A DNA stretch of 63,981 nucleotides, filler included, from a bacterium (lineage in GTDB: Bacteria; UBA9089; CG2-30-40-21; SBAY01): the NCBI GenBank assembly GCA_040757115.1. It is 6 parts of 6 records of this genome, joined end to end, with 100 filler letters (N's around TTAATTAATTAA, not from the genome) between each part and the next. Parts side by side here need not be neighbours in the genome. Positions count along the whole stretch, not along the records: positions 1 to 25,630 come from JBFLYA010000034.1; positions 25,731 to 28,908 come from JBFLYA010000346.1; positions 29,009 to 32,111 come from JBFLYA010000347.1; positions 32,212 to 35,308 come from JBFLYA010000348.1; positions 35,409 to 60,836 come from JBFLYA010000035.1; 1 more part is not named here. One strand, 5' to 3'. The stretch's first letter is position 1; every line of letters starts with the position of its first letter. Positions 1 to 63,981 of the stretch are shown here, piece after piece. Under the pieces are notes generated by a model. That model worked only from the letters and a program-made list of their open reading frames with translations, was not told where the DNA came from and made no database searches. The position numbers were made by a program, and so were the translations under genes.

Positions 1-113
1 ATTTTTTTCGAGACGATGGCAAGAAGGGAATATTGTGTGTTTTTAAGAGAAAAGGTAGTTTAAATCTCTCATCTTTATTACAAAACATTAGTAATTACAA
101 CAACTTACAAACA

Positions 114-164
114 TTTTCAGGAGAAACACCCATGAACCGTGGGTTCACAAATGAGGATGAAAAT
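114..164 (+). repeat. 51-bp hairpin-containing junction site (copy 1 of 6), consensus TTTTCAGGAGAAA-N4-CATGARCC-N2-3-GGYTCACAAA-N5-ATGAAAAT
   Basis: Same motif at 13378-13428(-), 13544-13594(-), 28728-28777(-), 32477-32527(+) and 48873-48922(+). Confidence 0.85.
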
Positions 165-302
165 AGTAGGTAGGAGATAGAAGGTGGGAGATAGGGAGAT
201 AAGCGTGAGGAGTGGTGTTTTCTTTACTTTCTACTCTCTACTTTCTACTCTCTACTTCCTATGAAATTTGCGGATTATTTTTAACAGGAAGAAAAAATTT
301 TT

Positions 303-659
303 ATGCTGACTTTAGCCGATAAAATTCTAATTGGGACTATTTTAATCGCCGCTGGTCTAAGTACCTGGTGGGTATTTGAATCCAGTATAGGTGAAATAGT
401 AGAAATTCAAACTCCTACGGAAGTAAAAAGGGTGAGTCTTTCTAAACAGCAAACTATATTCGCTCATGGAGCGTTAGGCACAACCACAATCGAAATTAAA
501 GAAAAGAAAGTCCGAGTAATAAATTCCCCCTGTCTACAAAAACTATGTGTCAAGATGGGTTGGAAGGATAAAAATGGACAGATAATTGCCTGTATCCCTA
601 ATAAAATTGTCGTGAAGATAATTAGTACAACTCGAAAACAAAAAGTAGATGCGATGTAG
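303..659 (+). CDS. NusG domain II-like (DUF1312) membrane-anchored protein
   Basis: N-terminal TM helix; SPCxxKxCVxxGW...IACIPNKIVV motif. Confidence 0.8.
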   Translation: MLTLADKILIGTILIAAGLSTWWVFESSIGEIVEIQTPTEVKRVSLSKQQTIFAHGALGTTTIEIKEKKVRVINSPCLQKLCVKMGWKDKNGQIIACIPNKIVVKIISTTRKQKVDAM

Positions 660-753
660 TAGAGCTGTAAAAAAAACACCAGATATGAATAAACCAGATA
701 CGAAGTTCACGAAGAAGTATTCATCCTCTGTTAAGGCAATGTTAAATTTATTG

Positions 754-925
754 GTAACTATTCAGCCACCAAGGCACCAAGACACAAAGAATATAAAAAA
801 TAAACATAGTAGAAGAATCTATTGCCAAAGAAAAAGATTTATCTGCCATTAAGACATGAAGGTTAAAACCTTGTTTTTAATTTGATTTTCTTAGTGCCTT
901 AGTGTCTTTGTGAGTGAACAGTTAC
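754..925. mobile_element. Non-autonomous element with GTAA ends (IS66-like MITE)
   Basis: TIR GTAACTATTCA/TGAACAGTTAC; 8-bp direct repeat ATTTATTG at 746-753 and 926-933. Confidence 0.85.
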
Positions 926-952
926 ATTTATTGTTAGGCAAAAGGATAGAAA

Positions 953-1171
953 ATGACAAGGAAGATTAGAGATCTCATAAGAGATTTACAAAGAGCAGGT
1001 TTTGTTGACAGAGGAGGCAAAGGAGATCATCGTAACTTTGCTCATCCAAATGTCACGAAGCCGATTACTATTTCAGGGAAAGAAGGCGATGACGCAAAGC
1101 ACTATCAAGAAAAAGCTGTCCGCCTTGCCATAGAGGAGGCTAAGAAATGGATGAGGAATATAGGTATGTAA
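953..1171 (+). CDS. hicA: HicA-family mRNA interferase toxin
   Basis: 72 aa; GF..rggKGDHrnF.HP motif. Confidence 0.85.
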   Translation: MTRKIRDLIRDLQRAGFVDRGGKGDHRNFAHPNVTKPITISGKEGDDAKHYQEKAVRLAIEEAKKWMRNIGM

Positions 1172-1386
1172 AGATTGTGGAATGGTCTGATGAGGACGGC
1201 TGCTTCATAGGCAGTTGTCCAGAGCTTTTCTACGGAGGGTGCCATGGAGATAATGAATACAGGGTTTTCGATGAGTTATGCCAGATTGTAGAAGAAACGA
1301 TAAGAATTTATCGGCAGGATGGTAAACCGCTACCTTCTCCACTTTCTGGTAGAGAGTTGGTGAATACACTCCAGAAGGTTGCCTAA
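1147..1386 (+). CDS. hicB: HicB-family antitoxin
   Basis: Y...VEWSDEDGCFIG.CPEL..GCHG...GKPLP motif; overlaps hicA. Confidence 0.85.
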   Translation: MDEEYRYVKIVEWSDEDGCFIGSCPELFYGGCHGDNEYRVFDELCQIVEETIRIYRQDGKPLPSPLSGRELVNTLQKVA

Positions 1387-1514
1387 CCAGGCGTTGCAGA
1401 CGGACGGCGGGGGACTGTGCTGTGATTGAAAGTTTTGTAGTATCTCAAGGGGTAATCGTGCTTATAAAGTTTAGTGGTAATCCTCCCCGCCACCGCTGAA
1501 CTCTGTCGTTAGTA
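1381..1514 (+). other. attC recombination site (134 bp)
   Basis: R'' GCCTAAC (contains the hicB stop), 5-nt spacer, L'' GTTGCAG with one extra base relative to L' GCTGAAC (1495-1501), 6-nt spacer, R' GTTAGTA (1508-1514); inner arms GGCGGGGGA/TCCCCGCC. Confidence 0.85.
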
Positions 1515-1720
1515 TTTAGCCAGAGATTGGCACGGATAGATAGAATGGGTTTAAAAGGATGAAAAGATACTAAACAAGAAAAGCGATTTGCTTTTTAAAG
1601 GTTGAATTTAGATGATATGTCTTAAAAATCAGTGTTTCATCCGTGTGTATCTGTGGCTGAATAATTACTATTATCTTTGTATCCTCGTGCCTTCGTGGCT
1701 AATTTTCAAAGGAAGAGAAA

Positions 1721-3517
1721 ATGGAACTTTCGCATATCCGTAATTTTAGTATTATTGCCCATATTGACCATGGAAAATCTACCCTGGCAGATAGATTATT
1801 GGAATATACCAATACGATTGATAAGCGTCAGATGCGAGACCAGGTGTTAGACAATATGGACCTGGAACGAGAACGCGGAATTACGATTAAGGCTCATCCG
1901 GTCAGAATGGAATATACCGCCTGGGATGGAAAAACCTACACTTTGAATCTTATTGATACACCAGGACATGTTGATTTTACTTATGAAGTATCTCGAAGTC
2001 TGGCCGCAACGGAAGGAGTATTACTTTTAATCGATGCCTCTCAAGGCGTAGAAGCTCAAACATTAGCCCATACATTATTAACCAGAAGTCTAAATAAGGC
2101 GATTATTCCGGTCATTACAAAAGTAGATTTGCCAAATATTGATGTTCCTTTAGTAAAAAAACAACTTGCGGAGATTTTAAAACTAAATCCCGATAAAGCC
2201 ATTTTAGCCAGTGGCAAGGAAGGTATTGGTATTGATGAAATATTAGAATCTATTGTTGATGAGATTCCACCACCTACGGGCGATGCGAATAAATCCTTAC
2301 AGGCATTGATTTTTGATTCATGGTTTGATGTCTATCGTGGTGTCGTCGTCTATATTCGGGTATTTCAAGGACAAATAAAACCTGGAATGGAGATTAAATT
2401 AATGTCTAATGATAAGACATATCTCGTGAGTGAAGTTGGCTCATTAAAATTAGACCTGATTCCAACAGATGTCTTGAAAGCCGGGGAGGTAGGATATGTC
2501 ATTGCCGGGATAAAAAATCTTGCTGATGTCAAAATCGGGGATACCATCACCACGGTATATTTTGCGGCAAAAGAGCCTTTACCCGGATACCGTGAATTAA
2601 AACCTATGGTTTTCTGCAGTATTTATCCTGGGGTTAATTCGAGTTTCCCTGAATTACAAAATGCAGTGGAGAAATTAAGATTAAATGATGCCTCCTGGAT
2701 ATATGAGCCAGAAACCTCAACGGCATTAGGATTTGGATATAGATGTGGGTTTTTAGGATTATTACATATGGAGATAATTTCTGAACGGCTTTATCGAGAA
2801 TACGAATTAGATTTAATCTCAACCGCTCCATCAGTTCCATATCGGATTACGAAAAAAAATGATGATGTCGTAATGATTGATACCCCGATTCATTTCCCAA
2901 ATATCGCAGAAATAGCTAAGGCTGAAGAACCTTATATTAAAGCCACAGTGTTAGTTCCTAATGAATATGTTGGGGGGGTATTAAAACTTCTCCAGTTAAA
3001 ACGAGGCATCCAGAAATCATTAAATTATCTCGAAGGAAATCGAGTAATGATTATTTATGAATTGCCACTCTCGGATGTTTTGTTTGACTTTTATGATAAA
3101 TTAAAATCTGTAAGTAGAGGATATGCCTCTTTAGATTATGAATATATGGATTATCGGCAAGTCCGGTTAGTCAAGGTCGATATTTTATTAGCCAATGAAA
3201 TTGTTGATGCGTTATCTTTTTTTGTGCCACAGGAAAAGGCATATCAACGAGGTAAGGACCTGGTGCTTAAATTAAAAGAGGTTATTCCCAGACATCAGTT
3301 TGCCGTGGCGATTCAGGCGGCTATTGGTGGCAAAATCATTGCTCGTGAGACTATTCCCCATCTCGGAAAACATGTCACGGGCAAATGCTACGGCGGTGAT
3401 ATTACCCGCAAAAGAAAACTATGGGAAAAACAAAAAGAAGGGAAAAAGAAAATGAAGTCATTTGGCAGGGTAAATCTGCCTAAAGAGGCATTCCATGCCA
3501 TCCTTAAGATTGAATAG
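1721..3517 (+). CDS. lepA: Elongation factor 4 (LepA)
   Basis: IRNFSIIAHIDHGKSTLADR, LIDTPGHVDF and C-terminal KCYGGDITRKRKL. Confidence 0.98.
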   Translation: MELSHIRNFSIIAHIDHGKSTLADRLLEYTNTIDKRQMRDQVLDNMDLERERGITIKAHPVRMEYTAWDGKTYTLNLIDTPGHVDFTYEVSRSLAATEGVLLLIDASQGVEAQTLAHTLLTRSLNKAIIPVITKVDLPNIDVPLVKKQLAEILKLNPDKAILASGKEGIGIDEILESIVDEIPPPTGDANKSLQALIFDSWFDVYRGVVVYIRVFQGQIKPGMEIKLMSNDKTYLVSEVGSLKLDLIPTDVLKAGEVGYVIAGIKNLADVKIGDTITTVYFAAKEPLPGYRELKPMVFCSIYPGVNSSFPELQNAVEKLRLNDASWIYEPETSTALGFGYRCGFLGLLHMEIISERLYREYELDLISTAPSVPYRITKKNDDVVMIDTPIHFPNIAEIAKAEEPYIKATVLVPNEYVGGVLKLLQLKRGIQKSLNYLEGNRVMIIYELPLSDVLFDFYDKLKSVSRGYASLDYEYMDYRQVRLVKVDILLANEIVDALSFFVPQEKAYQRGKDLVLKLKEVIPRHQFAVAIQAAIGGKIIARETIPHLGKHVTGKCYGGDITRKRKLWEKQKEGKKKMKSFGRVNLPKEAFHAILKIE

Positions 3518-3596
3518 TGTCGTGTTAAGGGGGGTATCATTAGGTTTCGTAACCTGCAAATGCAATAGCCTTATAACCTCTTAGCTAAAATCAGCG

Positions 3597-4988
3597 TTAC
3601 TTTACAGAAGAAGCACCACCTTCTCCCACTGCCTCTAAATAGCAAATATAGACGCCGATTGGTAGAATATCTCCGTCTTCATCTTGACCATTCCAGGTAA
3701 TACGATGGTCTTCCTTTGCTATTTTATATTCTTGTTCGATTAATCTTTTAACTAATCTTCCTCGAATATCATAGATTCTGATGGAAACATAGCTGGATTT
3801 TGAGAGTGAGTAAATAAGGCTAAAATTCTTTCCTTCTTCTGGACATAAGGTTTTATTTATTATCGTTACTATCCTAATTTCAGGAGGTTTTTCCGCAGAT
3901 GAAATTATCTCATTGGGCAAACCTGAAGTCGGTATAGAAACATACCAATCATTTTTAGAGTTGGTATCTGAAAGGGCATTTCTTGCTATTGACTGCCCGG
4001 CAGAGACCTTTGTGCTATCTATTGCCTCTCCTTGCCATTTCAAAGAGTTAATCAGCTCATTTCTATCTTTATCTTCATCTGCGGGTGGGGTATCATTTGC
4101 CCAACAAACTCCATCTATTATCTCATCGAGGAGATTAAAAAGAACCATCTGGTCAGTAGTTGAGGTAATGGATTCCTTATCTGTAAAAAGGTTTATCCGA
4201 CCATTAATTCCAAAGGTATCATCTTGCCCGGCGAGCCCATAATGTAACAATAAAAACTCACCTGTTTTAATCGTGCAACTCCCAATTATCTTATCTTCAT
4301 CACCATCTAAATCGTTAAAATAAAACCCTTTTATTTCGGCACCATTACCTTTATTCCCATCATCTACACAATAAACTTCAACCCAATCATTGCTCGTAGA
4401 AAACATTATCTCATTGATAAGTAATTTAACCCCTTGAATACCAGGAACATCTAAATAAACACTATTTTGTTTTCCAGGAGTCCCATAAGGGGTTTTCGAG
4501 GAATCCCAATAGAAGTCAGTATTTGAGCCCGATGGATAAATCTTTTCTAATGTCCGACCACTATTAACGGTGCCTGCACCCCAATCATTATCATAAGTTA
4601 ATATATTGACCGGAGTTAAATTATCCTTTAAAGTTAAGGTATCCGTGTTATCATCTAACGAGAAATTCCCTAATTCAACTATATTTATTTGGTCCGGGTA
4701 ACCATATTTATTAAATGTATCTTTATCTTCTATTAGCACTAAATAGTCATAGGATTTAATAGTTGTGGCTGCAGGAATGATTTTATCCTTTGAGCCATCA
4801 TTAAATATCCATTTAGAAATATCAATCTCCTCTTGTGTAGGATTATAAAGTTCTACCCATTCACCTTTAAAGTCTCCGACAAAAGAGGGGGCATCAAACA
4901 TTACTTCATTAATGATGACCGTATCTTGTCCCCACACTATCTCTATTTTTAAAAATACAAGGAGAATAATTATTACCTTTCTCCACAT
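3597..4988 (-). CDS. Secreted protein with two lamin-tail domains and a C-terminal FlgD-Ig-like domain
   Basis: Signal peptide; two INEVMF/INEIMF...EWVEL/DWVEV motifs; IRIYDIRGRLVK...WNGQDEDG..LPIGVY. Confidence 0.8.
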   Translation of the reverse strand: MWRKVIIILLVFLKIEIVWGQDTVIINEVMFDAPSFVGDFKGEWVELYNPTQEEIDISKWIFNDGSKDKIIPAATTIKSYDYLVLIEDKDTFNKYGYPDQINIVELGNFSLDDNTDTLTLKDNLTPVNILTYDNDWGAGTVNSGRTLEKIYPSGSNTDFYWDSSKTPYGTPGKQNSVYLDVPGIQGVKLLINEIMFSTSNDWVEVYCVDDGNKGNGAEIKGFYFNDLDGDEDKIIGSCTIKTGEFLLLHYGLAGQDDTFGINGRINLFTDKESITSTTDQMVLFNLLDEIIDGVCWANDTPPADEDKDRNELINSLKWQGEAIDSTKVSAGQSIARNALSDTNSKNDWYVSIPTSGLPNEIISSAEKPPEIRIVTIINKTLCPEEGKNFSLIYSLSKSSYVSIRIYDIRGRLVKRLIEQEYKIAKEDHRITWNGQDEDGDILPIGVYICYLEAVGEGGASSVK

Positions 4989-4998
4989 AACCTCTCTC

Positions 4999-5064
4999 TA
5001 TACACTCTAAAAATCGTAGATAGTCCTCATCCGTAAGAAAGATTGTTCTTCTTTCAATACCTAC
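4999..5064 (-). pseudogene. Short remnant resembling the N-terminus of a Y1/REP-associated tyrosine transposase
   Basis: Translates VGIERRTIFLTDEDYLRFLECI, similar to the RG.....IF..D.DY..FL motif; rest of gene absent. Confidence 0.45.
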
Positions 5065-5143
5065 GGTTACCAATAAAAAAGTCGGGGAAGAGCTGAGATT
5101 AGTATACAAAATGTTGAAACAAATGTCAATGAGATTTTACGCA

Positions 5144-5179
5144 ATTAACCCCGTTAGAATTTTGTCTAACAGGGTTAAT
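5144..5179. terminator. Hairpin downstream of glnA (terminator or REP-like palindrome)
   Basis: ATTAACCCCGTTAGA / TCTAACAGGGTTAAT inverted repeat. Confidence 0.5.
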
Positions 5180-5228
5180 CTACGGTAAAGATTATCTATA
5201 TCTCAATGGTTATCGTAAAGGTATTCCT

Positions 5229-6554
5229 TTACAGAATCGAAAGATACTTATCTAACTCGTACTGAGTTACCTGAATCCGATAATCTTCCCATTCCTTCTT
5301 TTTCAAATTAATGAATCTTGGGAAGATATGGTCGCCAAGTGTCTTTTTGACTAATTCGCTCTTTTCAGCAATGGATACTGCCTCTCCCAGACTACCTGGT
5401 AATGATTCAATCCCCAATTCTTTCCTTTCGTCATCAGTTAAATGATAGAGATTTTTCTCCATTGGCTCTGAGAGTGTATATCCTTTTTCAATGCCATCTA
5501 AGCCTGCCTGAAGCATCACGGCGAAGGTAAGGTATGGATTGCAAGCAGGGTCAGGACACCTTAACTCTGCCCTGGTGGCTTGCTCCTTGCCTGGATGATA
5601 GACCGGGATTCTCATTAACGCTGAGCGGTTACGATTACTCCAGGCAATATAAACAGGTGCTTCATAACCCGGGACAAGCCGTTTATAAGAATTCACCCAC
5701 TGGGCAAAAATAGCGCTCATCTCTTTAGCATAGGTTAATTGTCCGGCAATAAACTGTTTGGCGACATTGCTTAAGTGATATTTATCGTTTGGGTCAAAGA
5801 AGGCGTTCTTATTTCCTTTAAAGAGGGATTGGTGGGTATGCATACCACTACCATTTATCCCAAAGACTGGCTTGGGCATAAATGTGGCATAGACTCCATA
5901 TTTCTGAGCTATTTCCTTGACCACTAAACGATAGGTCATAACATTGTCTGCCATCTTCAGTGCATCTGCATACCTCATATCAATCTCATGTTGGCTATGG
6001 CCTACTTCATGGTGACTATATTCAATATGAATACCCATTGCTTCTAAAGCCAGAATGGTTTCGCGCCGCAAATCACTTCCTGCATCAAGGGTAGTCAAAT
6101 CAAAATAGCCTCCTTCGTCAAGCACATCAGTAGCATCAGAGGAATTGAAGTAGAAATACTCAAGCTCTGGTCCAAGATAATAATGGTCAAAACCCATCTC
6201 TTCCATCCTCTTTAATGCCCTTTTCAAGACATATCTTGGGTCTCCTTCATATTTTTTACCTCCAGGCACCAAAATATCACAAAACATCCTGGCTACAGCA
6301 TTCTCTTTTGGTCTCCAGGGAAGTAATTGGAATGTCTCTGGGTTAGGCATAGCAATCATATCGCTTTCCTCAATATCTTGATAGCCGGTGATTGACGAGC
6401 CATCAAACCCCATTCCATGGTCTAAGGCATTCTCAATCTCCTTGTCGGTTATGGCAAAACTTTTTAACTGACCGAGAACATCTGTAAACCATAACCGAGT
6501 AAACTTTACATTGTTCTCCTTGACTAATTTGAGCACATCATCTTTGGTTAGCAT
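5229..6554 (-). CDS. glnA: Glutamine synthetase type I (copy 1)
   Basis: FDGSSI, GPELEY, HHEV, ATFMPKP..GINGSGMHTH, KRLVPGYEAP and ELRCPDPACNPYL; start moved to the ATG at 6554 behind GGAGG. Confidence 0.95.
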   Translation of the reverse strand: MLTKDDVLKLVKENNVKFTRLWFTDVLGQLKSFAITDKEIENALDHGMGFDGSSITGYQDIEESDMIAMPNPETFQLLPWRPKENAVARMFCDILVPGGKKYEGDPRYVLKRALKRMEEMGFDHYYLGPELEYFYFNSSDATDVLDEGGYFDLTTLDAGSDLRRETILALEAMGIHIEYSHHEVGHSQHEIDMRYADALKMADNVMTYRLVVKEIAQKYGVYATFMPKPVFGINGSGMHTHQSLFKGNKNAFFDPNDKYHLSNVAKQFIAGQLTYAKEMSAIFAQWVNSYKRLVPGYEAPVYIAWSNRNRSALMRIPVYHPGKEQATRAELRCPDPACNPYLTFAVMLQAGLDGIEKGYTLSEPMEKNLYHLTDDERKELGIESLPGSLGEAVSIAEKSELVKKTLGDHIFPRFINLKKKEWEDYRIQVTQYELDKYLSIL

Positions 6555-6673
6555 ATCTAACACCTCCATCTTTATTTTTTACCCTGTATAACGAGGGATA
6601 TATATTAAAGTAAAAAATCAGCCCTTTTGGTAACCTCTTTTCTCATCTTAATCCGTGTGACAAACTTTTAATA

Positions 6674-6741
6674 GTAAGCGGATTTAGCAGATTGAGCGGA
6701 TTTTTTTATTTTTTTCCGCTCAATCCGTTCAATCCGCTTAC
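6674..6741. repeat. GTAAGCGG...CCGCTTAC palindromic repeat (second copy at 63760-63847)
   Basis: GCGGATT units and their complements; shared flanks AATA and AATAAAAAATG. Confidence 0.75.
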
Positions 6742-6783
6742 AATAAAAAATGTAATCTGTTTAATCAGCTTACAAAAAAATTA

Positions 6784-6853
6784 TTGACAAATAATAAAAA
6801 TAGTGTTATAATTGTATCAAATATTGAAGCGATTAGTGAGATTAATCGCTTCA
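6784..6853 (+). promoter_or_regulatory. sigma70 promoter and operator-like palindrome of the Fic gene
   Basis: TTGACA(6784)-17 bp-TATAAT(6807); perfect 11-bp inverted repeat TGAAGCGATTA-N7-TAATCGCTTCA at 6825-6853. Confidence 0.7.
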
Positions 6854-6869
6854 TGGGGTGGCATAAAAC

Positions 6870-7985
6870 ATGAAATATATCTGGCAATGTTCGTTATGGC
6901 CGAAATTGACCTGGGATAGTGATGCTCTTGTGTTTTTATTGGGACAAGCAAGGTTTGCCCAGGGGGCTCTTCTTGGACGCATCAAAGGCCTTGGTTTTAA
7001 GTTGGGAGAAGAGGCTCAGGCGGATATCCTTACGGAAGAAACCATTAAAACTGCCGCCATTGAAGGGGAGCAATTAAATCCTCAAATGGTGCGTTCATCA
7101 GTTGCTAGACATTTAGGATTACGAATGGCAGGTTTGATTCCATCTACCCGACCTATAGACGGATTAGTTGAGGTTATTTTAGATGCGACACAAGGGTATG
7201 ATAAAAGTCTTTCTGCGGACAGGCTAAAAGGATGGCAAGCGGCATTATTTCCATCAGGCTACTCTGGTTTTCATAACATCCAGATTGGGCAATGGCGTAA
7301 AGAAGGGCTTATGCGCGTAGTATCCAGTCCGGTAGAACGAGAGAAAATTCATTTTGAAGCACCTCCAGGCGAAATGGTAGAGGCTGAAATGCAGAAGTTT
7401 CTCCACTGGTGGGAATCAAGTCTTAAAACCACAGATGGTATTTTACGTGCGGGCATTGCACATTTTTATTTTGTTACCATCCATCCGTTCGAGGATGGTA
7501 ATGGCCGTATTGCCCGCGCATTGACAGATATGGCGCTTGCTCAGGACGAAAAACTTAAGCTCCGTTATTACAGCCTTTCGTCTCAGATTATGGAAGAAAG
7601 GGATGGGTATTATGATATTCTCGAAAAATGTTCAAAGGCAGACAGTACTGATGTGACCAAATGGCTTGTGTGGTTCTTAGGATGTTTCCAGCGAGCCATT
7701 AAAAGGTCCAATAAGATTATCGGCAATGTATTAACAAAGGCAGAGTTTTGGCATCAGCACGCTCAAACTGAACTTAACGAACGCCAAAAAAAGGTTATAA
7801 ACCGTATCCTGGAAGTTGGACAGGAAAACTTTACCGGTGGACTAACCACGCGTAAATATGTGAGTATGGCAAAGGTTAGCCGTGCAACAGCATTTCGTGA
7901 AATTGCAGATATGCTTGAGAAAAAAATATTGCAACCGCTGCCAGGGAAAGGACGCAGTGTTCACTACGATTTGGTGTGGCCATAG
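6870..7985 (+). CDS. Fic-family protein (DUF4172-type N-terminus, C-terminal HTH)
   Basis: HPFEDGNGRIAR Fic motif; YIWQ...WP N-terminus. Confidence 0.92.
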   Translation: MKYIWQCSLWPKLTWDSDALVFLLGQARFAQGALLGRIKGLGFKLGEEAQADILTEETIKTAAIEGEQLNPQMVRSSVARHLGLRMAGLIPSTRPIDGLVEVILDATQGYDKSLSADRLKGWQAALFPSGYSGFHNIQIGQWRKEGLMRVVSSPVEREKIHFEAPPGEMVEAEMQKFLHWWESSLKTTDGILRAGIAHFYFVTIHPFEDGNGRIARALTDMALAQDEKLKLRYYSLSSQIMEERDGYYDILEKCSKADSTDVTKWLVWFLGCFQRAIKRSNKIIGNVLTKAEFWHQHAQTELNERQKKVINRILEVGQENFTGGLTTRKYVSMAKVSRATAFREIADMLEKKILQPLPGKGRSVHYDLVWP

Positions 7986-8029
7986 GAATAAACATTGCAG
8001 TAAAAATGTAATAAAGGGATTATTAATAG

Positions 8030-8424
8030 GTAACTATTCAGCCACAGATGGACACGGCTGAAACACTGAAAATTCGTGAATCGTGTCCGGTATCCGTGTC
8101 CGTAGTCAGGCTGAAGGGTTCTTCTGAAAATCGGGACTCGGGAAGGCTGGTAGCCGCACGACCCATGCTCTGCATGGGTGCCCCGAGCCTGATTTCACCT
8201 GTGCCAGTGGAAGAGATTTCCACCCCCTTAATCCCCCGCCAGCGGGGGACAACCTGCCTCTGACCTCTATCTTCTGCCCTCTGCCTTCTGACCTCTGCCT
8301 TCTGCCCTCTGTCTTCTGCTATTTATCCGTGTTAATCTGTGGTTGAATAATTACTGGAATAGTTACCATATTTTTTCTTCGTGGTCTTCGTGCCCTTCGT
8401 GGTTTACCTTAACTGCACAGGTCG
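8030..8424. mobile_element. Composite of nested non-autonomous element fragments
   Basis: GTAACTATTCAGCCAC left end, CCCCCGCCAGCGGGG palindrome, heptamer run (TCTGMCY)n, TGAATAATTAC and CACAGGTCG right ends. Confidence 0.65.
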
Positions 8425-8443
8425 AAATTTTCCTTTTGATTTT

Positions 8444-8704
8444 TTATGGATTTTTCAATACTTTATTATGAACTCCAATCTTTCTTAAAATTATAGTATC
8501 ATTTTCAATTTGAAATGTCATTCTATATTTAACAGTAACATATGCCTCCCATTTATCTCTGGTGCCCTTAATCTTATGAATCTGCAAAGAAGGATGTTTA
8601 AGATTAGTTGCCAAAAAAACAATTTGTTTATCTGCCACCTTCTTTATCTCTTTAGGCAAAGCCTTATAATCTTCCTTAAAAGGTTCTGGAATTCTCAATC
8701 TCAT
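8444..8704 (-). CDS. RelE/ParE-superfamily toxin
   Basis: 86 aa; F..DYK.LP...HPSLQIHKIKG...WE..V...YRMTF......LRKIG.H. Confidence 0.75.
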   Translation of the reverse strand: MRLRIPEPFKEDYKALPKEIKKVADKQIVFLATNLKHPSLQIHKIKGTRDKWEAYVTVKYRMTFQIENDTIILRKIGVHNKVLKNP

Positions 8705-8943
8705 TTATTTAACCACTCTAAAGCCTGATTTGGGGCATCAAAATCACAGTATCTGCCTTCATGAAGTGCCATATCAACCAGTTTTTCTCCCTTTTGCCAT
8801 TCTTCTGTCCAAAAATATGCTTGTTCGGGCTCAGTTGTTTTAAACCTTAAAAAATGGATGAAATCTACCACCTCACAAACAGCATAATCGGGCAATCTTT
8901 CTAATTCTTTCAATATCTCTTTTTGGGCAACACTTTCTACCAT
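8701..8943 (-). CDS. Putative antitoxin (DUF2281-like N-terminus)
   Basis: LP....EVVDFIHFL plus QAYFWTEEWQ motif; overlaps the toxin gene by 4 bp. Confidence 0.65.
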   Translation of the reverse strand: MVESVAQKEILKELERLPDYAVCEVVDFIHFLRFKTTEPEQAYFWTEEWQKGEKLVDMALHEGRYCDFDAPNQALEWLNK

Positions 8944-9132
8944 ATTTAACCCCCCTTTACTGTTAAATGAGCTCTCTCAACATCTCCAGAGCTCGGATTT
9001 GACTGAAGTTTAAACCACCCGTTCTTGTATCTTCCCCCCAATTTTTACCTTCACAACATCACCGATTTCTGATTTATTCCAGGGCACCTTCCTTTTACCT
9101 ACAAGGGAATAATGCACCCTTTTATATCAACC

Positions 9133-9366
9133 TTACCTATCCATTTGTTGAGAAAGCTCTCCAACTGATTTATCTGCACGCCTCAGTCTGCTTACCTCAA
9201 GCCCCGTAACTTCTACATCCTTATCCAACAAGATGGTCATAGAGGCTCCGGTGTCAGCCAAAAAACTGATTTCTTCTGTAACCCCAATCGTTTCTGAATA
9301 TATCACTGCATCAACAAAAGGGGCTATTGGCTTAAACGAGTAATCAAAGTATCCTTCTATCCTCAT
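9133..9366 (-). pseudogene. Retropepsin-like aspartyl protease, apparently truncated at the C-terminus
   Basis: FLADTGASMTIL motif; only 77 aa and no C-terminal LGRD motif. Confidence 0.6.
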
Positions 9367-9623
9367 AGAATCAACTCAATTCCCTTCCTGCTTACATATT
9401 TAATTAAAGGTTTCTCACGCTTTAGTTTGGCGGGTATTCTATCTTTAAGCTCCTCTAAATTGGAAGCATCAGCAACTATCTTTTTATTCCAGATAGCTAC
9501 GAATTCCTCAGGATACCCCTTTACTAATTCCTGATAATTTTTTAGAAACCATTCACGGTCTCTTCTACCTTTCTCAAACATCTTTCTATAAAGCCTATTC
9601 TGAGATACTGACATTATTTTCAC
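9363..9623 (-). CDS. DUF5678-like small protein
   Basis: WF..NY.EL...YP.EFVAI...KIVA motif; upstream partner of the aspartyl protease. Confidence 0.65.
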   Translation of the reverse strand: MKIMSVSQNRLYRKMFEKGRRDREWFLKNYQELVKGYPEEFVAIWNKKIVADASNLEELKDRIPAKLKREKPLIKYVSRKGIELIL

Positions 9624-9841
9624 CTCTCAAATCATACAGACTCTTTGACTTCGTGACATTTCACACCAGCAGAACATCTCTCCTTTGATGCAAAATTGAT
9701 AGGTGACTTATCCAACTTCCTCCTTTTCTGAAACTGATAGAAATTTGCTTTTTGAGTATTTCGGATGTTACCTTCACTTTTGCCCATTATGAAAATATTT
9801 TACCAAAATCTTTCCCTATTGTCAACAAAAATTCTCGACCT

Positions 9842-11727
9842 TGTTATTTAAGAATTAAAAGTGAAGCGTTTTTAGTGGATTTAAGAATTAAAAGTGAACA
9901 CTTATGAAGAGCCGATATTCTCCCTTGCTGAATAGTTACCCCATAGATAAACAAGTCAATCGAATCTTTTTTCTTTTAGATTAAATGTCAATGAGAAGTT
10001 TGACAAAACTTATCCACATTCCGAAGCCTTGCTGGAATTCAAATCAAAAGCAAGTTAAGTGAAGTCCGTACCATCAATCGTCCACTACTACTTAAGCCTC
10101 CTGGAACTCCTTAACTAGCTCCAGGCTATTACCACCAAACGCCTATTAGGACTTCACTCTTACCCATGCTTAATTCCCAGGCTGAGGATTGTGGATAAGT
10201 TTCCCACCATAGCTTTAATGACCGGAAGTTAGGACTTATTTAGCCTAAGATTAGATAATGAATGACATTTTATCATCTTAGAGATGAATGACTTAGTTGG
10301 ACTGTCCATTAACTTATCCATAAGAGCATCAATTGCCTCACACTATCTACCATCTTAGCTCTTTACCAAGGACTCTATATCTGCTATAATTTAATATAAT
10401 CTAAAACAAAAAGGAGGTTTTTGATATGGCACAATTGCATAAGAAATTCACGGATAATGAGGTCAAAGAACTAATTGAACGCTATCTAAAAAAGGAACTT
10501 GGAAGAAGGTATCTTCAGAAAATTCTGGATATTGGTAAGGTAAGATTCTTTGCCTTAATAAAAAATTATCGTAATGCCCCTGATTTATTTTCAATTCAAT
10601 ATGCCAGAAAGATTAAAACTCGAAAGATACAGCCAGGCATTGAAGAAAATATCATCAAAGAGCTAAAGATTGAAAAAGAGCTTATTGACAATAAAGAGGT
10701 GCCTCTTAAATCTTATAACTATACCTATATCAAAGACCGGTTAGAGACTGAGTATCAACAAAAGGTCTCCTTGCCTACCATTATCAATAGAGCTAAAAAC
10801 AATGGTTTCTATTTGGAAAAGAAACCTAAAAAATCAACCCATGACCGTCAAGTATTAACCAATTATGCAGGGGAATTGATTCAACACGATTGCTCTTATC
10901 ATTTATGGTCGCCTCCAGCTAAAGAAAAATGGTATCTCATAACTTCTTTGGATGACTTTAGTCGCTTTATACTTTATGCTGCTCTACTAAAAAAAGAAAC
11001 ATCCTGGGCTCATATTCTTGCGGCTCAAACCGTTATCCTACAGTATGGTTCGCCTCTGTCTTACTATGTAGATAACCATTCTATCTTTAGATTTGTCCAG
11101 GAAAGAGATTCCCTCTATCGTAAACATCACCTTCTCACCGATGAAGTAGACCCTCAGTGGAAACAAGTCATGAACGATTGTAATGTCAAGGTAACCTATG
11201 CCTCATCTCCTCAAGCCAAAGGTAAAATCGAAAGACCTTATGCTTGGCTACAGGATAGACTTGTCCGAACCTGTGTTAGAGAAAATGTAACTGATATAAA
11301 AATCGCACAACACCTTCTTCTGAAAGAACTTCATAGATATAACTACCGCCAGATACATTCAACCACTCAAGAAGTCCCTTATCTTAGATTTCAAAATGCC
11401 TTAAAAAACAAACAGTCCCTCTTCAGAGACTTTAAAGTCAAACTGCCTTATTTATCTGTTAAAGATATTTTCTGCTTGAGAATTAACAGAACTGTAGATG
11501 CTTACAGAAAAATCTCCATTAATAACTTACAAATTAAAGTTAATGCTAACCCAAGAGAAACTGTAAATCTTCGTATCTCTCCCATAGATAACGATATATT
11601 AGAAATCAGATTCTGGTGTAATGATAAACTTATCGATGCCCAACGAATCAAACATACTGACCTTAAAAGTGTTCACTTTTAAATCTTAAATTTAACAAAA
11701 GTGTTCACTTTTAAATTTTAGCTAACA
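9842..11727 (+). mobile_element. IS1202-like (ISNCY) insertion sequence
   Basis: TGT...ACA ends, each with two copies of TTAAAAGTGAA(CAC) in inverted orientation; no target duplication seen. Confidence 0.8.
10426..11682 (+). CDS. DDE transposase, IS1202/IS481-like
   Basis: GELIQHD.S.H.W, LDDFSR, YVDNHSIF and SPQAKGKIER..WLQDRL. Confidence 0.9.
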   Translation: MAQLHKKFTDNEVKELIERYLKKELGRRYLQKILDIGKVRFFALIKNYRNAPDLFSIQYARKIKTRKIQPGIEENIIKELKIEKELIDNKEVPLKSYNYTYIKDRLETEYQQKVSLPTIINRAKNNGFYLEKKPKKSTHDRQVLTNYAGELIQHDCSYHLWSPPAKEKWYLITSLDDFSRFILYAALLKKETSWAHILAAQTVILQYGSPLSYYVDNHSIFRFVQERDSLYRKHHLLTDEVDPQWKQVMNDCNVKVTYASSPQAKGKIERPYAWLQDRLVRTCVRENVTDIKIAQHLLLKELHRYNYRQIHSTTQEVPYLRFQNALKNKQSLFRDFKVKLPYLSVKDIFCLRINRTVDAYRKISINNLQIKVNANPRETVNLRISPIDNDILEIRFWCNDKLIDAQRIKHTDLKSVHF

Positions 11728-12450
11728 GTGTTTTTTTTCAATCTCTTTAGTCAGGATAATTGCCTCCGCAATTTCCCGCATCGACTTACGCATATTCATT
11801 GATTGATGTTGAATTCTTCGATACGCCTCTTCTTCTGAAAGCCGCCGTTCTTTCATCAGAATACCTTTGGCTTTTTCTACCAGTTTTCTGGTCTCCAATT
11901 CTTCCTGAATAATTTTAGTTTTAACCATCAAATTGGCATTTTCAATAGCTACTGCAGATTGATTTGCTACAGTGGTCAGGGTATCAATTTCACTTTTGGT
12001 GAATTTATGGGGGGTGGAGGTATAACTGGTCAAAGCTCCAATTACCTTTCCTTTAACACACAAAGGAACGCAAACTAAAGAAACCAACCCTTCTTTTTTA
12101 GCCATCTCTTTATATTTATAATCTTTTTCTTTAGTTACATCAAGCACGGTTATAGGCCTATTTTCTTTAACTACCTTGCCAGCAATTCCTTCTCCTATTT
12201 TTAGATTTGGTTTTTGATTATATGCCTCATAAAACTCCTTACTAATAGAATGAGTTGCTCGGATAACTAATTCTTGCTTTTCTTCATCCAAAAGCATTAA
12301 AGAGCATATTTTGGAAGACATTACTTCTGCGGTCACAGTGGTGATAAGACGGAGGATATCCTCTAAATAAAGGTTAGAGACAATCGCCTCACTTACCTTA
12401 GAGACAGCCTTTAATCGTTTAGCATAAGATAGTTTTGATGGACTTTCCAT
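11722..12450 (-). CDS. GAF-ANTAR one-component RNA-binding regulator
   Basis: GAF (GEGIAGKVV...SLVCVPL...VIGAL) followed by ANTAR (LETRKLVEKAKGILM...SEEEAY..IQ..SM..RKSMREIAEAI). Confidence 0.93.
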   Translation of the reverse strand: MESPSKLSYAKRLKAVSKVSEAIVSNLYLEDILRLITTVTAEVMSSKICSLMLLDEEKQELVIRATHSISKEFYEAYNQKPNLKIGEGIAGKVVKENRPITVLDVTKEKDYKYKEMAKKEGLVSLVCVPLCVKGKVIGALTSYTSTPHKFTKSEIDTLTTVANQSAVAIENANLMVKTKIIQEELETRKLVEKAKGILMKERRLSEEEAYRRIQHQSMNMRKSMREIAEAIILTKEIEKKHC

Positions 12451-12502
12451 TTAAGATTTACTTCCTTTCACCAGTAGGAACGCTCTCTCTCGTCAAACGA
12501 AA

Positions 12503-13237
12503 CTACTTCTCAAATATAGGTGGTAACATCCTTTTATGCTGGGAGGTTTCGATTAACCTCTTGACATTAGTAACAATATCCGGTTGAAAATTTAGAGGCT
12601 CACCAGACTCTAATGCTCTAAGTATTTTATCCAGATTTTCGTAGGTAATACCTAATTCCCCTTCATCTGTCTGTCCTTCCCATAATCCCGCTGTCGGCAC
12701 TCGGGTTAGAATCTCTTCTGGAATATCCAGTTCTTTAGCCAATTCTCTAACTTCTGTCTTTAACAATCCACCAATGGGCAGAATATCTACGCCACCATCC
12801 CCATATTTGGTAAAATAACCAACCATAATCTCGGATTTATTGCCGGTTCCTGCAACCAGATAGTTAAGACAATTAGCCACATAGTAAAGAGTCATCATCC
12901 TCAATCGTGGCTTGAGGTTAGCTAAAGATAGTTTATTATCTTCAGGCATACCAGCACCTTCTAATGCTCTTGTTATTGTTTGGTAGATAGCGTCTAATTC
13001 TATCCTTTTGGTTTTAATCTTCAGTCTTTGGGCTATCAATCTGGCGTGGTCTTCATCTGTGCTGGAACTGAAACAGGGCATTATTAACCCCAGAACATTA
13101 TCTCCCACAGCCTTTTTTGATAGAGTCGCTGTGACTGCCGAATCAATTCCACCACTCAATCCTACAACGATGCCTTGAGCACCTGCCTTTTCTACTTCAA
13201 TCTTAATCCATTTGCTTATTTCGTCTGATAGTATCAT
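12503..13237 (-). CDS. nadE: NH3-dependent NAD+ synthetase
   Basis: GLSGGIDSAV, NLKPRLRM, GTGNKSE...GYFTKYGDG and PTAGLWEGQTDE. Confidence 0.95.
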   Translation of the reverse strand: MILSDEISKWIKIEVEKAGAQGIVVGLSGGIDSAVTATLSKKAVGDNVLGLIMPCFSSSTDEDHARLIAQRLKIKTKRIELDAIYQTITRALEGAGMPEDNKLSLANLKPRLRMMTLYYVANCLNYLVAGTGNKSEIMVGYFTKYGDGGVDILPIGGLLKTEVRELAKELDIPEEILTRVPTAGLWEGQTDEGELGITYENLDKILRALESGEPLNFQPDIVTNVKRLIETSQHKRMLPPIFEK

Positions 13238-13247
13238 TTTTTCCCCC

Positions 13248-13594
13248 TTTCCCCTGAAAATAGCGAATTAGTGAATTAGAGATTAGCGAATTAGTATAGT
13301 ATCCACAGACTCGTATCCTCTGGTGTAGAACAGATATTCCCCCTTAATAAAGGGGGTTAGGGGGTTGTTCTTCCATTATTTTCATCCCCCTTTGTGAGCC
13401 GCAGACTCATGACCCTTTCTCCTGAAAATAATCCGCAGATTTCGTAGATTACACAGATTTTTATTTTTTTATCTCCCCGCTGGCGGGGGATTAAGGGGTT
13501 AGGGGATTCTTTTATTCCCGAATCCCGAGCCCCGAGTCCCTTAATTTTCATTATCCTTTGTGAACCAACGGTTCATGCCTATTTCCCTTGAAAA
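13248..13594 (-). repeat. Array: site - module C - site - module B - half-site
   Basis: Sites at 13544-13594 and 13378-13428, half-site at 13248-13260; module B (13261-13377) nearly identical to 28611-28727. Confidence 0.85.
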
Positions 13595-13613
13595 GCAATG
13601 GTAATTTTCGCTT

Positions 13614-14105
13614 TTATATTCTTGTTGTTTTTCGAATTTCCAGGAGAGCTTCTAATCCTTTGATAACTGTAATATCTTTTTGTCGTCTAATTGATTTTTT
13701 GGCTTTAATCAATCCTTCTATTGTCAACACATTACATTCCATTCCGTAAATCTCCATTGTTTCAGAATGGTTAAGGACATCATCATAATAACCAATTCCT
13801 TGAACTTCTCCGATTAAGTCAATGTCTCCGATGTCAGTTGAAAATGTAAAATTCAATCCCATCTTAAGTGTTTTTGCATCAAAAATAAATGGTAAATCCT
13901 TTTCTGTACTTCTTAAATATGGATGGTATGGCAAAAGGGCTTTTACAATATTTTCTAAATTTTCCTTATCACGAGCATAACAGATATCAATATCTTCGGT
14001 TAAATGCACTACACCTTGAAGGATTGATGCCTGGCCACCAATTATTATAAACTTTACATTAAATAACTTTAGGTGAGATAGTATTTTCTTAACATCCATT
14101 ATCAT
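13614..14105 (-). CDS. Nucleotidyltransferase-fold protein (possible toxin)
   Basis: VKFIIIGGQA...TEDIDI motif; LI.AKK..RR.KD C-terminus. Confidence 0.75.
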   Translation of the reverse strand: MIMDVKKILSHLKLFNVKFIIIGGQASILQGVVHLTEDIDICYARDKENLENIVKALLPYHPYLRSTEKDLPFIFDAKTLKMGLNFTFSTDIGDIDLIGEVQGIGYYDDVLNHSETMEIYGMECNVLTIEGLIKAKKSIRRQKDITVIKGLEALLEIRKTTRI

Positions 14106-14344
14106 AACACAACTTTATCCTTATAGTAATAAGGTCTGCCCATTCTGTGAAGATTTTTTCTCGCTTCTTCTAAAAACTCTAACATTTGTCTATGTATTTC
14201 CATGCGTTGGGTAGGAGATAATTGGACGCTTTCATACAACAGTGTTACATCAATTCCAAAATCAATCGCTTCCTGAATAGAGTTTTTGGCATTATATTCA
14301 TAACTTGCGGTTATATCCTCAAATTCTCTTCCCCTCTCTATCAT
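14102..14344 (-). CDS. Small hypothetical protein coupled to the nucleotidyltransferase (possible antitoxin)
   Basis: 80 aa; GIDVTLL..S.QLSPTQR motif; 4-bp overlap. Confidence 0.55.
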   Translation of the reverse strand: MIERGREFEDITASYEYNAKNSIQEAIDFGIDVTLLYESVQLSPTQRMEIHRQMLEFLEEARKNLHRMGRPYYYKDKVVL

Positions 14345-14364
14345 TTTACATAACCCCCTAACCC

Positions 14365-15687
14365 TTATAGCATCGGCAAATATCTATCTATTTCATGGGA
14401 AGTAACCTGGATTCTATCATTATCCCATTCTTTCATTTTATTATGGAGGAATCTGGTAAAGATGTGTTCACCAAAGGTTTCTTTGACCAATCGGCTTTTT
14501 TCAGTCTCTTGTAAGGCTTCAAATAAATTCCCTGGCAGATGTTTTAATTTTCTATATTCGCGTTCTTCTGGTTCCATGTGGTAGAGGTTGGGTTCAACTG
14601 GTGGAGGAAGTTCGTATTTATTCTTAATCCCTTCTAATCCAGCCGCCAACATCACGGCGAAGGCAAGATATGGGTTACAGGCGGGGTCTGGACAGCGCAG
14701 TTCTGCCCGTGTGGCTTGCTCACTGCCTGGCCGATACATCGGCACACGAATAAGTGCCGTTCGATTGCGGTGAGCCCAGGAAATATAGACCGGAGCTTCA
14801 TAGCCAGGCACTAACCTTTTATAAGAATTTACCCATTGGGATAAAATAGAGCATATTTCGCGGGCATGTTTTAATTGACCAGCAATAAAAGACTTCGCTG
14901 TCACAGACAGATTATGTTCATCGTTTGGGTCAAAAAAGGCGTTCTTTGTGCCCTGAAATAAAGATTGGTGAGTATGCATGCCCGAACCATTTACCCCAAA
15001 CACGGGTTTAGGCATAAAGGTAGCATAAACACCTTCCTGCTGAGCAATCTCCTTTACCACCATCCGATAGGTCATAGTATAGTCAGCCATAGTAAGTGCA
15101 TCTTGATACCTCAAATCTATTTCATGTTGAGATGGTGCTACCTCATGATGTGAAGTCTCAACCGGGATACCCATCTCTTCTAATACCTTGACTGTCTTTT
15201 TTCTAAGTCGATTAGCCAGGTCATAAGGCACTATATCAAAATATCCACCTTCGTCTAACCCTTTTGCTTCCTTGTTAGATTTAAAATAAAAATATTCCAA
15301 TTCAGGCCCAATATAGTAGGTAAATCCTAACTCTGCGGCTTCCTTAATGACCTTTTTTAAGACATATCTTGGGTCTCCTGGATATGGGGAACCATCAGGA
15401 TTAAGAATATCACAAAACATCCTGCCAACAGGTTCTTCTACAGGTTCCCATGGTAACAACTGAAATGTTTCTGGTTCAGGTTTAGCCAGAATATCACTCT
15501 CTTCAGCCTCAGCAAATCCAGTAATCGATGACCCATCAAAACCCTTTCCGTGTTCAAATGCCGATTCAACCTCTCTATCGGTTATAGTTACACATTTAAG
15601 GAAACCAAGCACATCGGTGAACCAGAGTTGAATATTTTTGACATTCTTCTCCTTTATAATCTTTAAAACTTTATCTACCTCTTTCAT
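14365..15687 (-). CDS. glnA: Glutamine synthetase type I (copy 2)
   Basis: Same full GS-I motif set as copy 1. Confidence 0.93.
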   Translation of the reverse strand: MKEVDKVLKIIKEKNVKNIQLWFTDVLGFLKCVTITDREVESAFEHGKGFDGSSITGFAEAEESDILAKPEPETFQLLPWEPVEEPVGRMFCDILNPDGSPYPGDPRYVLKKVIKEAAELGFTYYIGPELEYFYFKSNKEAKGLDEGGYFDIVPYDLANRLRKKTVKVLEEMGIPVETSHHEVAPSQHEIDLRYQDALTMADYTMTYRMVVKEIAQQEGVYATFMPKPVFGVNGSGMHTHQSLFQGTKNAFFDPNDEHNLSVTAKSFIAGQLKHAREICSILSQWVNSYKRLVPGYEAPVYISWAHRNRTALIRVPMYRPGSEQATRAELRCPDPACNPYLAFAVMLAAGLEGIKNKYELPPPVEPNLYHMEPEEREYRKLKHLPGNLFEALQETEKSRLVKETFGEHIFTRFLHNKMKEWDNDRIQVTSHEIDRYLPML

Positions 15688-15785
15688 TGATACACACTCC
15701 TTTATAAAAGATATGGGAATCTGTTTATCTTCCCGAAATCGCCTTTATTTGAATAAAAACAAGGCGGCGAAGAAACTATGTTCTA

Positions 15786-16142
15786 TCAATCAACTTCTCG
15801 TGGCATTATAAGCAACTGGATTCCACCTAAAATTTCCTGTATGCGATTGGGTGAAAGAGTACCGATTTTTTCTACAAGATCGGATTTATCCACCGTAACA
15901 AGATGGGAAATGTTTACAACACTCTGTTTGGGAAGATTTGCCTCACCTTTTGAAAGTAAAACGTTGCCTGGTACTTTTGCCCGCTTCAAATTAGATGTCA
16001 GTGTGCAGACTACCACTGTATTTATACGACTACGATTGAATAGATTGTTCTGAATAACAACATGCGGATGCCGATAGCCAGGTGCAGAGCCGGATGGTTC
16101 ACCAAGTTCAACCCAAAAGACATCCCCTTGATTTATCACCAT
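15786..16142 (-). CDS. mazF: PemK/MazF-family toxin
   Basis: QGDVFWV.LGEPSGS.PGYRHP.VVIQ...FNRSRINTVVV..LTSN. Confidence 0.9.
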   Translation of the reverse strand: MVINQGDVFWVELGEPSGSAPGYRHPHVVIQNNLFNRSRINTVVVCTLTSNLKRAKVPGNVLLSKGEANLPKQSVVNISHLVTVDKSDLVEKIGTLSPNRIQEILGGIQLLIMPREVD

Positions 16143-16390
16143 TGCCCCCTCACAAGTCGCTTATGCCTGGCTCGAACATTCTTTTCATATTTTCTCTCAG
16201 CTAAATCAGGTGCATCTCCATAGGCATCATTGAGTTGTTGAAGAAGTTGTTGATTCTGTTGTCGCTGGAGAAAATCCTTCACCGCCATTGCAACTAAATG
16301 ACTGCGAGATACATTCATCCTCTGTGCCAGCGATTCTATCCCTTCAAAGAGAGATTTCTGAATTGAAATTGCAGTTTTAACATTTGCCAT
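16136..16390 (-). CDS. Ribbon-helix-helix antitoxin (MazF partner)
   Basis: MANVKTAISI..SLF...LA..MNVSRS.L; start moved to the ATG at 16390 behind GAGGA. Confidence 0.8.
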   Translation of the reverse strand: MANVKTAISIQKSLFEGIESLAQRMNVSRSHLVAMAVKDFLQRQQNQQLLQQLNDAYGDAPDLAERKYEKNVRARHKRLVRGQW

Positions 16391-16798
16391 TTTGTTATAT
16401 CCTCTTTCCTCCCATAAACATAACATACCCAATTGATAGGAATTGCTTTTTTAGTATTTTGGATTATTATGTCCATTTCTTGCACATTCTAACGATATTT
16501 TACCAAAAATTTTATCATAAGTCAATAGAAAAGTGAGAAAGAGAATAAACAGTAGTAATAGTAGAGCTTGAATATCTGTTTCTTGCATTTTATTTAAACC
16601 TATTTCACAGGTCGAAATTCATTCCAAAAACAACAAAAAATGTAACCTTTTTCGAGAGGGGGGAGGGGGATGGCGTTTGTAAGTCGTCGTAAATATCGAG
16701 TTGAAATTTTAAAGATAGAAGTGTACTGTTTCTTTCCCACAACAGGTCGGATGAATATCTCACCCGACCTGTCGATATTTTTTTTGTTCTGGCTAAGT

Positions 16799-18391
16799 CT
16801 ATCCTTCTAAAATTTTCTCTGCTTCTTCACGGTAAGCATCCATTAAATACGGAATACCGGTAACCTTAGTGCATTCTTCCGTCAACGACATCAGTTCGTC
16901 TCTGGTAATAGCATTGATATTGAAGCAGCGAGCTCCAGCCATAAGCTGTTGTAAGCCCACTTTAATCTTCTGTGAATAGCTGTAAATGCCAAGTGCGCCA
17001 AGAGGAAGTTTCTTCATCTCATCTTTGCCCAGCATATTCGTTACTTCCTCATAGCAAACGAAGATTTCATCAATGGTAGTGCCAAACTCGCTGACAGTTT
17101 TTGGCAGGTCATCTTTCTCAATCCATTCGGCGATATTCTTGCCCACCATTCCAGGAATCATCAGTGCTCTACCCATACATACGGCTTTGACAAACGGAGC
17201 ACCTAAAGCTAATGCCTTAAATACGCCATCTTCGCTGGAAAATCCACCAGCAAAAGCAATATCTGGCACTCTTTCGCCTTTATCCGCTAATTTCTTGCAA
17301 AATTCATAGGTAGCGGCATGTAAATAGAGAGATGGCATACCCCATTCTTCCATCATCCGCCAGGGACTCATACCCGTTCCACCTGGGGCACCATCAATGG
17401 TAAGCAAATCAATCTTAGCTTTGGCTCCCCACTTTATTGCCATAGCCAATTCACGCAAGCCATAGGCACCAGTTTTCAGGGTAATTCTCTTAAATCCTAT
17501 CTTGCGTAATCGTTCTACTTCAGCATAGAATTCTTCTTCTCCGATAAACCCAAGTCGGCTGTGCCGCTCAAATTCCTTAATCGCTTTATCCCTGAATGCC
17601 GCTTGAATCACCGGGTCTGATGGGTCAGGGGTAACAATGTATCCCCGTTTTTGTAATTCCTGCGCCCGTTCTAAACTCTTTACCTTGATTTCGCCACCAA
17701 TACACTTGGCACCCTGTCCCCATTTAAGCTCAATGGTCTCAAGACCATGTTTCTTATGAACATACTCAGCTACCCCCAGTCGGGTATCTTCTACATTCAT
17801 CTGAACCAATATCTCACCATAGCCTCGATGATACCGTTTATAGATTTCAATCCGTCTATCCATATCCGGTGCATTAACAATCTTCTTATTGGCATCTAAT
17901 TCCAATTGTGGGTCAATACCACAAACATTTTCTCCACAAACTAATGTTACGCCACTGATAGCGGCGCCAACCGCAAAGTGTTCCCAATTGCGACGGGCAA
18001 TTTCAGTTGAACCAAGTGCCCCTGTAAAAATAGGCACCTGCATCTTAACTTTAATATCCCATCCATATTCGGTCTCTGTATTGACTGCGGGAAAGGTAGC
18101 TGTATCCGGGTCTCCAATTACTCCCTTTGGTAATCCTTTAGCACCCAAAGCATAACCCTGAATATTGAGATGTGAATAATCAACCGGGTAGTTTTTATCA
18201 CCACCTGCAGTTATTTCACCAAACGGACCTGGATAGATAACCTCTCTGCCACGAAAGCTTGATTTAAACACCTCGCAGTTGCCTCGACAACCATCTATAC
18301 AGCGGGTACACAAGCCACTCATTGGAACTACACTTCGAGAACGATTGGAAGTTCTGGTGGCATCATTAGCATTTGGTTGTTGTAAATTCAT
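16799..18391 (-). CDS. Stand-alone FMN-binding glutamate synthase family protein
   Basis: IELKWGQGAK, LKTGAY, TIDGAPGGTG, FAGG and MGRA motifs; N-terminal CxxCxxxCxxxC. Confidence 0.88.
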   Translation of the reverse strand: MNLQQPNANDATRTSNRSRSVVPMSGLCTRCIDGCRGNCEVFKSSFRGREVIYPGPFGEITAGGDKNYPVDYSHLNIQGYALGAKGLPKGVIGDPDTATFPAVNTETEYGWDIKVKMQVPIFTGALGSTEIARRNWEHFAVGAAISGVTLVCGENVCGIDPQLELDANKKIVNAPDMDRRIEIYKRYHRGYGEILVQMNVEDTRLGVAEYVHKKHGLETIELKWGQGAKCIGGEIKVKSLERAQELQKRGYIVTPDPSDPVIQAAFRDKAIKEFERHSRLGFIGEEEFYAEVERLRKIGFKRITLKTGAYGLRELAMAIKWGAKAKIDLLTIDGAPGGTGMSPWRMMEEWGMPSLYLHAATYEFCKKLADKGERVPDIAFAGGFSSEDGVFKALALGAPFVKAVCMGRALMIPGMVGKNIAEWIEKDDLPKTVSEFGTTIDEIFVCYEEVTNMLGKDEMKKLPLGALGIYSYSQKIKVGLQQLMAGARCFNINAITRDELMSLTEECTKVTGIPYLMDAYREEAEKILEG

Positions 18392-18422
18392 TTCTTAACC
18401 TCCTTGTGAGTCAACACCTTAT

Positions 18423-18517
18423 AAAAAAACAAAAAAGGTGTCCTATCTCTTGTTAATTGTTTAGTTAGACACCTTTGTCTTTTGATTCAATAAATCTCTC
18501 TAATACGCCATTGTATC
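18423..18517 (-). promoter_or_regulatory. ANTAR dual-hairpin target overlapping an intrinsic terminator
   Basis: Minus strand: P1 ATAC-AATGGC-GTAT, P2 AGAC-AAAGGT-GTCT; terminator AAAGGTGTC...GACACCTTT plus T-tract uses P2 as its 5' arm. Confidence 0.88.
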
Positions 18518-18529
18518 AGACTATAAAAT

Positions 18530-18558
18530 ATGATAGCATAAGATTAAAATTTTGTCAA
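18530..18558 (-). promoter_or_regulatory. sigma70 promoter of the nitrogen cluster
   Basis: TTGACA-17 bp-TATCAT with an extended -10 TG. Confidence 0.75.
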
Positions 18559-18572
18559 GTGTTTTTTTGCCG

Positions 18573-19231
18573 GTAACTATTCACCACGAAGAGCACGAAG
18601 GACACAAAATGGAATTTAATGTCTTGTAATTTTCGGTAGTGTCTGACAATAACTACAATTTTTTGTAAGGGTTCAGGTAGGATAAAAATAAGGAGAAAGG
18701 GAGAAGATGGAGAAGTGGAGAAAAGAAGAGCTGGACTTTCGTAAATTTTATGCTACTTCTAAAGTTCTCTTTATCCTTATCAATCTGTTTATTTTGCTCA
18801 AAGATGGCAAAATTAGGCTCCAAAGCCTGATGATTTTTTTGCAACTTATCCTTTGAAGTTGAGTTGATAAAAAATGCTTTACTTATTTTCTTCCCTTTGT
18901 GCCCTTTGCGTTACTACTTTGTGCCCTTTGCGATTTATCCTTTTTTAATCGCGAAGAACGCAAAGAAATCGACCGCAAAGAACGCAAAGATTAAAGGAGA
19001 AAGGAATCATAGAAAATTCACGAAACTCCAGGATAAGTGGGAAGTATTATAATCAGGTTAGAGCATACATTAGAGCAGTGGATAAAGAAATAGGGTTACT
19101 GGTAAATTTCGCAGACTCCAGGATTGATGTCCGAAGGGTGAAGCAAGAAAAAGTTTGAGCCATTTCTCCAATTCTCCCTTTTCCCCATTTCTCCTTGTTT
19201 ACACTTCTAATGTATAGCCCTGAACGGTTAC
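18573..19231. mobile_element. Composite of non-autonomous elements with GTAA outer ends
   Basis: GTAACTATTCACCACG left end, TGAACGGTTAC right end, internal repeat hairpins; no matching target duplication. Confidence 0.55.
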
Positions 19232-19314
19232 AAGATATTTTTAAAAAATTCTCGGTCAGCCTCTTGACAGCTATAAACTTTTATGATAAAGTAGTTCTAA
19301 GGAGCAATGATATT

Positions 19315-20157
19315 TTGCGAAAAATACAGTCACAGACAATTACAAAAACAGTAAAGGATTTATGTATCAAGGCTAATCTGGAGTTACGAGAAGATGTCCT
19401 ATCAACCCTGGAGAAAGGCTTAAATAATGAAGATAATCCCCGAGCAAAAAGGATATTGCAAATATTAATCGAAAATGCTTCTCTTGCCAGAGAGAAAAAA
19501 TTGCCTATTTGCCAGGATACAGGTGTTGCCATCGTATTTATTGATATTGGTCAGGATGTCCAGATTATTGGAGATGATTTATTTTCCGCCATTAATCAAG
19601 GAATAAAACTTGGATATGAGGCGGGATATTGTCGAAAATCAGTTGTTAATGACCCAATCATAAGAGAAAACACTAATGATAATACACCAGGAATTATCCA
19701 CTATAATTTTATCGCTGGTGATAAACTAAAGATTACTGTTATGCCAAAAGGCTTTGGTTGTGAGAATAGAAGTTGTATTAAAATGCTTCTGCCAACGGCA
19801 GAGATTGGTGAAATAAAAAAGGTAATTATTGATGCGGTAAAAGACGCCGGTCCAGATGCCTGTCCCCCTTTTGTCTTAGGCATAGGGCTTGGTGGAACAA
19901 TGGATAAAGCCGCTCAACTTTCTAAAGAGGCACTACTTTCTTCCATTGATAAATCATCTTTGCAAACTCATATTGCCAGATTAGAACAAGAAATCTTCGA
20001 AGAGGTAAATAGCCTGAATATTGGTCCAATGGGATTAGGTGGTAAGACAACGGTTTTAGGTGTCAATATCCTGACTTATCCAACACATATTGGCGGACTG
20101 CCAGTTGCCATAAATATCAATTGCCATGCGTTACGAAGCGCAAGTTGTTATGTGTGA
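19315..20157 (+). CDS. Fe-S fumarate hydratase / tartrate dehydratase alpha subunit
   Basis: PICQDTG, DNTP, PKGFGCEN, ACPP, GPMGLGG, HIGGLPVA..INCHA.R; start moved to the TTG at 19315 behind AAGGAG. Confidence 0.92.
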   Translation: MRKIQSQTITKTVKDLCIKANLELREDVLSTLEKGLNNEDNPRAKRILQILIENASLAREKKLPICQDTGVAIVFIDIGQDVQIIGDDLFSAINQGIKLGYEAGYCRKSVVNDPIIRENTNDNTPGIIHYNFIAGDKLKITVMPKGFGCENRSCIKMLLPTAEIGEIKKVIIDAVKDAGPDACPPFVLGIGLGGTMDKAAQLSKEALLSSIDKSSLQTHIARLEQEIFEEVNSLNIGPMGLGGKTTVLGVNILTYPTHIGGLPVAININCHALRSASCYV

Positions 20158-20204
20158 TGTGGTGCGTATGATATACCCAAACAAAACAGGTTTGCAAAAA
20201 CTTT

Positions 20205-20374
20205 CCACCTGTGCGGTTAAATGTAAAATGGATAATGTCCAATGAAAATGTATAACTGAAAGGTAATGAGTCTTGCGAAGTACTAAAATTTCCCATTTTT
20301 CATTTCCTATTTTACATTTTACATTTATTTTTCCTTTGCGTCTCTGCGATGAATTAGTCTAATCGCACAGGTGG
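20205..20374. mobile_element. 170-bp C(G/C)ACCTGTGCG-ended MITE
   Basis: Near-identical to 53238-53407 (inverted) and 55639-55822. Confidence 0.85.
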
Positions 20375-20479
20375 GGATTTTTCCGTGTTTCATCCGTGTC
20401 CATCTGTGGCTGAATAATTACAAAGCAGACAACCTTTTTATCTCCACATCACTTTTCTACTCACAGGAGGTGAATTGAA

Positions 20480-20614
20480 TTGGTTAAAAAATTGGTTTGG
20501 TTAAGTATTATTTTATGTAGTTTTGCCAGAGTGGTAGATGCGGCAGATTTGCTTATGACCACCTTATCCGATGGGAAGACGATAAAAATAGGTAAATTAG
20601 GGATAATAAAATAA
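20480..20614 (+). CDS. 44-aa ORF with signal peptide (probably a truncated secreted protein)
   Basis: AGGAGG RBS; MVKKLVWLSIILCSFARVVDA. Confidence 0.35.
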   Translation: MVKKLVWLSIILCSFARVVDAADLLMTTLSDGKTIKIGKLGIIK

Positions 20615-20632
20615 GGGGTGCCGTTCTAAATT

Positions 20633-22594
20633 ATGGGTAAGAAAAGCAAACAACTAACTCAAAAACAAAAAAGTAAGCATTCTTCTTTTTCTAAAATGTT
20701 AGACTTTATTATAGCCAAAGATGAACCAGTTGTTTCAAACCTATTTGGTTTTATAGATTATCTATGCGGTATTTTAGTTTTTTTAATTGTCTTTGGAATC
20801 TATCTTCATACCTTAACCCCATCTATTGCCTTACATGATGCCGGGGATATGGTAACTGCGGCGTATGTATTGGGTATCCCTCATCCTACGGGGTATCCTC
20901 TTTATTGCCTCCTGGGTAAGTTCTGGATAACTATTCTACCGATAGGTAATATCGCTTACCGAATGAATATGCTTTCGGCATTATGTGCCTCGTTGGCGTG
21001 CCTGATGGTATATTTTACCATTCTAAAGTTAGCCACAAACAGTCCACAGAGGATAAAAAATGATTTCGTTAGTTTTAAATTTATAGCCGCATCAGTAGGA
21101 GCATTTATGCTTGCCTTTGCCGTTACCTTCTGGGAACAGGCATTAATTGCCGAAAAATATACCCTTAATGCTTTATTTGCCACTCTACTAATCTTTATCC
21201 TGCTGAAATGGTATGAATCGCTTAATTCGCCAGATACACACAAGCCGCAATTCTATCTTTACCTTTTCTCTTTTACCCTGGGTCTATCTTTCACTCACCA
21301 TATGCAATCTATATTTCTGATTCCACCGGCTATTTATCTTATTGCCGTAATTACCTATCAGATGAAGAAAGAAAAGACCCAAAAAATACTTACCCCTTAT
21401 CACTTATTTAAGATGTTTATTTGCTTCTTCTTACCGTTATTATTATGGCTATATTTACCCATTCGTGCTTCTACCAATCCTATCCATAATTGGGGTGACC
21501 CTCAAACCGTAGATAGATTTATAGAGCATATCCGCGGCGGACAATATGGCTATTATTTTTCATCCTCAATCAAAGAACTCACCATTAGAATATTTACTCA
21601 TCTTACCAGGTTTTTTCCACATCAATGGACGCTTTATCTGGTTTGGGTTGGAATAGTAGGGATGATAGGACTTTTTAAGCAAAGGCGAAGGATGTTTATT
21701 TTCTTGACATTATTAGTCTTAACCGATATACTTCATTCTATCCGATACACCATCATTAACATAGAAGATTACTACATCCCGTCATTTGCTGTTTTTGGAG
21801 TTTTTACTGGATATGGTTTGTGGAACATAATGAGGTATTTAAAAAAATATTTATCCCCCTACCCGTTACTCCTTTTAGGACTCCTTCCCCTTATCCCATA
21901 TAATCTGCACTTATTTCAAAGCGATAAAAGCCAACACTTTTTTGCTTATGATTACAAAACTAATATCCTCAACCATCTGAAGCCTAATGCCATACTTTTT
22001 AGTGAAGATGACAATATTGGTTTTACCTTATGGTATCTTTGTTATTGTGAGAAAGAGCGACCGGATATTGATTTACTTGACACGGTCTTTATCCAATATA
22101 AATGGTATGCTAATCGAATAAAACCTCTGCATTCTGATTATCCAGAGCAGTTACCTCAAGCCATCTCTGGTGAGATAATCACGCGAATTAAATTAAATAA
22201 TATTATTCATAATAACATTAACTCAAGACCAATTTATGTCTTTTCTGATAACTGGGTAGATAAAAAATATGGGCTTATTCCAGAAGGGATGTGTTGGCGG
22301 GTAGTAGAACACAAGGTAGATAATAAAGAGATGTTCGATGAACTTGAAAAAAATAAGATAGAGTTTAAGATTAGAGGACTAAATAAATCTATTTACAAAG
22401 GCTGGCGAGAAGAGGCAATTATAAATAACTATGCTAATTCATATTCTACCTATGGAGGAATTTATGGAAATATGGGATTCTACGACAAGGCAATTATTGA
22501 GTTACAAAAGGCGCTTAAATTAAACCCTGAGTCTGCAAATGCACATCATAATCTTGAGATAGCTTATAAGAGGTTAAAGGGAGTCAGTCCTTGA
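20633..22594 (+). CDS. DUF2723 (TMEM260-like) membrane glycosyltransferase with C-terminal TPR
   Basis: DAGDMVTAAYVLGIPHPTGYPLY, FWEQALIAEKY, NWGDP and a TPR tail. Confidence 0.88.
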   Translation: MGKKSKQLTQKQKSKHSSFSKMLDFIIAKDEPVVSNLFGFIDYLCGILVFLIVFGIYLHTLTPSIALHDAGDMVTAAYVLGIPHPTGYPLYCLLGKFWITILPIGNIAYRMNMLSALCASLACLMVYFTILKLATNSPQRIKNDFVSFKFIAASVGAFMLAFAVTFWEQALIAEKYTLNALFATLLIFILLKWYESLNSPDTHKPQFYLYLFSFTLGLSFTHHMQSIFLIPPAIYLIAVITYQMKKEKTQKILTPYHLFKMFICFFLPLLLWLYLPIRASTNPIHNWGDPQTVDRFIEHIRGGQYGYYFSSSIKELTIRIFTHLTRFFPHQWTLYLVWVGIVGMIGLFKQRRRMFIFLTLLVLTDILHSIRYTIINIEDYYIPSFAVFGVFTGYGLWNIMRYLKKYLSPYPLLLLGLLPLIPYNLHLFQSDKSQHFFAYDYKTNILNHLKPNAILFSEDDNIGFTLWYLCYCEKERPDIDLLDTVFIQYKWYANRIKPLHSDYPEQLPQAISGEIITRIKLNNIIHNNINSRPIYVFSDNWVDKKYGLIPEGMCWRVVEHKVDNKEMFDELEKNKIEFKIRGLNKSIYKGWREEAIINNYANSYSTYGGIYGNMGFYDKAIIELQKALKLNPESANAHHNLEIAYKRLKGVSP

Positions 22595-22646
22595 ATAGGG
22601 AATTTAGTCGTAAATTATATATTCAAGGGTTGCTCCTATTTTTTTA

Positions 22647-22675
22647 TTGACATCAGAGGAAGAAGGTATTATAAT
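22647..22675 (+). promoter_or_regulatory. sigma70 promoter, probably leaderless transcript
   Basis: TTGACA-17 bp-TATAAT ending 8 nt before the ATG at 22684. Confidence 0.65.
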
Positions 22676-22683
22676 TCATAATT

Positions 22684-23769
22684 ATGTGGATTCTTGAGTT
22701 TTATATCTTACGGACATTCTGGAAACCCTTTGTGACGAGCCTTTTCTTCTTTAGTGGATTAATTATCATTACCCGCTTTTTTACCCAGTCAGCGTTATTG
22801 ATAGAAACGCAACTTCCTCCTTTAATCTTTACTGAGTATTTCCTCTGTCAAATACCTTTTGCTCTGGTGTTAGTCAGCCCGGTTGCGGTATTATTAGCCT
22901 GCCTGTTTTCCCTGGGGAGTCTTGCCCATCATAACGAAATTATGGCAATGAAATCATCTGGCGTCCATTCATACCGTATTATTTTACCTATTTTGTTATC
23001 TGCATTGTTCATTAGTTTCTTAATTACAGGTTTTAATAATTCTATTGTTCTAAAGGCGAACCAGAGGGTAAGTAAAATAAAATCACAAAAAATATATCGT
23101 GAAAATATCTCTTTCATCGTTGAAAATCTTTCTTTTAGAAATGATAAAGGCTGGTTTCTGATGATTAAATCGTTTGATAAAGAAAAAGGCAAAATGGAGG
23201 GGATAGAAATTAAAGCCCTGAATGATGAAGGGCACCTTTCTTTACGAATAGATGCTAAAGAGGCAAAGTGGGTAAATGGTATCTGGTGGCTTAAAAAAGG
23301 AATTTTGCGAGGGTTTAATCAACAGGGATTGGTTATCAAGGAAGAAAAGTTTGAAGAGCAAATGCTACAGATGTGGTCTCCAAAAGAAATCTGGTTAATT
23401 AGTCAGGCAGAAAGGAAACAGACTAATGATATGAGTATCAAAGAATTAGTCGCATATATCGAACTACTCAAGGAAAGTGGTTGTAAATTTAATGATAAGT
23501 TAGTTGACCTGCACCTGAAGATTTCTTTCCCTTTTGCTAACCTGATTATGGCATTAATTGGGACAAGTTTATCTTTACAAAAACCCAAAGGCAAAATAGT
23601 GGCAAGTTTTGGCTTGAGTATTCTTATCAGTTTCCTTTACTGGGAGGCAATAGGTATTGGTCGGGCTTTAGGGATGGCTGAAAATTTACCACCAGTCTTT
23701 TCTGCCTGGATTGCCAATATCATTTTTGGGATAGTCGGGATTTATTTAGCATTTAAGATTAAGAATTAG
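22684..23769 (+). CDS. LPS export ABC permease LptF/LptG family
   Basis: L...NEIMAMKSSG, RIDAKEAKW, KISFPF and LPP..SAWIANIIFG. Confidence 0.9.
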   Translation: MWILEFYILRTFWKPFVTSLFFFSGLIIITRFFTQSALLIETQLPPLIFTEYFLCQIPFALVLVSPVAVLLACLFSLGSLAHHNEIMAMKSSGVHSYRIILPILLSALFISFLITGFNNSIVLKANQRVSKIKSQKIYRENISFIVENLSFRNDKGWFLMIKSFDKEKGKMEGIEIKALNDEGHLSLRIDAKEAKWVNGIWWLKKGILRGFNQQGLVIKEEKFEEQMLQMWSPKEIWLISQAERKQTNDMSIKELVAYIELLKESGCKFNDKLVDLHLKISFPFANLIMALIGTSLSLQKPKGKIVASFGLSILISFLYWEAIGIGRALGMAENLPPVFSAWIANIIFGIVGIYLAFKIKN

Positions 23770-23783
23770 AAAAGAAGTTGCCA

Positions 23784-25361
23784 TTATTCCGCCAGCCAGC
23801 TAAATACTCGATTAACGAAATCGTGGCTAAATACCAGAAGAGAATTAACAAAAGAGGATGTATCACCAAAAACCAGAACTTTGCCCTGACCATAATTTTG
23901 ACAGGCTACAAGGATAATGTCTCCTAATTGTTCATTCGGGTCATAATCTAAATTCCCTAAATATGCCTGTTCGGGATTATCTTCTTTGCCCGGGTCAGAG
24001 TAACCATATTTACCCATAATGATAGGGTAGGCGGGGTGAGTAATTTTTAATGAGGCGCCAACGACAATTCCTGGTTCATCCTCAATATCCTCTAAACCAA
24101 TGGTAATCGGATGATTAAGATACTGATATGAATGAAGCCAACCACCAATGAAATAATCCGCTGAATCAAAATTATATTTAATATTTACTGGTTCTAAAAT
24201 GTCATTTAACTGGTTACTTGCACCTTTTTTATAAAATGTATGGTCTCCTAAAAGAAGTAATGAACCACCCTTTTCAACAAACTCCCAGATAGCCTTGTTT
24301 TCGTCATCCGCAATAGCCTCCTCAATATTTATCATAACTAATATCTTTGCCTCGTTTAATATCTTTTGAGTAATTGTTTTAGTCCAGATGGGTTCAAATC
24401 CAATCCTGGCAACAAACAACGGTAAATTTCCAAACATACCTCCACTGTAAGCCCCAAAATCGTTAAAAGTTGGTATGTTCCAATTTAAAAAGCCTTTTTC
24501 ATAAAAAACAACCTTTTCTTTACTTACAGATTTTTGAGAAGGATGCGGAAATGTCATAAAACCAATTGAAAAACAAACTAACAGCCCAATAATGGGGATA
24601 AAAATTTTACCACCTCTTGTTTGTTCAACCTGAAATTCTACATCTTTTAAACCAAAATAAAGCGGGATAAGAAGGAGTAATGATAAAAAAGTAGGCAGGA
24701 TTAAAATAAAAATATCCTTTTTATGAAAAATCTCTATTAAAAACGCAGCACCAATAACATAAACTATCTGAATAAATAAAACTAAAACTAAACTTAAGAT
24801 TAGAGAAAATATTTTCTTTTTCTGCGAGAAAAGGCACAAACTCAAAATGATGAAGAGCAATAACAAAGAGATAAAAAGCCCAAGAAATGTATGCCCCAGT
24901 AGAATATCCTTTCTAATGAGTGTGCTTAAAGATGCTGTGAATGATAGCGAGAGATTTTGCAATCCACACCAAACAAAAGGATGAAATTTATAAAATATTA
25001 TAAAAAACAGATAAAGGCTCGTCGCAAAAAGTAATGTTGGTATCTCTTTTGGCTGGTAGTTTAATCCTCGTAAAAATAGCCCAAAACCAAATAAAACAAA
25101 GATAACTCCTGTTAATCTTAAAATTATATCTTTGGGAAGTAATGCAAAACCCAGAAGCGAAAAAAATAATCCTGCAATTAACAACCTTTTAGCTACAATC
25201 ATTGGTTTAAATGGGAAATAACTTACCAGAAGGCATAAAAGCAAGATAGTGCCCAGATAGAGATTTAACCAATGAGTAAAAAAACCCATATTTTCTGAAA
25301 GGAAGTTAATAGAAATAAAAAAAAGAGAAAATTTAGTAAATTGGGAATGGTGTATTTCCAT
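23784..25361 (-). CDS. Multi-TM membrane protein with a C-terminal GATase-like (DUF4350/GldG-like) domain
   Basis: Hydrophobic N-terminal half; FVEKGGSLLLLGDH and YGQGKVLVFGDTS. Confidence 0.65.
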   Translation of the reverse strand: MEIHHSQFTKFSLFFISINFLSENMGFFTHWLNLYLGTILLLCLLVSYFPFKPMIVAKRLLIAGLFFSLLGFALLPKDIILRLTGVIFVLFGFGLFLRGLNYQPKEIPTLLFATSLYLFFIIFYKFHPFVWCGLQNLSLSFTASLSTLIRKDILLGHTFLGLFISLLLLFIILSLCLFSQKKKIFSLILSLVLVLFIQIVYVIGAAFLIEIFHKKDIFILILPTFLSLLLLIPLYFGLKDVEFQVEQTRGGKIFIPIIGLLVCFSIGFMTFPHPSQKSVSKEKVVFYEKGFLNWNIPTFNDFGAYSGGMFGNLPLFVARIGFEPIWTKTITQKILNEAKILVMINIEEAIADDENKAIWEFVEKGGSLLLLGDHTFYKKGASNQLNDILEPVNIKYNFDSADYFIGGWLHSYQYLNHPITIGLEDIEDEPGIVVGASLKITHPAYPIIMGKYGYSDPGKEDNPEQAYLGNLDYDPNEQLGDIILVACQNYGQGKVLVFGDTSSFVNSLLVFSHDFVNRVFSWLAE

Positions 25362-25364
25362 TGA

Positions 25365-25540
25365 TTCCTCCTGAAAATAAGGAAGTAGGAAGTAGAGAGT
25401 AGAGAGTAGAAAGTAAAGAAAACATCACTCCTCAGGCCTATCTCCTTTTGGTCAATGGTCAATGGTCATTGACTAATGACCATTGACTCCAATCTCTCTC
25501 CCATTAATTTTCATCGTCCTCGTATAATATATATTGTTGG
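25365..25540 (-). repeat. Array: leader - chimeric module ending in module A - half-site
   Basis: Leader ATTTTCATCGTCCTCGTATAATATATATTGTTGG identical to 28875-28908; half-site TTTTCAGGAGGAA supplies the RBS of the gene starting at 25361. Confidence 0.75.
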
Positions 25541-25630
25541 TCATTTTGAATGCCACAATCTTAATTCCTTATTAAATCCCCCACGATTGGGGGTTGGGGG
25601 TTGAAAATAAAATTAAAAAATTAATTATTA

Positions 25631-25730
25631 NNNNNNNNNNNNNNNNNNNNNNNNNNNNNNNNNNNNNNNNNNNNTTAATTAATTAANNNNNNNNNNNNNN
25701 NNNNNNNNNNNNNNNNNNNNNNNNNNNNNN
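25631..25730. other. Artificial contig linker (also 28909-29008, 32112-32211, 35309-35408, 60837-60936)
   Basis: Each is 100 bp of N with a central TTAATTAATTAA. Confidence 0.99.
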
Positions 25731-26109
25731 GTTTTGCAAAATCAGAAAACTGTAATTTTTAAGCGGGTATTTAAAACCTCTATTTTTATCAATTTCCTCC
25801 AAAGAGCAAAATGCAAAAAGCAAATATAAAAATTACATATCAAAATGTAAAATTATCCCTTTCCTTTCAGCGTTAAAATACTTAAAGCAAAAATATTACC
25901 AAATTCCTCCAACTCTTTGAGAAACACTATCCTTTGGCAACTTATCGATGAATTCTATAAGTCGCAGAGTAAAGTTATACCGTCTTTTGTTGAAGTCCTT
26001 TTTGAAATTTGATTTGTAATTTTGCATTTTGATATTTATATTTGATATTTAATATTTGATATTTAATATTTATTTGTTGTCTCCCCCAAATCCTATTTTG
26101 CAGAACCCT
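25731..26109 (-). mobile_element. AGGGTTCTGCAAAA-ended element carrying a four-helix-bundle gene remnant
   Basis: End shared with 60535 onward; inverted GTTTTGCAAAA next to the gap. Confidence 0.65.
25853..26027 (-). pseudogene. Internally deleted four-helix-bundle (23S rRNA IVP-family) gene
   Basis: MQNYKSNFKKDFNKRRYNFTLRLIEFIDKLPKDSV joined out of frame to FLKELEEFGNIFALSILTLKGKG*. Confidence 0.7.
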
Positions 26110-26141
26110 GGATGTTAATTTACCATATTCTCAATTCATTG

Positions 26142-27137
26142 TCAATTTTTTTCTTTGGCTTTTTCCTCCGGTGTATTATTTTCACTGAATCGACCCATTT
26201 TGCGGAATTTTTTATACCGTTTTAAAACAAGGGTTGAGGTGTTATGTTTTTGGAGTTCATAAAGATGTTTGATTAATGCCTTTTTAACATTATCACATAT
26301 TTCATCTATGTTTCGGTGTGCTCCACCTGCTGGTTCCTGGATAATTTCGTCAATTATTTCTAATTCAAGGAGGTCTTTTGCGGTAAGGCGAAGGGTGGCG
26401 GCTGATTCTGGGGCTTTATCTTTATCTTCCCAGAGGATAGCGGCACAGCCTTCTGGGGAAATAACCGAGTAAATTGCATTTTCTAACATTAAAATTCTAT
26501 CACCTACGGCTATGGCTAATGCACCACCACTACCACCTTCTCCAATGATGGTAACGATAATAGGTGTTTTAAGTTGGGAGAGTGCAAATAGATTTTTAGC
26601 TATCGCTTCTCCCTGACCTCTTTCTTCTGCCCCTATCCCTGGATAGGCACCTGGGGTATCGATAAAAGTCAATAGTGGTTTTTTGAATTTCTCAGCTAAT
26701 TCCATTATTCGCAGAGCCTTGCGGTATCCTTCTGGATGAGGCATACCGAAATTACATAGAAGATTACTTTTGGTATCTCTACCTTTTTTGTGTCCAATTA
26801 TAAATACACATTGGCCTTCTAAAAAGGCAATACCACCTATTATTGCCGGGTCATCTGAGTATTTTCTATCGCCATGCAATTCGATAAAATCAGTAAAAAT
26901 CTTCGAGATATAATCTATCGTGTTCGGTCTTTGTGGATGTCGAGCTAACTGAGTTATTTGCCAGGGGGTAAGATTAGCGAATATCTTGCGTTTTATTGTC
27001 GCTACTTGTTTTTCTAATTCCTTAACCTGTTTTGTTACATCTAAATCTTGTTTAGTCTGACTAATACTGGTTAGTTCTGTAATTTTGTTTTCTAATTCTT
27101 CAATTGGTCGTTCAAAATCTAAATATGTATTTCCCAT
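26142..27137 (-). CDS. accA: Acetyl-CoA carboxylase carboxyltransferase alpha
   Basis: LARHPQRP, ELHGDR, FIDTPGAYPG, GEGGSGGAL and YSVISPEGCA. Confidence 0.97.
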   Translation of the reverse strand: MGNTYLDFERPIEELENKITELTSISQTKQDLDVTKQVKELEKQVATIKRKIFANLTPWQITQLARHPQRPNTIDYISKIFTDFIELHGDRKYSDDPAIIGGIAFLEGQCVFIIGHKKGRDTKSNLLCNFGMPHPEGYRKALRIMELAEKFKKPLLTFIDTPGAYPGIGAEERGQGEAIAKNLFALSQLKTPIIVTIIGEGGSGGALAIAVGDRILMLENAIYSVISPEGCAAILWEDKDKAPESAATLRLTAKDLLELEIIDEIIQEPAGGAHRNIDEICDNVKKALIKHLYELQKHNTSTLVLKRYKKFRKMGRFSENNTPEEKAKEKN

Positions 27138-27150
27138 AGGTATTTTGCCT

Positions 27151-28215
27151 TTACCGAGCTTTTCCTACCAAATCTGCGAATTCTCTTGGATTAATAGATT
27201 TAGCTAATGCTTCTTCATAAGAAACTATTTTTTTAGCCACTAATTCTGCTAAAGATTGGTCCATACTGCGCATACCTTGTTTTTTTCCGGTTTGAAGCAC
27301 GGAAGGTATCTGGTAAGTTTTGGCTTCACGAATAAGAGACCTGACGGCTGGCACAGCCACCAGAACCTCAAAAGCGGCTACTCTCCCTTTTTCAACTACC
27401 TTTCTAATCAAAAGTTGTGAAATAACACCGACTAAATTAACGGTTAATTGAGAACGGACTTGAGGTTGTTGATGAGGGGGGAAAACATCGACTATTCGGT
27501 CAATAGTTGAAACTGTATCTGTGGTATGGAGTGTGCCGAGAACCAAATGTCCAGTTTCCGCCGCGGTCACAGCTAATTGTATCGTTTCCAGGTCACGCAT
27601 CTCACCTATTAAGATAACATCCGGGTCCTGGCGAAAGACATGTTTTAATGCCTCACTAAAAGATAAAGTATCTGATTCTAATTGTCTTTGATTTACAACC
27701 GCTTTTTTACATTCATGAGTGAACTCAATCGGGTCTTCAATCGTCATTATATGAACCGGGAAAGTCTCGTTAATATAATCAATTAAAGCGGCTTGAGTCG
27801 TAGTTTTTCCTGCCCCAGCTGAGCCAGTAATTAATAAAAGCCCTCTTGGCCTGCGACATAAATCTTTACAGATTTCAGGCAGACCTAATTCATCCATAGT
27901 TTGGGTTTTTAATGGAATAATTCGGCAGACTATTCCTATCATTTCGCGTTGTTGGAAGATATGTGTTCTGAATCTTGCCAAACCAGGTATTTCATAACTC
28001 AAGTCCAGCCCCAATGATGCCTCAAATCTGCGTTGTTGGGTTGGTGTTAGCATATCATAAGCTAATTTTTTAGTATCTGCCTCGGTAAGTTTGGGTAGAG
28101 TTTCCAGGGCAACTAAATCCCCATAGACCCTGAGTAAAGGTGGACTTCCAACCTTTAAATGCAGGTCTGATGCATCGCTTTTAACGGCAATTTCTAATAA
28201 TTCGTTAATATTCAT
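27151..28215 (-). CDS. pilT: Type IV pilus retraction ATPase PilT family
   Basis: ASDLHL, Walker A GSAGAGKT, TIEDPIE, RQDPDVILIGEMRD and AETGHLVLGTLHT. Confidence 0.93.
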   Translation of the reverse strand: MNINELLEIAVKSDASDLHLKVGSPPLLRVYGDLVALETLPKLTEADTKKLAYDMLTPTQQRRFEASLGLDLSYEIPGLARFRTHIFQQREMIGIVCRIIPLKTQTMDELGLPEICKDLCRRPRGLLLITGSAGAGKTTTQAALIDYINETFPVHIMTIEDPIEFTHECKKAVVNQRQLESDTLSFSEALKHVFRQDPDVILIGEMRDLETIQLAVTAAETGHLVLGTLHTTDTVSTIDRIVDVFPPHQQPQVRSQLTVNLVGVISQLLIRKVVEKGRVAAFEVLVAVPAVRSLIREAKTYQIPSVLQTGKKQGMRSMDQSLAELVAKKIVSYEEALAKSINPREFADLVGKAR

Positions 28216-28310
28216 AATTACTGCCTTATCAATCTTAAAGAGACACTATTGTGGTGTTGAGTAAGTTTTGCACGGGGTATCATCAGATTTCATAACCGGC
28301 AAACGGATAA

Positions 28311-28443
28311 TTGGTAACTGGTAACTGGTAATTGGTAACTGGTAATTGGTAACTCGTAATTGGTAATTGGTAACTCGTAATTGGTAATTGGTAACTGGTA
28401 ATTGGTAATTGGTAATTGGTAATTGGTAACTCGTAATTGGTTA
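28311..28443 (+). repeat. Heptamer tandem repeat (YTSGTAA) x19
   Basis: TTGGTAA/CTGGTAA/CTCGTAA units; related shorter runs near 40577-40621, 57811-57840, 59574-59633 and 62436-62512. Confidence 0.95.
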
Positions 28444-28597
28444 AATAATTTCGTCCTGAGTTCAGCCGGTAATCCCTCAGTTATCAGTGGTAAAAACTAA
28501 ATAGAAATTTTCTCTCGCAAAGACACAAAGTTCGCAAAGATTATAATTTATTCCTTTGCGTTCTTTGCGCCTTAGCGGGAAATTTAATCTTTATGCC

Positions 28598-28908
28598 TTT
28601 CCCCTGAAAATAGCGAATTAGTGAATTAGAGATTAGCGAATTAGTATAGTATCCACAGACTCGTATCCTCTGGTTTAGAACACATATTCCCCCTTAATAA
28701 AGGGGGTTAGGGGGTTGTCCTTCTCCCATTTTCATTGCCCTTTGTGAGCCCTGGCTCATGTCCGTTTCTCCTGAAAATAGAAAGTAGAGAGTAGAAAGTA
28801 GAGAGTAGAAAGTAAAGAAAACATCACTCCTTACGCCTATCTCCTTACCTCCCACCTTCTATCTCCTACCTACTATTTTCATCGTCCTCGTATAATATAT
28901 ATTGTTGG
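28598..28908 (-). repeat. Array: leader - module A - site - module B - half-site
   Basis: Site at 28728-28777, half-site at 28598-28610; contig ends in the leader. Confidence 0.85.
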
Positions 28909-29010
28909 NNNNNNNNNNNNNNNNNNNNNNNNNNNNNNNNNNNNNNNNNNNNTTAATTAATTAANNNNNNNNNNNNNNNNNNNNNNNNNNNNNNNNNNNN
29001 NNNNNNNNGC

Positions 29011-30012
29011 AAGGTAGTTGAGCAGTATTTCTATTATCCCTTTGGTGGTGGCGGACCTGTCGGCGGACCAACATTTACAGGCAAGGAATTGGATGACAGC
29101 GGCCTGTTCTACTTCGGCGCCAGATACTACGACCCGGCACTGGGCAGGTTTATTTCACCGGATCCTGTAGATATAGTTGGTTCAAATCCGTATGTTTATT
29201 GTTATAACAATCCACTTGTTTATGTAGACCCCAACGGTGAGTTTGCTTGGTGGGCAGCATTCCTGATTGGTGGTTTTGTTAGTGCGGGTATAACCTATTT
29301 TGAAACTGGTGAATTCAGCCTTGAATCGTTCGTTATAGGTGGAATGATGAGTCTGATGACCTATGGGATAGCATTCTCAGGAGCAATGGATGCAGGAGTA
29401 GGTGCTGGTGTAGCAGAAACATTTGCCTCAAATAGGGTAATAGCCTCTGGTATTACTCAAATCATTATGTCCACAGACTTCGTGCGAAACGAATTAGGAA
29501 TAGATAACTTCTGGGAATCTGTATTCGCTTCAGCCTTTATACAAGCAGGGATTGAAACAAGGTTGAATTGGGATAAAAATGTGAGTTTATTAGCTACGAA
29601 TGAAGATGAGGTGAAGAATGCCATTGATCCTACTAAAGGAGGAAAATTTACACAGGCTAAGGTTTCTGGAAGATACGCACTTGACGAAGGCATGCATGGT
29701 TTTAAGAAGGTTGTTCGAGGGAATGATGTTTTAGGATATATTAGTCATGATAAGGTTCTGGGAAAGGTACCATTGACGACTCATACAGGGGTAATCACGA
29801 GGCAAAGTATTACTTCCTCTTTTGCCTCCAGGTTTAGATATATTTTAGAAGGAGTATGTCATCAGGATGTAGGTAGGGCACTTGGTATAGTTCCTACTCA
29901 ATTATTTACTAAACAAATAGATGTCTGGCTTACAATGGGTGTTTATGGCTCTATGGGAGGGCCTGGTGCATTACCTGCATACCTATTAATTCAGTATGAG
30001 CGGTATCGATGA
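29011..30012 (+). CDS. RHS repeat-associated core with C-terminal extension (5' end lost in the gap)
   Basis: YYPFG...FTGKELDDSGLFYFGARYYDPALGRFISPDP...NPYVYCYNNPLVYVDPNG. Confidence 0.92.
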   Translation, partial: KVVEQYFYYPFGGGGPVGGPTFTGKELDDSGLFYFGARYYDPALGRFISPDPVDIVGSNPYVYCYNNPLVYVDPNGEFAWWAAFLIGGFVSAGITYFETGEFSLESFVIGGMMSLMTYGIAFSGAMDAGVGAGVAETFASNRVIASGITQIIMSTDFVRNELGIDNFWESVFASAFIQAGIETRLNWDKNVSLLATNEDEVKNAIDPTKGGKFTQAKVSGRYALDEGMHGFKKVVRGNDVLGYISHDKVLGKVPLTTHTGVITRQSITSSFASRFRYILEGVCHQDVGRALGIVPTQLFTKQIDVWLTMGVYGSMGGPGALPAYLLIQYERYR

Positions 30013-30034
30013 GAAGGAGATAAAGGAGAAAGTG

Positions 30035-31442
30035 ATGAAAAGAGTTCTTTATCTCTTTTTGGTAATATCTTTAATAATATTAGGGTGTGCAGGGATGAGT
30101 ATTAAAGGGAATACTGAACAGGGGGTGAAACAATTAGAGGGAAAAGTAGTTATAGCCAAAGAGGTATGGGAAAAAGAAAGAGGAAAAATGGTACGAAAAG
30201 GATGCCAATTATATGTTATGAATGCTGATGGTAGCAATTATCATCTACTCCAAGATGTATTTTTTCAGAATATTGAAACTCCAAGATGGTCACCAGATGG
30301 AAAAAAGATTGTTTTCCATGTATACTCGTATGAGAAAGGAGGGGTAAATAACCAAATATATATTATAAATGAAGATGGAAGTGAGTTTAAAGAAATATGT
30401 AAAGGGGGAGGTAGTCCATCTTTTTTCCAAAATGGAAAGATGATTGCCTTTAGAAAAGAGAATGAGATATACACTATAAAAATTGATGGTACTGATCTTA
30501 AACAGTTAACCAATGAAGGAGAGAAAGAAAATGAAACGGGGATATATCTTTCTAAAGATAAACATGATGTATCTCCAGATGGTAAAAAAATTCTCTTTAG
30601 GGGATGCAAAAAGCATATTGAAACTTCTAAATGGGAACCAGGTAATATTTTTATTATGAATGTTGATGGTACTGCTCTAAAACAAATTATTTCGACCTGT
30701 GCGGTTAGAAATTATCAAGGGCAATGGAATAAGAAGTATGATACCATGTGTCCCCCGCTGGCGGGGGTTAGGGGGTGGAATGTGAAATCTGACAAATCTA
30801 ACAATTACGCATCCAATAAGGAATTTCAACCATTCGCAAAGAGGATTTAGAGTATTGAGATTTGCGGATGATGAGGTATTAAATCAGATAGAAGATGTGA
30901 CAAGAAATATTGAAATGGTGATTGAAGAGATTTCCACCCCCTTAATCCCCCGCCAGCGGGGAAGATTTCAGATTCCATCAGTGGGGGGAACTCAAATTGG
31001 CAGTCTATAACCTAACCGCACAGGTCGAATTATTTTTGATGATGTGGTAGAAGTCGATTATGATAGTACCCCCCGATGGTCGCCAGAGGGGAATCAAATT
31101 GTTTTCATTGGAAGAGAAAAAGTCTCTCCAAAGGGAATAAATCAAATAGATGGAATATATGTAATAAATAGTAATGGTACAAATTTAAGGAAGATTGCTG
31201 AACAAAGAGGGTTGGGAGGATATAAAGAAGTTTGTTGGTCATCTGATGGTAAAAAAATTATGTATACTTACTATGTTTCTACAGATTGGCCTGTTATGTT
31301 GTGGGCAAATAGAACGGAATTACATGTAATAAATGCAGATGGTACAAATAATAGACTAATTAGAAAAATTGTAGATCCTAAAGTTGACTGGTGTCAGACA
31401 GAGACCACATTTGATTGGTGGACACCAAGAAAGGGGGAATAA
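30035..31442 (+). pseudogene. TolB-like (PD40) beta-propeller lipoprotein interrupted by a MITE
   Basis: Lipobox ILGC; PRWSPDGKKIVF repeats; removing 30693-31035 restores one 354-aa frame. Confidence 0.88.
30693..31027. mobile_element. CGACCTGTGCGGTTAG-ended element with a DUF559 gene remnant
   Basis: Perfect 16-bp TIR; 8-bp TSD AATTATTT; internal GFRVLRFADDEVLNQIEDV between CCCCCGCTGGCGGGGG palindromes. Confidence 0.9.
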
Positions 31443-31447
31443 TTTTG

Positions 31448-32111
31448 TGGGTCGGGGTGTAGGGTCGGGTCGGGGTGTAGGGTCGTCGGGGTGTAGCGTC
31501 GGGGTGTAGGGTGTAGTGTAGGGTCGGCGGTAGTGTAGGGTCGCATCTTGAATTGTGAATTGATATTTTACATAACTTATCGTTAATAAAGGAATAGTAA
31601 AATTTACTTTTTCTTTCTCTTAATTGCTCTTTGAAAATTAAACATCCCTGATAATAGAGATTGCACCATTTTTTAGAGACCTGAATCCATCTAAAGGCGG
31701 TAAGATTACATATAAGGATTTAGGTGATAAGTGGGTAATGAGTTGGGAAGATGTACCGTTGTACTGGCCAGGTGATAAAAAAGAGACATTTCAGGTAATA
31801 CTGAATGTAGACGGTTCGATTATATTTCAGTATAAAGACCTACAACATGTAGATTCTTATGTAAAAGCAGGGATAGAAGATGAGCGAGGAAAAGAGGGAA
31901 TAGGAAATGTGTAGGGAAATGTGTAGGGTCGGGAAATGTGTAGGGGAAATGTGGTGTGTGTAGGGTCGCATCTTGAATTGGGGTGTGTGTAGGGTCGCAT
32001 CTTGAATTGTGAATTGATATTTTACATAACTTATTGTTAATAAAGGAATAGTAAAATTTACTTTTTCTTTCTCTTAATTGCTCTTTGAAAATTAAACATC
32101 CCTGATAATAG
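31448..32111 (+). repeat. 125-bp direct repeat (31533-31657 and 31987-32111), each preceded by stuttered partial copies of its start
   Basis: One mismatch between the copies; GTGTAGGGTCG fragments of variable length upstream of each. Confidence 0.8.
31660..31914 (+). pseudogene. Startless fragment of an extracellular nidogen-like domain
   Basis: IAPFFRDL...ITY...SWEDVP...TFQVILNVDGSIIFQY. Confidence 0.55.
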
Positions 32112-32424
32112 NNNNNNNNNNNNNNNNNNNNNNNNNNNNNNNNNNNNNNNNNNNNTTAATTAATTAANNNNNNNNNNNNNNNNNNNNNNNNNNNNNNNNN
32201 NNNNNNNNNNNCTAATTCACTAATCTCTAATTCGCTTTTTGGTATGTGGAATTTGGTGCTTATTTGAGATTTGGTGCTTGGGATTTGGGATTTTTTCCTT
32301 ATCCACTCTGAGTAAAATTTTGACTAATAACTGCTATAACATCCAGTGTTAGTGAACAGTGTCAGTGAAGAAAGATTGAATTCCTTAACTGACACTGACA
32401 CTAATCACTGACACTTATTTTCAG

Positions 32425-32580
32425 TGGGGGAGATAAAAAAATTAAAAATCTATGTCCTCTGCGAAATTTGCGGATATTTTCAGGTGAAACGCTCATACCC
32501 TTGCAGGTCACAAATGACGATGAAAATGTAGTTTTGTAAATCAAACAATTACAACAACTTACGAACATTTTCAGGAGAAA
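32425..32580 (+). repeat. Array: module C tail - site - module D - half-site
   Basis: Site at 32477-32527, half-site at 32568-32580; module D shares AATTACAACAACTTAC.AACA with 93-113. Confidence 0.8.
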
Positions 32581-33424
32581 ATGAAGGTTTTGGATGAAAT
32601 GAAGGTAAAAAATGCAGTTATTGGAGGAAGTAAGGCATATACTTTACTTAATGAAAATAAAATTATCGGTGAAAGGATAGGGAATGTTCAAACACCTTTT
32701 GGAAAAAGTCAGGTCATATTTTTAGTCAAATGGGATGATATTGAGTTTTTATTTCTGACAAGACATGGTGAAAAAGATTATGATGGGAGTAATGATGATA
32801 GTTTTGAAATCCTATCAGAGATGGCTAAAGTAGATAAAAGAGTAAAGATTGTTCAATTTCGCAAGAATTTTGGTCAGACAGCCGCTATCTCAGCAGGAAT
32901 TGAATATTCGCAAGGAGATATTTTGATTCTTATGGATGCGGATTTACAGATGCCCGGAAGATATACCCCGACTTCTTGAAAAAATAGATGAAGGAGACGA
33001 TGTAGTTAGTGGTTGGCGAAAGAATCGCCAGGATAAGTTAATCACGCGAAAAATCCCTTCTATTTTAGCTAATAAATTAATTTCTTTGGTGACTGGAGTT
33101 CATTTCCATGATTATGGTTGTACCCTCAAGGCATACAACAAAAGAGATATAATAAAGGATATTAAGCTTTATGGTGAGATGCATCGGTTTATTCCGGTTT
33201 ATGCTGCCTGGTGGGGTGGAGCGAAGATAACCGAGATAGTAGTTACTCATCATCCCAGACGCTATGGTAAGACGAAATATGGTCTTTCAAGAACCATAAA
33301 GGTCATTCTGGATCTTTGGACACTAAAATTTCTTGGTTCTTACAGCACCAAACCTATCTATACCTTTGGTGGGTTTGGTATTCTGTTATGTTTTGTAGGG
33401 ATAATAAATCTTGAGAGGGGATAA
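32581..33424 (+). pseudogene. Chimera of an MTAP-like N-terminus and a frameshifted family-2 glycosyltransferase (ArnC-like)
   Basis: AVIGGS...TPFG...FLTRHG fused to DGSND...NFGQTAA...MDADLQ; frameshift near 32950; DYGCTLKAY, GEMHRFIP. Confidence 0.75.
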
Positions 33425-33431
33425 AAAAAGG

Positions 33432-35288
33432 GTGTGTGGAATTTGTGGATATTTGACATTTGGAGAAAAGACAGTGGAGAAAGAAATCATCCACCAGATG
33501 TGTGAGGTAATTCGTCATCGAGGCCCTGATGATGAAGGGATTTATCTGGAAAAGAATATTAGTCTGGGGATGAGAAGATTAAATATTATTGACCTTGTTA
33601 CCGGACATCAACCTATTCATAACGAAGATAAAACTATTTTTGTAGTCTATAATGGTGAGATTTACAATTTCCCGGAGATACGGGAGTCTTTAGAAAAAAA
33701 TGGGCATCGTTTCAATACCCAGACCGATACGGAAGTTATCGTTCACCTCTATGAGGAAATGGGAACGAAATGTGTAGAAAGACTTAATGGCATGTTCGGA
33801 TTTGCTCTCTGGGATAAAAAAAGAAATAGCCTCTTTTTAGCCCTTGATAGAATAGGTATTAAACCACTTCATTATGTTGTTGTAAATAATCAATTTATCT
33901 TTGGTTCAGAGATAAAAGCAATATTAGTCCATCCGGATGTAAATAGAGAGATTGATTTGTCTTCATTAGATAAATATCTTACCTATGAATATATTCCTGC
34001 TCCTAATACTATTTTTAAAGGGATTAAGAAATTACCACCTGGCTCTTTTATGATTATTAATCCAGCTGGAGAGATAAAAACCGAACAATACGGGGATATT
34101 AATTTTAGTTATGATGAGAAATTAAAGGAAGAAGAGGGATATCAAGAAGAACTTTTATCATTGCTTAAGGCTTCAGTAAAAAGGATGTTAATTAGTGATG
34201 TGCCGTTGGGAGTTTTTTTAAGTGGTGGCATTGACTCAAGTACGATTACTGCTTTGATGTCAGAATTAGTGCCAGGACAGGTCAAGACCTTTTCTATCGG
34301 CTTTGAAGATAGGAGTTTTGATGAATCTGGCTATGCCCGTAAGGTGGCTCAATACTTTGGCACCAGGCATTATGAAGAAATATTGAGTCCTAACAAACTA
34401 ATAGAACTTGTTCCGATTATAGCTGATGTGTTAGATGAGCCTTTAGGAGATGCCTCAATTATTCCTACCTACTTACTTTCTCAATTTACTCGCCAGTATG
34501 TAACTGTAGCTTTAGGTGGAGATGGAGGGGATGAATTATTTGCTGGCTATCCTACTTATCCAGCCCATCGTTTAGCTCATTCTTATGAAAAACTACCAGG
34601 ATTTCTTCGAGAAGGTATGATTGAGAAGATAATCAAAAAATTACCTGTATCTACTTCTAATATCAGCCTTGACTTTCAGGCTAAAAAATTTATTTCAGGC
34701 ATCCCGTATTCTCCAGAAATCCGCAATTATATCTGGTTAGGCTCATTTAGCCCCATTGAAAAAAAAGACTTGCTTTCTAATGAAATTTGTGATATACTAA
34801 AAACTACTAACTCATTTGAAGACATAGAAATGTATCTGGCAAAGACTAAAACTGAGGATTTTCTTGACAGATTGCTTTACTTAGATATGAAATTTTATCT
34901 TCAGGAAGATATTTTAGTCAAAGTTGATAGAGCCAGTATGGCTAATTCACTGGAGGTCAGGCCACCTCTATTAGACCATACCTTTGTAGAGTATGTGGCT
35001 AATTTACCCCATCAACTCAAATTGAAAGGGTTGACCACAAAGTATATTTTTAAAAAAGCAGTGAAACATTTACTTCCCAAAGGAATAGCGAGCAGAAAAA
35101 AGAAAGGATTTGGCATCCCAGTGGCTAAATGGTTTAAGAATGAATTAAAGGGATTCGTTTTAGATATTTTTGCTGAAAGTAAAATCAAAAAGGAAGGTTT
35201 TTTTAACTATTCTTATATTAACAGGTTACTTAATGACCATTTTGAAAATAAAAAAGGTAACCGTTCAGGCTATATATCAAAAGTGTAA
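33432..35288 (+). CDS. asnB: Asparagine synthase (glutamine-hydrolysing) family; C-terminus replaced by an inserted element
   Basis: CGICG start, HRGPDD, NGEIYN, LSGGIDSS, GDGGDELFAGY and KVDRASMANSLEVR. Confidence 0.92.
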   Translation: MCGICGYLTFGEKTVEKEIIHQMCEVIRHRGPDDEGIYLEKNISLGMRRLNIIDLVTGHQPIHNEDKTIFVVYNGEIYNFPEIRESLEKNGHRFNTQTDTEVIVHLYEEMGTKCVERLNGMFGFALWDKKRNSLFLALDRIGIKPLHYVVVNNQFIFGSEIKAILVHPDVNREIDLSSLDKYLTYEYIPAPNTIFKGIKKLPPGSFMIINPAGEIKTEQYGDINFSYDEKLKEEEGYQEELLSLLKASVKRMLISDVPLGVFLSGGIDSSTITALMSELVPGQVKTFSIGFEDRSFDESGYARKVAQYFGTRHYEEILSPNKLIELVPIIADVLDEPLGDASIIPTYLLSQFTRQYVTVALGGDGGDELFAGYPTYPAHRLAHSYEKLPGFLREGMIEKIIKKLPVSTSNISLDFQAKKFISGIPYSPEIRNYIWLGSFSPIEKKDLLSNEICDILKTTNSFEDIEMYLAKTKTEDFLDRLLYLDMKFYLQEDILVKVDRASMANSLEVRPPLLDHTFVEYVANLPHQLKLKGLTTKYIFKKAVKHLLPKGIASRKKKGFGIPVAKWFKNELKGFVLDIFAESKIKKEGFFNYSYINRLLNDHFENKKGNRSGYISKV

Positions 35289-35408
35289 GAAAGGGGATAA
35301 GGAGATAANNNNNNNNNNNNNNNNNNNNNNNNNNNNNNNNNNNNNNNNNNNNTTAATTAATTAANNNNNNNNNNNNNNNNNNNNNNNNNNNNNNNNNNNN
35401 NNNNNNNN

Positions 35409-38400
35409 TCGTATCTATTGCGCTAATTCTAATCTTATGCCTGCCTTCCTGAGCAATCGAAAATGTAGCGTCGTATTTCTTCCATTCCTCATCATCTATT
35501 TTGCATAATACCTCAGCCACACCCGAGGCATTATCACTGGTTATTATTGAAAATCTGGTATGCGGATGAACAAAACACCCGGATTTACGGTCTATCTCAA
35601 TCTTTATTTCTGGTGGTGTGTTGTCAACAATGACATTAACTACCTTTTCCTTTGATTGATTGCCAATATTATCCGCTACTCGAAATTCAATCTGATGACT
35701 ACCTTCAAGGGCAATCGAGAATGCGGCATTGTATCTCTTCCATTCATCATTATCTATTCTGAACAACACCTCCATAACTCCAGAGGCATCATCACGGCTG
35801 AGTAACGAAAATTTGGTCTGCGAATGAACAAAACAACCAGATTTGCGGTCTATATCCATCTGGACCTCCGGTGGTGTGCTATCAACAATAACATCGATTA
35901 TCTGTTCCTTTGATGGGTTGCCAACATTATCTATGGCTTGAAATCCAATTCGGTGACCGCCTTCCTGCGAAATCGAAAATGTGCCGGGGTATTTCTTCCA
36001 TTCCTCATTATCTATTTTGCATAGAACCTCTGCTACACCAGCGAGCTCATCAATGGCTGTTAATGAAAATCCAGTCTGCGGATGGACGAAACTGCCAAAT
36101 TTGCGGTCTATATCCATTTTTACCACAGGCGGTGTCTGGTCAACAATGACATTCGTTACCTGTTCCTTTGATTGATTGCCAAGACTATCTATTGCCCGAA
36201 ATTCAATCTGATGGATACCTTCCTGCGAAATCGAAAATGTGTCTGTGTATCTCTTCCACTCCTTATTATCAAGCCTGTATAATACCTCATCCACACCAGA
36301 GGCATTATCACTGGCGATTAATGAGAATTTGGTCTGCGGATGAACAAAACTGCCTGATTTGCGGTCTATATCCATCTGGACTTCTGGTGCTGTATTGTCA
36401 ACAATGACATCGATTATCTTTTCCTTTGATTGATTGCCAAGGGTATCCATTGCCTGGAATCCAATCTGATGGTTACCTTCTTGAGAGAGTGAAAATGTGC
36501 CACTGTAGTTTTTCCATGCCTCGTTATCTATTTTGACTATGAACTCAGCTACACCCGAGGCATCGTCACTGGCGATTAATGAAAATTTGGTGTCCGAACG
36601 AACAAAACAGCCTGATTTGTGGTCTATATCCATCTTTATCCCTGGCGGTGTCCTATCCACAATAACATTGACTATCTTTTCCTTTGATTGGTTGCCAACA
36701 TTGTCTATGGCTTGAAATCTAATCCAGTGACTACCTTCCTGGAAAATGGAAAATGTGCCTGCGTATCTCATCCACGCCTCATTATCAATCTTGACTATGA
36801 CCTCAGCTACACCCGCGGCATCATCAATACCGATTAATGAAAATTGGGTGTCCGAACGAACAAAACTGCCTGATTTGCGGTCTATATCCATCTGGACATC
36901 TGGGGGGGTATTATCAACAATGACATCGATTGTCTTTTCTTTTGATTGATTGCCAACTGTATCTATGGCTCGGAATCCAATCTGATGAATACCCTCCTGA
37001 ACTATCGAGAACGCTCCTGTGTATCTCTTCCACTCCTCATTATCAATCTTGCATTGCACCTCAGCCACACCCGCGGCATTATCACTGGCGATTAACGAGA
37101 ATTTGGTTTGTGGATGAACAAAACAACCAGATTTGCGGTCTATATCAATTTTTATCTCCGGTGGTGTGTTATCAACGATGACATCAATCACCTTCTCTTT
37201 TGATTGATTACCAACCGTATCTATGGCTCGGAATCCAATCTGATGACTGCCTTCCTGCAAAATCGAAAATGTGCCCGTGTATCTCTTCCACTCCTCATTA
37301 TCTATTTTGCATTGCACCTCAGCCACACCCGCGGCATTATCACTGGCGATTAATGAGAATTTGGTCTGCGGATGAACAAAATTGCCTGATTTGCGGTCTA
37401 TATCAATTTTTACCTCTGGTGGCGTGTTATCAACAATAATATCAAGGACATTTTCCTTTGATTGATTGCCAACCGTATCTATAGCCTGGAATCCAATCTG
37501 ATGACTGCCTTCTTGCAAAATCGAAAATGCCCCGGTGTATTTCTTCCATTCCTTATCATCTATTTTGTATAACACCTCAGCCACACCTGCGGTACTATCA
37601 CTGGCGGCTAATGAAAATATGGTCTGCGGATGAACAAAACTGCCTGATTTGCGGTCTATATCCATCTGGACCTCTGGCGGTGTCCTGTCAACAATGACAT
37701 CGATTATCTTTTCTTTTGATTGATTGCCAAGCGTATCTACGGCTCGGAATCCAATCTGATGAATACCCTCCTGAACTATCGAGAACGCTCCCGTGTATCT
37801 CTTCCATTCCTCATTATCAATCTTGCATTGCACCTCAGCCACACCCGCGGCACTATCACTGGCGATTAACGAGAATTTGGTCTGCGGATGAACAAAACAA
37901 CCAGATTTGCGGTCTATATCAATTTTTATCTCCGGTGGTGTGTGATCAACGATGACATCAATTACTTTCTCTTTTGATTGATTACCAACCGTATCTACGG
38001 CTCGGAATCCAATCTGATGGCTGCCTTCCTGCGAAATCGAGAATGCGCCCGTGTATCTCTTCCACTCCTCATTATCAATCTTGCATTGCACCTCAGCCAC
38101 ACCCGCGGCATTATCACTGGCGATTAGTGAAAATTTGGTCTGCGGATGAACAAAATTGCCTGATTTGCGGTCTATATCAATTTTTATCTCCGGTGGTGTG
38201 TGATCAACGATGACATCAATTACTTTCTCTTTTGATTGATTACCAACCGTATCTACGGCTCGGAATCCAATCTGATGGCTGCCTTCCTGCGAAATCGAAA
38301 ATGCGCCCGTGTATCTTTTCCACTCTTCATTATCAATCTTGCATTGCACCTCAGCCACACCTGCGGCATTATCACTGGCGATTAATGAGAATTTGGTCTG

Positions 38401-39993
38401 CGGATGAACAAAATTGCCTGATTTGCGGTCTATATCCATCTGGACCTCTGGCGGTGTCCTATCAACAATGACATCAACCATTTTCTCCATTGATTGATTG
38501 CCAACCGTATCTACAGCGCGGAATCCAATTTGATGGTTACCTTCCTGTGAAATCGAGAATGCGCCCGTGTATCTCTTCCACTCCTCATTATCTATTTTGC
38601 ATTGCACCTCCGCCACACCTGCGGCATTATCACTGGCGGCTAATGAAAATATGGTCTGCGGATGAACAAAACTGCCTGATTTGTGGTCTATATCAATCTG
38701 GACTTCTGGCGGTATGTTGTCAACCACGACGATAAACTTATCTATCTCTCCAGAGTTACCAAAGGCATCAACGCCTTTATATTTAATCGTATGAGTTCCT
38801 GCTTTGTTAAATGATATTGGCTGATGATAGGTATAAAAATCGTCGTTGTCTATAGCTGCTATGATGCGGACAATGCTGGTATCGGCGTCTAATGGTTTCA
38901 GGGTATATTGGCAAGATATGTGGGCATAGAGAATGCTCTCCTTTTTAAATAGGGGGCTATCTGGCACTATTTCCAGCTGTAGTTTTCTAACAATCCTTAA
39001 TATTCTGGCATTACTGAATTTGCCTTCAAGCCCGGATTTATCAATACTCCTCACACGCCAGTAGTATTTTCCTACGGGTAAGGTTGTAGAAACAACACTT
39101 GTTGATTCTGTGCCTTGGACTCTATAGACCACATTATTAAATGCCTCGTCTTTCGCTATCTCAAGGTAATATTTTGCCGCCTCAGGAACAGACTTCCATG
39201 AAAAGGTTAGCGTCAGGATACCTGTAATAAAATCATCTACCGGTTTAATTAATTCTGGAGATTTTGGAAGTGGTTTTGGAGGTGATGGTAGTTCTCCTTT
39301 GACGGATTGAATTCCAAAGCCGGCAGGGACATTGACAGCTTTGCCAGTAGATGATGCCAGAACCTCTCCTTGAAATACAGATATGCTGGAGAGGCCATCG
39401 GGTGTGTATCCTATCTCGAATTCAGTTCCTCTAACCCCGCAAAAGACACCTGGGGTCTCAATCTCAAAATTAGAGCCAGTCGTCTTTGTTCCTTTAAACG
39501 ACATTTTACCGTGAAGGAGTTTTACCTTTGTATTGACTGCTTTAACCTTTTCCGCATAAACGCTGTGTTTAAGTACCAATGATGTCTCTGGTTTTAGTTG
39601 CAGGATACTTTTATCCTCAAATTCAATTTGAGCCGTTGAATCTGGACCCACAACAACCTCATCATGGGGATAGACATTATCTCCTCTACGGAGATTAACA
39701 TACTTATTTGTCCCAATCCTTTTAATTGTAACATCACCAAATACTTCCGTAACTTTCACCTGTGGCACTTCGGGTATTTTAATCATATCTCCGGGGAGAA
39801 TAAAATGAGGATTTTTGAGTTTGTTATAATCGGCAATAGCCATCCATAACCACGGAGTCTGCAAATACTTTTCTGAGATATCCCACAATGTATCCCCGTC
39901 TTTAGTCTTGTGAATCAAGAGTTCTTGTGCAGAGACTAATGAGACTAAACTAACCATACAGGTTGTAAAAAGAAACATTCTAAAGATTTTCAT
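35409..39993 (-). CDS. Secreted LysM-FecR-FN3-like protein with at least 13 Ig-like 86-aa repeats (3' end lost in the gap)
   Basis: Signal peptide; GDTLWDIS..YL..PWLW..I...N..KNPHFILPG; ETP...GVRGTEF; D.TPP repeats at 258-bp spacing. Confidence 0.88.
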
Positions 39994-40013
39994 GATTATT
40001 ACCTCCTTTTTTG

Positions 40014-40391
40014 GTAACCGTTCACCACAAGATGCCACAGAGACGCAGAGAAAAAATTAAAATCTATTCACCAGAAACAGAAATTTCCGTAAGCGTTCAG
40101 GTGGTGTAAGAAAAGGAGATATGGAAATAAAGGAGATAAGGGGATATATTTAGGAGTTTTTGGTGAAAGGATTAGGGTTAGGAGGCTGGTTTGGTTTAGG
40201 GGTTATAAAAGTTAGTCTTTTTGCATAACCATTTTGCCCAATTATCCAGGGAATTTATAATCTCCACATCTCCCCAATCCCCTTATCTCCCTTCTTACAC
40301 TTCTAATATATAACCTGAACGGTTACAAAAAAAGATATTTTCCTCTCTGTTTCTCTGCGTCTCTGCGGTAAAGGATTACCTGAACGGTTAC
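40014..40391. mobile_element. Nested GTAA-ended elements in the 5' UTR of the LysM gene
   Basis: Outer GTAACCGTTCA/TGAACGGTTAC, inner GTAAGCGTTCAGG/CCTGAACGGTTAC. Confidence 0.7.
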
Positions 40392-40418
40392 TAAAAATCT
40401 CTTTCCGGAAACATTTTT

Positions 40419-40500
40419 ATCATAGCATATCTTCACTTTTCTGTCAATAAGTTTTTTGCTGTATTTTAAACTTGACAGGAATGCGTGTTATAAGTATAAT
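40419..40500. promoter_or_regulatory. Back-to-back sigma70 promoters
   Basis: Minus: TTGACA-17-TATGAT (40447-40419); plus: TTGACA-17-TATAAT (40472-40500). Confidence 0.7.
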
Positions 40501-40642
40501 AAATGAGTAATTGGATAATTGGTAACTAATCACCCGAATAGGGCTTCACGAAATTATAAAGTAAGTAATCGGTTAAATGGTAACTGGTAACTAATTACCA
40601 TTCACCAGTTACCAATTACCAAAAAAAGGAGGCAAAGGTAAA

Positions 40643-43354
40643 ATGAATATCAGAAAAATAGTAGTTGGGTTAATAGTTTTGTTGTTTATTTTAAGTTCAT
40701 TGGGAAGACAGGCAGTCAATCTTTACACGGATTGGCTTTGGTTTGGCGGTGTCGGTTTTCAATCTGTATTTGTCCAAATATTGACGACTAAAGTTTTAAT
40801 TGGGCTAATATGTGGAATCTCCTTCTTCTTATTAACCTTTATTAATCCCTTTTTAGCTAAACTATTTTCTCCAAAAAGAAGGTTATTGATTATTGAGCCA
40901 GATTTGTTTGAAATACCCCACAAAGAAGAATTTGCCCCTTTTATAAATAAATTTTTATTAAGTATTATCCTCTTAATGGCTATTTTTGTCGGTTATGGCT
41001 CTTCAAATAAATGGGAAGAATACCTCCAATTTATGAATCCGACATCTTTCAATTTATGTGACCCACTTTTCTCAAAAGACATTAGTTTTTATGTTTTTAA
41101 ATTACCGTTTATCAAGTATGTTTATCAACTGTTATGTTTTAGTCTTGGGTTAGGGATGGTGTTAGTGGTAGGGATTTATCTTTTTGAAGGGGCAATGCGG
41201 ATAACGACAAGAGGATTACGGTTTGTCCCGGCATTTAAGATTCATATCTCGATATTAGCCAGTTTAATCTTTGGATTGATAAGTTGGGGCATAATATTAA
41301 GGATGTATGAATTACTTTACTCACCCAGAGGGGTAGTTTTTGGAGCAAGTTTTACAGATATTCATGCCTATTTACCTGTCCTAAAGATTCTTTTTGTGCT
41401 TGGATTGATTACCGGCATATCATTTTTAATGAATATCTTCTTTACTAACTGGAAAATCACTATTGGATTATGTGGACTAATGTTAGTTATCTGGGTATTA
41501 GGTGGGAGGATGTATCCTGAGGTTATTCAACGACTTCAAGTTGCTCCTAATGAAATAAGGATGGAAGAACCTTATATAAAACTAAATATTAAATATACTC
41601 GGATGGCGTATAATCTTAATAAAATAGAGATAAAAGAATTCCCTGCACAAGAAACCTTGACCTTAGCGGATTTGAAAGCAAATGATATGACCATAAAAAA
41701 TATTAGACTCTGGGACCAGGAGCCCCTTTTGAGCACTTATGGACAATTACAAGAAATCCGAACATATTATAAATTTGTTGATGTTGATAATGATAGATAT
41801 GTGATTAATGGTGAATATTCTCAGGTAATGCTTTCTCCACGAGAATTATCTTATGAACATTTACCCAGTAAGATATGGATGAATGAACATCTGACCTACA
41901 CACATGGTTATGGTGTCTGTTTGGGACCGGTAAATAAAATCTCTAAAGAAGGATTACCTGAATTTATGATTAAAGATATTCCACCAATTTGCCTGACAGA
42001 CCTTAAATTAGAAAAACCTCAGATTTATTATGGCGAAATACCAAATGAATATTGTTTTGTCAGGACTAATGCAAAAGAATTTGATTATCCTGCCGGGGAT
42101 AAAAATGTATATACAACCTATACAGGAAGGGGAGATATTCCAGTTAGTTCTTTGTTTCGAAAAGTGCTATTAGCCATAAGATTTCAAGAACCAAAGATAT
42201 TTTTCTCAACAGAGATTACTAACCAGAGTAAGATAATGTATTATCGAGGAGTAAAAGAAAGGATACAAAAAATCTGTCCTTTTATTAGTTATGACCGGGA
42301 CCCATATTTGGTTATTGCGGATGGAAAATTATACTGGATTTGTGATGGTTATACCGTGACGAATATGTATCCTTATTCAGAACCAATGTATCAAAAGGCT
42401 ATTGGCAGGGCAAGTAATTATATTCGTAATTCAGTTAAAGTAGTAATAGATGCTTATGATGGTTTGATGTGGTTTTATATTAGTGATTCAAACGACCCAA
42501 TTATTCAAACTTATGCCAGAATTTTTCCAGACCTTTTTCTATCATTAGATAAAATGCCTCAGGATTTGAAAAACCACATCAGGTATCCAGTAGATATGTT
42601 TGCGGTGCAATCTATGATGTATTGTGCTTATCACATGCAGGATGCACAGGTATTTTATAATAAAGAGGATTTATGGGCTATTCATAAGAAAATGGTGGGA
42701 GGTACTACTCAGCAAATGGAACCTTATTATACCATTATGAAATTACGAGGAGAAAAAAAAGAGGAGTTTATCTTGATGATTCCTTTTACCCCGGCTCGTA
42801 AGGATAATATGATTGCCTGGTTGGCCGCAAGATGCGATGCCCCTAATTATGGTAATTTATTAGTTTATACTTTCCCTAAGGAAAAGTTAATTTACGGTCC
42901 ATCTCAAATTGAGGCAAGAATTAATCAAGATGCGGAAATCTCTCAACAACTATCACTCTGGGACCAGCGAGGGTCTAATGTCAATCGAGGTAGTTTATTG
43001 GTTATTCCAATTGAGAATTCACTTCTTTATATCGAACCACTTTATTTAGTTGCAGAACAAGGAAAAATTCCTGAATTAAAGCGAGTTATTGTTAGCTTTG
43101 GTAATAAAATTGTTATGGCACAAAACTTAGAACAGGCTCTTCAGGAAATCTTTGGTGGCAAGATAATGCCTGCCCAGATTGAAACAAAAAAAGAAGTAAT
43201 AGAAGAAAAACCTTTATCTATTAAGGAATTGGCGAAACAGGCATCAGCACACTTTCAGAATGCAGAAAAACACTTGCAACAGGGTGACTGGGCAGGTTAT
43301 GGAGAAGAATTACGCAAACTAAAAGAGGTGCTTAAGCGTTTAGAACATCAATAG
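40643..43354 (+). CDS. UPF0182 family membrane protein
   Basis: [52 protein letters not shown] and HIRYP.DMF. Confidence 0.95.
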
Positions 43355-43382
43355 AGTGAGAAAAGGAGTAGCGAAATTAGAG

Positions 43383-43925
43383 ATGAAAGAATTAGTCAAA
43401 CAACTACTTATATCTTTTGGAGAAAATCCTGATAGAGAAGGATTAAAAAAAACACCAGCCAGGGTAGAGGAATCGTTGAAATTTCTGACATCAGGTTATG
43501 AGGTAGAAGTTGCAGATGTGTTTAAAGATGCTACCTTTGTCGAGAATTATGACGAGATGGTTTTGGTTAAGGATATTGATTTCTATAGTCTATGTGAACA
43601 TCATCTCCTTCCTTTTTACGGCAAATGCCATATCGCTTATATTCCGGATAAAAAGATAGTTGGATTAAGTAAATTAGTGAGATTGGTTGAAATATTCAGC
43701 CGCAGATTGCAGGTTCAAGAAAGGCTTACCACGCAAATTGCTCAGGCAATAAAAGAACATTTGACCCCATTGGGCGTAGGTGTAGTCATCGAGGCATATC
43801 ATTTGTGTATGATGATGCGTGGTGTCCAGAAACAAAACTCACAAATAACTACCAGCTCAATGCTGGGGATTTTCCGCCAGAAACAATCTACACGAATGGA
43901 ATTCTTATCGTTGTTAAAGAAATAG
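43383..43925 (+). CDS. folE: GTP cyclohydrolase I
   Basis: [36 protein letters not shown] and HLCMMMRG. Confidence 0.97.
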
Positions 43926-43952
43926 AAGACAGAGCTCATAAGGAAAGAAATA

Positions 43953-44561
43953 ATGACTGGCATTATTTTATGTGGTGGCAAAGGCAGTCGATTAGGCTAT
44001 AAAAATAAACCTTTACTCAAAATAGGTGAAAAGACTCTTATTGAACGAGTTATTTCCAGATTAAAAGAAGTTTGTCTGGAAGAAATTATCTGCGTCAATG
44101 AAACTAATTTTCCCTCGCCACTGTTCACTAACTACCCTTCAGTAATTACTATTCAAGATATAATTCCTCAAAAAGGACCTTTAGTTGGGCTTTACACCGG
44201 ACTTTGTGTGTCTAAGAATTTTTATAATTTTGTGGTTGCGAGCGATATGCCTTTTATTAGTGTTAATTTAATTAAATATATGAAAGAACAGACAGGCGAT
44301 GCCGATATTATTATTCCTAAGACAAAAAATGGCATTGAATCCCTTCATGCCATTTATTCTAAAAACTGTTTAGATGTCCTCAGACAAAAAATAGATAATG
44401 AAAAACTTGCCATTTCGTCTATTTTTAGTGAACTAAAGGTAAAATATATCCTCGAAGAAGAAATCCTTAAATTCTCCATTCCGGAGATTGCCTTTTTTAA
44501 TATTAATACTGAAAAAGACCTATCAAAGGCAGAAAGATTAGCTAATGAATTCGAAAAATAA
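43953..44561 (+). CDS. mobA: Molybdenum cofactor guanylyltransferase
   Basis: GIILCGGKGSRLG..K, GPLVGL, DMPFI and FFNINT..DL. Confidence 0.9.
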   Translation: MTGIILCGGKGSRLGYKNKPLLKIGEKTLIERVISRLKEVCLEEIICVNETNFPSPLFTNYPSVITIQDIIPQKGPLVGLYTGLCVSKNFYNFVVASDMPFISVNLIKYMKEQTGDADIIIPKTKNGIESLHAIYSKNCLDVLRQKIDNEKLAISSIFSELKVKYILEEEILKFSIPEIAFFNINTEKDLSKAERLANEFEK

Positions 44562-44811
44562 GTGTAACTATTCACCGCAGAGACGCAGAGACGCAGAGAA
44601 AAAAATTAAAAACTATTTGTCATACGTTTCATTCCATCTCTGATTTTCATCAGAGCAAACTTTTTAGGACTGACATATCATGATTGATTAACAAATTTGG
44701 TTTTGATGTCCTATGTATTAGCATGAGTGCCTCAATAATCTTTTCTGTTATCTGATTTATTTCCATGTCTTCTCTGCGAACTCTTGCGTCTCTGCGGTAA
44801 ATTACCCCCTG

Positions 44812-46377
44812 CTACGAATTTTCAGCCAGAAGTTTAGCCGAACGGTCACGGACAAATTTAACCTCTGGATTTGAACCCGGGTCAATATGCTTCATGATAG
44901 AATAACAGAAAGTTGTATCTGCCCATAATTGCCCAAGGATTGCCGAATGACTAAGTGTTGGAGCACCTGGGATACTAATCAATAAGGTTGGCATTAATTC
45001 AGCAAAACGAGTGTAGTTTGCCCGAGCAAGAATTACCTCTTCATCTCCATACTGAAGTCCAGCATGAGCAGGATTGATAGGGTCAATTTTACGCAAGACC
45101 ATTGGAGGAAGATTTTCACTATAAAAATTTGTCCGAAGGAGAAAAAATCCTATTTTCGTCTTATAGTTGGCAAGAATTCCCTCAATATTCATATGTGAAT
45201 CGCGTGGTAATCCAAAATAGCGTGAGCAAAGAAAATCATTACCATTTTTGTTGACTCCTTCATTCCAGAACTGAATAAACTCATCTGCTGAAAAAGAAAG
45301 AGATTCATCATTGCACCCTAAGTAAATATGGTTGGTTTTATTAAGCAATTGGTGAAGGTATAGAAATTTTGCCAGGACCATTGGTAGAGAAAAATGGTTA
45401 GAAATATCAAAATATTGAATAGCAGTTTCAATTTCCTTCCAATATGATAGCGTATTCATTCCCGCGATATGCATTGGGGCAAGTAAAATTGGTGTTTTAT
45501 TTCGGCCAAAACGTCCAGACACTTCATCAGGAAGTGAAAGAACCAAATTATTATCTCGTAGTCCAATCTCACGAAGTGGGCCGGAATTCGCAAACACTAT
45601 ACGAGAAGCATTTCTCGGTGTATACTCATGAATTTTAATGGTTTCTTCAGTTTTTCCGCTACGAGAAAATTCCAGAAATAAAGTATTCTCAACTGATGAA
45701 TCCTGAGGAAGAAAACTCAATTGTCTGGGAGAATTTATAATTAGCCAGGTAGTTTTGCGGTTGGGATTGTTATTATTAATATATGAAACCAGATGATTAA
45801 ATTGTTCATTTGCACCAATTCCTGAATTAATGATATAGCGTGGATACCTTGATTTAAAATGCTCTGAAATATAACGCTCAACTTTGGGAGCGTCAAGACT
45901 CATATACTCATTATAGTATTTAAAAACATCTTGCCGATAAAGTTTTACAAGAGGGTCATTTATTGTTTTTTCAGCACTACTTTGAAAGAGTTCAATTACC
46001 ACTGAATAGAGATTTTTAGGTATCAATAATGGACTGTTCAATGGCGGTGCAGATTCTATTGAAAATAAATGTGGGAAAGGATTTAATCGTTCCATACCTT
46101 CGCAAAGAACAATTTCTTTGGTTTCTTCAAATGAAATGCTATCTTTAACATCTTCTAATTTAGACTGGGCAACAATATCACTCAATCCTAACTCGCATAA
46201 CAAAGACTCTGTCTCTTCAGAAGTTGTCCGTAATGCTTCTGATAGATTAGAGATTAATATCTTTGGTGATAAAGCCCCTCGAACAGCCTCCCAGAGATTT
46301 TCTTCTTCTAATCCCTTATCCTTAACTTTATAGATTAGTTCTTTTATGAGATTATTTAAATTAGATTCCTTTTTCAT
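44812..46377 (-). CDS. Divergent glucose-6-phosphate isomerase-like (SIS) protein
   Basis: GIGAN, SRSGKTEET, VSGRF, QFWNEG.NK, RDSH and DPGSNPEV follow the PGI motif order. Confidence 0.6.
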   Translation of the reverse strand: MKKESNLNNLIKELIYKVKDKGLEEENLWEAVRGALSPKILISNLSEALRTTSEETESLLCELGLSDIVAQSKLEDVKDSISFEETKEIVLCEGMERLNPFPHLFSIESAPPLNSPLLIPKNLYSVVIELFQSSAEKTINDPLVKLYRQDVFKYYNEYMSLDAPKVERYISEHFKSRYPRYIINSGIGANEQFNHLVSYINNNNPNRKTTWLIINSPRQLSFLPQDSSVENTLFLEFSRSGKTEETIKIHEYTPRNASRIVFANSGPLREIGLRDNNLVLSLPDEVSGRFGRNKTPILLAPMHIAGMNTLSYWKEIETAIQYFDISNHFSLPMVLAKFLYLHQLLNKTNHIYLGCNDESLSFSADEFIQFWNEGVNKNGNDFLCSRYFGLPRDSHMNIEGILANYKTKIGFFLLRTNFYSENLPPMVLRKIDPINPAHAGLQYGDEEVILARANYTRFAELMPTLLISIPGAPTLSHSAILGQLWADTTFCYSIMKHIDPGSNPEVKFVRDRSAKLLAENS

Positions 46378-46384
46378 ACAAATT

Positions 46385-46753
46385 TTACTCCCGTCCATAA
46401 ATATCTTCATATCTCTCAATATCATTTTCATCTGCATATCCGAAGGATATCTCTAATACTCTTCCTTTTTTGCCAAGCGATGAAAGGCGGTGTTTCATAT
46501 TTCTTAAGATGACAATCTCATCTCCTGGTTTTGGCTTTATAATTTTATCCTCTAACTCCACCTGTAGTCCATCGTCAATAATGACCCATAGTTCATCTCT
46601 TTTTTTATGAGATTGTCTACTCAACATTTGATTTGGTTTGACGGTGAGAATTTTAACCGTGCATTCCTCATTATGGGCATATTGTTTAAAATTGCCCCAT
46701 GGTCTAATATCCTGTATAATTTTTTTTCTAATATCATCTTCTCTTAAACTCAT
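46385..46753 (-). CDS. Cupin, mannose-6-phosphate isomerase type II C-terminal-like
   Basis: RPWG, VKIL.VKP...LS.QSH..R.ELW, HRL and DE.DIER.ED.YGR. Confidence 0.88.
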   Translation of the reverse strand: MSLREDDIRKKIIQDIRPWGNFKQYAHNEECTVKILTVKPNQMLSRQSHKKRDELWVIIDDGLQVELEDKIIKPKPGDEIVILRNMKHRLSSLGKKGRVLEISFGYADENDIERYEDIYGRE

Positions 46754-46853
46754 TTTGTATCCTCACCCTCTCTTTTGAAAAAAACATCGTTGTCATATTA
46801 TACCACAATTTCAATCTATGTCAATTGAAATTTTATACATACACTAAAATTTG

Positions 46854-47043
46854 GTAACCGTTCAGGCTATATATCAAAAGTGTAAGAAAGGGGATAAGGA
46901 GATAAGAGTGATATGGAGATAAGATAATAGAATATAGATTGAAATTTATAGAAATAGGTAGAAATTGATTGTGGAAAACAACAAATTTCCATAAATTTCT
47001 ATTAATTTCAATTTTTGTCGTGCTCTTCGTGGTGAATAGTTAC
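46854..47043. mobile_element. GTAA-ended element (left end identical to 35257-35308)
   Basis: GTAACCGTTCAGGCTATATATCAAAAGTG ... TGAATAGTTAC. Confidence 0.7.
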
Positions 47044-47412
47044 CCAGGGGATTATTGTTTGCCTTTACCAGACAACTGATTGAGGTAGATAATATCCTGA
47101 AAAACCTGTCTCAACCTTACCAAATCCGCCTGGATTCTTCTTAGAACTGCTACCTTATTTTGTTCCAGCAACCCCTCTTTTTCCCTCTTTAATCCATATC
47201 ATATTTTTATCATATTGACAATCTTTTTTTTGACTCCAATATTTTGATATATCAGGAGACACAGGAGAGAACTGTCCTTTTTAATGTCCCCTACCATCTT
47301 GTCCCCGAACTGTATCTTAAAAATAAAAATCATGAAAATTTACTCTTCAGAACTGAAAAATTGATTTATTACTTGACAATTATCTCCTATTTATGATAAT
47401 CTTAAAAGAACA

Positions 47413-48765
47413 ATGAATCCAGTTCGTAGTAGATTTTCTAAAAAACTGAATAAAGAGGTTGAATCTTTTACCTCTTCTATTGATATTGATAAAAAATTCT
47501 ATAAGTATGATATTACTGGCAGTCAAGCTCATGCAAAAATGCTCGGTAAATGCGGTATTATCCCTCAACAAGAAGCAGAAGAGATAATACAGAGATTAGA
47601 AGAGATTAAAACCGAACTTGAAGAAGGAAATTTTCAATTCAGCCCGGAATTAGAAGATATTCATATCCATATTGAAAAAGCCTTAATAGATAAATTGGGT
47701 AAAACGGGTGAAAAACTTCATACTGCCAGGTCTCGAAATGACCAGGTAGCCATAGATACAAGGCTTTATCTCCGAGAAGAAATAAAAGAGATAATCGAAC
47801 TAATAAGAACCTTACAAAAATCTATCATCAATATAGCCCAGGAAAATTTAGAGACGATTATGCCCGGTTATACCCATTTACAGCATGCCGAACCAGTTCT
47901 TTTCTCGCATCATTTAATGGCTTACTTCTGGATGCTTCAACGGGATGTAGATAGATTACAAGATGGCTATAAGCGGGTAAATGTTATGCCACTCGGGAGT
48001 TGTGCTCTGGCTGGAACATCCTTACCTATAGACCGCCAATGTGTTGCTGAATTACTTGAGTTTCCCCAAATAAGTGAAAATAGCATTGATACGGTTAGCG
48101 ACCGAGATTATATCATTGAATTTTCAGGTAATATTTGTTTGGTGATGATGCATCTATCAAGGTTAAGTGAGGAGTTAATTCTGTGGTCAACACAAGAGTT
48201 TGGATTTATTGAGTTAGATGAGGCATTTTGCACCGGCAGTAGCATTATGCCACAAAAGAAAAATCCAGATGTTTGTGAATTAATTAGAGGAAAAACAGGT
48301 ATAATTTACGGACATCTTGTTTCATTACTCACGATGATGAAAGGATTACCACTATCTTATAATCGAGATATGCAGGAGGATAAATATCCATTACTTGATA
48401 CCGTAGAAATAGTTAAATTAGCATTATCCATCTTTGGTAAGATGCTCTTAACGATGAAGATAAAGAAAGAAAGGATGTTATCTATCCTGAGTGGTGATTT
48501 TTCAACCGCGACTGAAATGGCTAATTATTTAGTCAAAAAAGGTATTCCTTTCCGTCAGGCACATCAAATAGTAGGTAAGATATGCCAGATGGGGAAACCA
48601 TTAGAAGTTTTGACATTGGAAGAGTTACAGCATTTCTCACCCGTATTTTCAGAAGATGTGCTTAAAATATTAAAACCTCAGGAGTCTATAAAACAAAAAA
48701 TATCTTATGGGGGCACGGGAGTAATTCAAGTAAAGGAACAAATTGAATTAGCTAAAAAAGCATGA
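47413..48765 (+). CDS. argH: Argininosuccinate lyase
   Basis: LHTARSRNDQ, MPGYTHLQ, TGSSIMPQKKNPD and YNRDMQEDK. Confidence 0.97.
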   Translation: MNPVRSRFSKKLNKEVESFTSSIDIDKKFYKYDITGSQAHAKMLGKCGIIPQQEAEEIIQRLEEIKTELEEGNFQFSPELEDIHIHIEKALIDKLGKTGEKLHTARSRNDQVAIDTRLYLREEIKEIIELIRTLQKSIINIAQENLETIMPGYTHLQHAEPVLFSHHLMAYFWMLQRDVDRLQDGYKRVNVMPLGSCALAGTSLPIDRQCVAELLEFPQISENSIDTVSDRDYIIEFSGNICLVMMHLSRLSEELILWSTQEFGFIELDEAFCTGSSIMPQKKNPDVCELIRGKTGIIYGHLVSLLTMMKGLPLSYNRDMQEDKYPLLDTVEIVKLALSIFGKMLLTMKIKKERMLSILSGDFSTATEMANYLVKKGIPFRQAHQIVGKICQMGKPLEVLTLEELQHFSPVFSEDVLKILKPQESIKQKISYGGTGVIQVKEQIELAKKA

Positions 48766-48779
48766 ATTAAGAGAAGGTA

Positions 48780-49018
48780 GGGAAACGGGGAAAGGAAGAA
48801 AGGGAGAAAAGGCTGAAGGCTGAAGGAAACAGCGTTCAAAACTTCAGCCTATACCCTTCAGCCTTCAGCCTATTTTCAGGAGAATGCTCATGAACCGCTG
48901 GTTCACAAATGAGGATGAAAATAGTGGTAGGAGATAGAAGATGGGATGTAAGGAGATAGGCGTGAGGAGTGATGTTTTCTTTACTCTCTACTTTCTACTT
49001 CCTTATTTTCAGGAGAAA
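48780..49018 (+). repeat. Array: module E - site - module A - half-site
   Basis: Site at 48873-48922, half-site at 49006-49018 adjoining the ferredoxin RBS. Confidence 0.8.
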
Positions 49019-49033
49019 GGAGGAAATAAAGAA

Positions 49034-49210
49034 ATGCCTGCTATAGTTGACACAGAAAAATGTGATGGCTGTGGGACATGTGTAGAGGTTTGTCCAACAG
49101 AGGCAATCGCGCTTGAGGATGATGTGGCACAAGTCAATGAGGATGAATGCACAGAATGTGGCACTTGTGTCGAAGAATGCCCAAATGGCGCTATCTCAAT
49201 GTCTGAATAA
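49034..49210 (+). CDS. 2[4Fe-4S] ferredoxin
   Basis: Two CxxCxxCxxxCP motifs; start moved to the ATG at 49034. Confidence 0.93.
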
Positions 49211-49318
49211 GAAATAAGAGATAAGGGAACAAGTCTTACCTGGATTTTCGATTGCGGATTTTGGATTTATTTTTCAATCTAAAATCCAAAATCTAAAATT
49301 AAACTTGTTCCCTTATTA

Positions 49319-49436
49319 GTAAGCGTTCAGCGGTCAGCAAGATTAGGAAAATCAAGGCATCAGCAAAGTTATGATTCTACTTGCTTTTTTTCGGAGAAGG
49401 TATAACTCTCTTAAAATCTGATAGCTGAACGCTTAC
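49319..49436. mobile_element. 118-bp GTAA-ended MITE
   Basis: TIR GTAAGCGTTCAGC/GCTGAACGCTTAC; TSD CCTTATTA. Confidence 0.88.
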
Positions 49437-49460
49437 CCTTATTAACTCTTTTCTCAAGAA

Positions 49461-50504
49461 ATGGAAATTATAATGGAAATAGTAACTCACACACTAAATC
49501 ATAGCTTGTTGATAACCGCCTTTGTTTTTGTGATGATGATGCTTGTGGATTATATTGAGGTTTTAACTCAAGGCAAGATGAGTCTCCTTATAAAAGGTGG
49601 TTATTGGAGGAAATATATAATCTCTTCGGCATTAGCCTCAACACCAGGTTGTCTGGGGGCATTTATGAATGTCTCTTTTTATGTTCATGGGTTTTTAAGT
49701 TTTGGTGCATTGGCAGGTGGAATGATTGCCGCCTCTGGTGACGAAGCATTTGTTATGCTGACTATGTTTCCAAAACAAGCATTATTCCTATTTGTCATTC
49801 TTTTTATCTTAGGCATTATCTCAGGTTGGATAGTAGATAAAATTATACCTATTTTAAAGATTAAATCCTCTCAGATATGCGAACTTTCAGAACTGCACTT
49901 AGAAAAAGAATGTAAAATTCCTGATGTCCGGGGCATAATTGAACACTTTAGAAATATTTCATTTACAAGATTCCTTTTACTCGCCATATTTTTAATGATA
50001 ATTACTTACGGGTTAGGGGGAAAAATGATTGAGGATGAAAATGAACCCTGGTTAAAAATGGTATTTATCTTGTTAGCCATATTATCTACCGCCATTGTCA
50101 TTAGTGCCCCAGACCACTACTTAGAAAAGCATATCTGGAATCATCTGGTTAAAAAACATCTCTGGCGAGTATTTTTATGGACATTTTTTACGCTTTTAGC
50201 CGTGGATATGGGACTTAAATTTTGGGACATTGAGGCTTTTATTAAAACTAATATGTTCTGGGTATTCCTCATTGCGGCTTTAGTTGCCTTAGTTCCAGAA
50301 TCCGGTCCTCATCTTATCTTTGTGATGATGTTTGCAAAAGGAATTATCCCTTTTTCCGTCCTTCTAACAAGTTCTATAATTCAGGATGGTCATGGGATGT
50401 TACCACTTCTATCTTATACCATAAAAGATGCCTTATGGATAAAATCGATTAATTTTGTCATTGGTTTATTTTGTGGTTTAATCCTTTATCTGGTAGGTTT
50501 TTAA
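49461..50504 (+). CDS. Putative manganese/metal transporter (ArsP_2-like)
   Basis: PGCLGAF, SGDEAFVM, HIWNH..KKH, PESGPH and QDGHGMLPLL. Confidence 0.75.
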   Translation: MEIIMEIVTHTLNHSLLITAFVFVMMMLVDYIEVLTQGKMSLLIKGGYWRKYIISSALASTPGCLGAFMNVSFYVHGFLSFGALAGGMIAASGDEAFVMLTMFPKQALFLFVILFILGIISGWIVDKIIPILKIKSSQICELSELHLEKECKIPDVRGIIEHFRNISFTRFLLLAIFLMIITYGLGGKMIEDENEPWLKMVFILLAILSTAIVISAPDHYLEKHIWNHLVKKHLWRVFLWTFFTLLAVDMGLKFWDIEAFIKTNMFWVFLIAALVALVPESGPHLIFVMMFAKGIIPFSVLLTSSIIQDGHGMLPLLSYTIKDALWIKSINFVIGLFCGLILYLVGF

Positions 50505-50508
50505 TATT

Positions 50509-51033
50509 ATGGCTATTTTACCAATAAAAGTATATCCTGACCCTATCCTCCGTAAAAAGGCGAAAGAGATAACTAAAATAAGAAAAAGAACATTAAATTT
50601 AATCAATAATATGATTGAAACAATGTATGCGGCAAAGGGTATTGGTCTGGCGGCTAATCAAGTGGGGGTTTTGCACCGTATTATCATTATGGATACCAGC
50701 CAAAATGAAAAAGATAAAAACCATCATAATCCTGTTGTGCTGATTAATCCGAAAATTTTATCTTGCGAAGGAGAAAATGTCGGGGAAGAAGGATGCCTGA
50801 GTTTTCCTGAAATAAGGGGGGAGATAAGAAGGGCAACGCAAGTAAGAGCGAAGGCTTTGAATGTTAATGGCGAAACCATAGAAATAGAGGCGACAGGATT
50901 ACCCTCTCGAGTCCTTCAACACGAAATTGACCATCTCAATGGAATAGTTTTTATCGATCGTATGGAAAAACAAACACGGGAATCCCTTAAAAATCAACTG
51001 GAAATGCTAAAGAAGAGGAAAGTCTCTACATGA
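50509..51033 (+). CDS. def: Peptide deformylase
   Basis: GIGLAANQVG, EGCLS and QHEIDHLNG. Confidence 0.97.
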   Translation: MAILPIKVYPDPILRKKAKEITKIRKRTLNLINNMIETMYAAKGIGLAANQVGVLHRIIIMDTSQNEKDKNHHNPVVLINPKILSCEGENVGEEGCLSFPEIRGEIRRATQVRAKALNVNGETIEIEATGLPSRVLQHEIDHLNGIVFIDRMEKQTRESLKNQLEMLKKRKVST

Positions 51034-51800
51034 AATTTAAATATATCTATGGCCCTGTGGCTTCCTGGAGATTAGGCAGTTCTCTGGGAATAGATTTGCT
51101 TTCGCAGAAGGAGAAAATATGTAATTTTGACTGCTGTTATTGTCAGATTGGAAGGAATTTAAAATACCTTACCCAAAGGAAATTATATGTTCCCACACAA
51201 GAGATAATTGAAGAAATAAAAAGATTACCTGATTGTCAGATAGATTATATTACTTTTTCTGGTAGAGGTGAATCTACACTCGCCATAAATTTAAGTGAAA
51301 CAATAACTGCAATAAAAAAACTCCGAAAAGAACCTATTGCCGTTTTAACTAATTCAACCTTAATCAATAAAGTTGATGTCCGCCAGGAATTAACATTGGC
51401 AGATTTCGTTATTCTCAAATTAGATGCCTTTTCACAGGAAACACTTGAATTAATAAATAACCCCGCCATAGGAATTAAATTTGATGAGATTTATAATGGC
51501 ATAAGGGCTTTTAGAGAAGAATATCGAGGGAAATTAGCACTTCAAATTATGTTTATTGATGAGAATAAGAATAGTGCCCGGAGATTATTTCAATTAGCCC
51601 GAGAAATCCAACCAGACCAAGTGCAAATAAATACACCTTTGCGACAATGTAAAGTAAAACCTTTATCACCAGAAGAAATTTTCTTGATAAAAAGATATTT
51701 TAAGGGATTAAATATCATCTGTGTTTATGATGCAGAAGATAGAGATGTAACACCTATTAGCCAATCTCAAACCTTAAAAAGAAGAGGAACGGTGATGTAG
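51030..51800 (+). CDS. Radical SAM protein
   Basis: YGPV.SWRLG.SLGID, CNFDCCYC and TFSGRGE. Confidence 0.88.
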   Translation: MKFKYIYGPVASWRLGSSLGIDLLSQKEKICNFDCCYCQIGRNLKYLTQRKLYVPTQEIIEEIKRLPDCQIDYITFSGRGESTLAINLSETITAIKKLRKEPIAVLTNSTLINKVDVRQELTLADFVILKLDAFSQETLELINNPAIGIKFDEIYNGIRAFREEYRGKLALQIMFIDENKNSARRLFQLAREIQPDQVQINTPLRQCKVKPLSPEEIFLIKRYFKGLNIICVYDAEDRDVTPISQSQTLKRRGTVM

Positions 51801-51842
51801 AGTAAATTAAGTCTGTCAAAAGGTTGAAAGATTTAAAAAAAA

Positions 51843-52078
51843 GTAACTATTCACCACGAAGGGTACGGAGAGCACGAAGTGAAATTTGATGAATTATCGA
51901 ATAGAGTCATTGGATGCGCTATAGCGGTGCATCGAACTCTTGGGCCAGGTTTGCTTGACACCGTGAAGAGTGATAATTCACAATTCACAATTGACAATTC
52001 ACCATTCACCATTATTAAGGAAATTTAGGGAAGAAATTGTGAATTGTGAATGGTGAATGGTGAATGGTGAATAGTTAC
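51843..52078. mobile_element. GTAA-ended MITE with a GxxExxY gene remnant (partial second copy at 60937-61083)
   Basis: TIR GTAACTATTCACCA/TGGTGAATAGTTAC; A8 on both flanks; MKFDELSNRVIGCAIAVHRTLGPGLL at 51879-51956. Confidence 0.82.
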
Positions 52079-52103
52079 AAAAAAAATTGGTTAATCACTT
52101 AAC

Positions 52104-52428
52104 AACAAACTTTTGCACGAAAATATTTATAACTTTCTCAATAAACATATCGCTCCTATGGAGCTAATTTGATGTTGAGACGATAAAGCTATAAACATCT
52201 CGCCCTTACAGGGCTGAATATATTTTCTAAACTCCGTTAGGAGTGATATATTTGTAGACTATGATAATCCTTAAAGAATTCAGCTCCGTAGGAGCGAAAT
52301 GTTTAACTGTGATTTTTGTGACAGAAGAATAAACAATCTTAATCTTTAAGTTCTTTAATTTTAATATCTTAAATATTATTTGTGTTTATTCGTAGATTTA
52401 TACATTAAATTTCCTGCAAAAGTTTGTT
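52104..52428. mobile_element. Element with 19-bp TIR and four REP-like palindromes
   Basis: AACAAACTTTTGCASGAAA ends (18/19); GCTCCTATGGAGC, GCCCTTACAGGGC, ACTCCGTTAGGAGT and GCTCCGTAGGAGC. Confidence 0.65.
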
Positions 52429-52455
52429 GACAAATTAAGAAAAGTTTGATATAAT
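52427..52455 (+). promoter_or_regulatory. sigma70 promoter of the RRM gene
   Basis: TTGACA-17 bp-TATAAT with an extended TG. Confidence 0.8.
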
Positions 52456-52628
52456 TTTAAAAAATGGCTGGCAGAAGCTAAAAGGGGGTAGATAATGATT
52501 AGTTAAAACCGATTCTCTTTCCGGTTTAATAATGTTTTTATTTATGAGATTAGAATTGCTATCTTGCCTTCTATCTCAAAAAGAAACATTATGGATATAG
52601 AGAAAAAACCTAAAAGGAGGTTATTAGA

Positions 52629-52943
52629 ATGCAAGGTAGTAAACTTTATGTAGGAAATCTTAGTTACTCTGTAACTAAGGAACAGGTGGAAGAGTTATTT
52701 TCCGCCCAGGGGGAAGTTAAGCAAGTGAATATAATTGAAGGTAAAGGGTTTGGGTTCGTTGAAATGGGCAGTCAGACAGAGGCTGAGAAAGCAAAAGAAG
52801 CATTAAACGGTACCGAGTTTGCAGGACGGACATTAAGAGTTGATGAGGCACGGCCACCCAGGAGTAGAGATAGTCGAGAAAGTCGAGGAGGAGATAGACA
52901 AAGAAGAGGACCAGGAAGCGGAGGAGGTTATCGAAGATACTAA
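52629..52943 (+). CDS. RRM-domain RNA-binding protein
   Basis: RNP2 KLYVGNL, RNP1 KGFGFVEM and an R/G-rich tail. Confidence 0.95.
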   Translation: MQGSKLYVGNLSYSVTKEQVEELFSAQGEVKQVNIIEGKGFGFVEMGSQTEAEKAKEALNGTEFAGRTLRVDEARPPRSRDSRESRGGDRQRRGPGSGGGYRRY

Positions 52944-53151
52944 TTAGAATTTACCCCTTACCAATCTAATGGTGAATTTTGAAATAGGAATCTGCCAGCC
53001 ATTTCATTACAAATTCACAAAGTGTATTTTTATCATCTCCATTTTCCCTTATCTAAAATACTTGCCACGAAGATACTTATAAAGTATAAATTTTAAACCC
53101 TACTCATTTCTCGCTACTGTTATACGGGTTAAAGATGGTATTAAAAGAATA

Positions 53152-53571
53152 GTAACCGTTCAGGGATATAGCCACAGAGTCACAGAGAACACAGAGGGAA
53201 TATATAACCACGAATGAACACGAATAATAAAAAGATTCGACCTGTGCGATTAGATTAATTCATCGCAGAGACGCAAAGGAAAAATAAATGTAAAATGTAA
53301 AATAGGAAATGAAAAATGGGAAATTTTAGGACTTCGCAAGACTCATTATCTTTCAGTTATACATTTTCATTTTACATTATCCATTTTACATTTAACCGCA
53401 CAGGTCGAAAAGATTTGTAGTGCGAGACTTTAGCCTCGCTTCTGGCAAGCAGGAAAGCGAACCTAATGGTTCGCACTACATTTATCGAATGTCACAGGTT
53501 AATTCGTATCCATTTGTGGCTAATTTCTCTAATTCTCTGTGAACTCTGTGCCTCTGTGGCTGAACGGTTAC
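53152..53571. mobile_element. GTAA-ended MITE containing a nested CGACC MITE
   Basis: TIR GTAACCGTTCAG/CTGAACGGTTAC; TSD AAAGAATA. Confidence 0.9.
53238..53407. mobile_element. 170-bp CGACC MITE
   Basis: TIR CGACCTGTGCG; TSD AAAAGATT. Confidence 0.9.
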
Positions 53572-53695
53572 AAAGAATAATCCTTCTATAACAAATCGGG
53601 GTTCGGATTCAGGGGTTCGGGGATTCGTTTATTCCCGAATCCCTTTTTTCGTATCCTGGTGCCTTGGTGGTTGAATAGTTACAAAAAGGATTAAA

Positions 53696-54514
53696 ATGAA
53701 GATAGGTGTAATACCTTTTTTAAATGTTAAACCACTGATATACAAATTAGAATTAGATAAATCAGTGGAATTAATTTATGAATATCCATCTAAACTATCT
53801 AAGTTATTAAAAAAAGGGAAGATAGATGCAGGAATAATTCCGACAATTGATTATTTTCGTGGAATTGGTAAATTTGTCATTCCAAATATTTCCATTTCTT
53901 CTTATGAGAAGGTAGAAAGTGTAAAATTATTCTATAAAAATGAAATTTCGGGAATCAAAACAGTAGCGGTAGATGAAAATTCGTCAACATCAGTTGCGTT
54001 ATTAAGGATTATTCTAAGTGAAATATACTCAATTTTTCCAGAATTTAAAGAAGTTAGTAATGATAACTTAATGGATATTTTTAAAAAAAATGAAGCAACT
54101 CTTTTAATTGGAGACCAGGCATTAATGTTGTCTGATAAAAATATAGACCTGGGAGAACAATGGTATAAATTGACTGAATTACCATTTGTTTATGCTTTTT
54201 GGGTCATAAGAGAGGGGATGGAAGATTATGAGGAAGTAGTTAGACTTCTTACAGAAAGTAAAGAATTTGGGATGAGGAATTTAGAGAAAGTAATTAATAT
54301 TGAATCAAAAAGACTTTCACTAAATAAAAGAATTATAAGTAATTATTTAAGACAGGTTATTAGGTATAATCTTATAAGACCAGAAATAAAAGGAATTTTA
54401 AAATTTGTTAATTATGCGATTAAATATAAACTTATAGAAAAGGAGCGCGAGATTGAATTCTGCACTCTTTCAAATTTTAGATATGGCCTTAAACGGCGAG
54501 AGGCTAAATTTTAA
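53696..54514 (+). CDS. mqnA: Chorismate dehydratase (futalosine pathway)
   Basis: IPFLNVKPL, V.SV.LF, SSTSVALL, LLIGDQAL and DLGEQW..LT.LPFVYAFW. Confidence 0.9.
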   Translation: MKIGVIPFLNVKPLIYKLELDKSVELIYEYPSKLSKLLKKGKIDAGIIPTIDYFRGIGKFVIPNISISSYEKVESVKLFYKNEISGIKTVAVDENSSTSVALLRIILSEIYSIFPEFKEVSNDNLMDIFKKNEATLLIGDQALMLSDKNIDLGEQWYKLTELPFVYAFWVIREGMEDYEEVVRLLTESKEFGMRNLEKVINIESKRLSLNKRIISNYLRQVIRYNLIRPEIKGILKFVNYAIKYKLIEKEREIEFCTLSNFRYGLKRREAKF

Positions 54515-55520
54515 CGAAGGTATGAAGCTTTTTCAAGAAAAGGATATTTTAAAAATTGGTAAAGTAGCAAACGAAATTCGATTTTTGGCTCATCCGGATA
54601 ACATTGTAACTTACATCATAGACCGCAATATAAATTATACCAATGTTTGTGTTTCAAAATGTAAATTTTGTGCCTTTTCCAGAGATATTGAAAGTAAAGA
54701 TGCCTATTTTTTAAAATGGGATGAGTTAAAGAATAAGATAGAGGAAACGGTTAAGTTAGGTGGGACTCAGATTCTACTTCAAGGAGGATTGCATCCGGGA
54801 TTTAAAATTGAGTATTATGAGATGATGTTGCGTAAGATTAAAAACACCTTTCCTGAGATACATATTCATGGATTTTCGCCGCCAGAAATTATGTATTTTG
54901 CTACAAAATCAGGATTTAGTATTAATAATATTATAAATCGGTTAAAAGATGCTGGATTAGATTCAATTCCTGGAGGTGGGGCTGAGATTTTAGTTGATGG
55001 AATTCGCCAGCAAATAAGTCCAAATAAATACAGTTCAACTCAATGGTTAGAAATTATGCAAACTGCCCATAAACTTGGAATGAAAACTACCGCCACAATG
55101 ATGTTTGGACATATTGAATCAATTGAGGATAGAGTTAGTCATTTATTGAAGATACGAGATTTACAGGATGAAACTGATGGATTTACAGCATTTATTCCAT
55201 GGACATACCAACCGCAAAATACTATTTTGGGAGGAAATGGGGTAGGGGGATATGAATATTTAAAAACACTTGCAATATCAAGAGTTATGTTAGATAACTT
55301 CAAGAACATTCAAAGCTCCTGGGTAACACAAGGACCTAAAATAGGACAAATAGCCTTGACATTTGGAGCAAACGATATGGGTAGCACAATGTTAGAAGAA
55401 AATGTCGTTAGAGCCGCTGGTGCTGAATATCGGTTGACTAATCAGGATATAATTAATTTAATAAAAGATGCTGGATTTATCGCAAGACAACGAGATACTT
55501 TTTATAATTTAATCGGATAG
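54453..55520 (+). CDS. mqnC: Cyclic dehypoxanthine futalosine synthase
   Basis: TYIIDRNINYTNVCVSKCKFCAF, LQGGLHP, PGGGAEIL, QSSWVTQG and MLEENVV. Confidence 0.92.
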   Translation: MNSALFQILDMALNGERLNFNEGMKLFQEKDILKIGKVANEIRFLAHPDNIVTYIIDRNINYTNVCVSKCKFCAFSRDIESKDAYFLKWDELKNKIEETVKLGGTQILLQGGLHPGFKIEYYEMMLRKIKNTFPEIHIHGFSPPEIMYFATKSGFSINNIINRLKDAGLDSIPGGGAEILVDGIRQQISPNKYSSTQWLEIMQTAHKLGMKTTATMMFGHIESIEDRVSHLLKIRDLQDETDGFTAFIPWTYQPQNTILGGNGVGGYEYLKTLAISRVMLDNFKNIQSSWVTQGPKIGQIALTFGANDMGSTMLEENVVRAAGAEYRLTNQDIINLIKDAGFIARQRDTFYNLIG

Positions 55521-55638
55521 TAAAGAGAAGGGAAGATATGGCGAGGCAGTTAGGAAGATTAGAACTTCTGAACTTAAGAAGTATTGAAGTTGAAAGGAAA
55601 TGGACACCGCAGAGATGCAGAGTCGCGGAGAAAAAATT

Positions 55639-55822
55639 CGACCTGTGCGGTTAAATGTAAAATGGATAATGTAAAATGAGAAATGTAAAATGAAAATGTA
55701 TAACTGAAAGGTAATGAGTCTGGCGAAGGACTAAAATTTCCCATTTTTCATTTCCTATTTTACATTTTACATTTATTTTTCCTTTGCGTCTCTGCGATGA
55801 ATTAATCTAATCGCACAGGTGG
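55639..55822. mobile_element. 184-bp CGACC MITE
   Basis: Same body as 20205-20374 with two extra heptamer units. Confidence 0.85.
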
Positions 55823-55952
55823 AAATTTAGTTTAATCTGTCACCTATTTCTTCTCAGCATCTCTGTGTCTCTGCGGTTAAATATTACCAAATTGAGACTT
55901 ATGGGTAAGTTTCAGAAATTTATCTTGACAAACTAATTTAGACTATGATATT

Positions 55953-56630
55953 ATGATAGATGGAATTTTGAATATTAATAAACCTGCGGGGATGACTTCC
56001 CACGATGTCGTTCAATGTATTCGAAGATTGATTAACCAGAAAAAGGTTGGGCATGCAGGAACTTTAGACCCACAGGCAGAAGGGGTTTTAATTCTTCTTT
56101 TAGGTAAAGCAACAAAATTATCCGAAAGCCTGAAAAGTGATTCTAAAGAATATCTTGCAGAAATGAAATTGGGAATTAAAACAACGACTCAAGATGCCTG
56201 GGGACAAATAATTGAACAAAAATCTAACTTTACTATTCAAAAAAAGGATATTGAAAAGGTACTTTTAGATTTTGAGGGTGAGATAAATCAAATTCCACCT
56301 ATGTTTTCTGCAATACATCATGAGGGTAAAAGGTTATATGAATTAGCTCGGCTTGGAAAGGAAGTGGAACGACAACCTCGAAAGGTAAAGATATTTGAAA
56401 TCAAACTTTTAAATTTTATACATCAGGATGAATTTAGATTTAAAGTTACTTGTTCTTCCGGAACTTACATTCGGACTTTATGTGCAGATATAGGTGAGGC
56501 TTTAGGGGTAGGGGGACATTTAACCTCATTGAAAAGGATTAAAAGTGGCAATTTCAAAATCGAAGATTCGATTGGCTTAAAAGATTTAATAGAAGGGAAA
56601 ATTAAGGTAGAAGAGGTTCTTTTATCGTAA
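55953..56630 (+). CDS. truB: tRNA pseudouridine(55) synthase, short form
   Basis: KVGHAGTLDP, QIPPMFSAI and CSSGTYIRTL; 225 aa, no C-terminal PUA domain. Confidence 0.95.
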   Translation: MIDGILNINKPAGMTSHDVVQCIRRLINQKKVGHAGTLDPQAEGVLILLLGKATKLSESLKSDSKEYLAEMKLGIKTTTQDAWGQIIEQKSNFTIQKKDIEKVLLDFEGEINQIPPMFSAIHHEGKRLYELARLGKEVERQPRKVKIFEIKLLNFIHQDEFRFKVTCSSGTYIRTLCADIGEALGVGGHLTSLKRIKSGNFKIEDSIGLKDLIEGKIKVEEVLLS

Positions 56631-56866
56631 GCGTTCAGCCACAGAGGCACAGAGTTCACAGAGAATTAAGGGAATTAGCCAGAAATGCACACGAATTAAC
56701 CTCTGACATCCCATAAATGTAGTGCGAACCTTTAGGTTCGCCTTTTGGCTTGCCAGAAGTGAGGCTACAGCCTCGCACTACAAATCTTTTTGTATTTGTG
56801 TTCATTCGTGGTTATATATTCCCTCTGTGTTCTCTGTGACTCTGTGGCTATATCTTGAACGGTTAC
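56627..56866. mobile_element. GTAA-ended MITE, uninterrupted inverted sibling of 53152-53571
   Basis: Flanks CTTTTATC/CTTTTATG (7/8); supplies the truB stop codon. Confidence 0.85.
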
Positions 56867-56882
56867 CTTTTATGAGTCTAAA

Positions 56883-57815
56883 ATGAAAATTTTCTGGAGA
56901 ATTCCAGCTCAATTTGAATATGAAAATGTGGGATTAACGATAGGTGTATTTGATGGAGTGCATTTAGGTCATCAAAAAATTATCACAGAACTGATTAATT
57001 CTTGTAGAAAAAAAGGACTTACAAGTCTTATTTTGACTTTTGAGATTCATCCAAGAAAAATATTATCAGCAACTATGCCTGCTCTATTAATTACCCTTGA
57101 CCAGAGATTAAACATTATTTCTCAGCTGGGTATGGATGTGTGCATAATTACTGATTTTGAACAAGAGATAATGAACCTTGAGGCAACGGAATTCATAGAA
57201 AAAGTGCTCATTGATAAATTAAAAATGAAACAAATGTGGATTGGAACGAATTTTTTATTTGGAAGAGGAAGAAAAGGGGATGTCCAGTTATTACAAGAGT
57301 TAAGTGCAAAAAAAGGGTTTAAATTACAGGTAGTTGAGCCAGTTAAATTTGAAGATGAAATTGTTAGTAGCACAAGGATAAGGGAATATCTAAAGCAAGG
57401 GGAGGTAGCAAAGGCAAATTTACTTCTATCCCGACCTTATACGATTGGAGCGGAAGTTATCCATGGCACAAAAAGAGGAAGAATCCTTGGTTACCCTACC
57501 GCAAACTTAAAATGGGATGAAGAAGTTTTATTACCTGAAAAAGGTGTCTATGCGGTCAGGGTAAAAATGGATGATGAAAGATATGAAGGTGTGGCTAATC
57601 TGGGCTATCGTCCAACATTTGGAGAAGAAAAAGAACTTTATTTTGAAGTCCATATCTTCGATTTTAATCAGGAAATTTATTTTAAAGAATTAAATGTTTC
57701 TTTTATAACAAGAATACGGGATGAGAAACCGTTTAAAGACCAGGATAGTTTAATTAGACAATTAAACGAGGATGAAAATAAAGCAAAACAAATATTAAAA
57801 GCAAGTAAGTGGTAA
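56883..57815 (+). CDS. ribF: Riboflavin kinase / FAD synthetase
   Basis: IGVFDGVHLGHQ, VSSTRIR, GYPTANL and NLGYRPTF. Confidence 0.96.
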   Translation: MKIFWRIPAQFEYENVGLTIGVFDGVHLGHQKIITELINSCRKKGLTSLILTFEIHPRKILSATMPALLITLDQRLNIISQLGMDVCIITDFEQEIMNLEATEFIEKVLIDKLKMKQMWIGTNFLFGRGRKGDVQLLQELSAKKGFKLQVVEPVKFEDEIVSSTRIREYLKQGEVAKANLLLSRPYTIGAEVIHGTKRGRILGYPTANLKWDEEVLLPEKGVYAVRVKMDDERYEGVANLGYRPTFGEEKELYFEVHIFDFNQEIYFKELNVSFITRIRDEKPFKDQDSLIRQLNEDENKAKQILKASKW

Positions 57816-57858
57816 CTAATTACCATTTACCAATTACCAAATACAAGGAGGTGCTCAA

Positions 57859-58128
57859 ATGTCGTTAACGACAGAAGGAAAACAAACATTGATTGAAAAA
57901 TATCGAATGCATGAAAAAGATACAGGTTCACCAGAGGTTCAGATAGCGCTATTGACGGATCGAATTAATTATTTGACTGAACATTTTAAGGTGCATGTTA
58001 AAGATTATCATTCACGAAGAGGATTGCTTAAACTCGTTGGACAAAGGAGAAGATTACTTAATTATCTAACTCAAAAAGATACAAATAGATACCAGGACAT
58101 TATTCAGAAGTTAGGATTGAGGAAATAA
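57859..58128 (+). CDS. rpsO: 30S ribosomal protein S15
   Basis: [17 protein letters not shown]...H.KD.HSRRGL. Confidence 0.98.
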
Positions 58129-58136
58129 GATAAAGA

Positions 58137-59117
58137 ATGGTTAATCAAGTATTATTAGAAATTTCTAAAAGCCTTTTACAGGGTGAGCCGCTCCATTTTA
58201 GTAAAGCAATATACTTTTCTAAATTAGATAAAGAAAGTATTTTAGATTTGGTATCTTTAGCGAATAGAGTAAGAAAGGAATATTGTGGGGAAGGGATTGA
58301 CTTATGTTCTATTATGAATGCTAAATCAGGGGCGTGTTCAGAGGATTGTCAATTCTGTGGTCAGTCTGGACATTATAAAACTGATACACCTGTTTATTCT
58401 CTTAAGAGTGAGGAAGAAATTTTACAATCAGCTAAGGATGCAGAAATTTCAGGGGCAACAAGATTCTGTATTGTCATTAGCGGAGAAAAACCCGATACCA
58501 CAGATTTCAAAAAGATTATTAGTGTTTTAAAGAAAATAAAAGAAGAAACGAACTTAAAATTAGATTGTTCACTGGGAACTTTGACAAAAGATAAGGCTTA
58601 TGCTTTAAAAAATGCAGGAGTGAGCAGATATAATCATAATCTTGAGACATCGGAAAATTATTTTAAACAAATCTGCACGACCCATTCTTATAAAGATAGA
58701 TTATCTACTTTAAAAATATTAAAAGAAGTAGGATTAGAGGTTTGTTGTGGAGGAATTATTGGCTTAGGTGAGGATTGGGATGAAAGGATAAAATTTGTCT
58801 TTGCCTTAAAAGAGCTGGATGTAGATTGTATTCCTATTAATATTTTAAATCCGATACCAGGAACACCTTTAGCAAATGTTAAACCGTTATCTCCGCTGGA
58901 GATAATAAAAACAATTGCTATTTTTAGATTGATTTTAAAAGATAAAATCATTAAAATCGCTGGAGGTCGTGAGGTGAATTTAAGGGATTTACAAGCATTA
59001 TCTTTATTAGCCGGGGCAAATGGATTAATCATCGGAAATTATTTAACAACGCCAGGAAGAGATGCAAGTTTAGATATGCAGATGATAAAAGATTTGGGAT
59101 TGAATATAAGGAAGTAG
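58137..59117 (+). CDS. bioB: Biotin synthase
   Basis: NAKSGACSEDCQFCGQS, YNHNLETS, CCGGIIGLGE and GNYLTT.G. Confidence 0.96.
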   Translation: MVNQVLLEISKSLLQGEPLHFSKAIYFSKLDKESILDLVSLANRVRKEYCGEGIDLCSIMNAKSGACSEDCQFCGQSGHYKTDTPVYSLKSEEEILQSAKDAEISGATRFCIVISGEKPDTTDFKKIISVLKKIKEETNLKLDCSLGTLTKDKAYALKNAGVSRYNHNLETSENYFKQICTTHSYKDRLSTLKILKEVGLEVCCGGIIGLGEDWDERIKFVFALKELDVDCIPINILNPIPGTPLANVKPLSPLEIIKTIAIFRLILKDKIIKIAGGREVNLRDLQALSLLAGANGLIIGNYLTTPGRDASLDMQMIKDLGLNIRK

Positions 59118-59180
59118 AGAGTAAAGACCATAGACTATAGACCATAGACCAAAGACTAAAGACCAAAAGGATAGGGGAAA

Positions 59181-59372
59181 ATGAACCGAGAGCGAAGAAA
59201 AATTATTGGAAATATCTTTGGGGATGCTGCCAAATATACACTTACCGCCGGTGTGATAAGTAGTATCTTATCGGGAAAATTTGCATTTCTCTCAAGTTTA
59301 GTCATGGCAATATGCTGTGTAATACTTGGCGTGTTAGCGTATTATGTAATCCCAAAAGATATAGAGAGGTGA
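59181..59372 (+). CDS. Small two-TM hypothetical protein
   Basis: 63 aa; G..F.D.AKY.LT motif; purine-rich RBS. Confidence 0.55.
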   Translation: MNRERRKIIGNIFGDAAKYTLTAGVISSILSGKFAFLSSLVMAICCVILGVLAYYVIPKDIER

Positions 59373-59377
59373 ATAAT

Positions 59378-59485
59378 ATGGAGAATATGGAGCAGGTATG
59401 GAATCTTCTTATTCTTCTTGGAATACCAATACTAGCAGGTATTGTTTCCCTGATTATGTTTAAAATTCAAGACAAAAAGAGATAG
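59378..59485 (+). CDS. 35-aa single-TM peptide
   Basis: GAGGTG RBS; MENMEQVWNLLILLGIPILAGIVSLIMFKIQDKKR. Confidence 0.5.
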   Translation: MENMEQVWNLLILLGIPILAGIVSLIMFKIQDKKR

Positions 59486-59496
59486 AGGTTAATTTT

Positions 59497-59570
59497 GGCG
59501 GGGTGGCAGAGTGACTATGCAGCCGCTTGCAGGGCGGCGCACGGAGGTTTAAATCCTCCCCCCGCCTCCA
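59497..59570 (+). tRNA. tRNA-Cys(GCA)
   Basis: GGCGGGG/CCCCGCC acceptor stem, GCCGC-TTGCAGG-GCGGC anticodon arm, GGAGG/CCTCC T arm, U73 and encoded CCA. Confidence 0.92.
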
Positions 59571-59654
59571 GAATTGGTAATTAGTTACCAATTACCAATT
59601 ACCAGTTACCAGTTACCAATTACCAGTTACCAATTTTCAAGGAGGTTTTCAGTA

Positions 59655-60446
59655 ATGATTGGAAAAAATATCAGATTAGAACGAATAATTAATCGTGACT
59701 CTAAACGCACTGTCATTATCCCTATGGACCATGGCGTAACGATGGGACCCATACCAGGATTAGAGAATATGCGTGAGGCTGTTGGTAAGATAGTGGAAGG
59801 TGGTGCTAATGCCGTCATTTTGCATAAAGGTATGGTAAATGCAGGCTACCGTGGTGGAGGCAAAGATATTGGCTTGATTATTCACCTTTCTGCCAGTACG
59901 GTTTTAGGTCCTGATTCAAGTGATAAGGTGCAGGTGTGTAGTGTCAAAGAGGCAATTCAATTAGGTGCTGATGCGGTTTCTGTCCATGTAAATTTAGGTG
60001 CGGCTAACGAAAGAGAAATGTTGACTATTTTAGGCAGGGTAGGGGAGGAAAGCCAGGAATTTGGTATGCCATTAATTGCGATGATGTATACACGCGGTAA
60101 AAAGATTGAAAATGAATTTGATGTTAAATATGTTAAACATGCCGCCAGAGTTGGAGCTGAATTAGGTGCTGATATGGTTAAAGTTAATTATACTGGAAAC
60201 CCACAAACCTTTGCAGAGGTGGTAGCCGGTTGCCCAGTGCCAGTGGTTATTGCTGGAGGGGAAAAGGTAGAAACAGAGGCTCAATTATTTGAAATGGTTG
60301 ATGGTACAATAAAAGGCGGCTCTGCAGGTGTATCAATCGGCAGGAATGCCTTCCAACATAGAGACCCGGTTAAAATCGTCCAGGCGATTAGTAAAATGGT
60401 GCATGAAAATTACTCTATTGCTCAAGCAATGAAAATATTAAAATAA
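59655..60446 (+). CDS. 2-amino-3,7-dideoxy-D-threo-hept-6-ulosonate synthase / DhnA-type class I aldolase
   Basis: [42 protein letters not shown] and GRNAFQH. Confidence 0.88.
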
Positions 60447-60448
60447 TC

Positions 60449-60825
60449 GTAACTATTCAGCCACAGATAGACACGGATGAAACACGGAAAATCCGGTGGT
60501 GTCTTAATCTAGCATAAAAGTTAAAATAGTGTATAGGGTTCTGCAAAATAGGATTTGAGGGAGATAACTGAGAGTTAGACCTGAAATTAAATCAAAAATC
60601 AAATATCAAAATGCAAAATTACAAATCAAATTTCAAAGAGGAAGTAGCAGGGTTTCTCAAAGAGTTGGAGGAATATAGTAGATAGTTGATAGTTGAAGGA
60701 CTATAAACTATAAACTATCAACTATAAACTATAAACGAGTTTTGCATTTTACTCTTTGGAGGAAATCCCTTTTGGACACCAAATCTGCATAGATTTCATT
60801 ATTAGAGTTATTTTCAGACACCACC
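60449..60825. mobile_element. Nested element fragments (GTAA end, GGTGGTGTCT/AGACACCACC pair, AGGGTTCTGCAAAA end with a second four-helix-bundle remnant)
   Basis: Shared sequence with 25731-26109; (CTATAAA)n heptamers. Confidence 0.65.
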
Positions 60826-61163
60826 AATTTTTTTGTNNNNNNNNNNNNNNNNNNNNNNNNNNNNNNNNNNNNNNNNNNNNTTAATTAATTAANNNNNNNN
60901 NNNNNNNNNNNNNNNNNNNNNNNNNNNNNNNNNNNNTCGAACTCTTGGGCCAGGTTTGCTTGACACCGTGAAGAGTGATAATTCACAATTCACAATTGAC
61001 AATTCACCATTCACCATTATTAAGGAAATTTAGGGAAGAAATTGTGAATGGTGAATGGTGAATGATGAATGATGAATAGTTACCAATTTTTTTAATAATA
61101 TCTCCCTATCTCCTTAATCTCCACATCTCCTTTTGTTACACCACCTGAACGCTTATGTGGAGA

Positions 61164-63981: not shown

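Follow-up and report, generated by a model that had tools for sequence, protein, structure and literature searches.

The 50-nt site that recurs in the analyzed window (63,981 nt of bacterial draft sequence) forms the conserved 5′ head of short repeat units that make up one non-coding family. Judged from sequence and distribution, these units are probably (at roughly 55%) non-autonomous mobile repeats recognized through a single-stranded hairpin, which would make them a new kind of small dispersed repeat. They cluster directly before gene starts, both in the lineage of the window and in several further uncultivated bacterial lineages. Six or more draft contigs, linked by N44-TTAATTAATTAA-N44 spacers, make up the window, and thus its six site loci are not known to be genomic neighbors.

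Conserved Head and Hairpin

The six site copies described in the first-pass annotation are all present where it placed them, and the window contains exactly six. Allowing up to three mismatches, the strict left half of the motif matches the window four times, compared to zero matches in 100 shuffles. A covariance model trained on 97 copies and run on the window with filters off returned five matches at 58-67 bits (107-169, +; 13373-13435, -; 13539-13601, -; 28723-28784, -; 48865-48927, +), as well as a degenerate sixth (32470-32532, +; 35.2 bits, E 5.9e-5); the best non-site match in the window scored 18.9 bits (E 0.15).

Each unit opens with G(R)GAAAC in the SBAY01-type lineage, or RTGAAAC in other lineages, followed by 3-4 free bases, CAT, a hairpin with a 5-7-bp stem, CACAAA, 5 free bases, and the 8-mer ATGAAAAT (K). 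Downstream lies a lineage-specific body ("module") of 40-130 nt, often a long imperfect hairpin, which ends in K′ (ATTTTCAK), the reverse complement of K. The outer arms, ATTTTCAG (K′) and ATGAAAAT, are indeed inverted, as first proposed. Bodies in the SBAY01-type genome are rich in heptamer repeats.

The claim that the hairpin covaries was borne out by counts from 58 distinct copies in the window and the nearest genome (G001), in an alignment that was itself fitted to the covariance model: 96.4% of stem cells are paired, compared to 84.2% in shuffles, and 39 are changed on both sides, compared to a mean of 10.1 (none of 500 shuffles reached 39), with compensatory changes in three of the six stem pairs. 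Stem variants include GAGCC/GGCTC, GAACC/GGTTC, GAGTC/GACTC, GCCCC/GGGGC, and GCCCAC/GTGGGC, while the loop varies freely over 2-4 nt. Compensating stems and a freely varying loop support the conclusion that the hairpin is kept by selection as a structure. No Rfam family matches the site. It also failed the tests for attC, REP, and CRISPR identity, in agreement with the original remark that it matches neither attC nor a CRISPR repeat.

Repeat Units and Their Modules

The site copies and associated modules in the window are as follows.

1-112 (+): upstream D-type module at the contig start, ending ...CAACTTACAAAC before K′; itself repeated (positions 5-239 match G001 contig C679 at 85%)
113-164 (+): site copy 1, with K′ ATTTTCAG at 113-120, head at 121-156, and K ATGAAAAT at 157-164; 66.8 bits
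within 121-156 (+): hairpin of site copy 1, TGAACC-gtg-GGTTCA
165-262 (+): body A of unit 1, a purine-rich arm and then a pyrimidine-rich heptamer arm; followed by unique DNA and a NusG_II-domain gene (ATG at 303)
13254-13377 (-): body B, K′ end at 13254-13261; followed by GGGGAAAGGGGGAAAAA and the NAD synthase gene (ATG at 13237)
13378-13421 (-): site copy 2, TGAGTC-tgc-GGCTCA with one U-G pair, K at 13378-13385; 58.3 bits
13422-13543 (-): body C, unit of site copy 3, K′ end at 13422-13429; minimum-energy fold not closed through K/K′
13544-13596 (-): site copy 3, degenerate K′ gcTTTTCAAg, TGAACC-gtt-GGTTCA, K at 13544-13551; 60.3 bits
25371-25540 (-): second "leader" head plus K (25507-25514), with K′ at 25371-25378; body is a heptamer palindrome plus the 3′ half of body A; followed by GAGGAATCA and ATG at 25361
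28604-28727 (-): body B′, unit of site copy 4, K′ end at 28604-28611
28728-28778 (-): site copy 4, K′ at 28771-28778, TGAGCC-ag-GGCTCA with a 2-nt loop, K at 28728-28735; 62.2 bits
28779-28908 (-): unit preceding site copy 4, with body A at 28779-28874, K at 28875-28882, and an AT-rich "leader" head without a hairpin at 28883-28908, cut by the contig end
32417-32475 (+): C-like body before site copy 5, flanked by two K′ copies
32476-32527 (+): site copy 5, degenerate, K′ at 32476-32483, CATACCC-ttgca-GGTCACAAA, K at 32520-32527; 35.2 bits
32528-32580 (+): body D, K′ end at 32567-32574; followed by GAGAAA and the ATG (32581) of a glycosyltransferase-2 domain ORF
48872-48922 (+): site copy 6, K′ at 48872-48879, TGAACC-gct-GGTTCA, K at 48915-48922; 59.4 bits
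48923-49035 (+): body A, unit of site copy 6, K′ end at 49005-49012; fold is a K/K′-closed hairpin (z -2.46); K′ is followed by GAGAAAGGAGGAAATAAAGAA and an in-frame ATG at 49036

We read position 49036 as the putative true start of the 4Fe-4S ferredoxin ORF, which is listed, together with its Pfam match, as 48941-49210.

Modules recur as originally described (13246-13400 versus 28596-28750, 94% identical; 153-262 versus 28777-28886, 94%; 28793-28870 versus 48926-49003, 92%), and their order differs between loci, even at one orthologous locus. The site lies at every module junction but is not the neutral separator that had been proposed: the head variant, including its N3 and N5 bases, goes with the downstream body rather than the upstream one, so that a site and its downstream module form one unit. 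Likewise, the proposed 34-bp "leader" is identical at both of its places but does not lead an array; it is another module next to K, since the contig end truncates it at 28908 and repeat DNA continues upstream of 25540.

Copy Number and Spread

Scanning relatives with the covariance model, as the first-pass annotation had proposed, found the site well beyond the window. G001 contains 48 exact cores, compared to none in a reversed control, and at least 140 heads by the model (150 of 2449 candidates scored). Among 30 relatives, ten have 140 (a lower bound, for G001), 42, 18, 2, 2, 2, 1, 1, 1, and 1 model matches, and the other 20 have none; exact cores number 53, 15, 11, 3, and 1 in five other genomes. 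The body B unit (13245-13432) recurs at no fewer than 30 places in G001 with 90-99% identity, the body A unit (113-262) at 40 or more with 80-98% identity, and whole units of 150-185 bp at 80-99% identity; whole units at 95-99% identity point to recent copying rather than to old conserved regulators. Draft contigs break at the hairpin-headed repeats, and in G001 the left flank is unique for eight solo units or arrays.

The head is also found in metagenome-assembled genomes (MAGs) labeled Nitrospirota, Brocadiaceae, Deltaproteobacteria/Syntrophaceae, and Nitrospinota, where flanks outside the search pattern are conserved. K, which is likewise outside that pattern, occurs within one mismatch, 3-7 nt downstream, in 83 of the 120 core-only matches listed, none of which has a cyanobacterial label. 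Unrelated genes flank four solo units (176-217 bp) in differently labeled MAGs, and three of these units are 88-92% alike with non-matching flanks. Across lineages, the head is far better conserved than the bodies.

These patterns are consistent with a putative factor, acting in trans, that would copy units to new places and recognize, on one strand, the hairpin together with its conserved single-stranded flanks. Insertion would favor start signals that contain GAAA (RTGAAA or GGAGAAA), matching the motif that opens each unit. The "modules" would then be the bodies of separately placed units, which appear shuffled because each unit would have arrived alone and dispersed copies recombine with one another.

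Gene Context and a Possible RNA Function

Units lie in intergenic DNA, singly or in arrays. All six window copies are sense to the downstream gene. In the window and G001, an ORF is called downstream of 30 exact-core copies, 26 of which run sense to it; in other genomes, copies flanked by two sense genes number 35 and copies flanked by two antisense genes 12. Arrays are head-to-tail in 20 of 20 cases. The last K′ is followed by a Shine-Dalgarno sequence in the SBAY01-type lineage (K′-to-start offsets of 8-21 through GGRGAA; 15 cases in the window and G001) or directly by a start codon in other lineages (offset +1 for 12 of 15 long ORFs after K′), so that the unit carries or restores the translation-start context. 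The genes neighboring the sites are unrelated housekeeping genes.

This placement also fits a structured RNA element that acts in cis in 5′ UTRs and at operon junctions and is kept for its function whatever spread it, a reading that we regard as possible but doubtful. On this view, binding or processing would take place at the hairpin, flanked by single-stranded CACAAAGG and AUGAAAAU, and translation or mRNA stability would be tuned by a K/K′ helix beside the start codon or ribosome-binding site. In favor of this reading are the sense orientation, the strictly direct arrays, the position of K′, the cross-lineage conservation of the flanks alongside compensatory change in the stems, the AT-rich, putatively promoter-like "leader" head that precedes K in two window units, and the closure of three of five folded bodies into a long hairpin by K/K′ (z -2.5, -3.6, and -5.6). 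The stronger conservation of heads than bodies and the sense orientation count against mobility, and a host-level RNA function would explain both equally well. However, copy number ranges from 0 to at least 140 among relatives, whole units are 95-99% identical, the neighboring genes are unrelated, and there is no Rfam family. In addition, sense-strand A-C mismatches (9 of 97 copies) outnumber G-U pairs (2 of 97) at the sole pair left free by the search pattern, which is not what selection on a sense RNA predicts.

Turnover, Junctions, and the Search for Machinery

The first-pass annotation had taken the site for a recombination or insertion junction. At the orthologous NusG_II locus, body and flank are 100% identical over ~136 nt, whereas 12 of ~42 head positions differ, among them those of a compensated stem, and a different unit lies upstream. 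In the single resolvable replacement, the breakpoint lies inside body A, beside a 23-bp deletion between direct repeats, which resembles ordinary recombination between dispersed copies rather than exchange at the hairpin. Also against mobility, the units have no canonical terminal inverted repeats, their flanking direct repeats are inconsistent in length, and no empty-versus-filled pair was found for a unit with a hairpin; the presence/absence pairs found on comparing the window with G001 belong to other repeat types.

A revised form of the cassette model, in which a tyrosine- or serine-type recombinase acting on the folded hairpin would exchange a short common core (TGAAA), with units excising as circles with a K′/RTGAAAC junction and integrating at look-alike gene-start junctions, appears unlikely. 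Its attraction is that the motif opening each unit also follows the unit's own 3′ end (RTGAAA, or GGRGAAA in the SBAY01-type lineage). All four solo units have ATGAAA on the left and GTGAAA on the right, as if the target supplied the left arm and the element the right; one left copy has a variant base that also occurs in its right flank; K′/RTGAAA(A/C) is a near-perfect 16-bp palindrome; and arrays are head-to-tail. Against it, the resolved replacement breaks inside a body, a circular junction is indistinguishable from an array junction, and only ~2 of 10 right junctions read have a C directly after the putative crossover, which does not fit a G/TT core.

Candidate enzymes were sought directly. 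As the first-pass annotation had noted, no recombinase is visible in the window (50 of 63 listed ORFs scanned; only RuvX turned up), and no linked transposase or recombinase was found among 318 ORFs within 1.5 kb of sites, whose largest related group has five members, all secretion ATPase-like. Y1/RAYT transposases do not track the element: the site is absent at nine of nine Y1/RAYT loci in G001, and these genes are as frequent in genomes that have the element as in those that lack it. All five copy-rich genomes tested carry integron-type integrases (in G001 as fragments only), as the cassette model would have it, but these enzymes are equally present at 0 or 1 site copy (G007, G009, G014, G017, and G005). 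An integrase tree of 15 of 19 sequences (four short fragments dropped) does not separate copy-rich from copy-poor genomes (five label changes; shuffled mean, 5.3), and a site lies within reach at one of six integrase loci, beyond the 3′ end of the gene. The attC-type reading therefore gained no support from direct tests, as integrases do not track the element.

It is very unlikely that the units are immobile and were produced and reshuffled on the spot by replication slippage, by template switching at the inverted K/K′ 8-mers, and by gene conversion or homologous recombination among copies. The homologous-type exchange in body A beside its direct-repeat deletion fits such processes, as do the variable microhomology at solo-unit junctions (flanking direct repeats of 8 nt in two of four, 3-5 nt in the other two) and the heptamer-palindrome modules of 113 and 131 bp that G001 has, and the window lacks, at two tight gene junctions. 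Local processes do not, however, account for near-identical whole units at tens of unlinked loci, units 88-92% identical in unrelated contexts of differently labeled MAGs, or a head conserved across lineages. A repeated mini-gene, in which a short leader peptide (MNRWFTNEDEN...) would begin at AGGAGAAAC-N3-C-ATG, behind a good Shine-Dalgarno sequence 8 nt before the ATG at the hairpin foot in the SBAY01-type lineage, is effectively refuted: 2- and 3-nt loops and 5-7-bp stems shift the frame, other lineages lack a Shine-Dalgarno sequence there, third codon positions match the other two in conservation, and ORFs of at least 60 aa from these ATGs (21 of 122 sites, in no constant frame) are read-through into neighboring genes.

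Comparison with Known Repeat Systems

REP/REPIN sequences are short extragenic palindromes that are mobilized by RAYT tyrosine transposases and thought to be non-autonomous mobile DNA (PMC3733652, PMC3116915). The present units resemble them in reaching tens to hundreds of copies, in their predicted ssDNA or mRNA fold, in being non-coding, and in breaking draft assemblies. They differ in that the hairpin foot lacks a GTAG or CGTC tag, arrays are direct (20 of 20) and never inverted doublets, Y1/RAYT genes are neither flanked by sites nor track site abundance, units lie before gene starts rather than mainly behind coding regions, and the head is joined to a variable body and an inverted 8-mer pair. 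The BIMEs of Escherichia coli are intergenic mosaics of palindromic units and other short motifs, and share with the present arrays a conserved palindromic unit combined in varying order with a few motifs. In contrast, the sequences are unrelated, the present hairpin and its following motif are copied as one unit, and only direct arrays that run with the gene occur.

Integron attC sites are sequence-variable, imperfect palindromes whose short inverted ends are conserved and which are recognized as folded single strands; they and their gene cassettes resemble the present elements in head-to-tail arrays of varying order and in palindromes with inverted ends. However, the ends here are ATGAAAAT and ATTTTCAK rather than RYYYAAC and GTTRRRY, the units carry no ORF, the arrays are scattered at many gene starts rather than beside intI/attI, and integron integrases do not track the element. 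The MIRUs of mycobacteria are tandem minisatellites with small overlapping ORFs; like the present units, they are short operon-junction repeats in one orientation to transcription that touch flanking stop and start codons, but the present units keep no frame and are dispersed and mosaic. TAACTGA heptamer repeats lie close to start codons. They are intergenic direct repeats in Beggiatoaceae, cyanobacteria, and Bacteroidetes (PMC4679880). Like the present units, they are short intergenic repeats common to distant lineages, and the present bodies are heptamer-rich, but simple direct repeats lack the hairpin head and K/K′ frame.

Small dispersed repeats (SDR) were reportedly described in heterocyst-forming cyanobacteria by Elhai et al. 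in 2008, and we know of no transposase for them. The present head, in contrast, occurs in several non-cyanobacterial lineages. The likeness lies in very small hairpin repeats nested in larger intergenic and heptamer tandem repeats.

Architecture of the repeat units

A covariance model of the hairpin head (97 copies as input), run without filters on the window, recovered exactly the six site copies listed by the first-pass annotation: five score 58-67 bits, the degenerate copy at 32470-32532 scores 35.2 bits, and the match ranked next reaches 18.9 bits. When the window was searched with the left half of the motif in its strict form, four matches were obtained at up to three mismatches, versus none in 100 shuffles. 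For comparison, G001, the nearest genome to the window (4.7 Mb, 770 contigs; coding DNA 95-100% identical), served as the reference. The covariation claimed for the central hairpin stood in an alignment, fitted to the model, of 58 distinct copies drawn from the window and from G001: the stem was paired in 96.4% of cells, versus 84.2% in shuffles, and 39 cells were changed on both sides, versus 10.1 expected, a number reached by none of 500 shuffles. Three of six pairs were compensatory, with stem variants that include GAGCC/GGCTC, GAACC/GGTTC, GAGTC/GACTC, GCCCC/GGGGC, and GCCCAC/GTGGGC around a loop of 2-4 nt. RNAalifold predicts a 6-bp stem only for the head, and inspection by eye for N3/N5 pairing and hammerhead-like cores revealed no consistent pattern.

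The module repeats named in the same annotation are real. The site had been taken as a mere separator between modules; instead, it is part of the unit that follows it. At 30 G001 loci, the head variant, along with the three bases before the hairpin and the five after CACAAA, tracks the downstream module and not the upstream one, indicating that head, body, and the closing 8-mer (K') form one unit. In order, this unit comprises G(R)GAAAC; N3; CAT, hairpin, and CACAAA; N5; ATGAAAAT (K); the body; and ATTTTCAK (K'). The outer arms noted around the hairpin are two 8-mers in inverted orientation, K' (ATTTTCAG) and K (ATGAAAAT). When five bodies were folded, three formed a long hairpin closed by K and K' (z of -2.5, -3.6, and -5.6), and bodies B and C formed none. 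Head plus body B (window 13245-13432) has at least 30 copies in G001 at 90-99% identity, and head plus body A (window 113-262) at least 40 at 80-98%. The exact core, i.e., the central motif used as search pattern, occurs 48 times in G001, versus 0 for the reversed control, and the model matches there at least 140 times.

Orientation of the units is strict. Wherever a locus has two or more heads, all lie on the same strand (20 of 20 loci), and the six in the window are all in the sense orientation relative to the gene that follows. Across the window and G001, 26 of 30 exact-core copies with a called downstream ORF are sense, and none of 33 sites falls inside a called ORF. The 34-bp sequence previously regarded as an array leader is an AT-rich head variant located before K; one of its copies is truncated by a contig end, the other runs on into further repeats, and G001 contains two. 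This AT-rich stretch (…ATATATATTATAC…; window 25515-25560 (-) and 28883-28908 (-)) resembles a -10 region directly before K and may be a putative promoter-carrying variant of the head.

Placement at gene starts

Outside the window lineage, long ORFs following K' start at offset +1 in 12 of 15 cases, the junctions being ATTTTCAG followed directly by ATGAAA or GTGAAA, or ATTTTCAT followed directly by ATGAAA; the N-termini of these ORFs are ordinary. In both the window and G001, GGRGAA comes after K', and the start codon lies at offsets 8-21. Four solo units of 176-217 bp each occupy the entire gap between two genes, from the stop codon of the first (or 0-6 nt past it) to the start codon of the second, and the gene pairs are unrelated; three of the four are 88-92% alike, with flanks that do not match. 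The motif that opens each unit is also present directly after its 3' end, the left copy being ATGAAA and the right GTGAAA in the four solo units. The flanking direct repeat so formed spans 8 nt in two of them and just 3-5 nt in the other two, and in G001 units the two flanking GGRGAAA copies are similar, not identical. Such flanking copies would fit exchange of a short core, a right end that resembles the target, or microhomology equally well.

Genomic context and turnover of intergenic repeats

The window (63,981 bases, GC content 36.9%) is a pseudomolecule of six or more draft contigs, with N44-TTAATTAATTAA-N44 linkers between them at 25631-25730, 28909-29008, 32112-32211, 35309-35408, and 60837-60936. 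The six site loci are spread over five contigs, so that spacing between loci in the window is meaningless. Several of the window's contig ends lie inside repeats, G001 contig ends fall within the arrays at three of five window loci examined, and contigs of one DNA sequencing run (X1), compared with window 1-20000, break off at repeats and provided no usable junctions. Fragmentation of draft assemblies in these uncultivated lineages is a practical effect of the repeat units. LepA, ribosomal protein S15, and further housekeeping genes in the window mark the organism as a bacterium; the window also encodes the following:

5229-6569 (-), glutamine synthetase
14365-15687 (-), second glutamine synthetase, paralogous to the first (a 270-nt stretch is 75% identical)
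11722-12450, GAF-ANTAR regulator near the glutamine synthetases
16799-18391, ORF with a glutamate synthase domain, also near them
6870-7985 (+), Fic/DUF4172 ORF
15786-16142 (-), ORF with a MazF/PemK-like toxin domain
20633-22594 (+), TMEM260-like O-mannosyltransferase with TPR repeats
35410-40038 (-), open-ended ORF with at least 13 tandem 258-nt (86-aa) repeats of 70-80% identity
52629-52943 (+), RRM-type RNA-binding protein of 104 aa, a candidate partner for structured leaders
61479-62423 (-), 63-nt tandem repeats within a 416-aa ORF without a Pfam family

Upstream of a gene encoding a NusG_II domain, body A and its flank are the same in the window as in G001 for about 136 nt. The two heads differ at 12 positions out of about 42, among them a compensated stem, and the units further upstream differ as well. 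The switch point is located inside body A, beside a 23-bp deletion; on the evidence of the two aligned sequences, the change at this locus looks like recombination between dispersed copies, not like the exchange at the hairpin that had been proposed.

Presence/absence pairs between the window and G001 at tight gene junctions concern other repeat types, not hairpin units. At two such junctions, G001:C152 (L194) carries palindromic heptamer modules of 113 and 131 bp (GGTAACT / AGTTACC type) where the window has only 3 and 15 bases (43357-43361, 43925-43941), making these clean pairs. At 51843-52427, a composite stretch of repeat DNA, about 570 bp long, stands in the window opposite 12 bp in G001:C98 (L193), and its portion at about 51840-52079 has at least eight G001 copies at 99% identity. 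Repeats of about 300 bp (18731-19031) and 200 bp (19032-19231) have at least 18 and at least 9 G001 copies, respectively, at 86-99% identity, and the orthologous G001 contig has other content there. Together with the turnover at the NusG_II locus, presence and absence of these other repeats indicate that intergenic repeats of the window lineage are generally dynamic.

Distribution across lineages

A scan for the core only, covering one genome per species (596 billion bases), matched at least 120 stretches; since, by our estimate, about 140 matches are expected by chance, their number by itself proves little. Neither the downstream ATGAAAAT nor the upstream GAAAC was part of the query, and the former (up to one mismatch) is located 3-7 nt downstream of the core in 83 of the 120 matches listed, the latter upstream in most of the 120. 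Among the matches listed, these 83 come mostly from MAGs labelled Nitrospirae/Nitrospirota, Brocadiaceae/Planctomycetota, and Deltaproteobacteria/Syntrophaceae, with a few from MAGs labelled Nitrospinota, Omnitrophota, and others. In a 1.7-Mb MAG labelled Nitrospirae, the exact core occurs 53 times, and heads, K, palindromic bodies, and K' follow the same grammar. For the 30 relatives of G001 that were scanned, model matches number at least 140, 42, 18, 2, 2, 2, 1, 1, 1, and 1, and 20 of the 30 have none. In 2.9 million viral contigs, two matches were obtained, both without K or other flanks.

Interpretation

The large number of near-identical whole units at unlinked places, highly uneven copy numbers in relatives, and look-alikes elsewhere, which occur in unrelated contexts in other lineages, argue for the units being non-autonomous mobile DNA, with the conserved head as a cis element read on a single strand; we place the probability of this reading at roughly 0.55. 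The units' strict sense orientation, like their contact with ribosome-binding sites and start codons, would also be consistent with a role at the RNA level, which we regard as unlikely. As for protein-level function, a leader peptide or short coding gene was rejected, because loops of 2, 3, or 4 nt and varying stems shift the frame, and none is kept.

A more far-reaching reading, quite unlikely when taken as a whole, is that the units are mobile "translation-start cassettes" inserted by a hairpin-reading enzyme and spread horizontally. The head hairpin, folded on one DNA strand, would be the recognition signal for the putative enzyme. Any gene could then serve as target: the enzyme would recombine the palindromic junction ATTTTCAK-RTGAAA with the start-codon or Shine-Dalgarno region of that gene. 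Ready-made 5' leaders, consisting of hairpins, ribosome-binding site, and start codon, would thereby be inserted, stacked, and exchanged, with horizontal spread among Nitrospirota, anammox Planctomycetota, Desulfobacterota, and the window lineage. If true, this would represent a gene-start-directed recombination system without a known relative. The same orientation and the same contact with ribosome-binding sites and start codons would also be consistent with a revised form of the cassette model, in which a TGAAA core is exchanged; we consider it quite unlikely.

Comparison with known systems

Rfam 15 gave no match at gathering score in the whole window, and the best of five sub-threshold matches within 13200-13650 reached 18.9 bits, versus a gathering score of 63. 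The first-pass annotation had seen no candidate recombinase in the window, and this was borne out for the 50 scanned of 63 listed ORFs, which include no recombinase or transposase besides RuvX. Among 318 ORFs neighbouring sites, no recurrent protein emerged as a candidate autonomous partner. A CRISPR array was rejected because the "spacers", of 40-130 nt, are themselves high-copy repeats (at least 30 body B and at least 40 body A units).

The attC sites of integrons have the inverted core sites RYYYAAC and GTTRRRY. In contrast, the conserved ends here are ATGAAAAT and ATTTTCAK, the RTGAAAC head start has no GTTRRRY partner, and sites are scattered at many gene starts, unlike an integron array. 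Integron integrases are present in all five copy-rich genomes tested, and the model located a site at one of six integrase loci, past the integrase gene's 3' end. Four genomes with no sites (G007, G009, G014, and G017) and two with one site each (G005 and G008) also have integrases above the curated cut-off, and the integrase tree, with four short fragments left out, has no clustering by element copy number. A link to attC and integrons was therefore rejected: the ends differ, and integrases are mostly not beside sites and occur in copy-free genomes as well. Integron-type integrases as such (TIGR02249, E of 1e-30 or better) occur in 13 of 24 genomes of the phylum of G001 and in none of six outgroup genomes, and those of G001 are fragments at contig ends only (G001:C745, C611, and C220).

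Small extragenic repeats are common, REP, BIME, SDR, and MITE sequences among them. The unit resembles REP and REPIN sequences in being a short extragenic palindrome with many copies (at least 140 in G001). In REP palindromes, one end bears an unpaired tag, GTAG or CGTC (PMC3733652), and inverted doublets constitute the replicative unit of REPINs (PMC3116915). The 97-copy consensus reads CA ahead of the stem and CACAAA behind it; neither GTAG nor CGTC is found on either strand, and there are no inverted doublets, heads being in one orientation at 20 of 20 multi-head loci. None of nine Y1_Tnp loci in G001 carries the site. Of 30 relatives, 22 have Y1_Tnp, among them genomes that lack the element. 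G063 (53 exact copies) has one weak Y1_Tnp match, versus 12 in G061 (one copy). REP/REPIN identity was rejected on these grounds: no tag, no inverted doublets, and Y1/RAYT genes that neither carry nor track the site. Like MITEs, the units are small, non-coding, and present in many near-identical copies. When checked for MITE-type terminal inverted repeats, the two ends of the unit, RTGAAA... and ...TTTCAK, proved complementary for just 5-6 nt; K and K' are a clear inverted pair, enclosing the body and not the entire unit. Regarding a MITE-type target-site duplication of constant length, the flanking repeats described above measure 8 nt in two of the four solo units and just 3-5 nt in the other two.

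No published description of the element was found in Rfam or among the matches listed in the literature on small repeats and these lineages, and a literature search by its sequence words returned primers only. The element is a kind of small mosaic extragenic repeat, apparently undescribed; the cyanobacterial SDRs, attributed to Elhai (2008), are reportedly its nearest case in print. For most families of small extragenic repeats, neither the copying enzyme nor the host effect is, to our knowledge, known, and the element provides an unusually clear handle on both: a head of about 45 nt whose conservation extends over several phyla and whose stem covaries, strict orientation, precise placement with respect to ribosome-binding sites and start codons, and, between relatives, a copy number anywhere from 0 to more than 140. 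These features make the search for a partner protein testable by phylogenetic profiling, and likewise make testable the rewriting of translation-start regions by such repeats.
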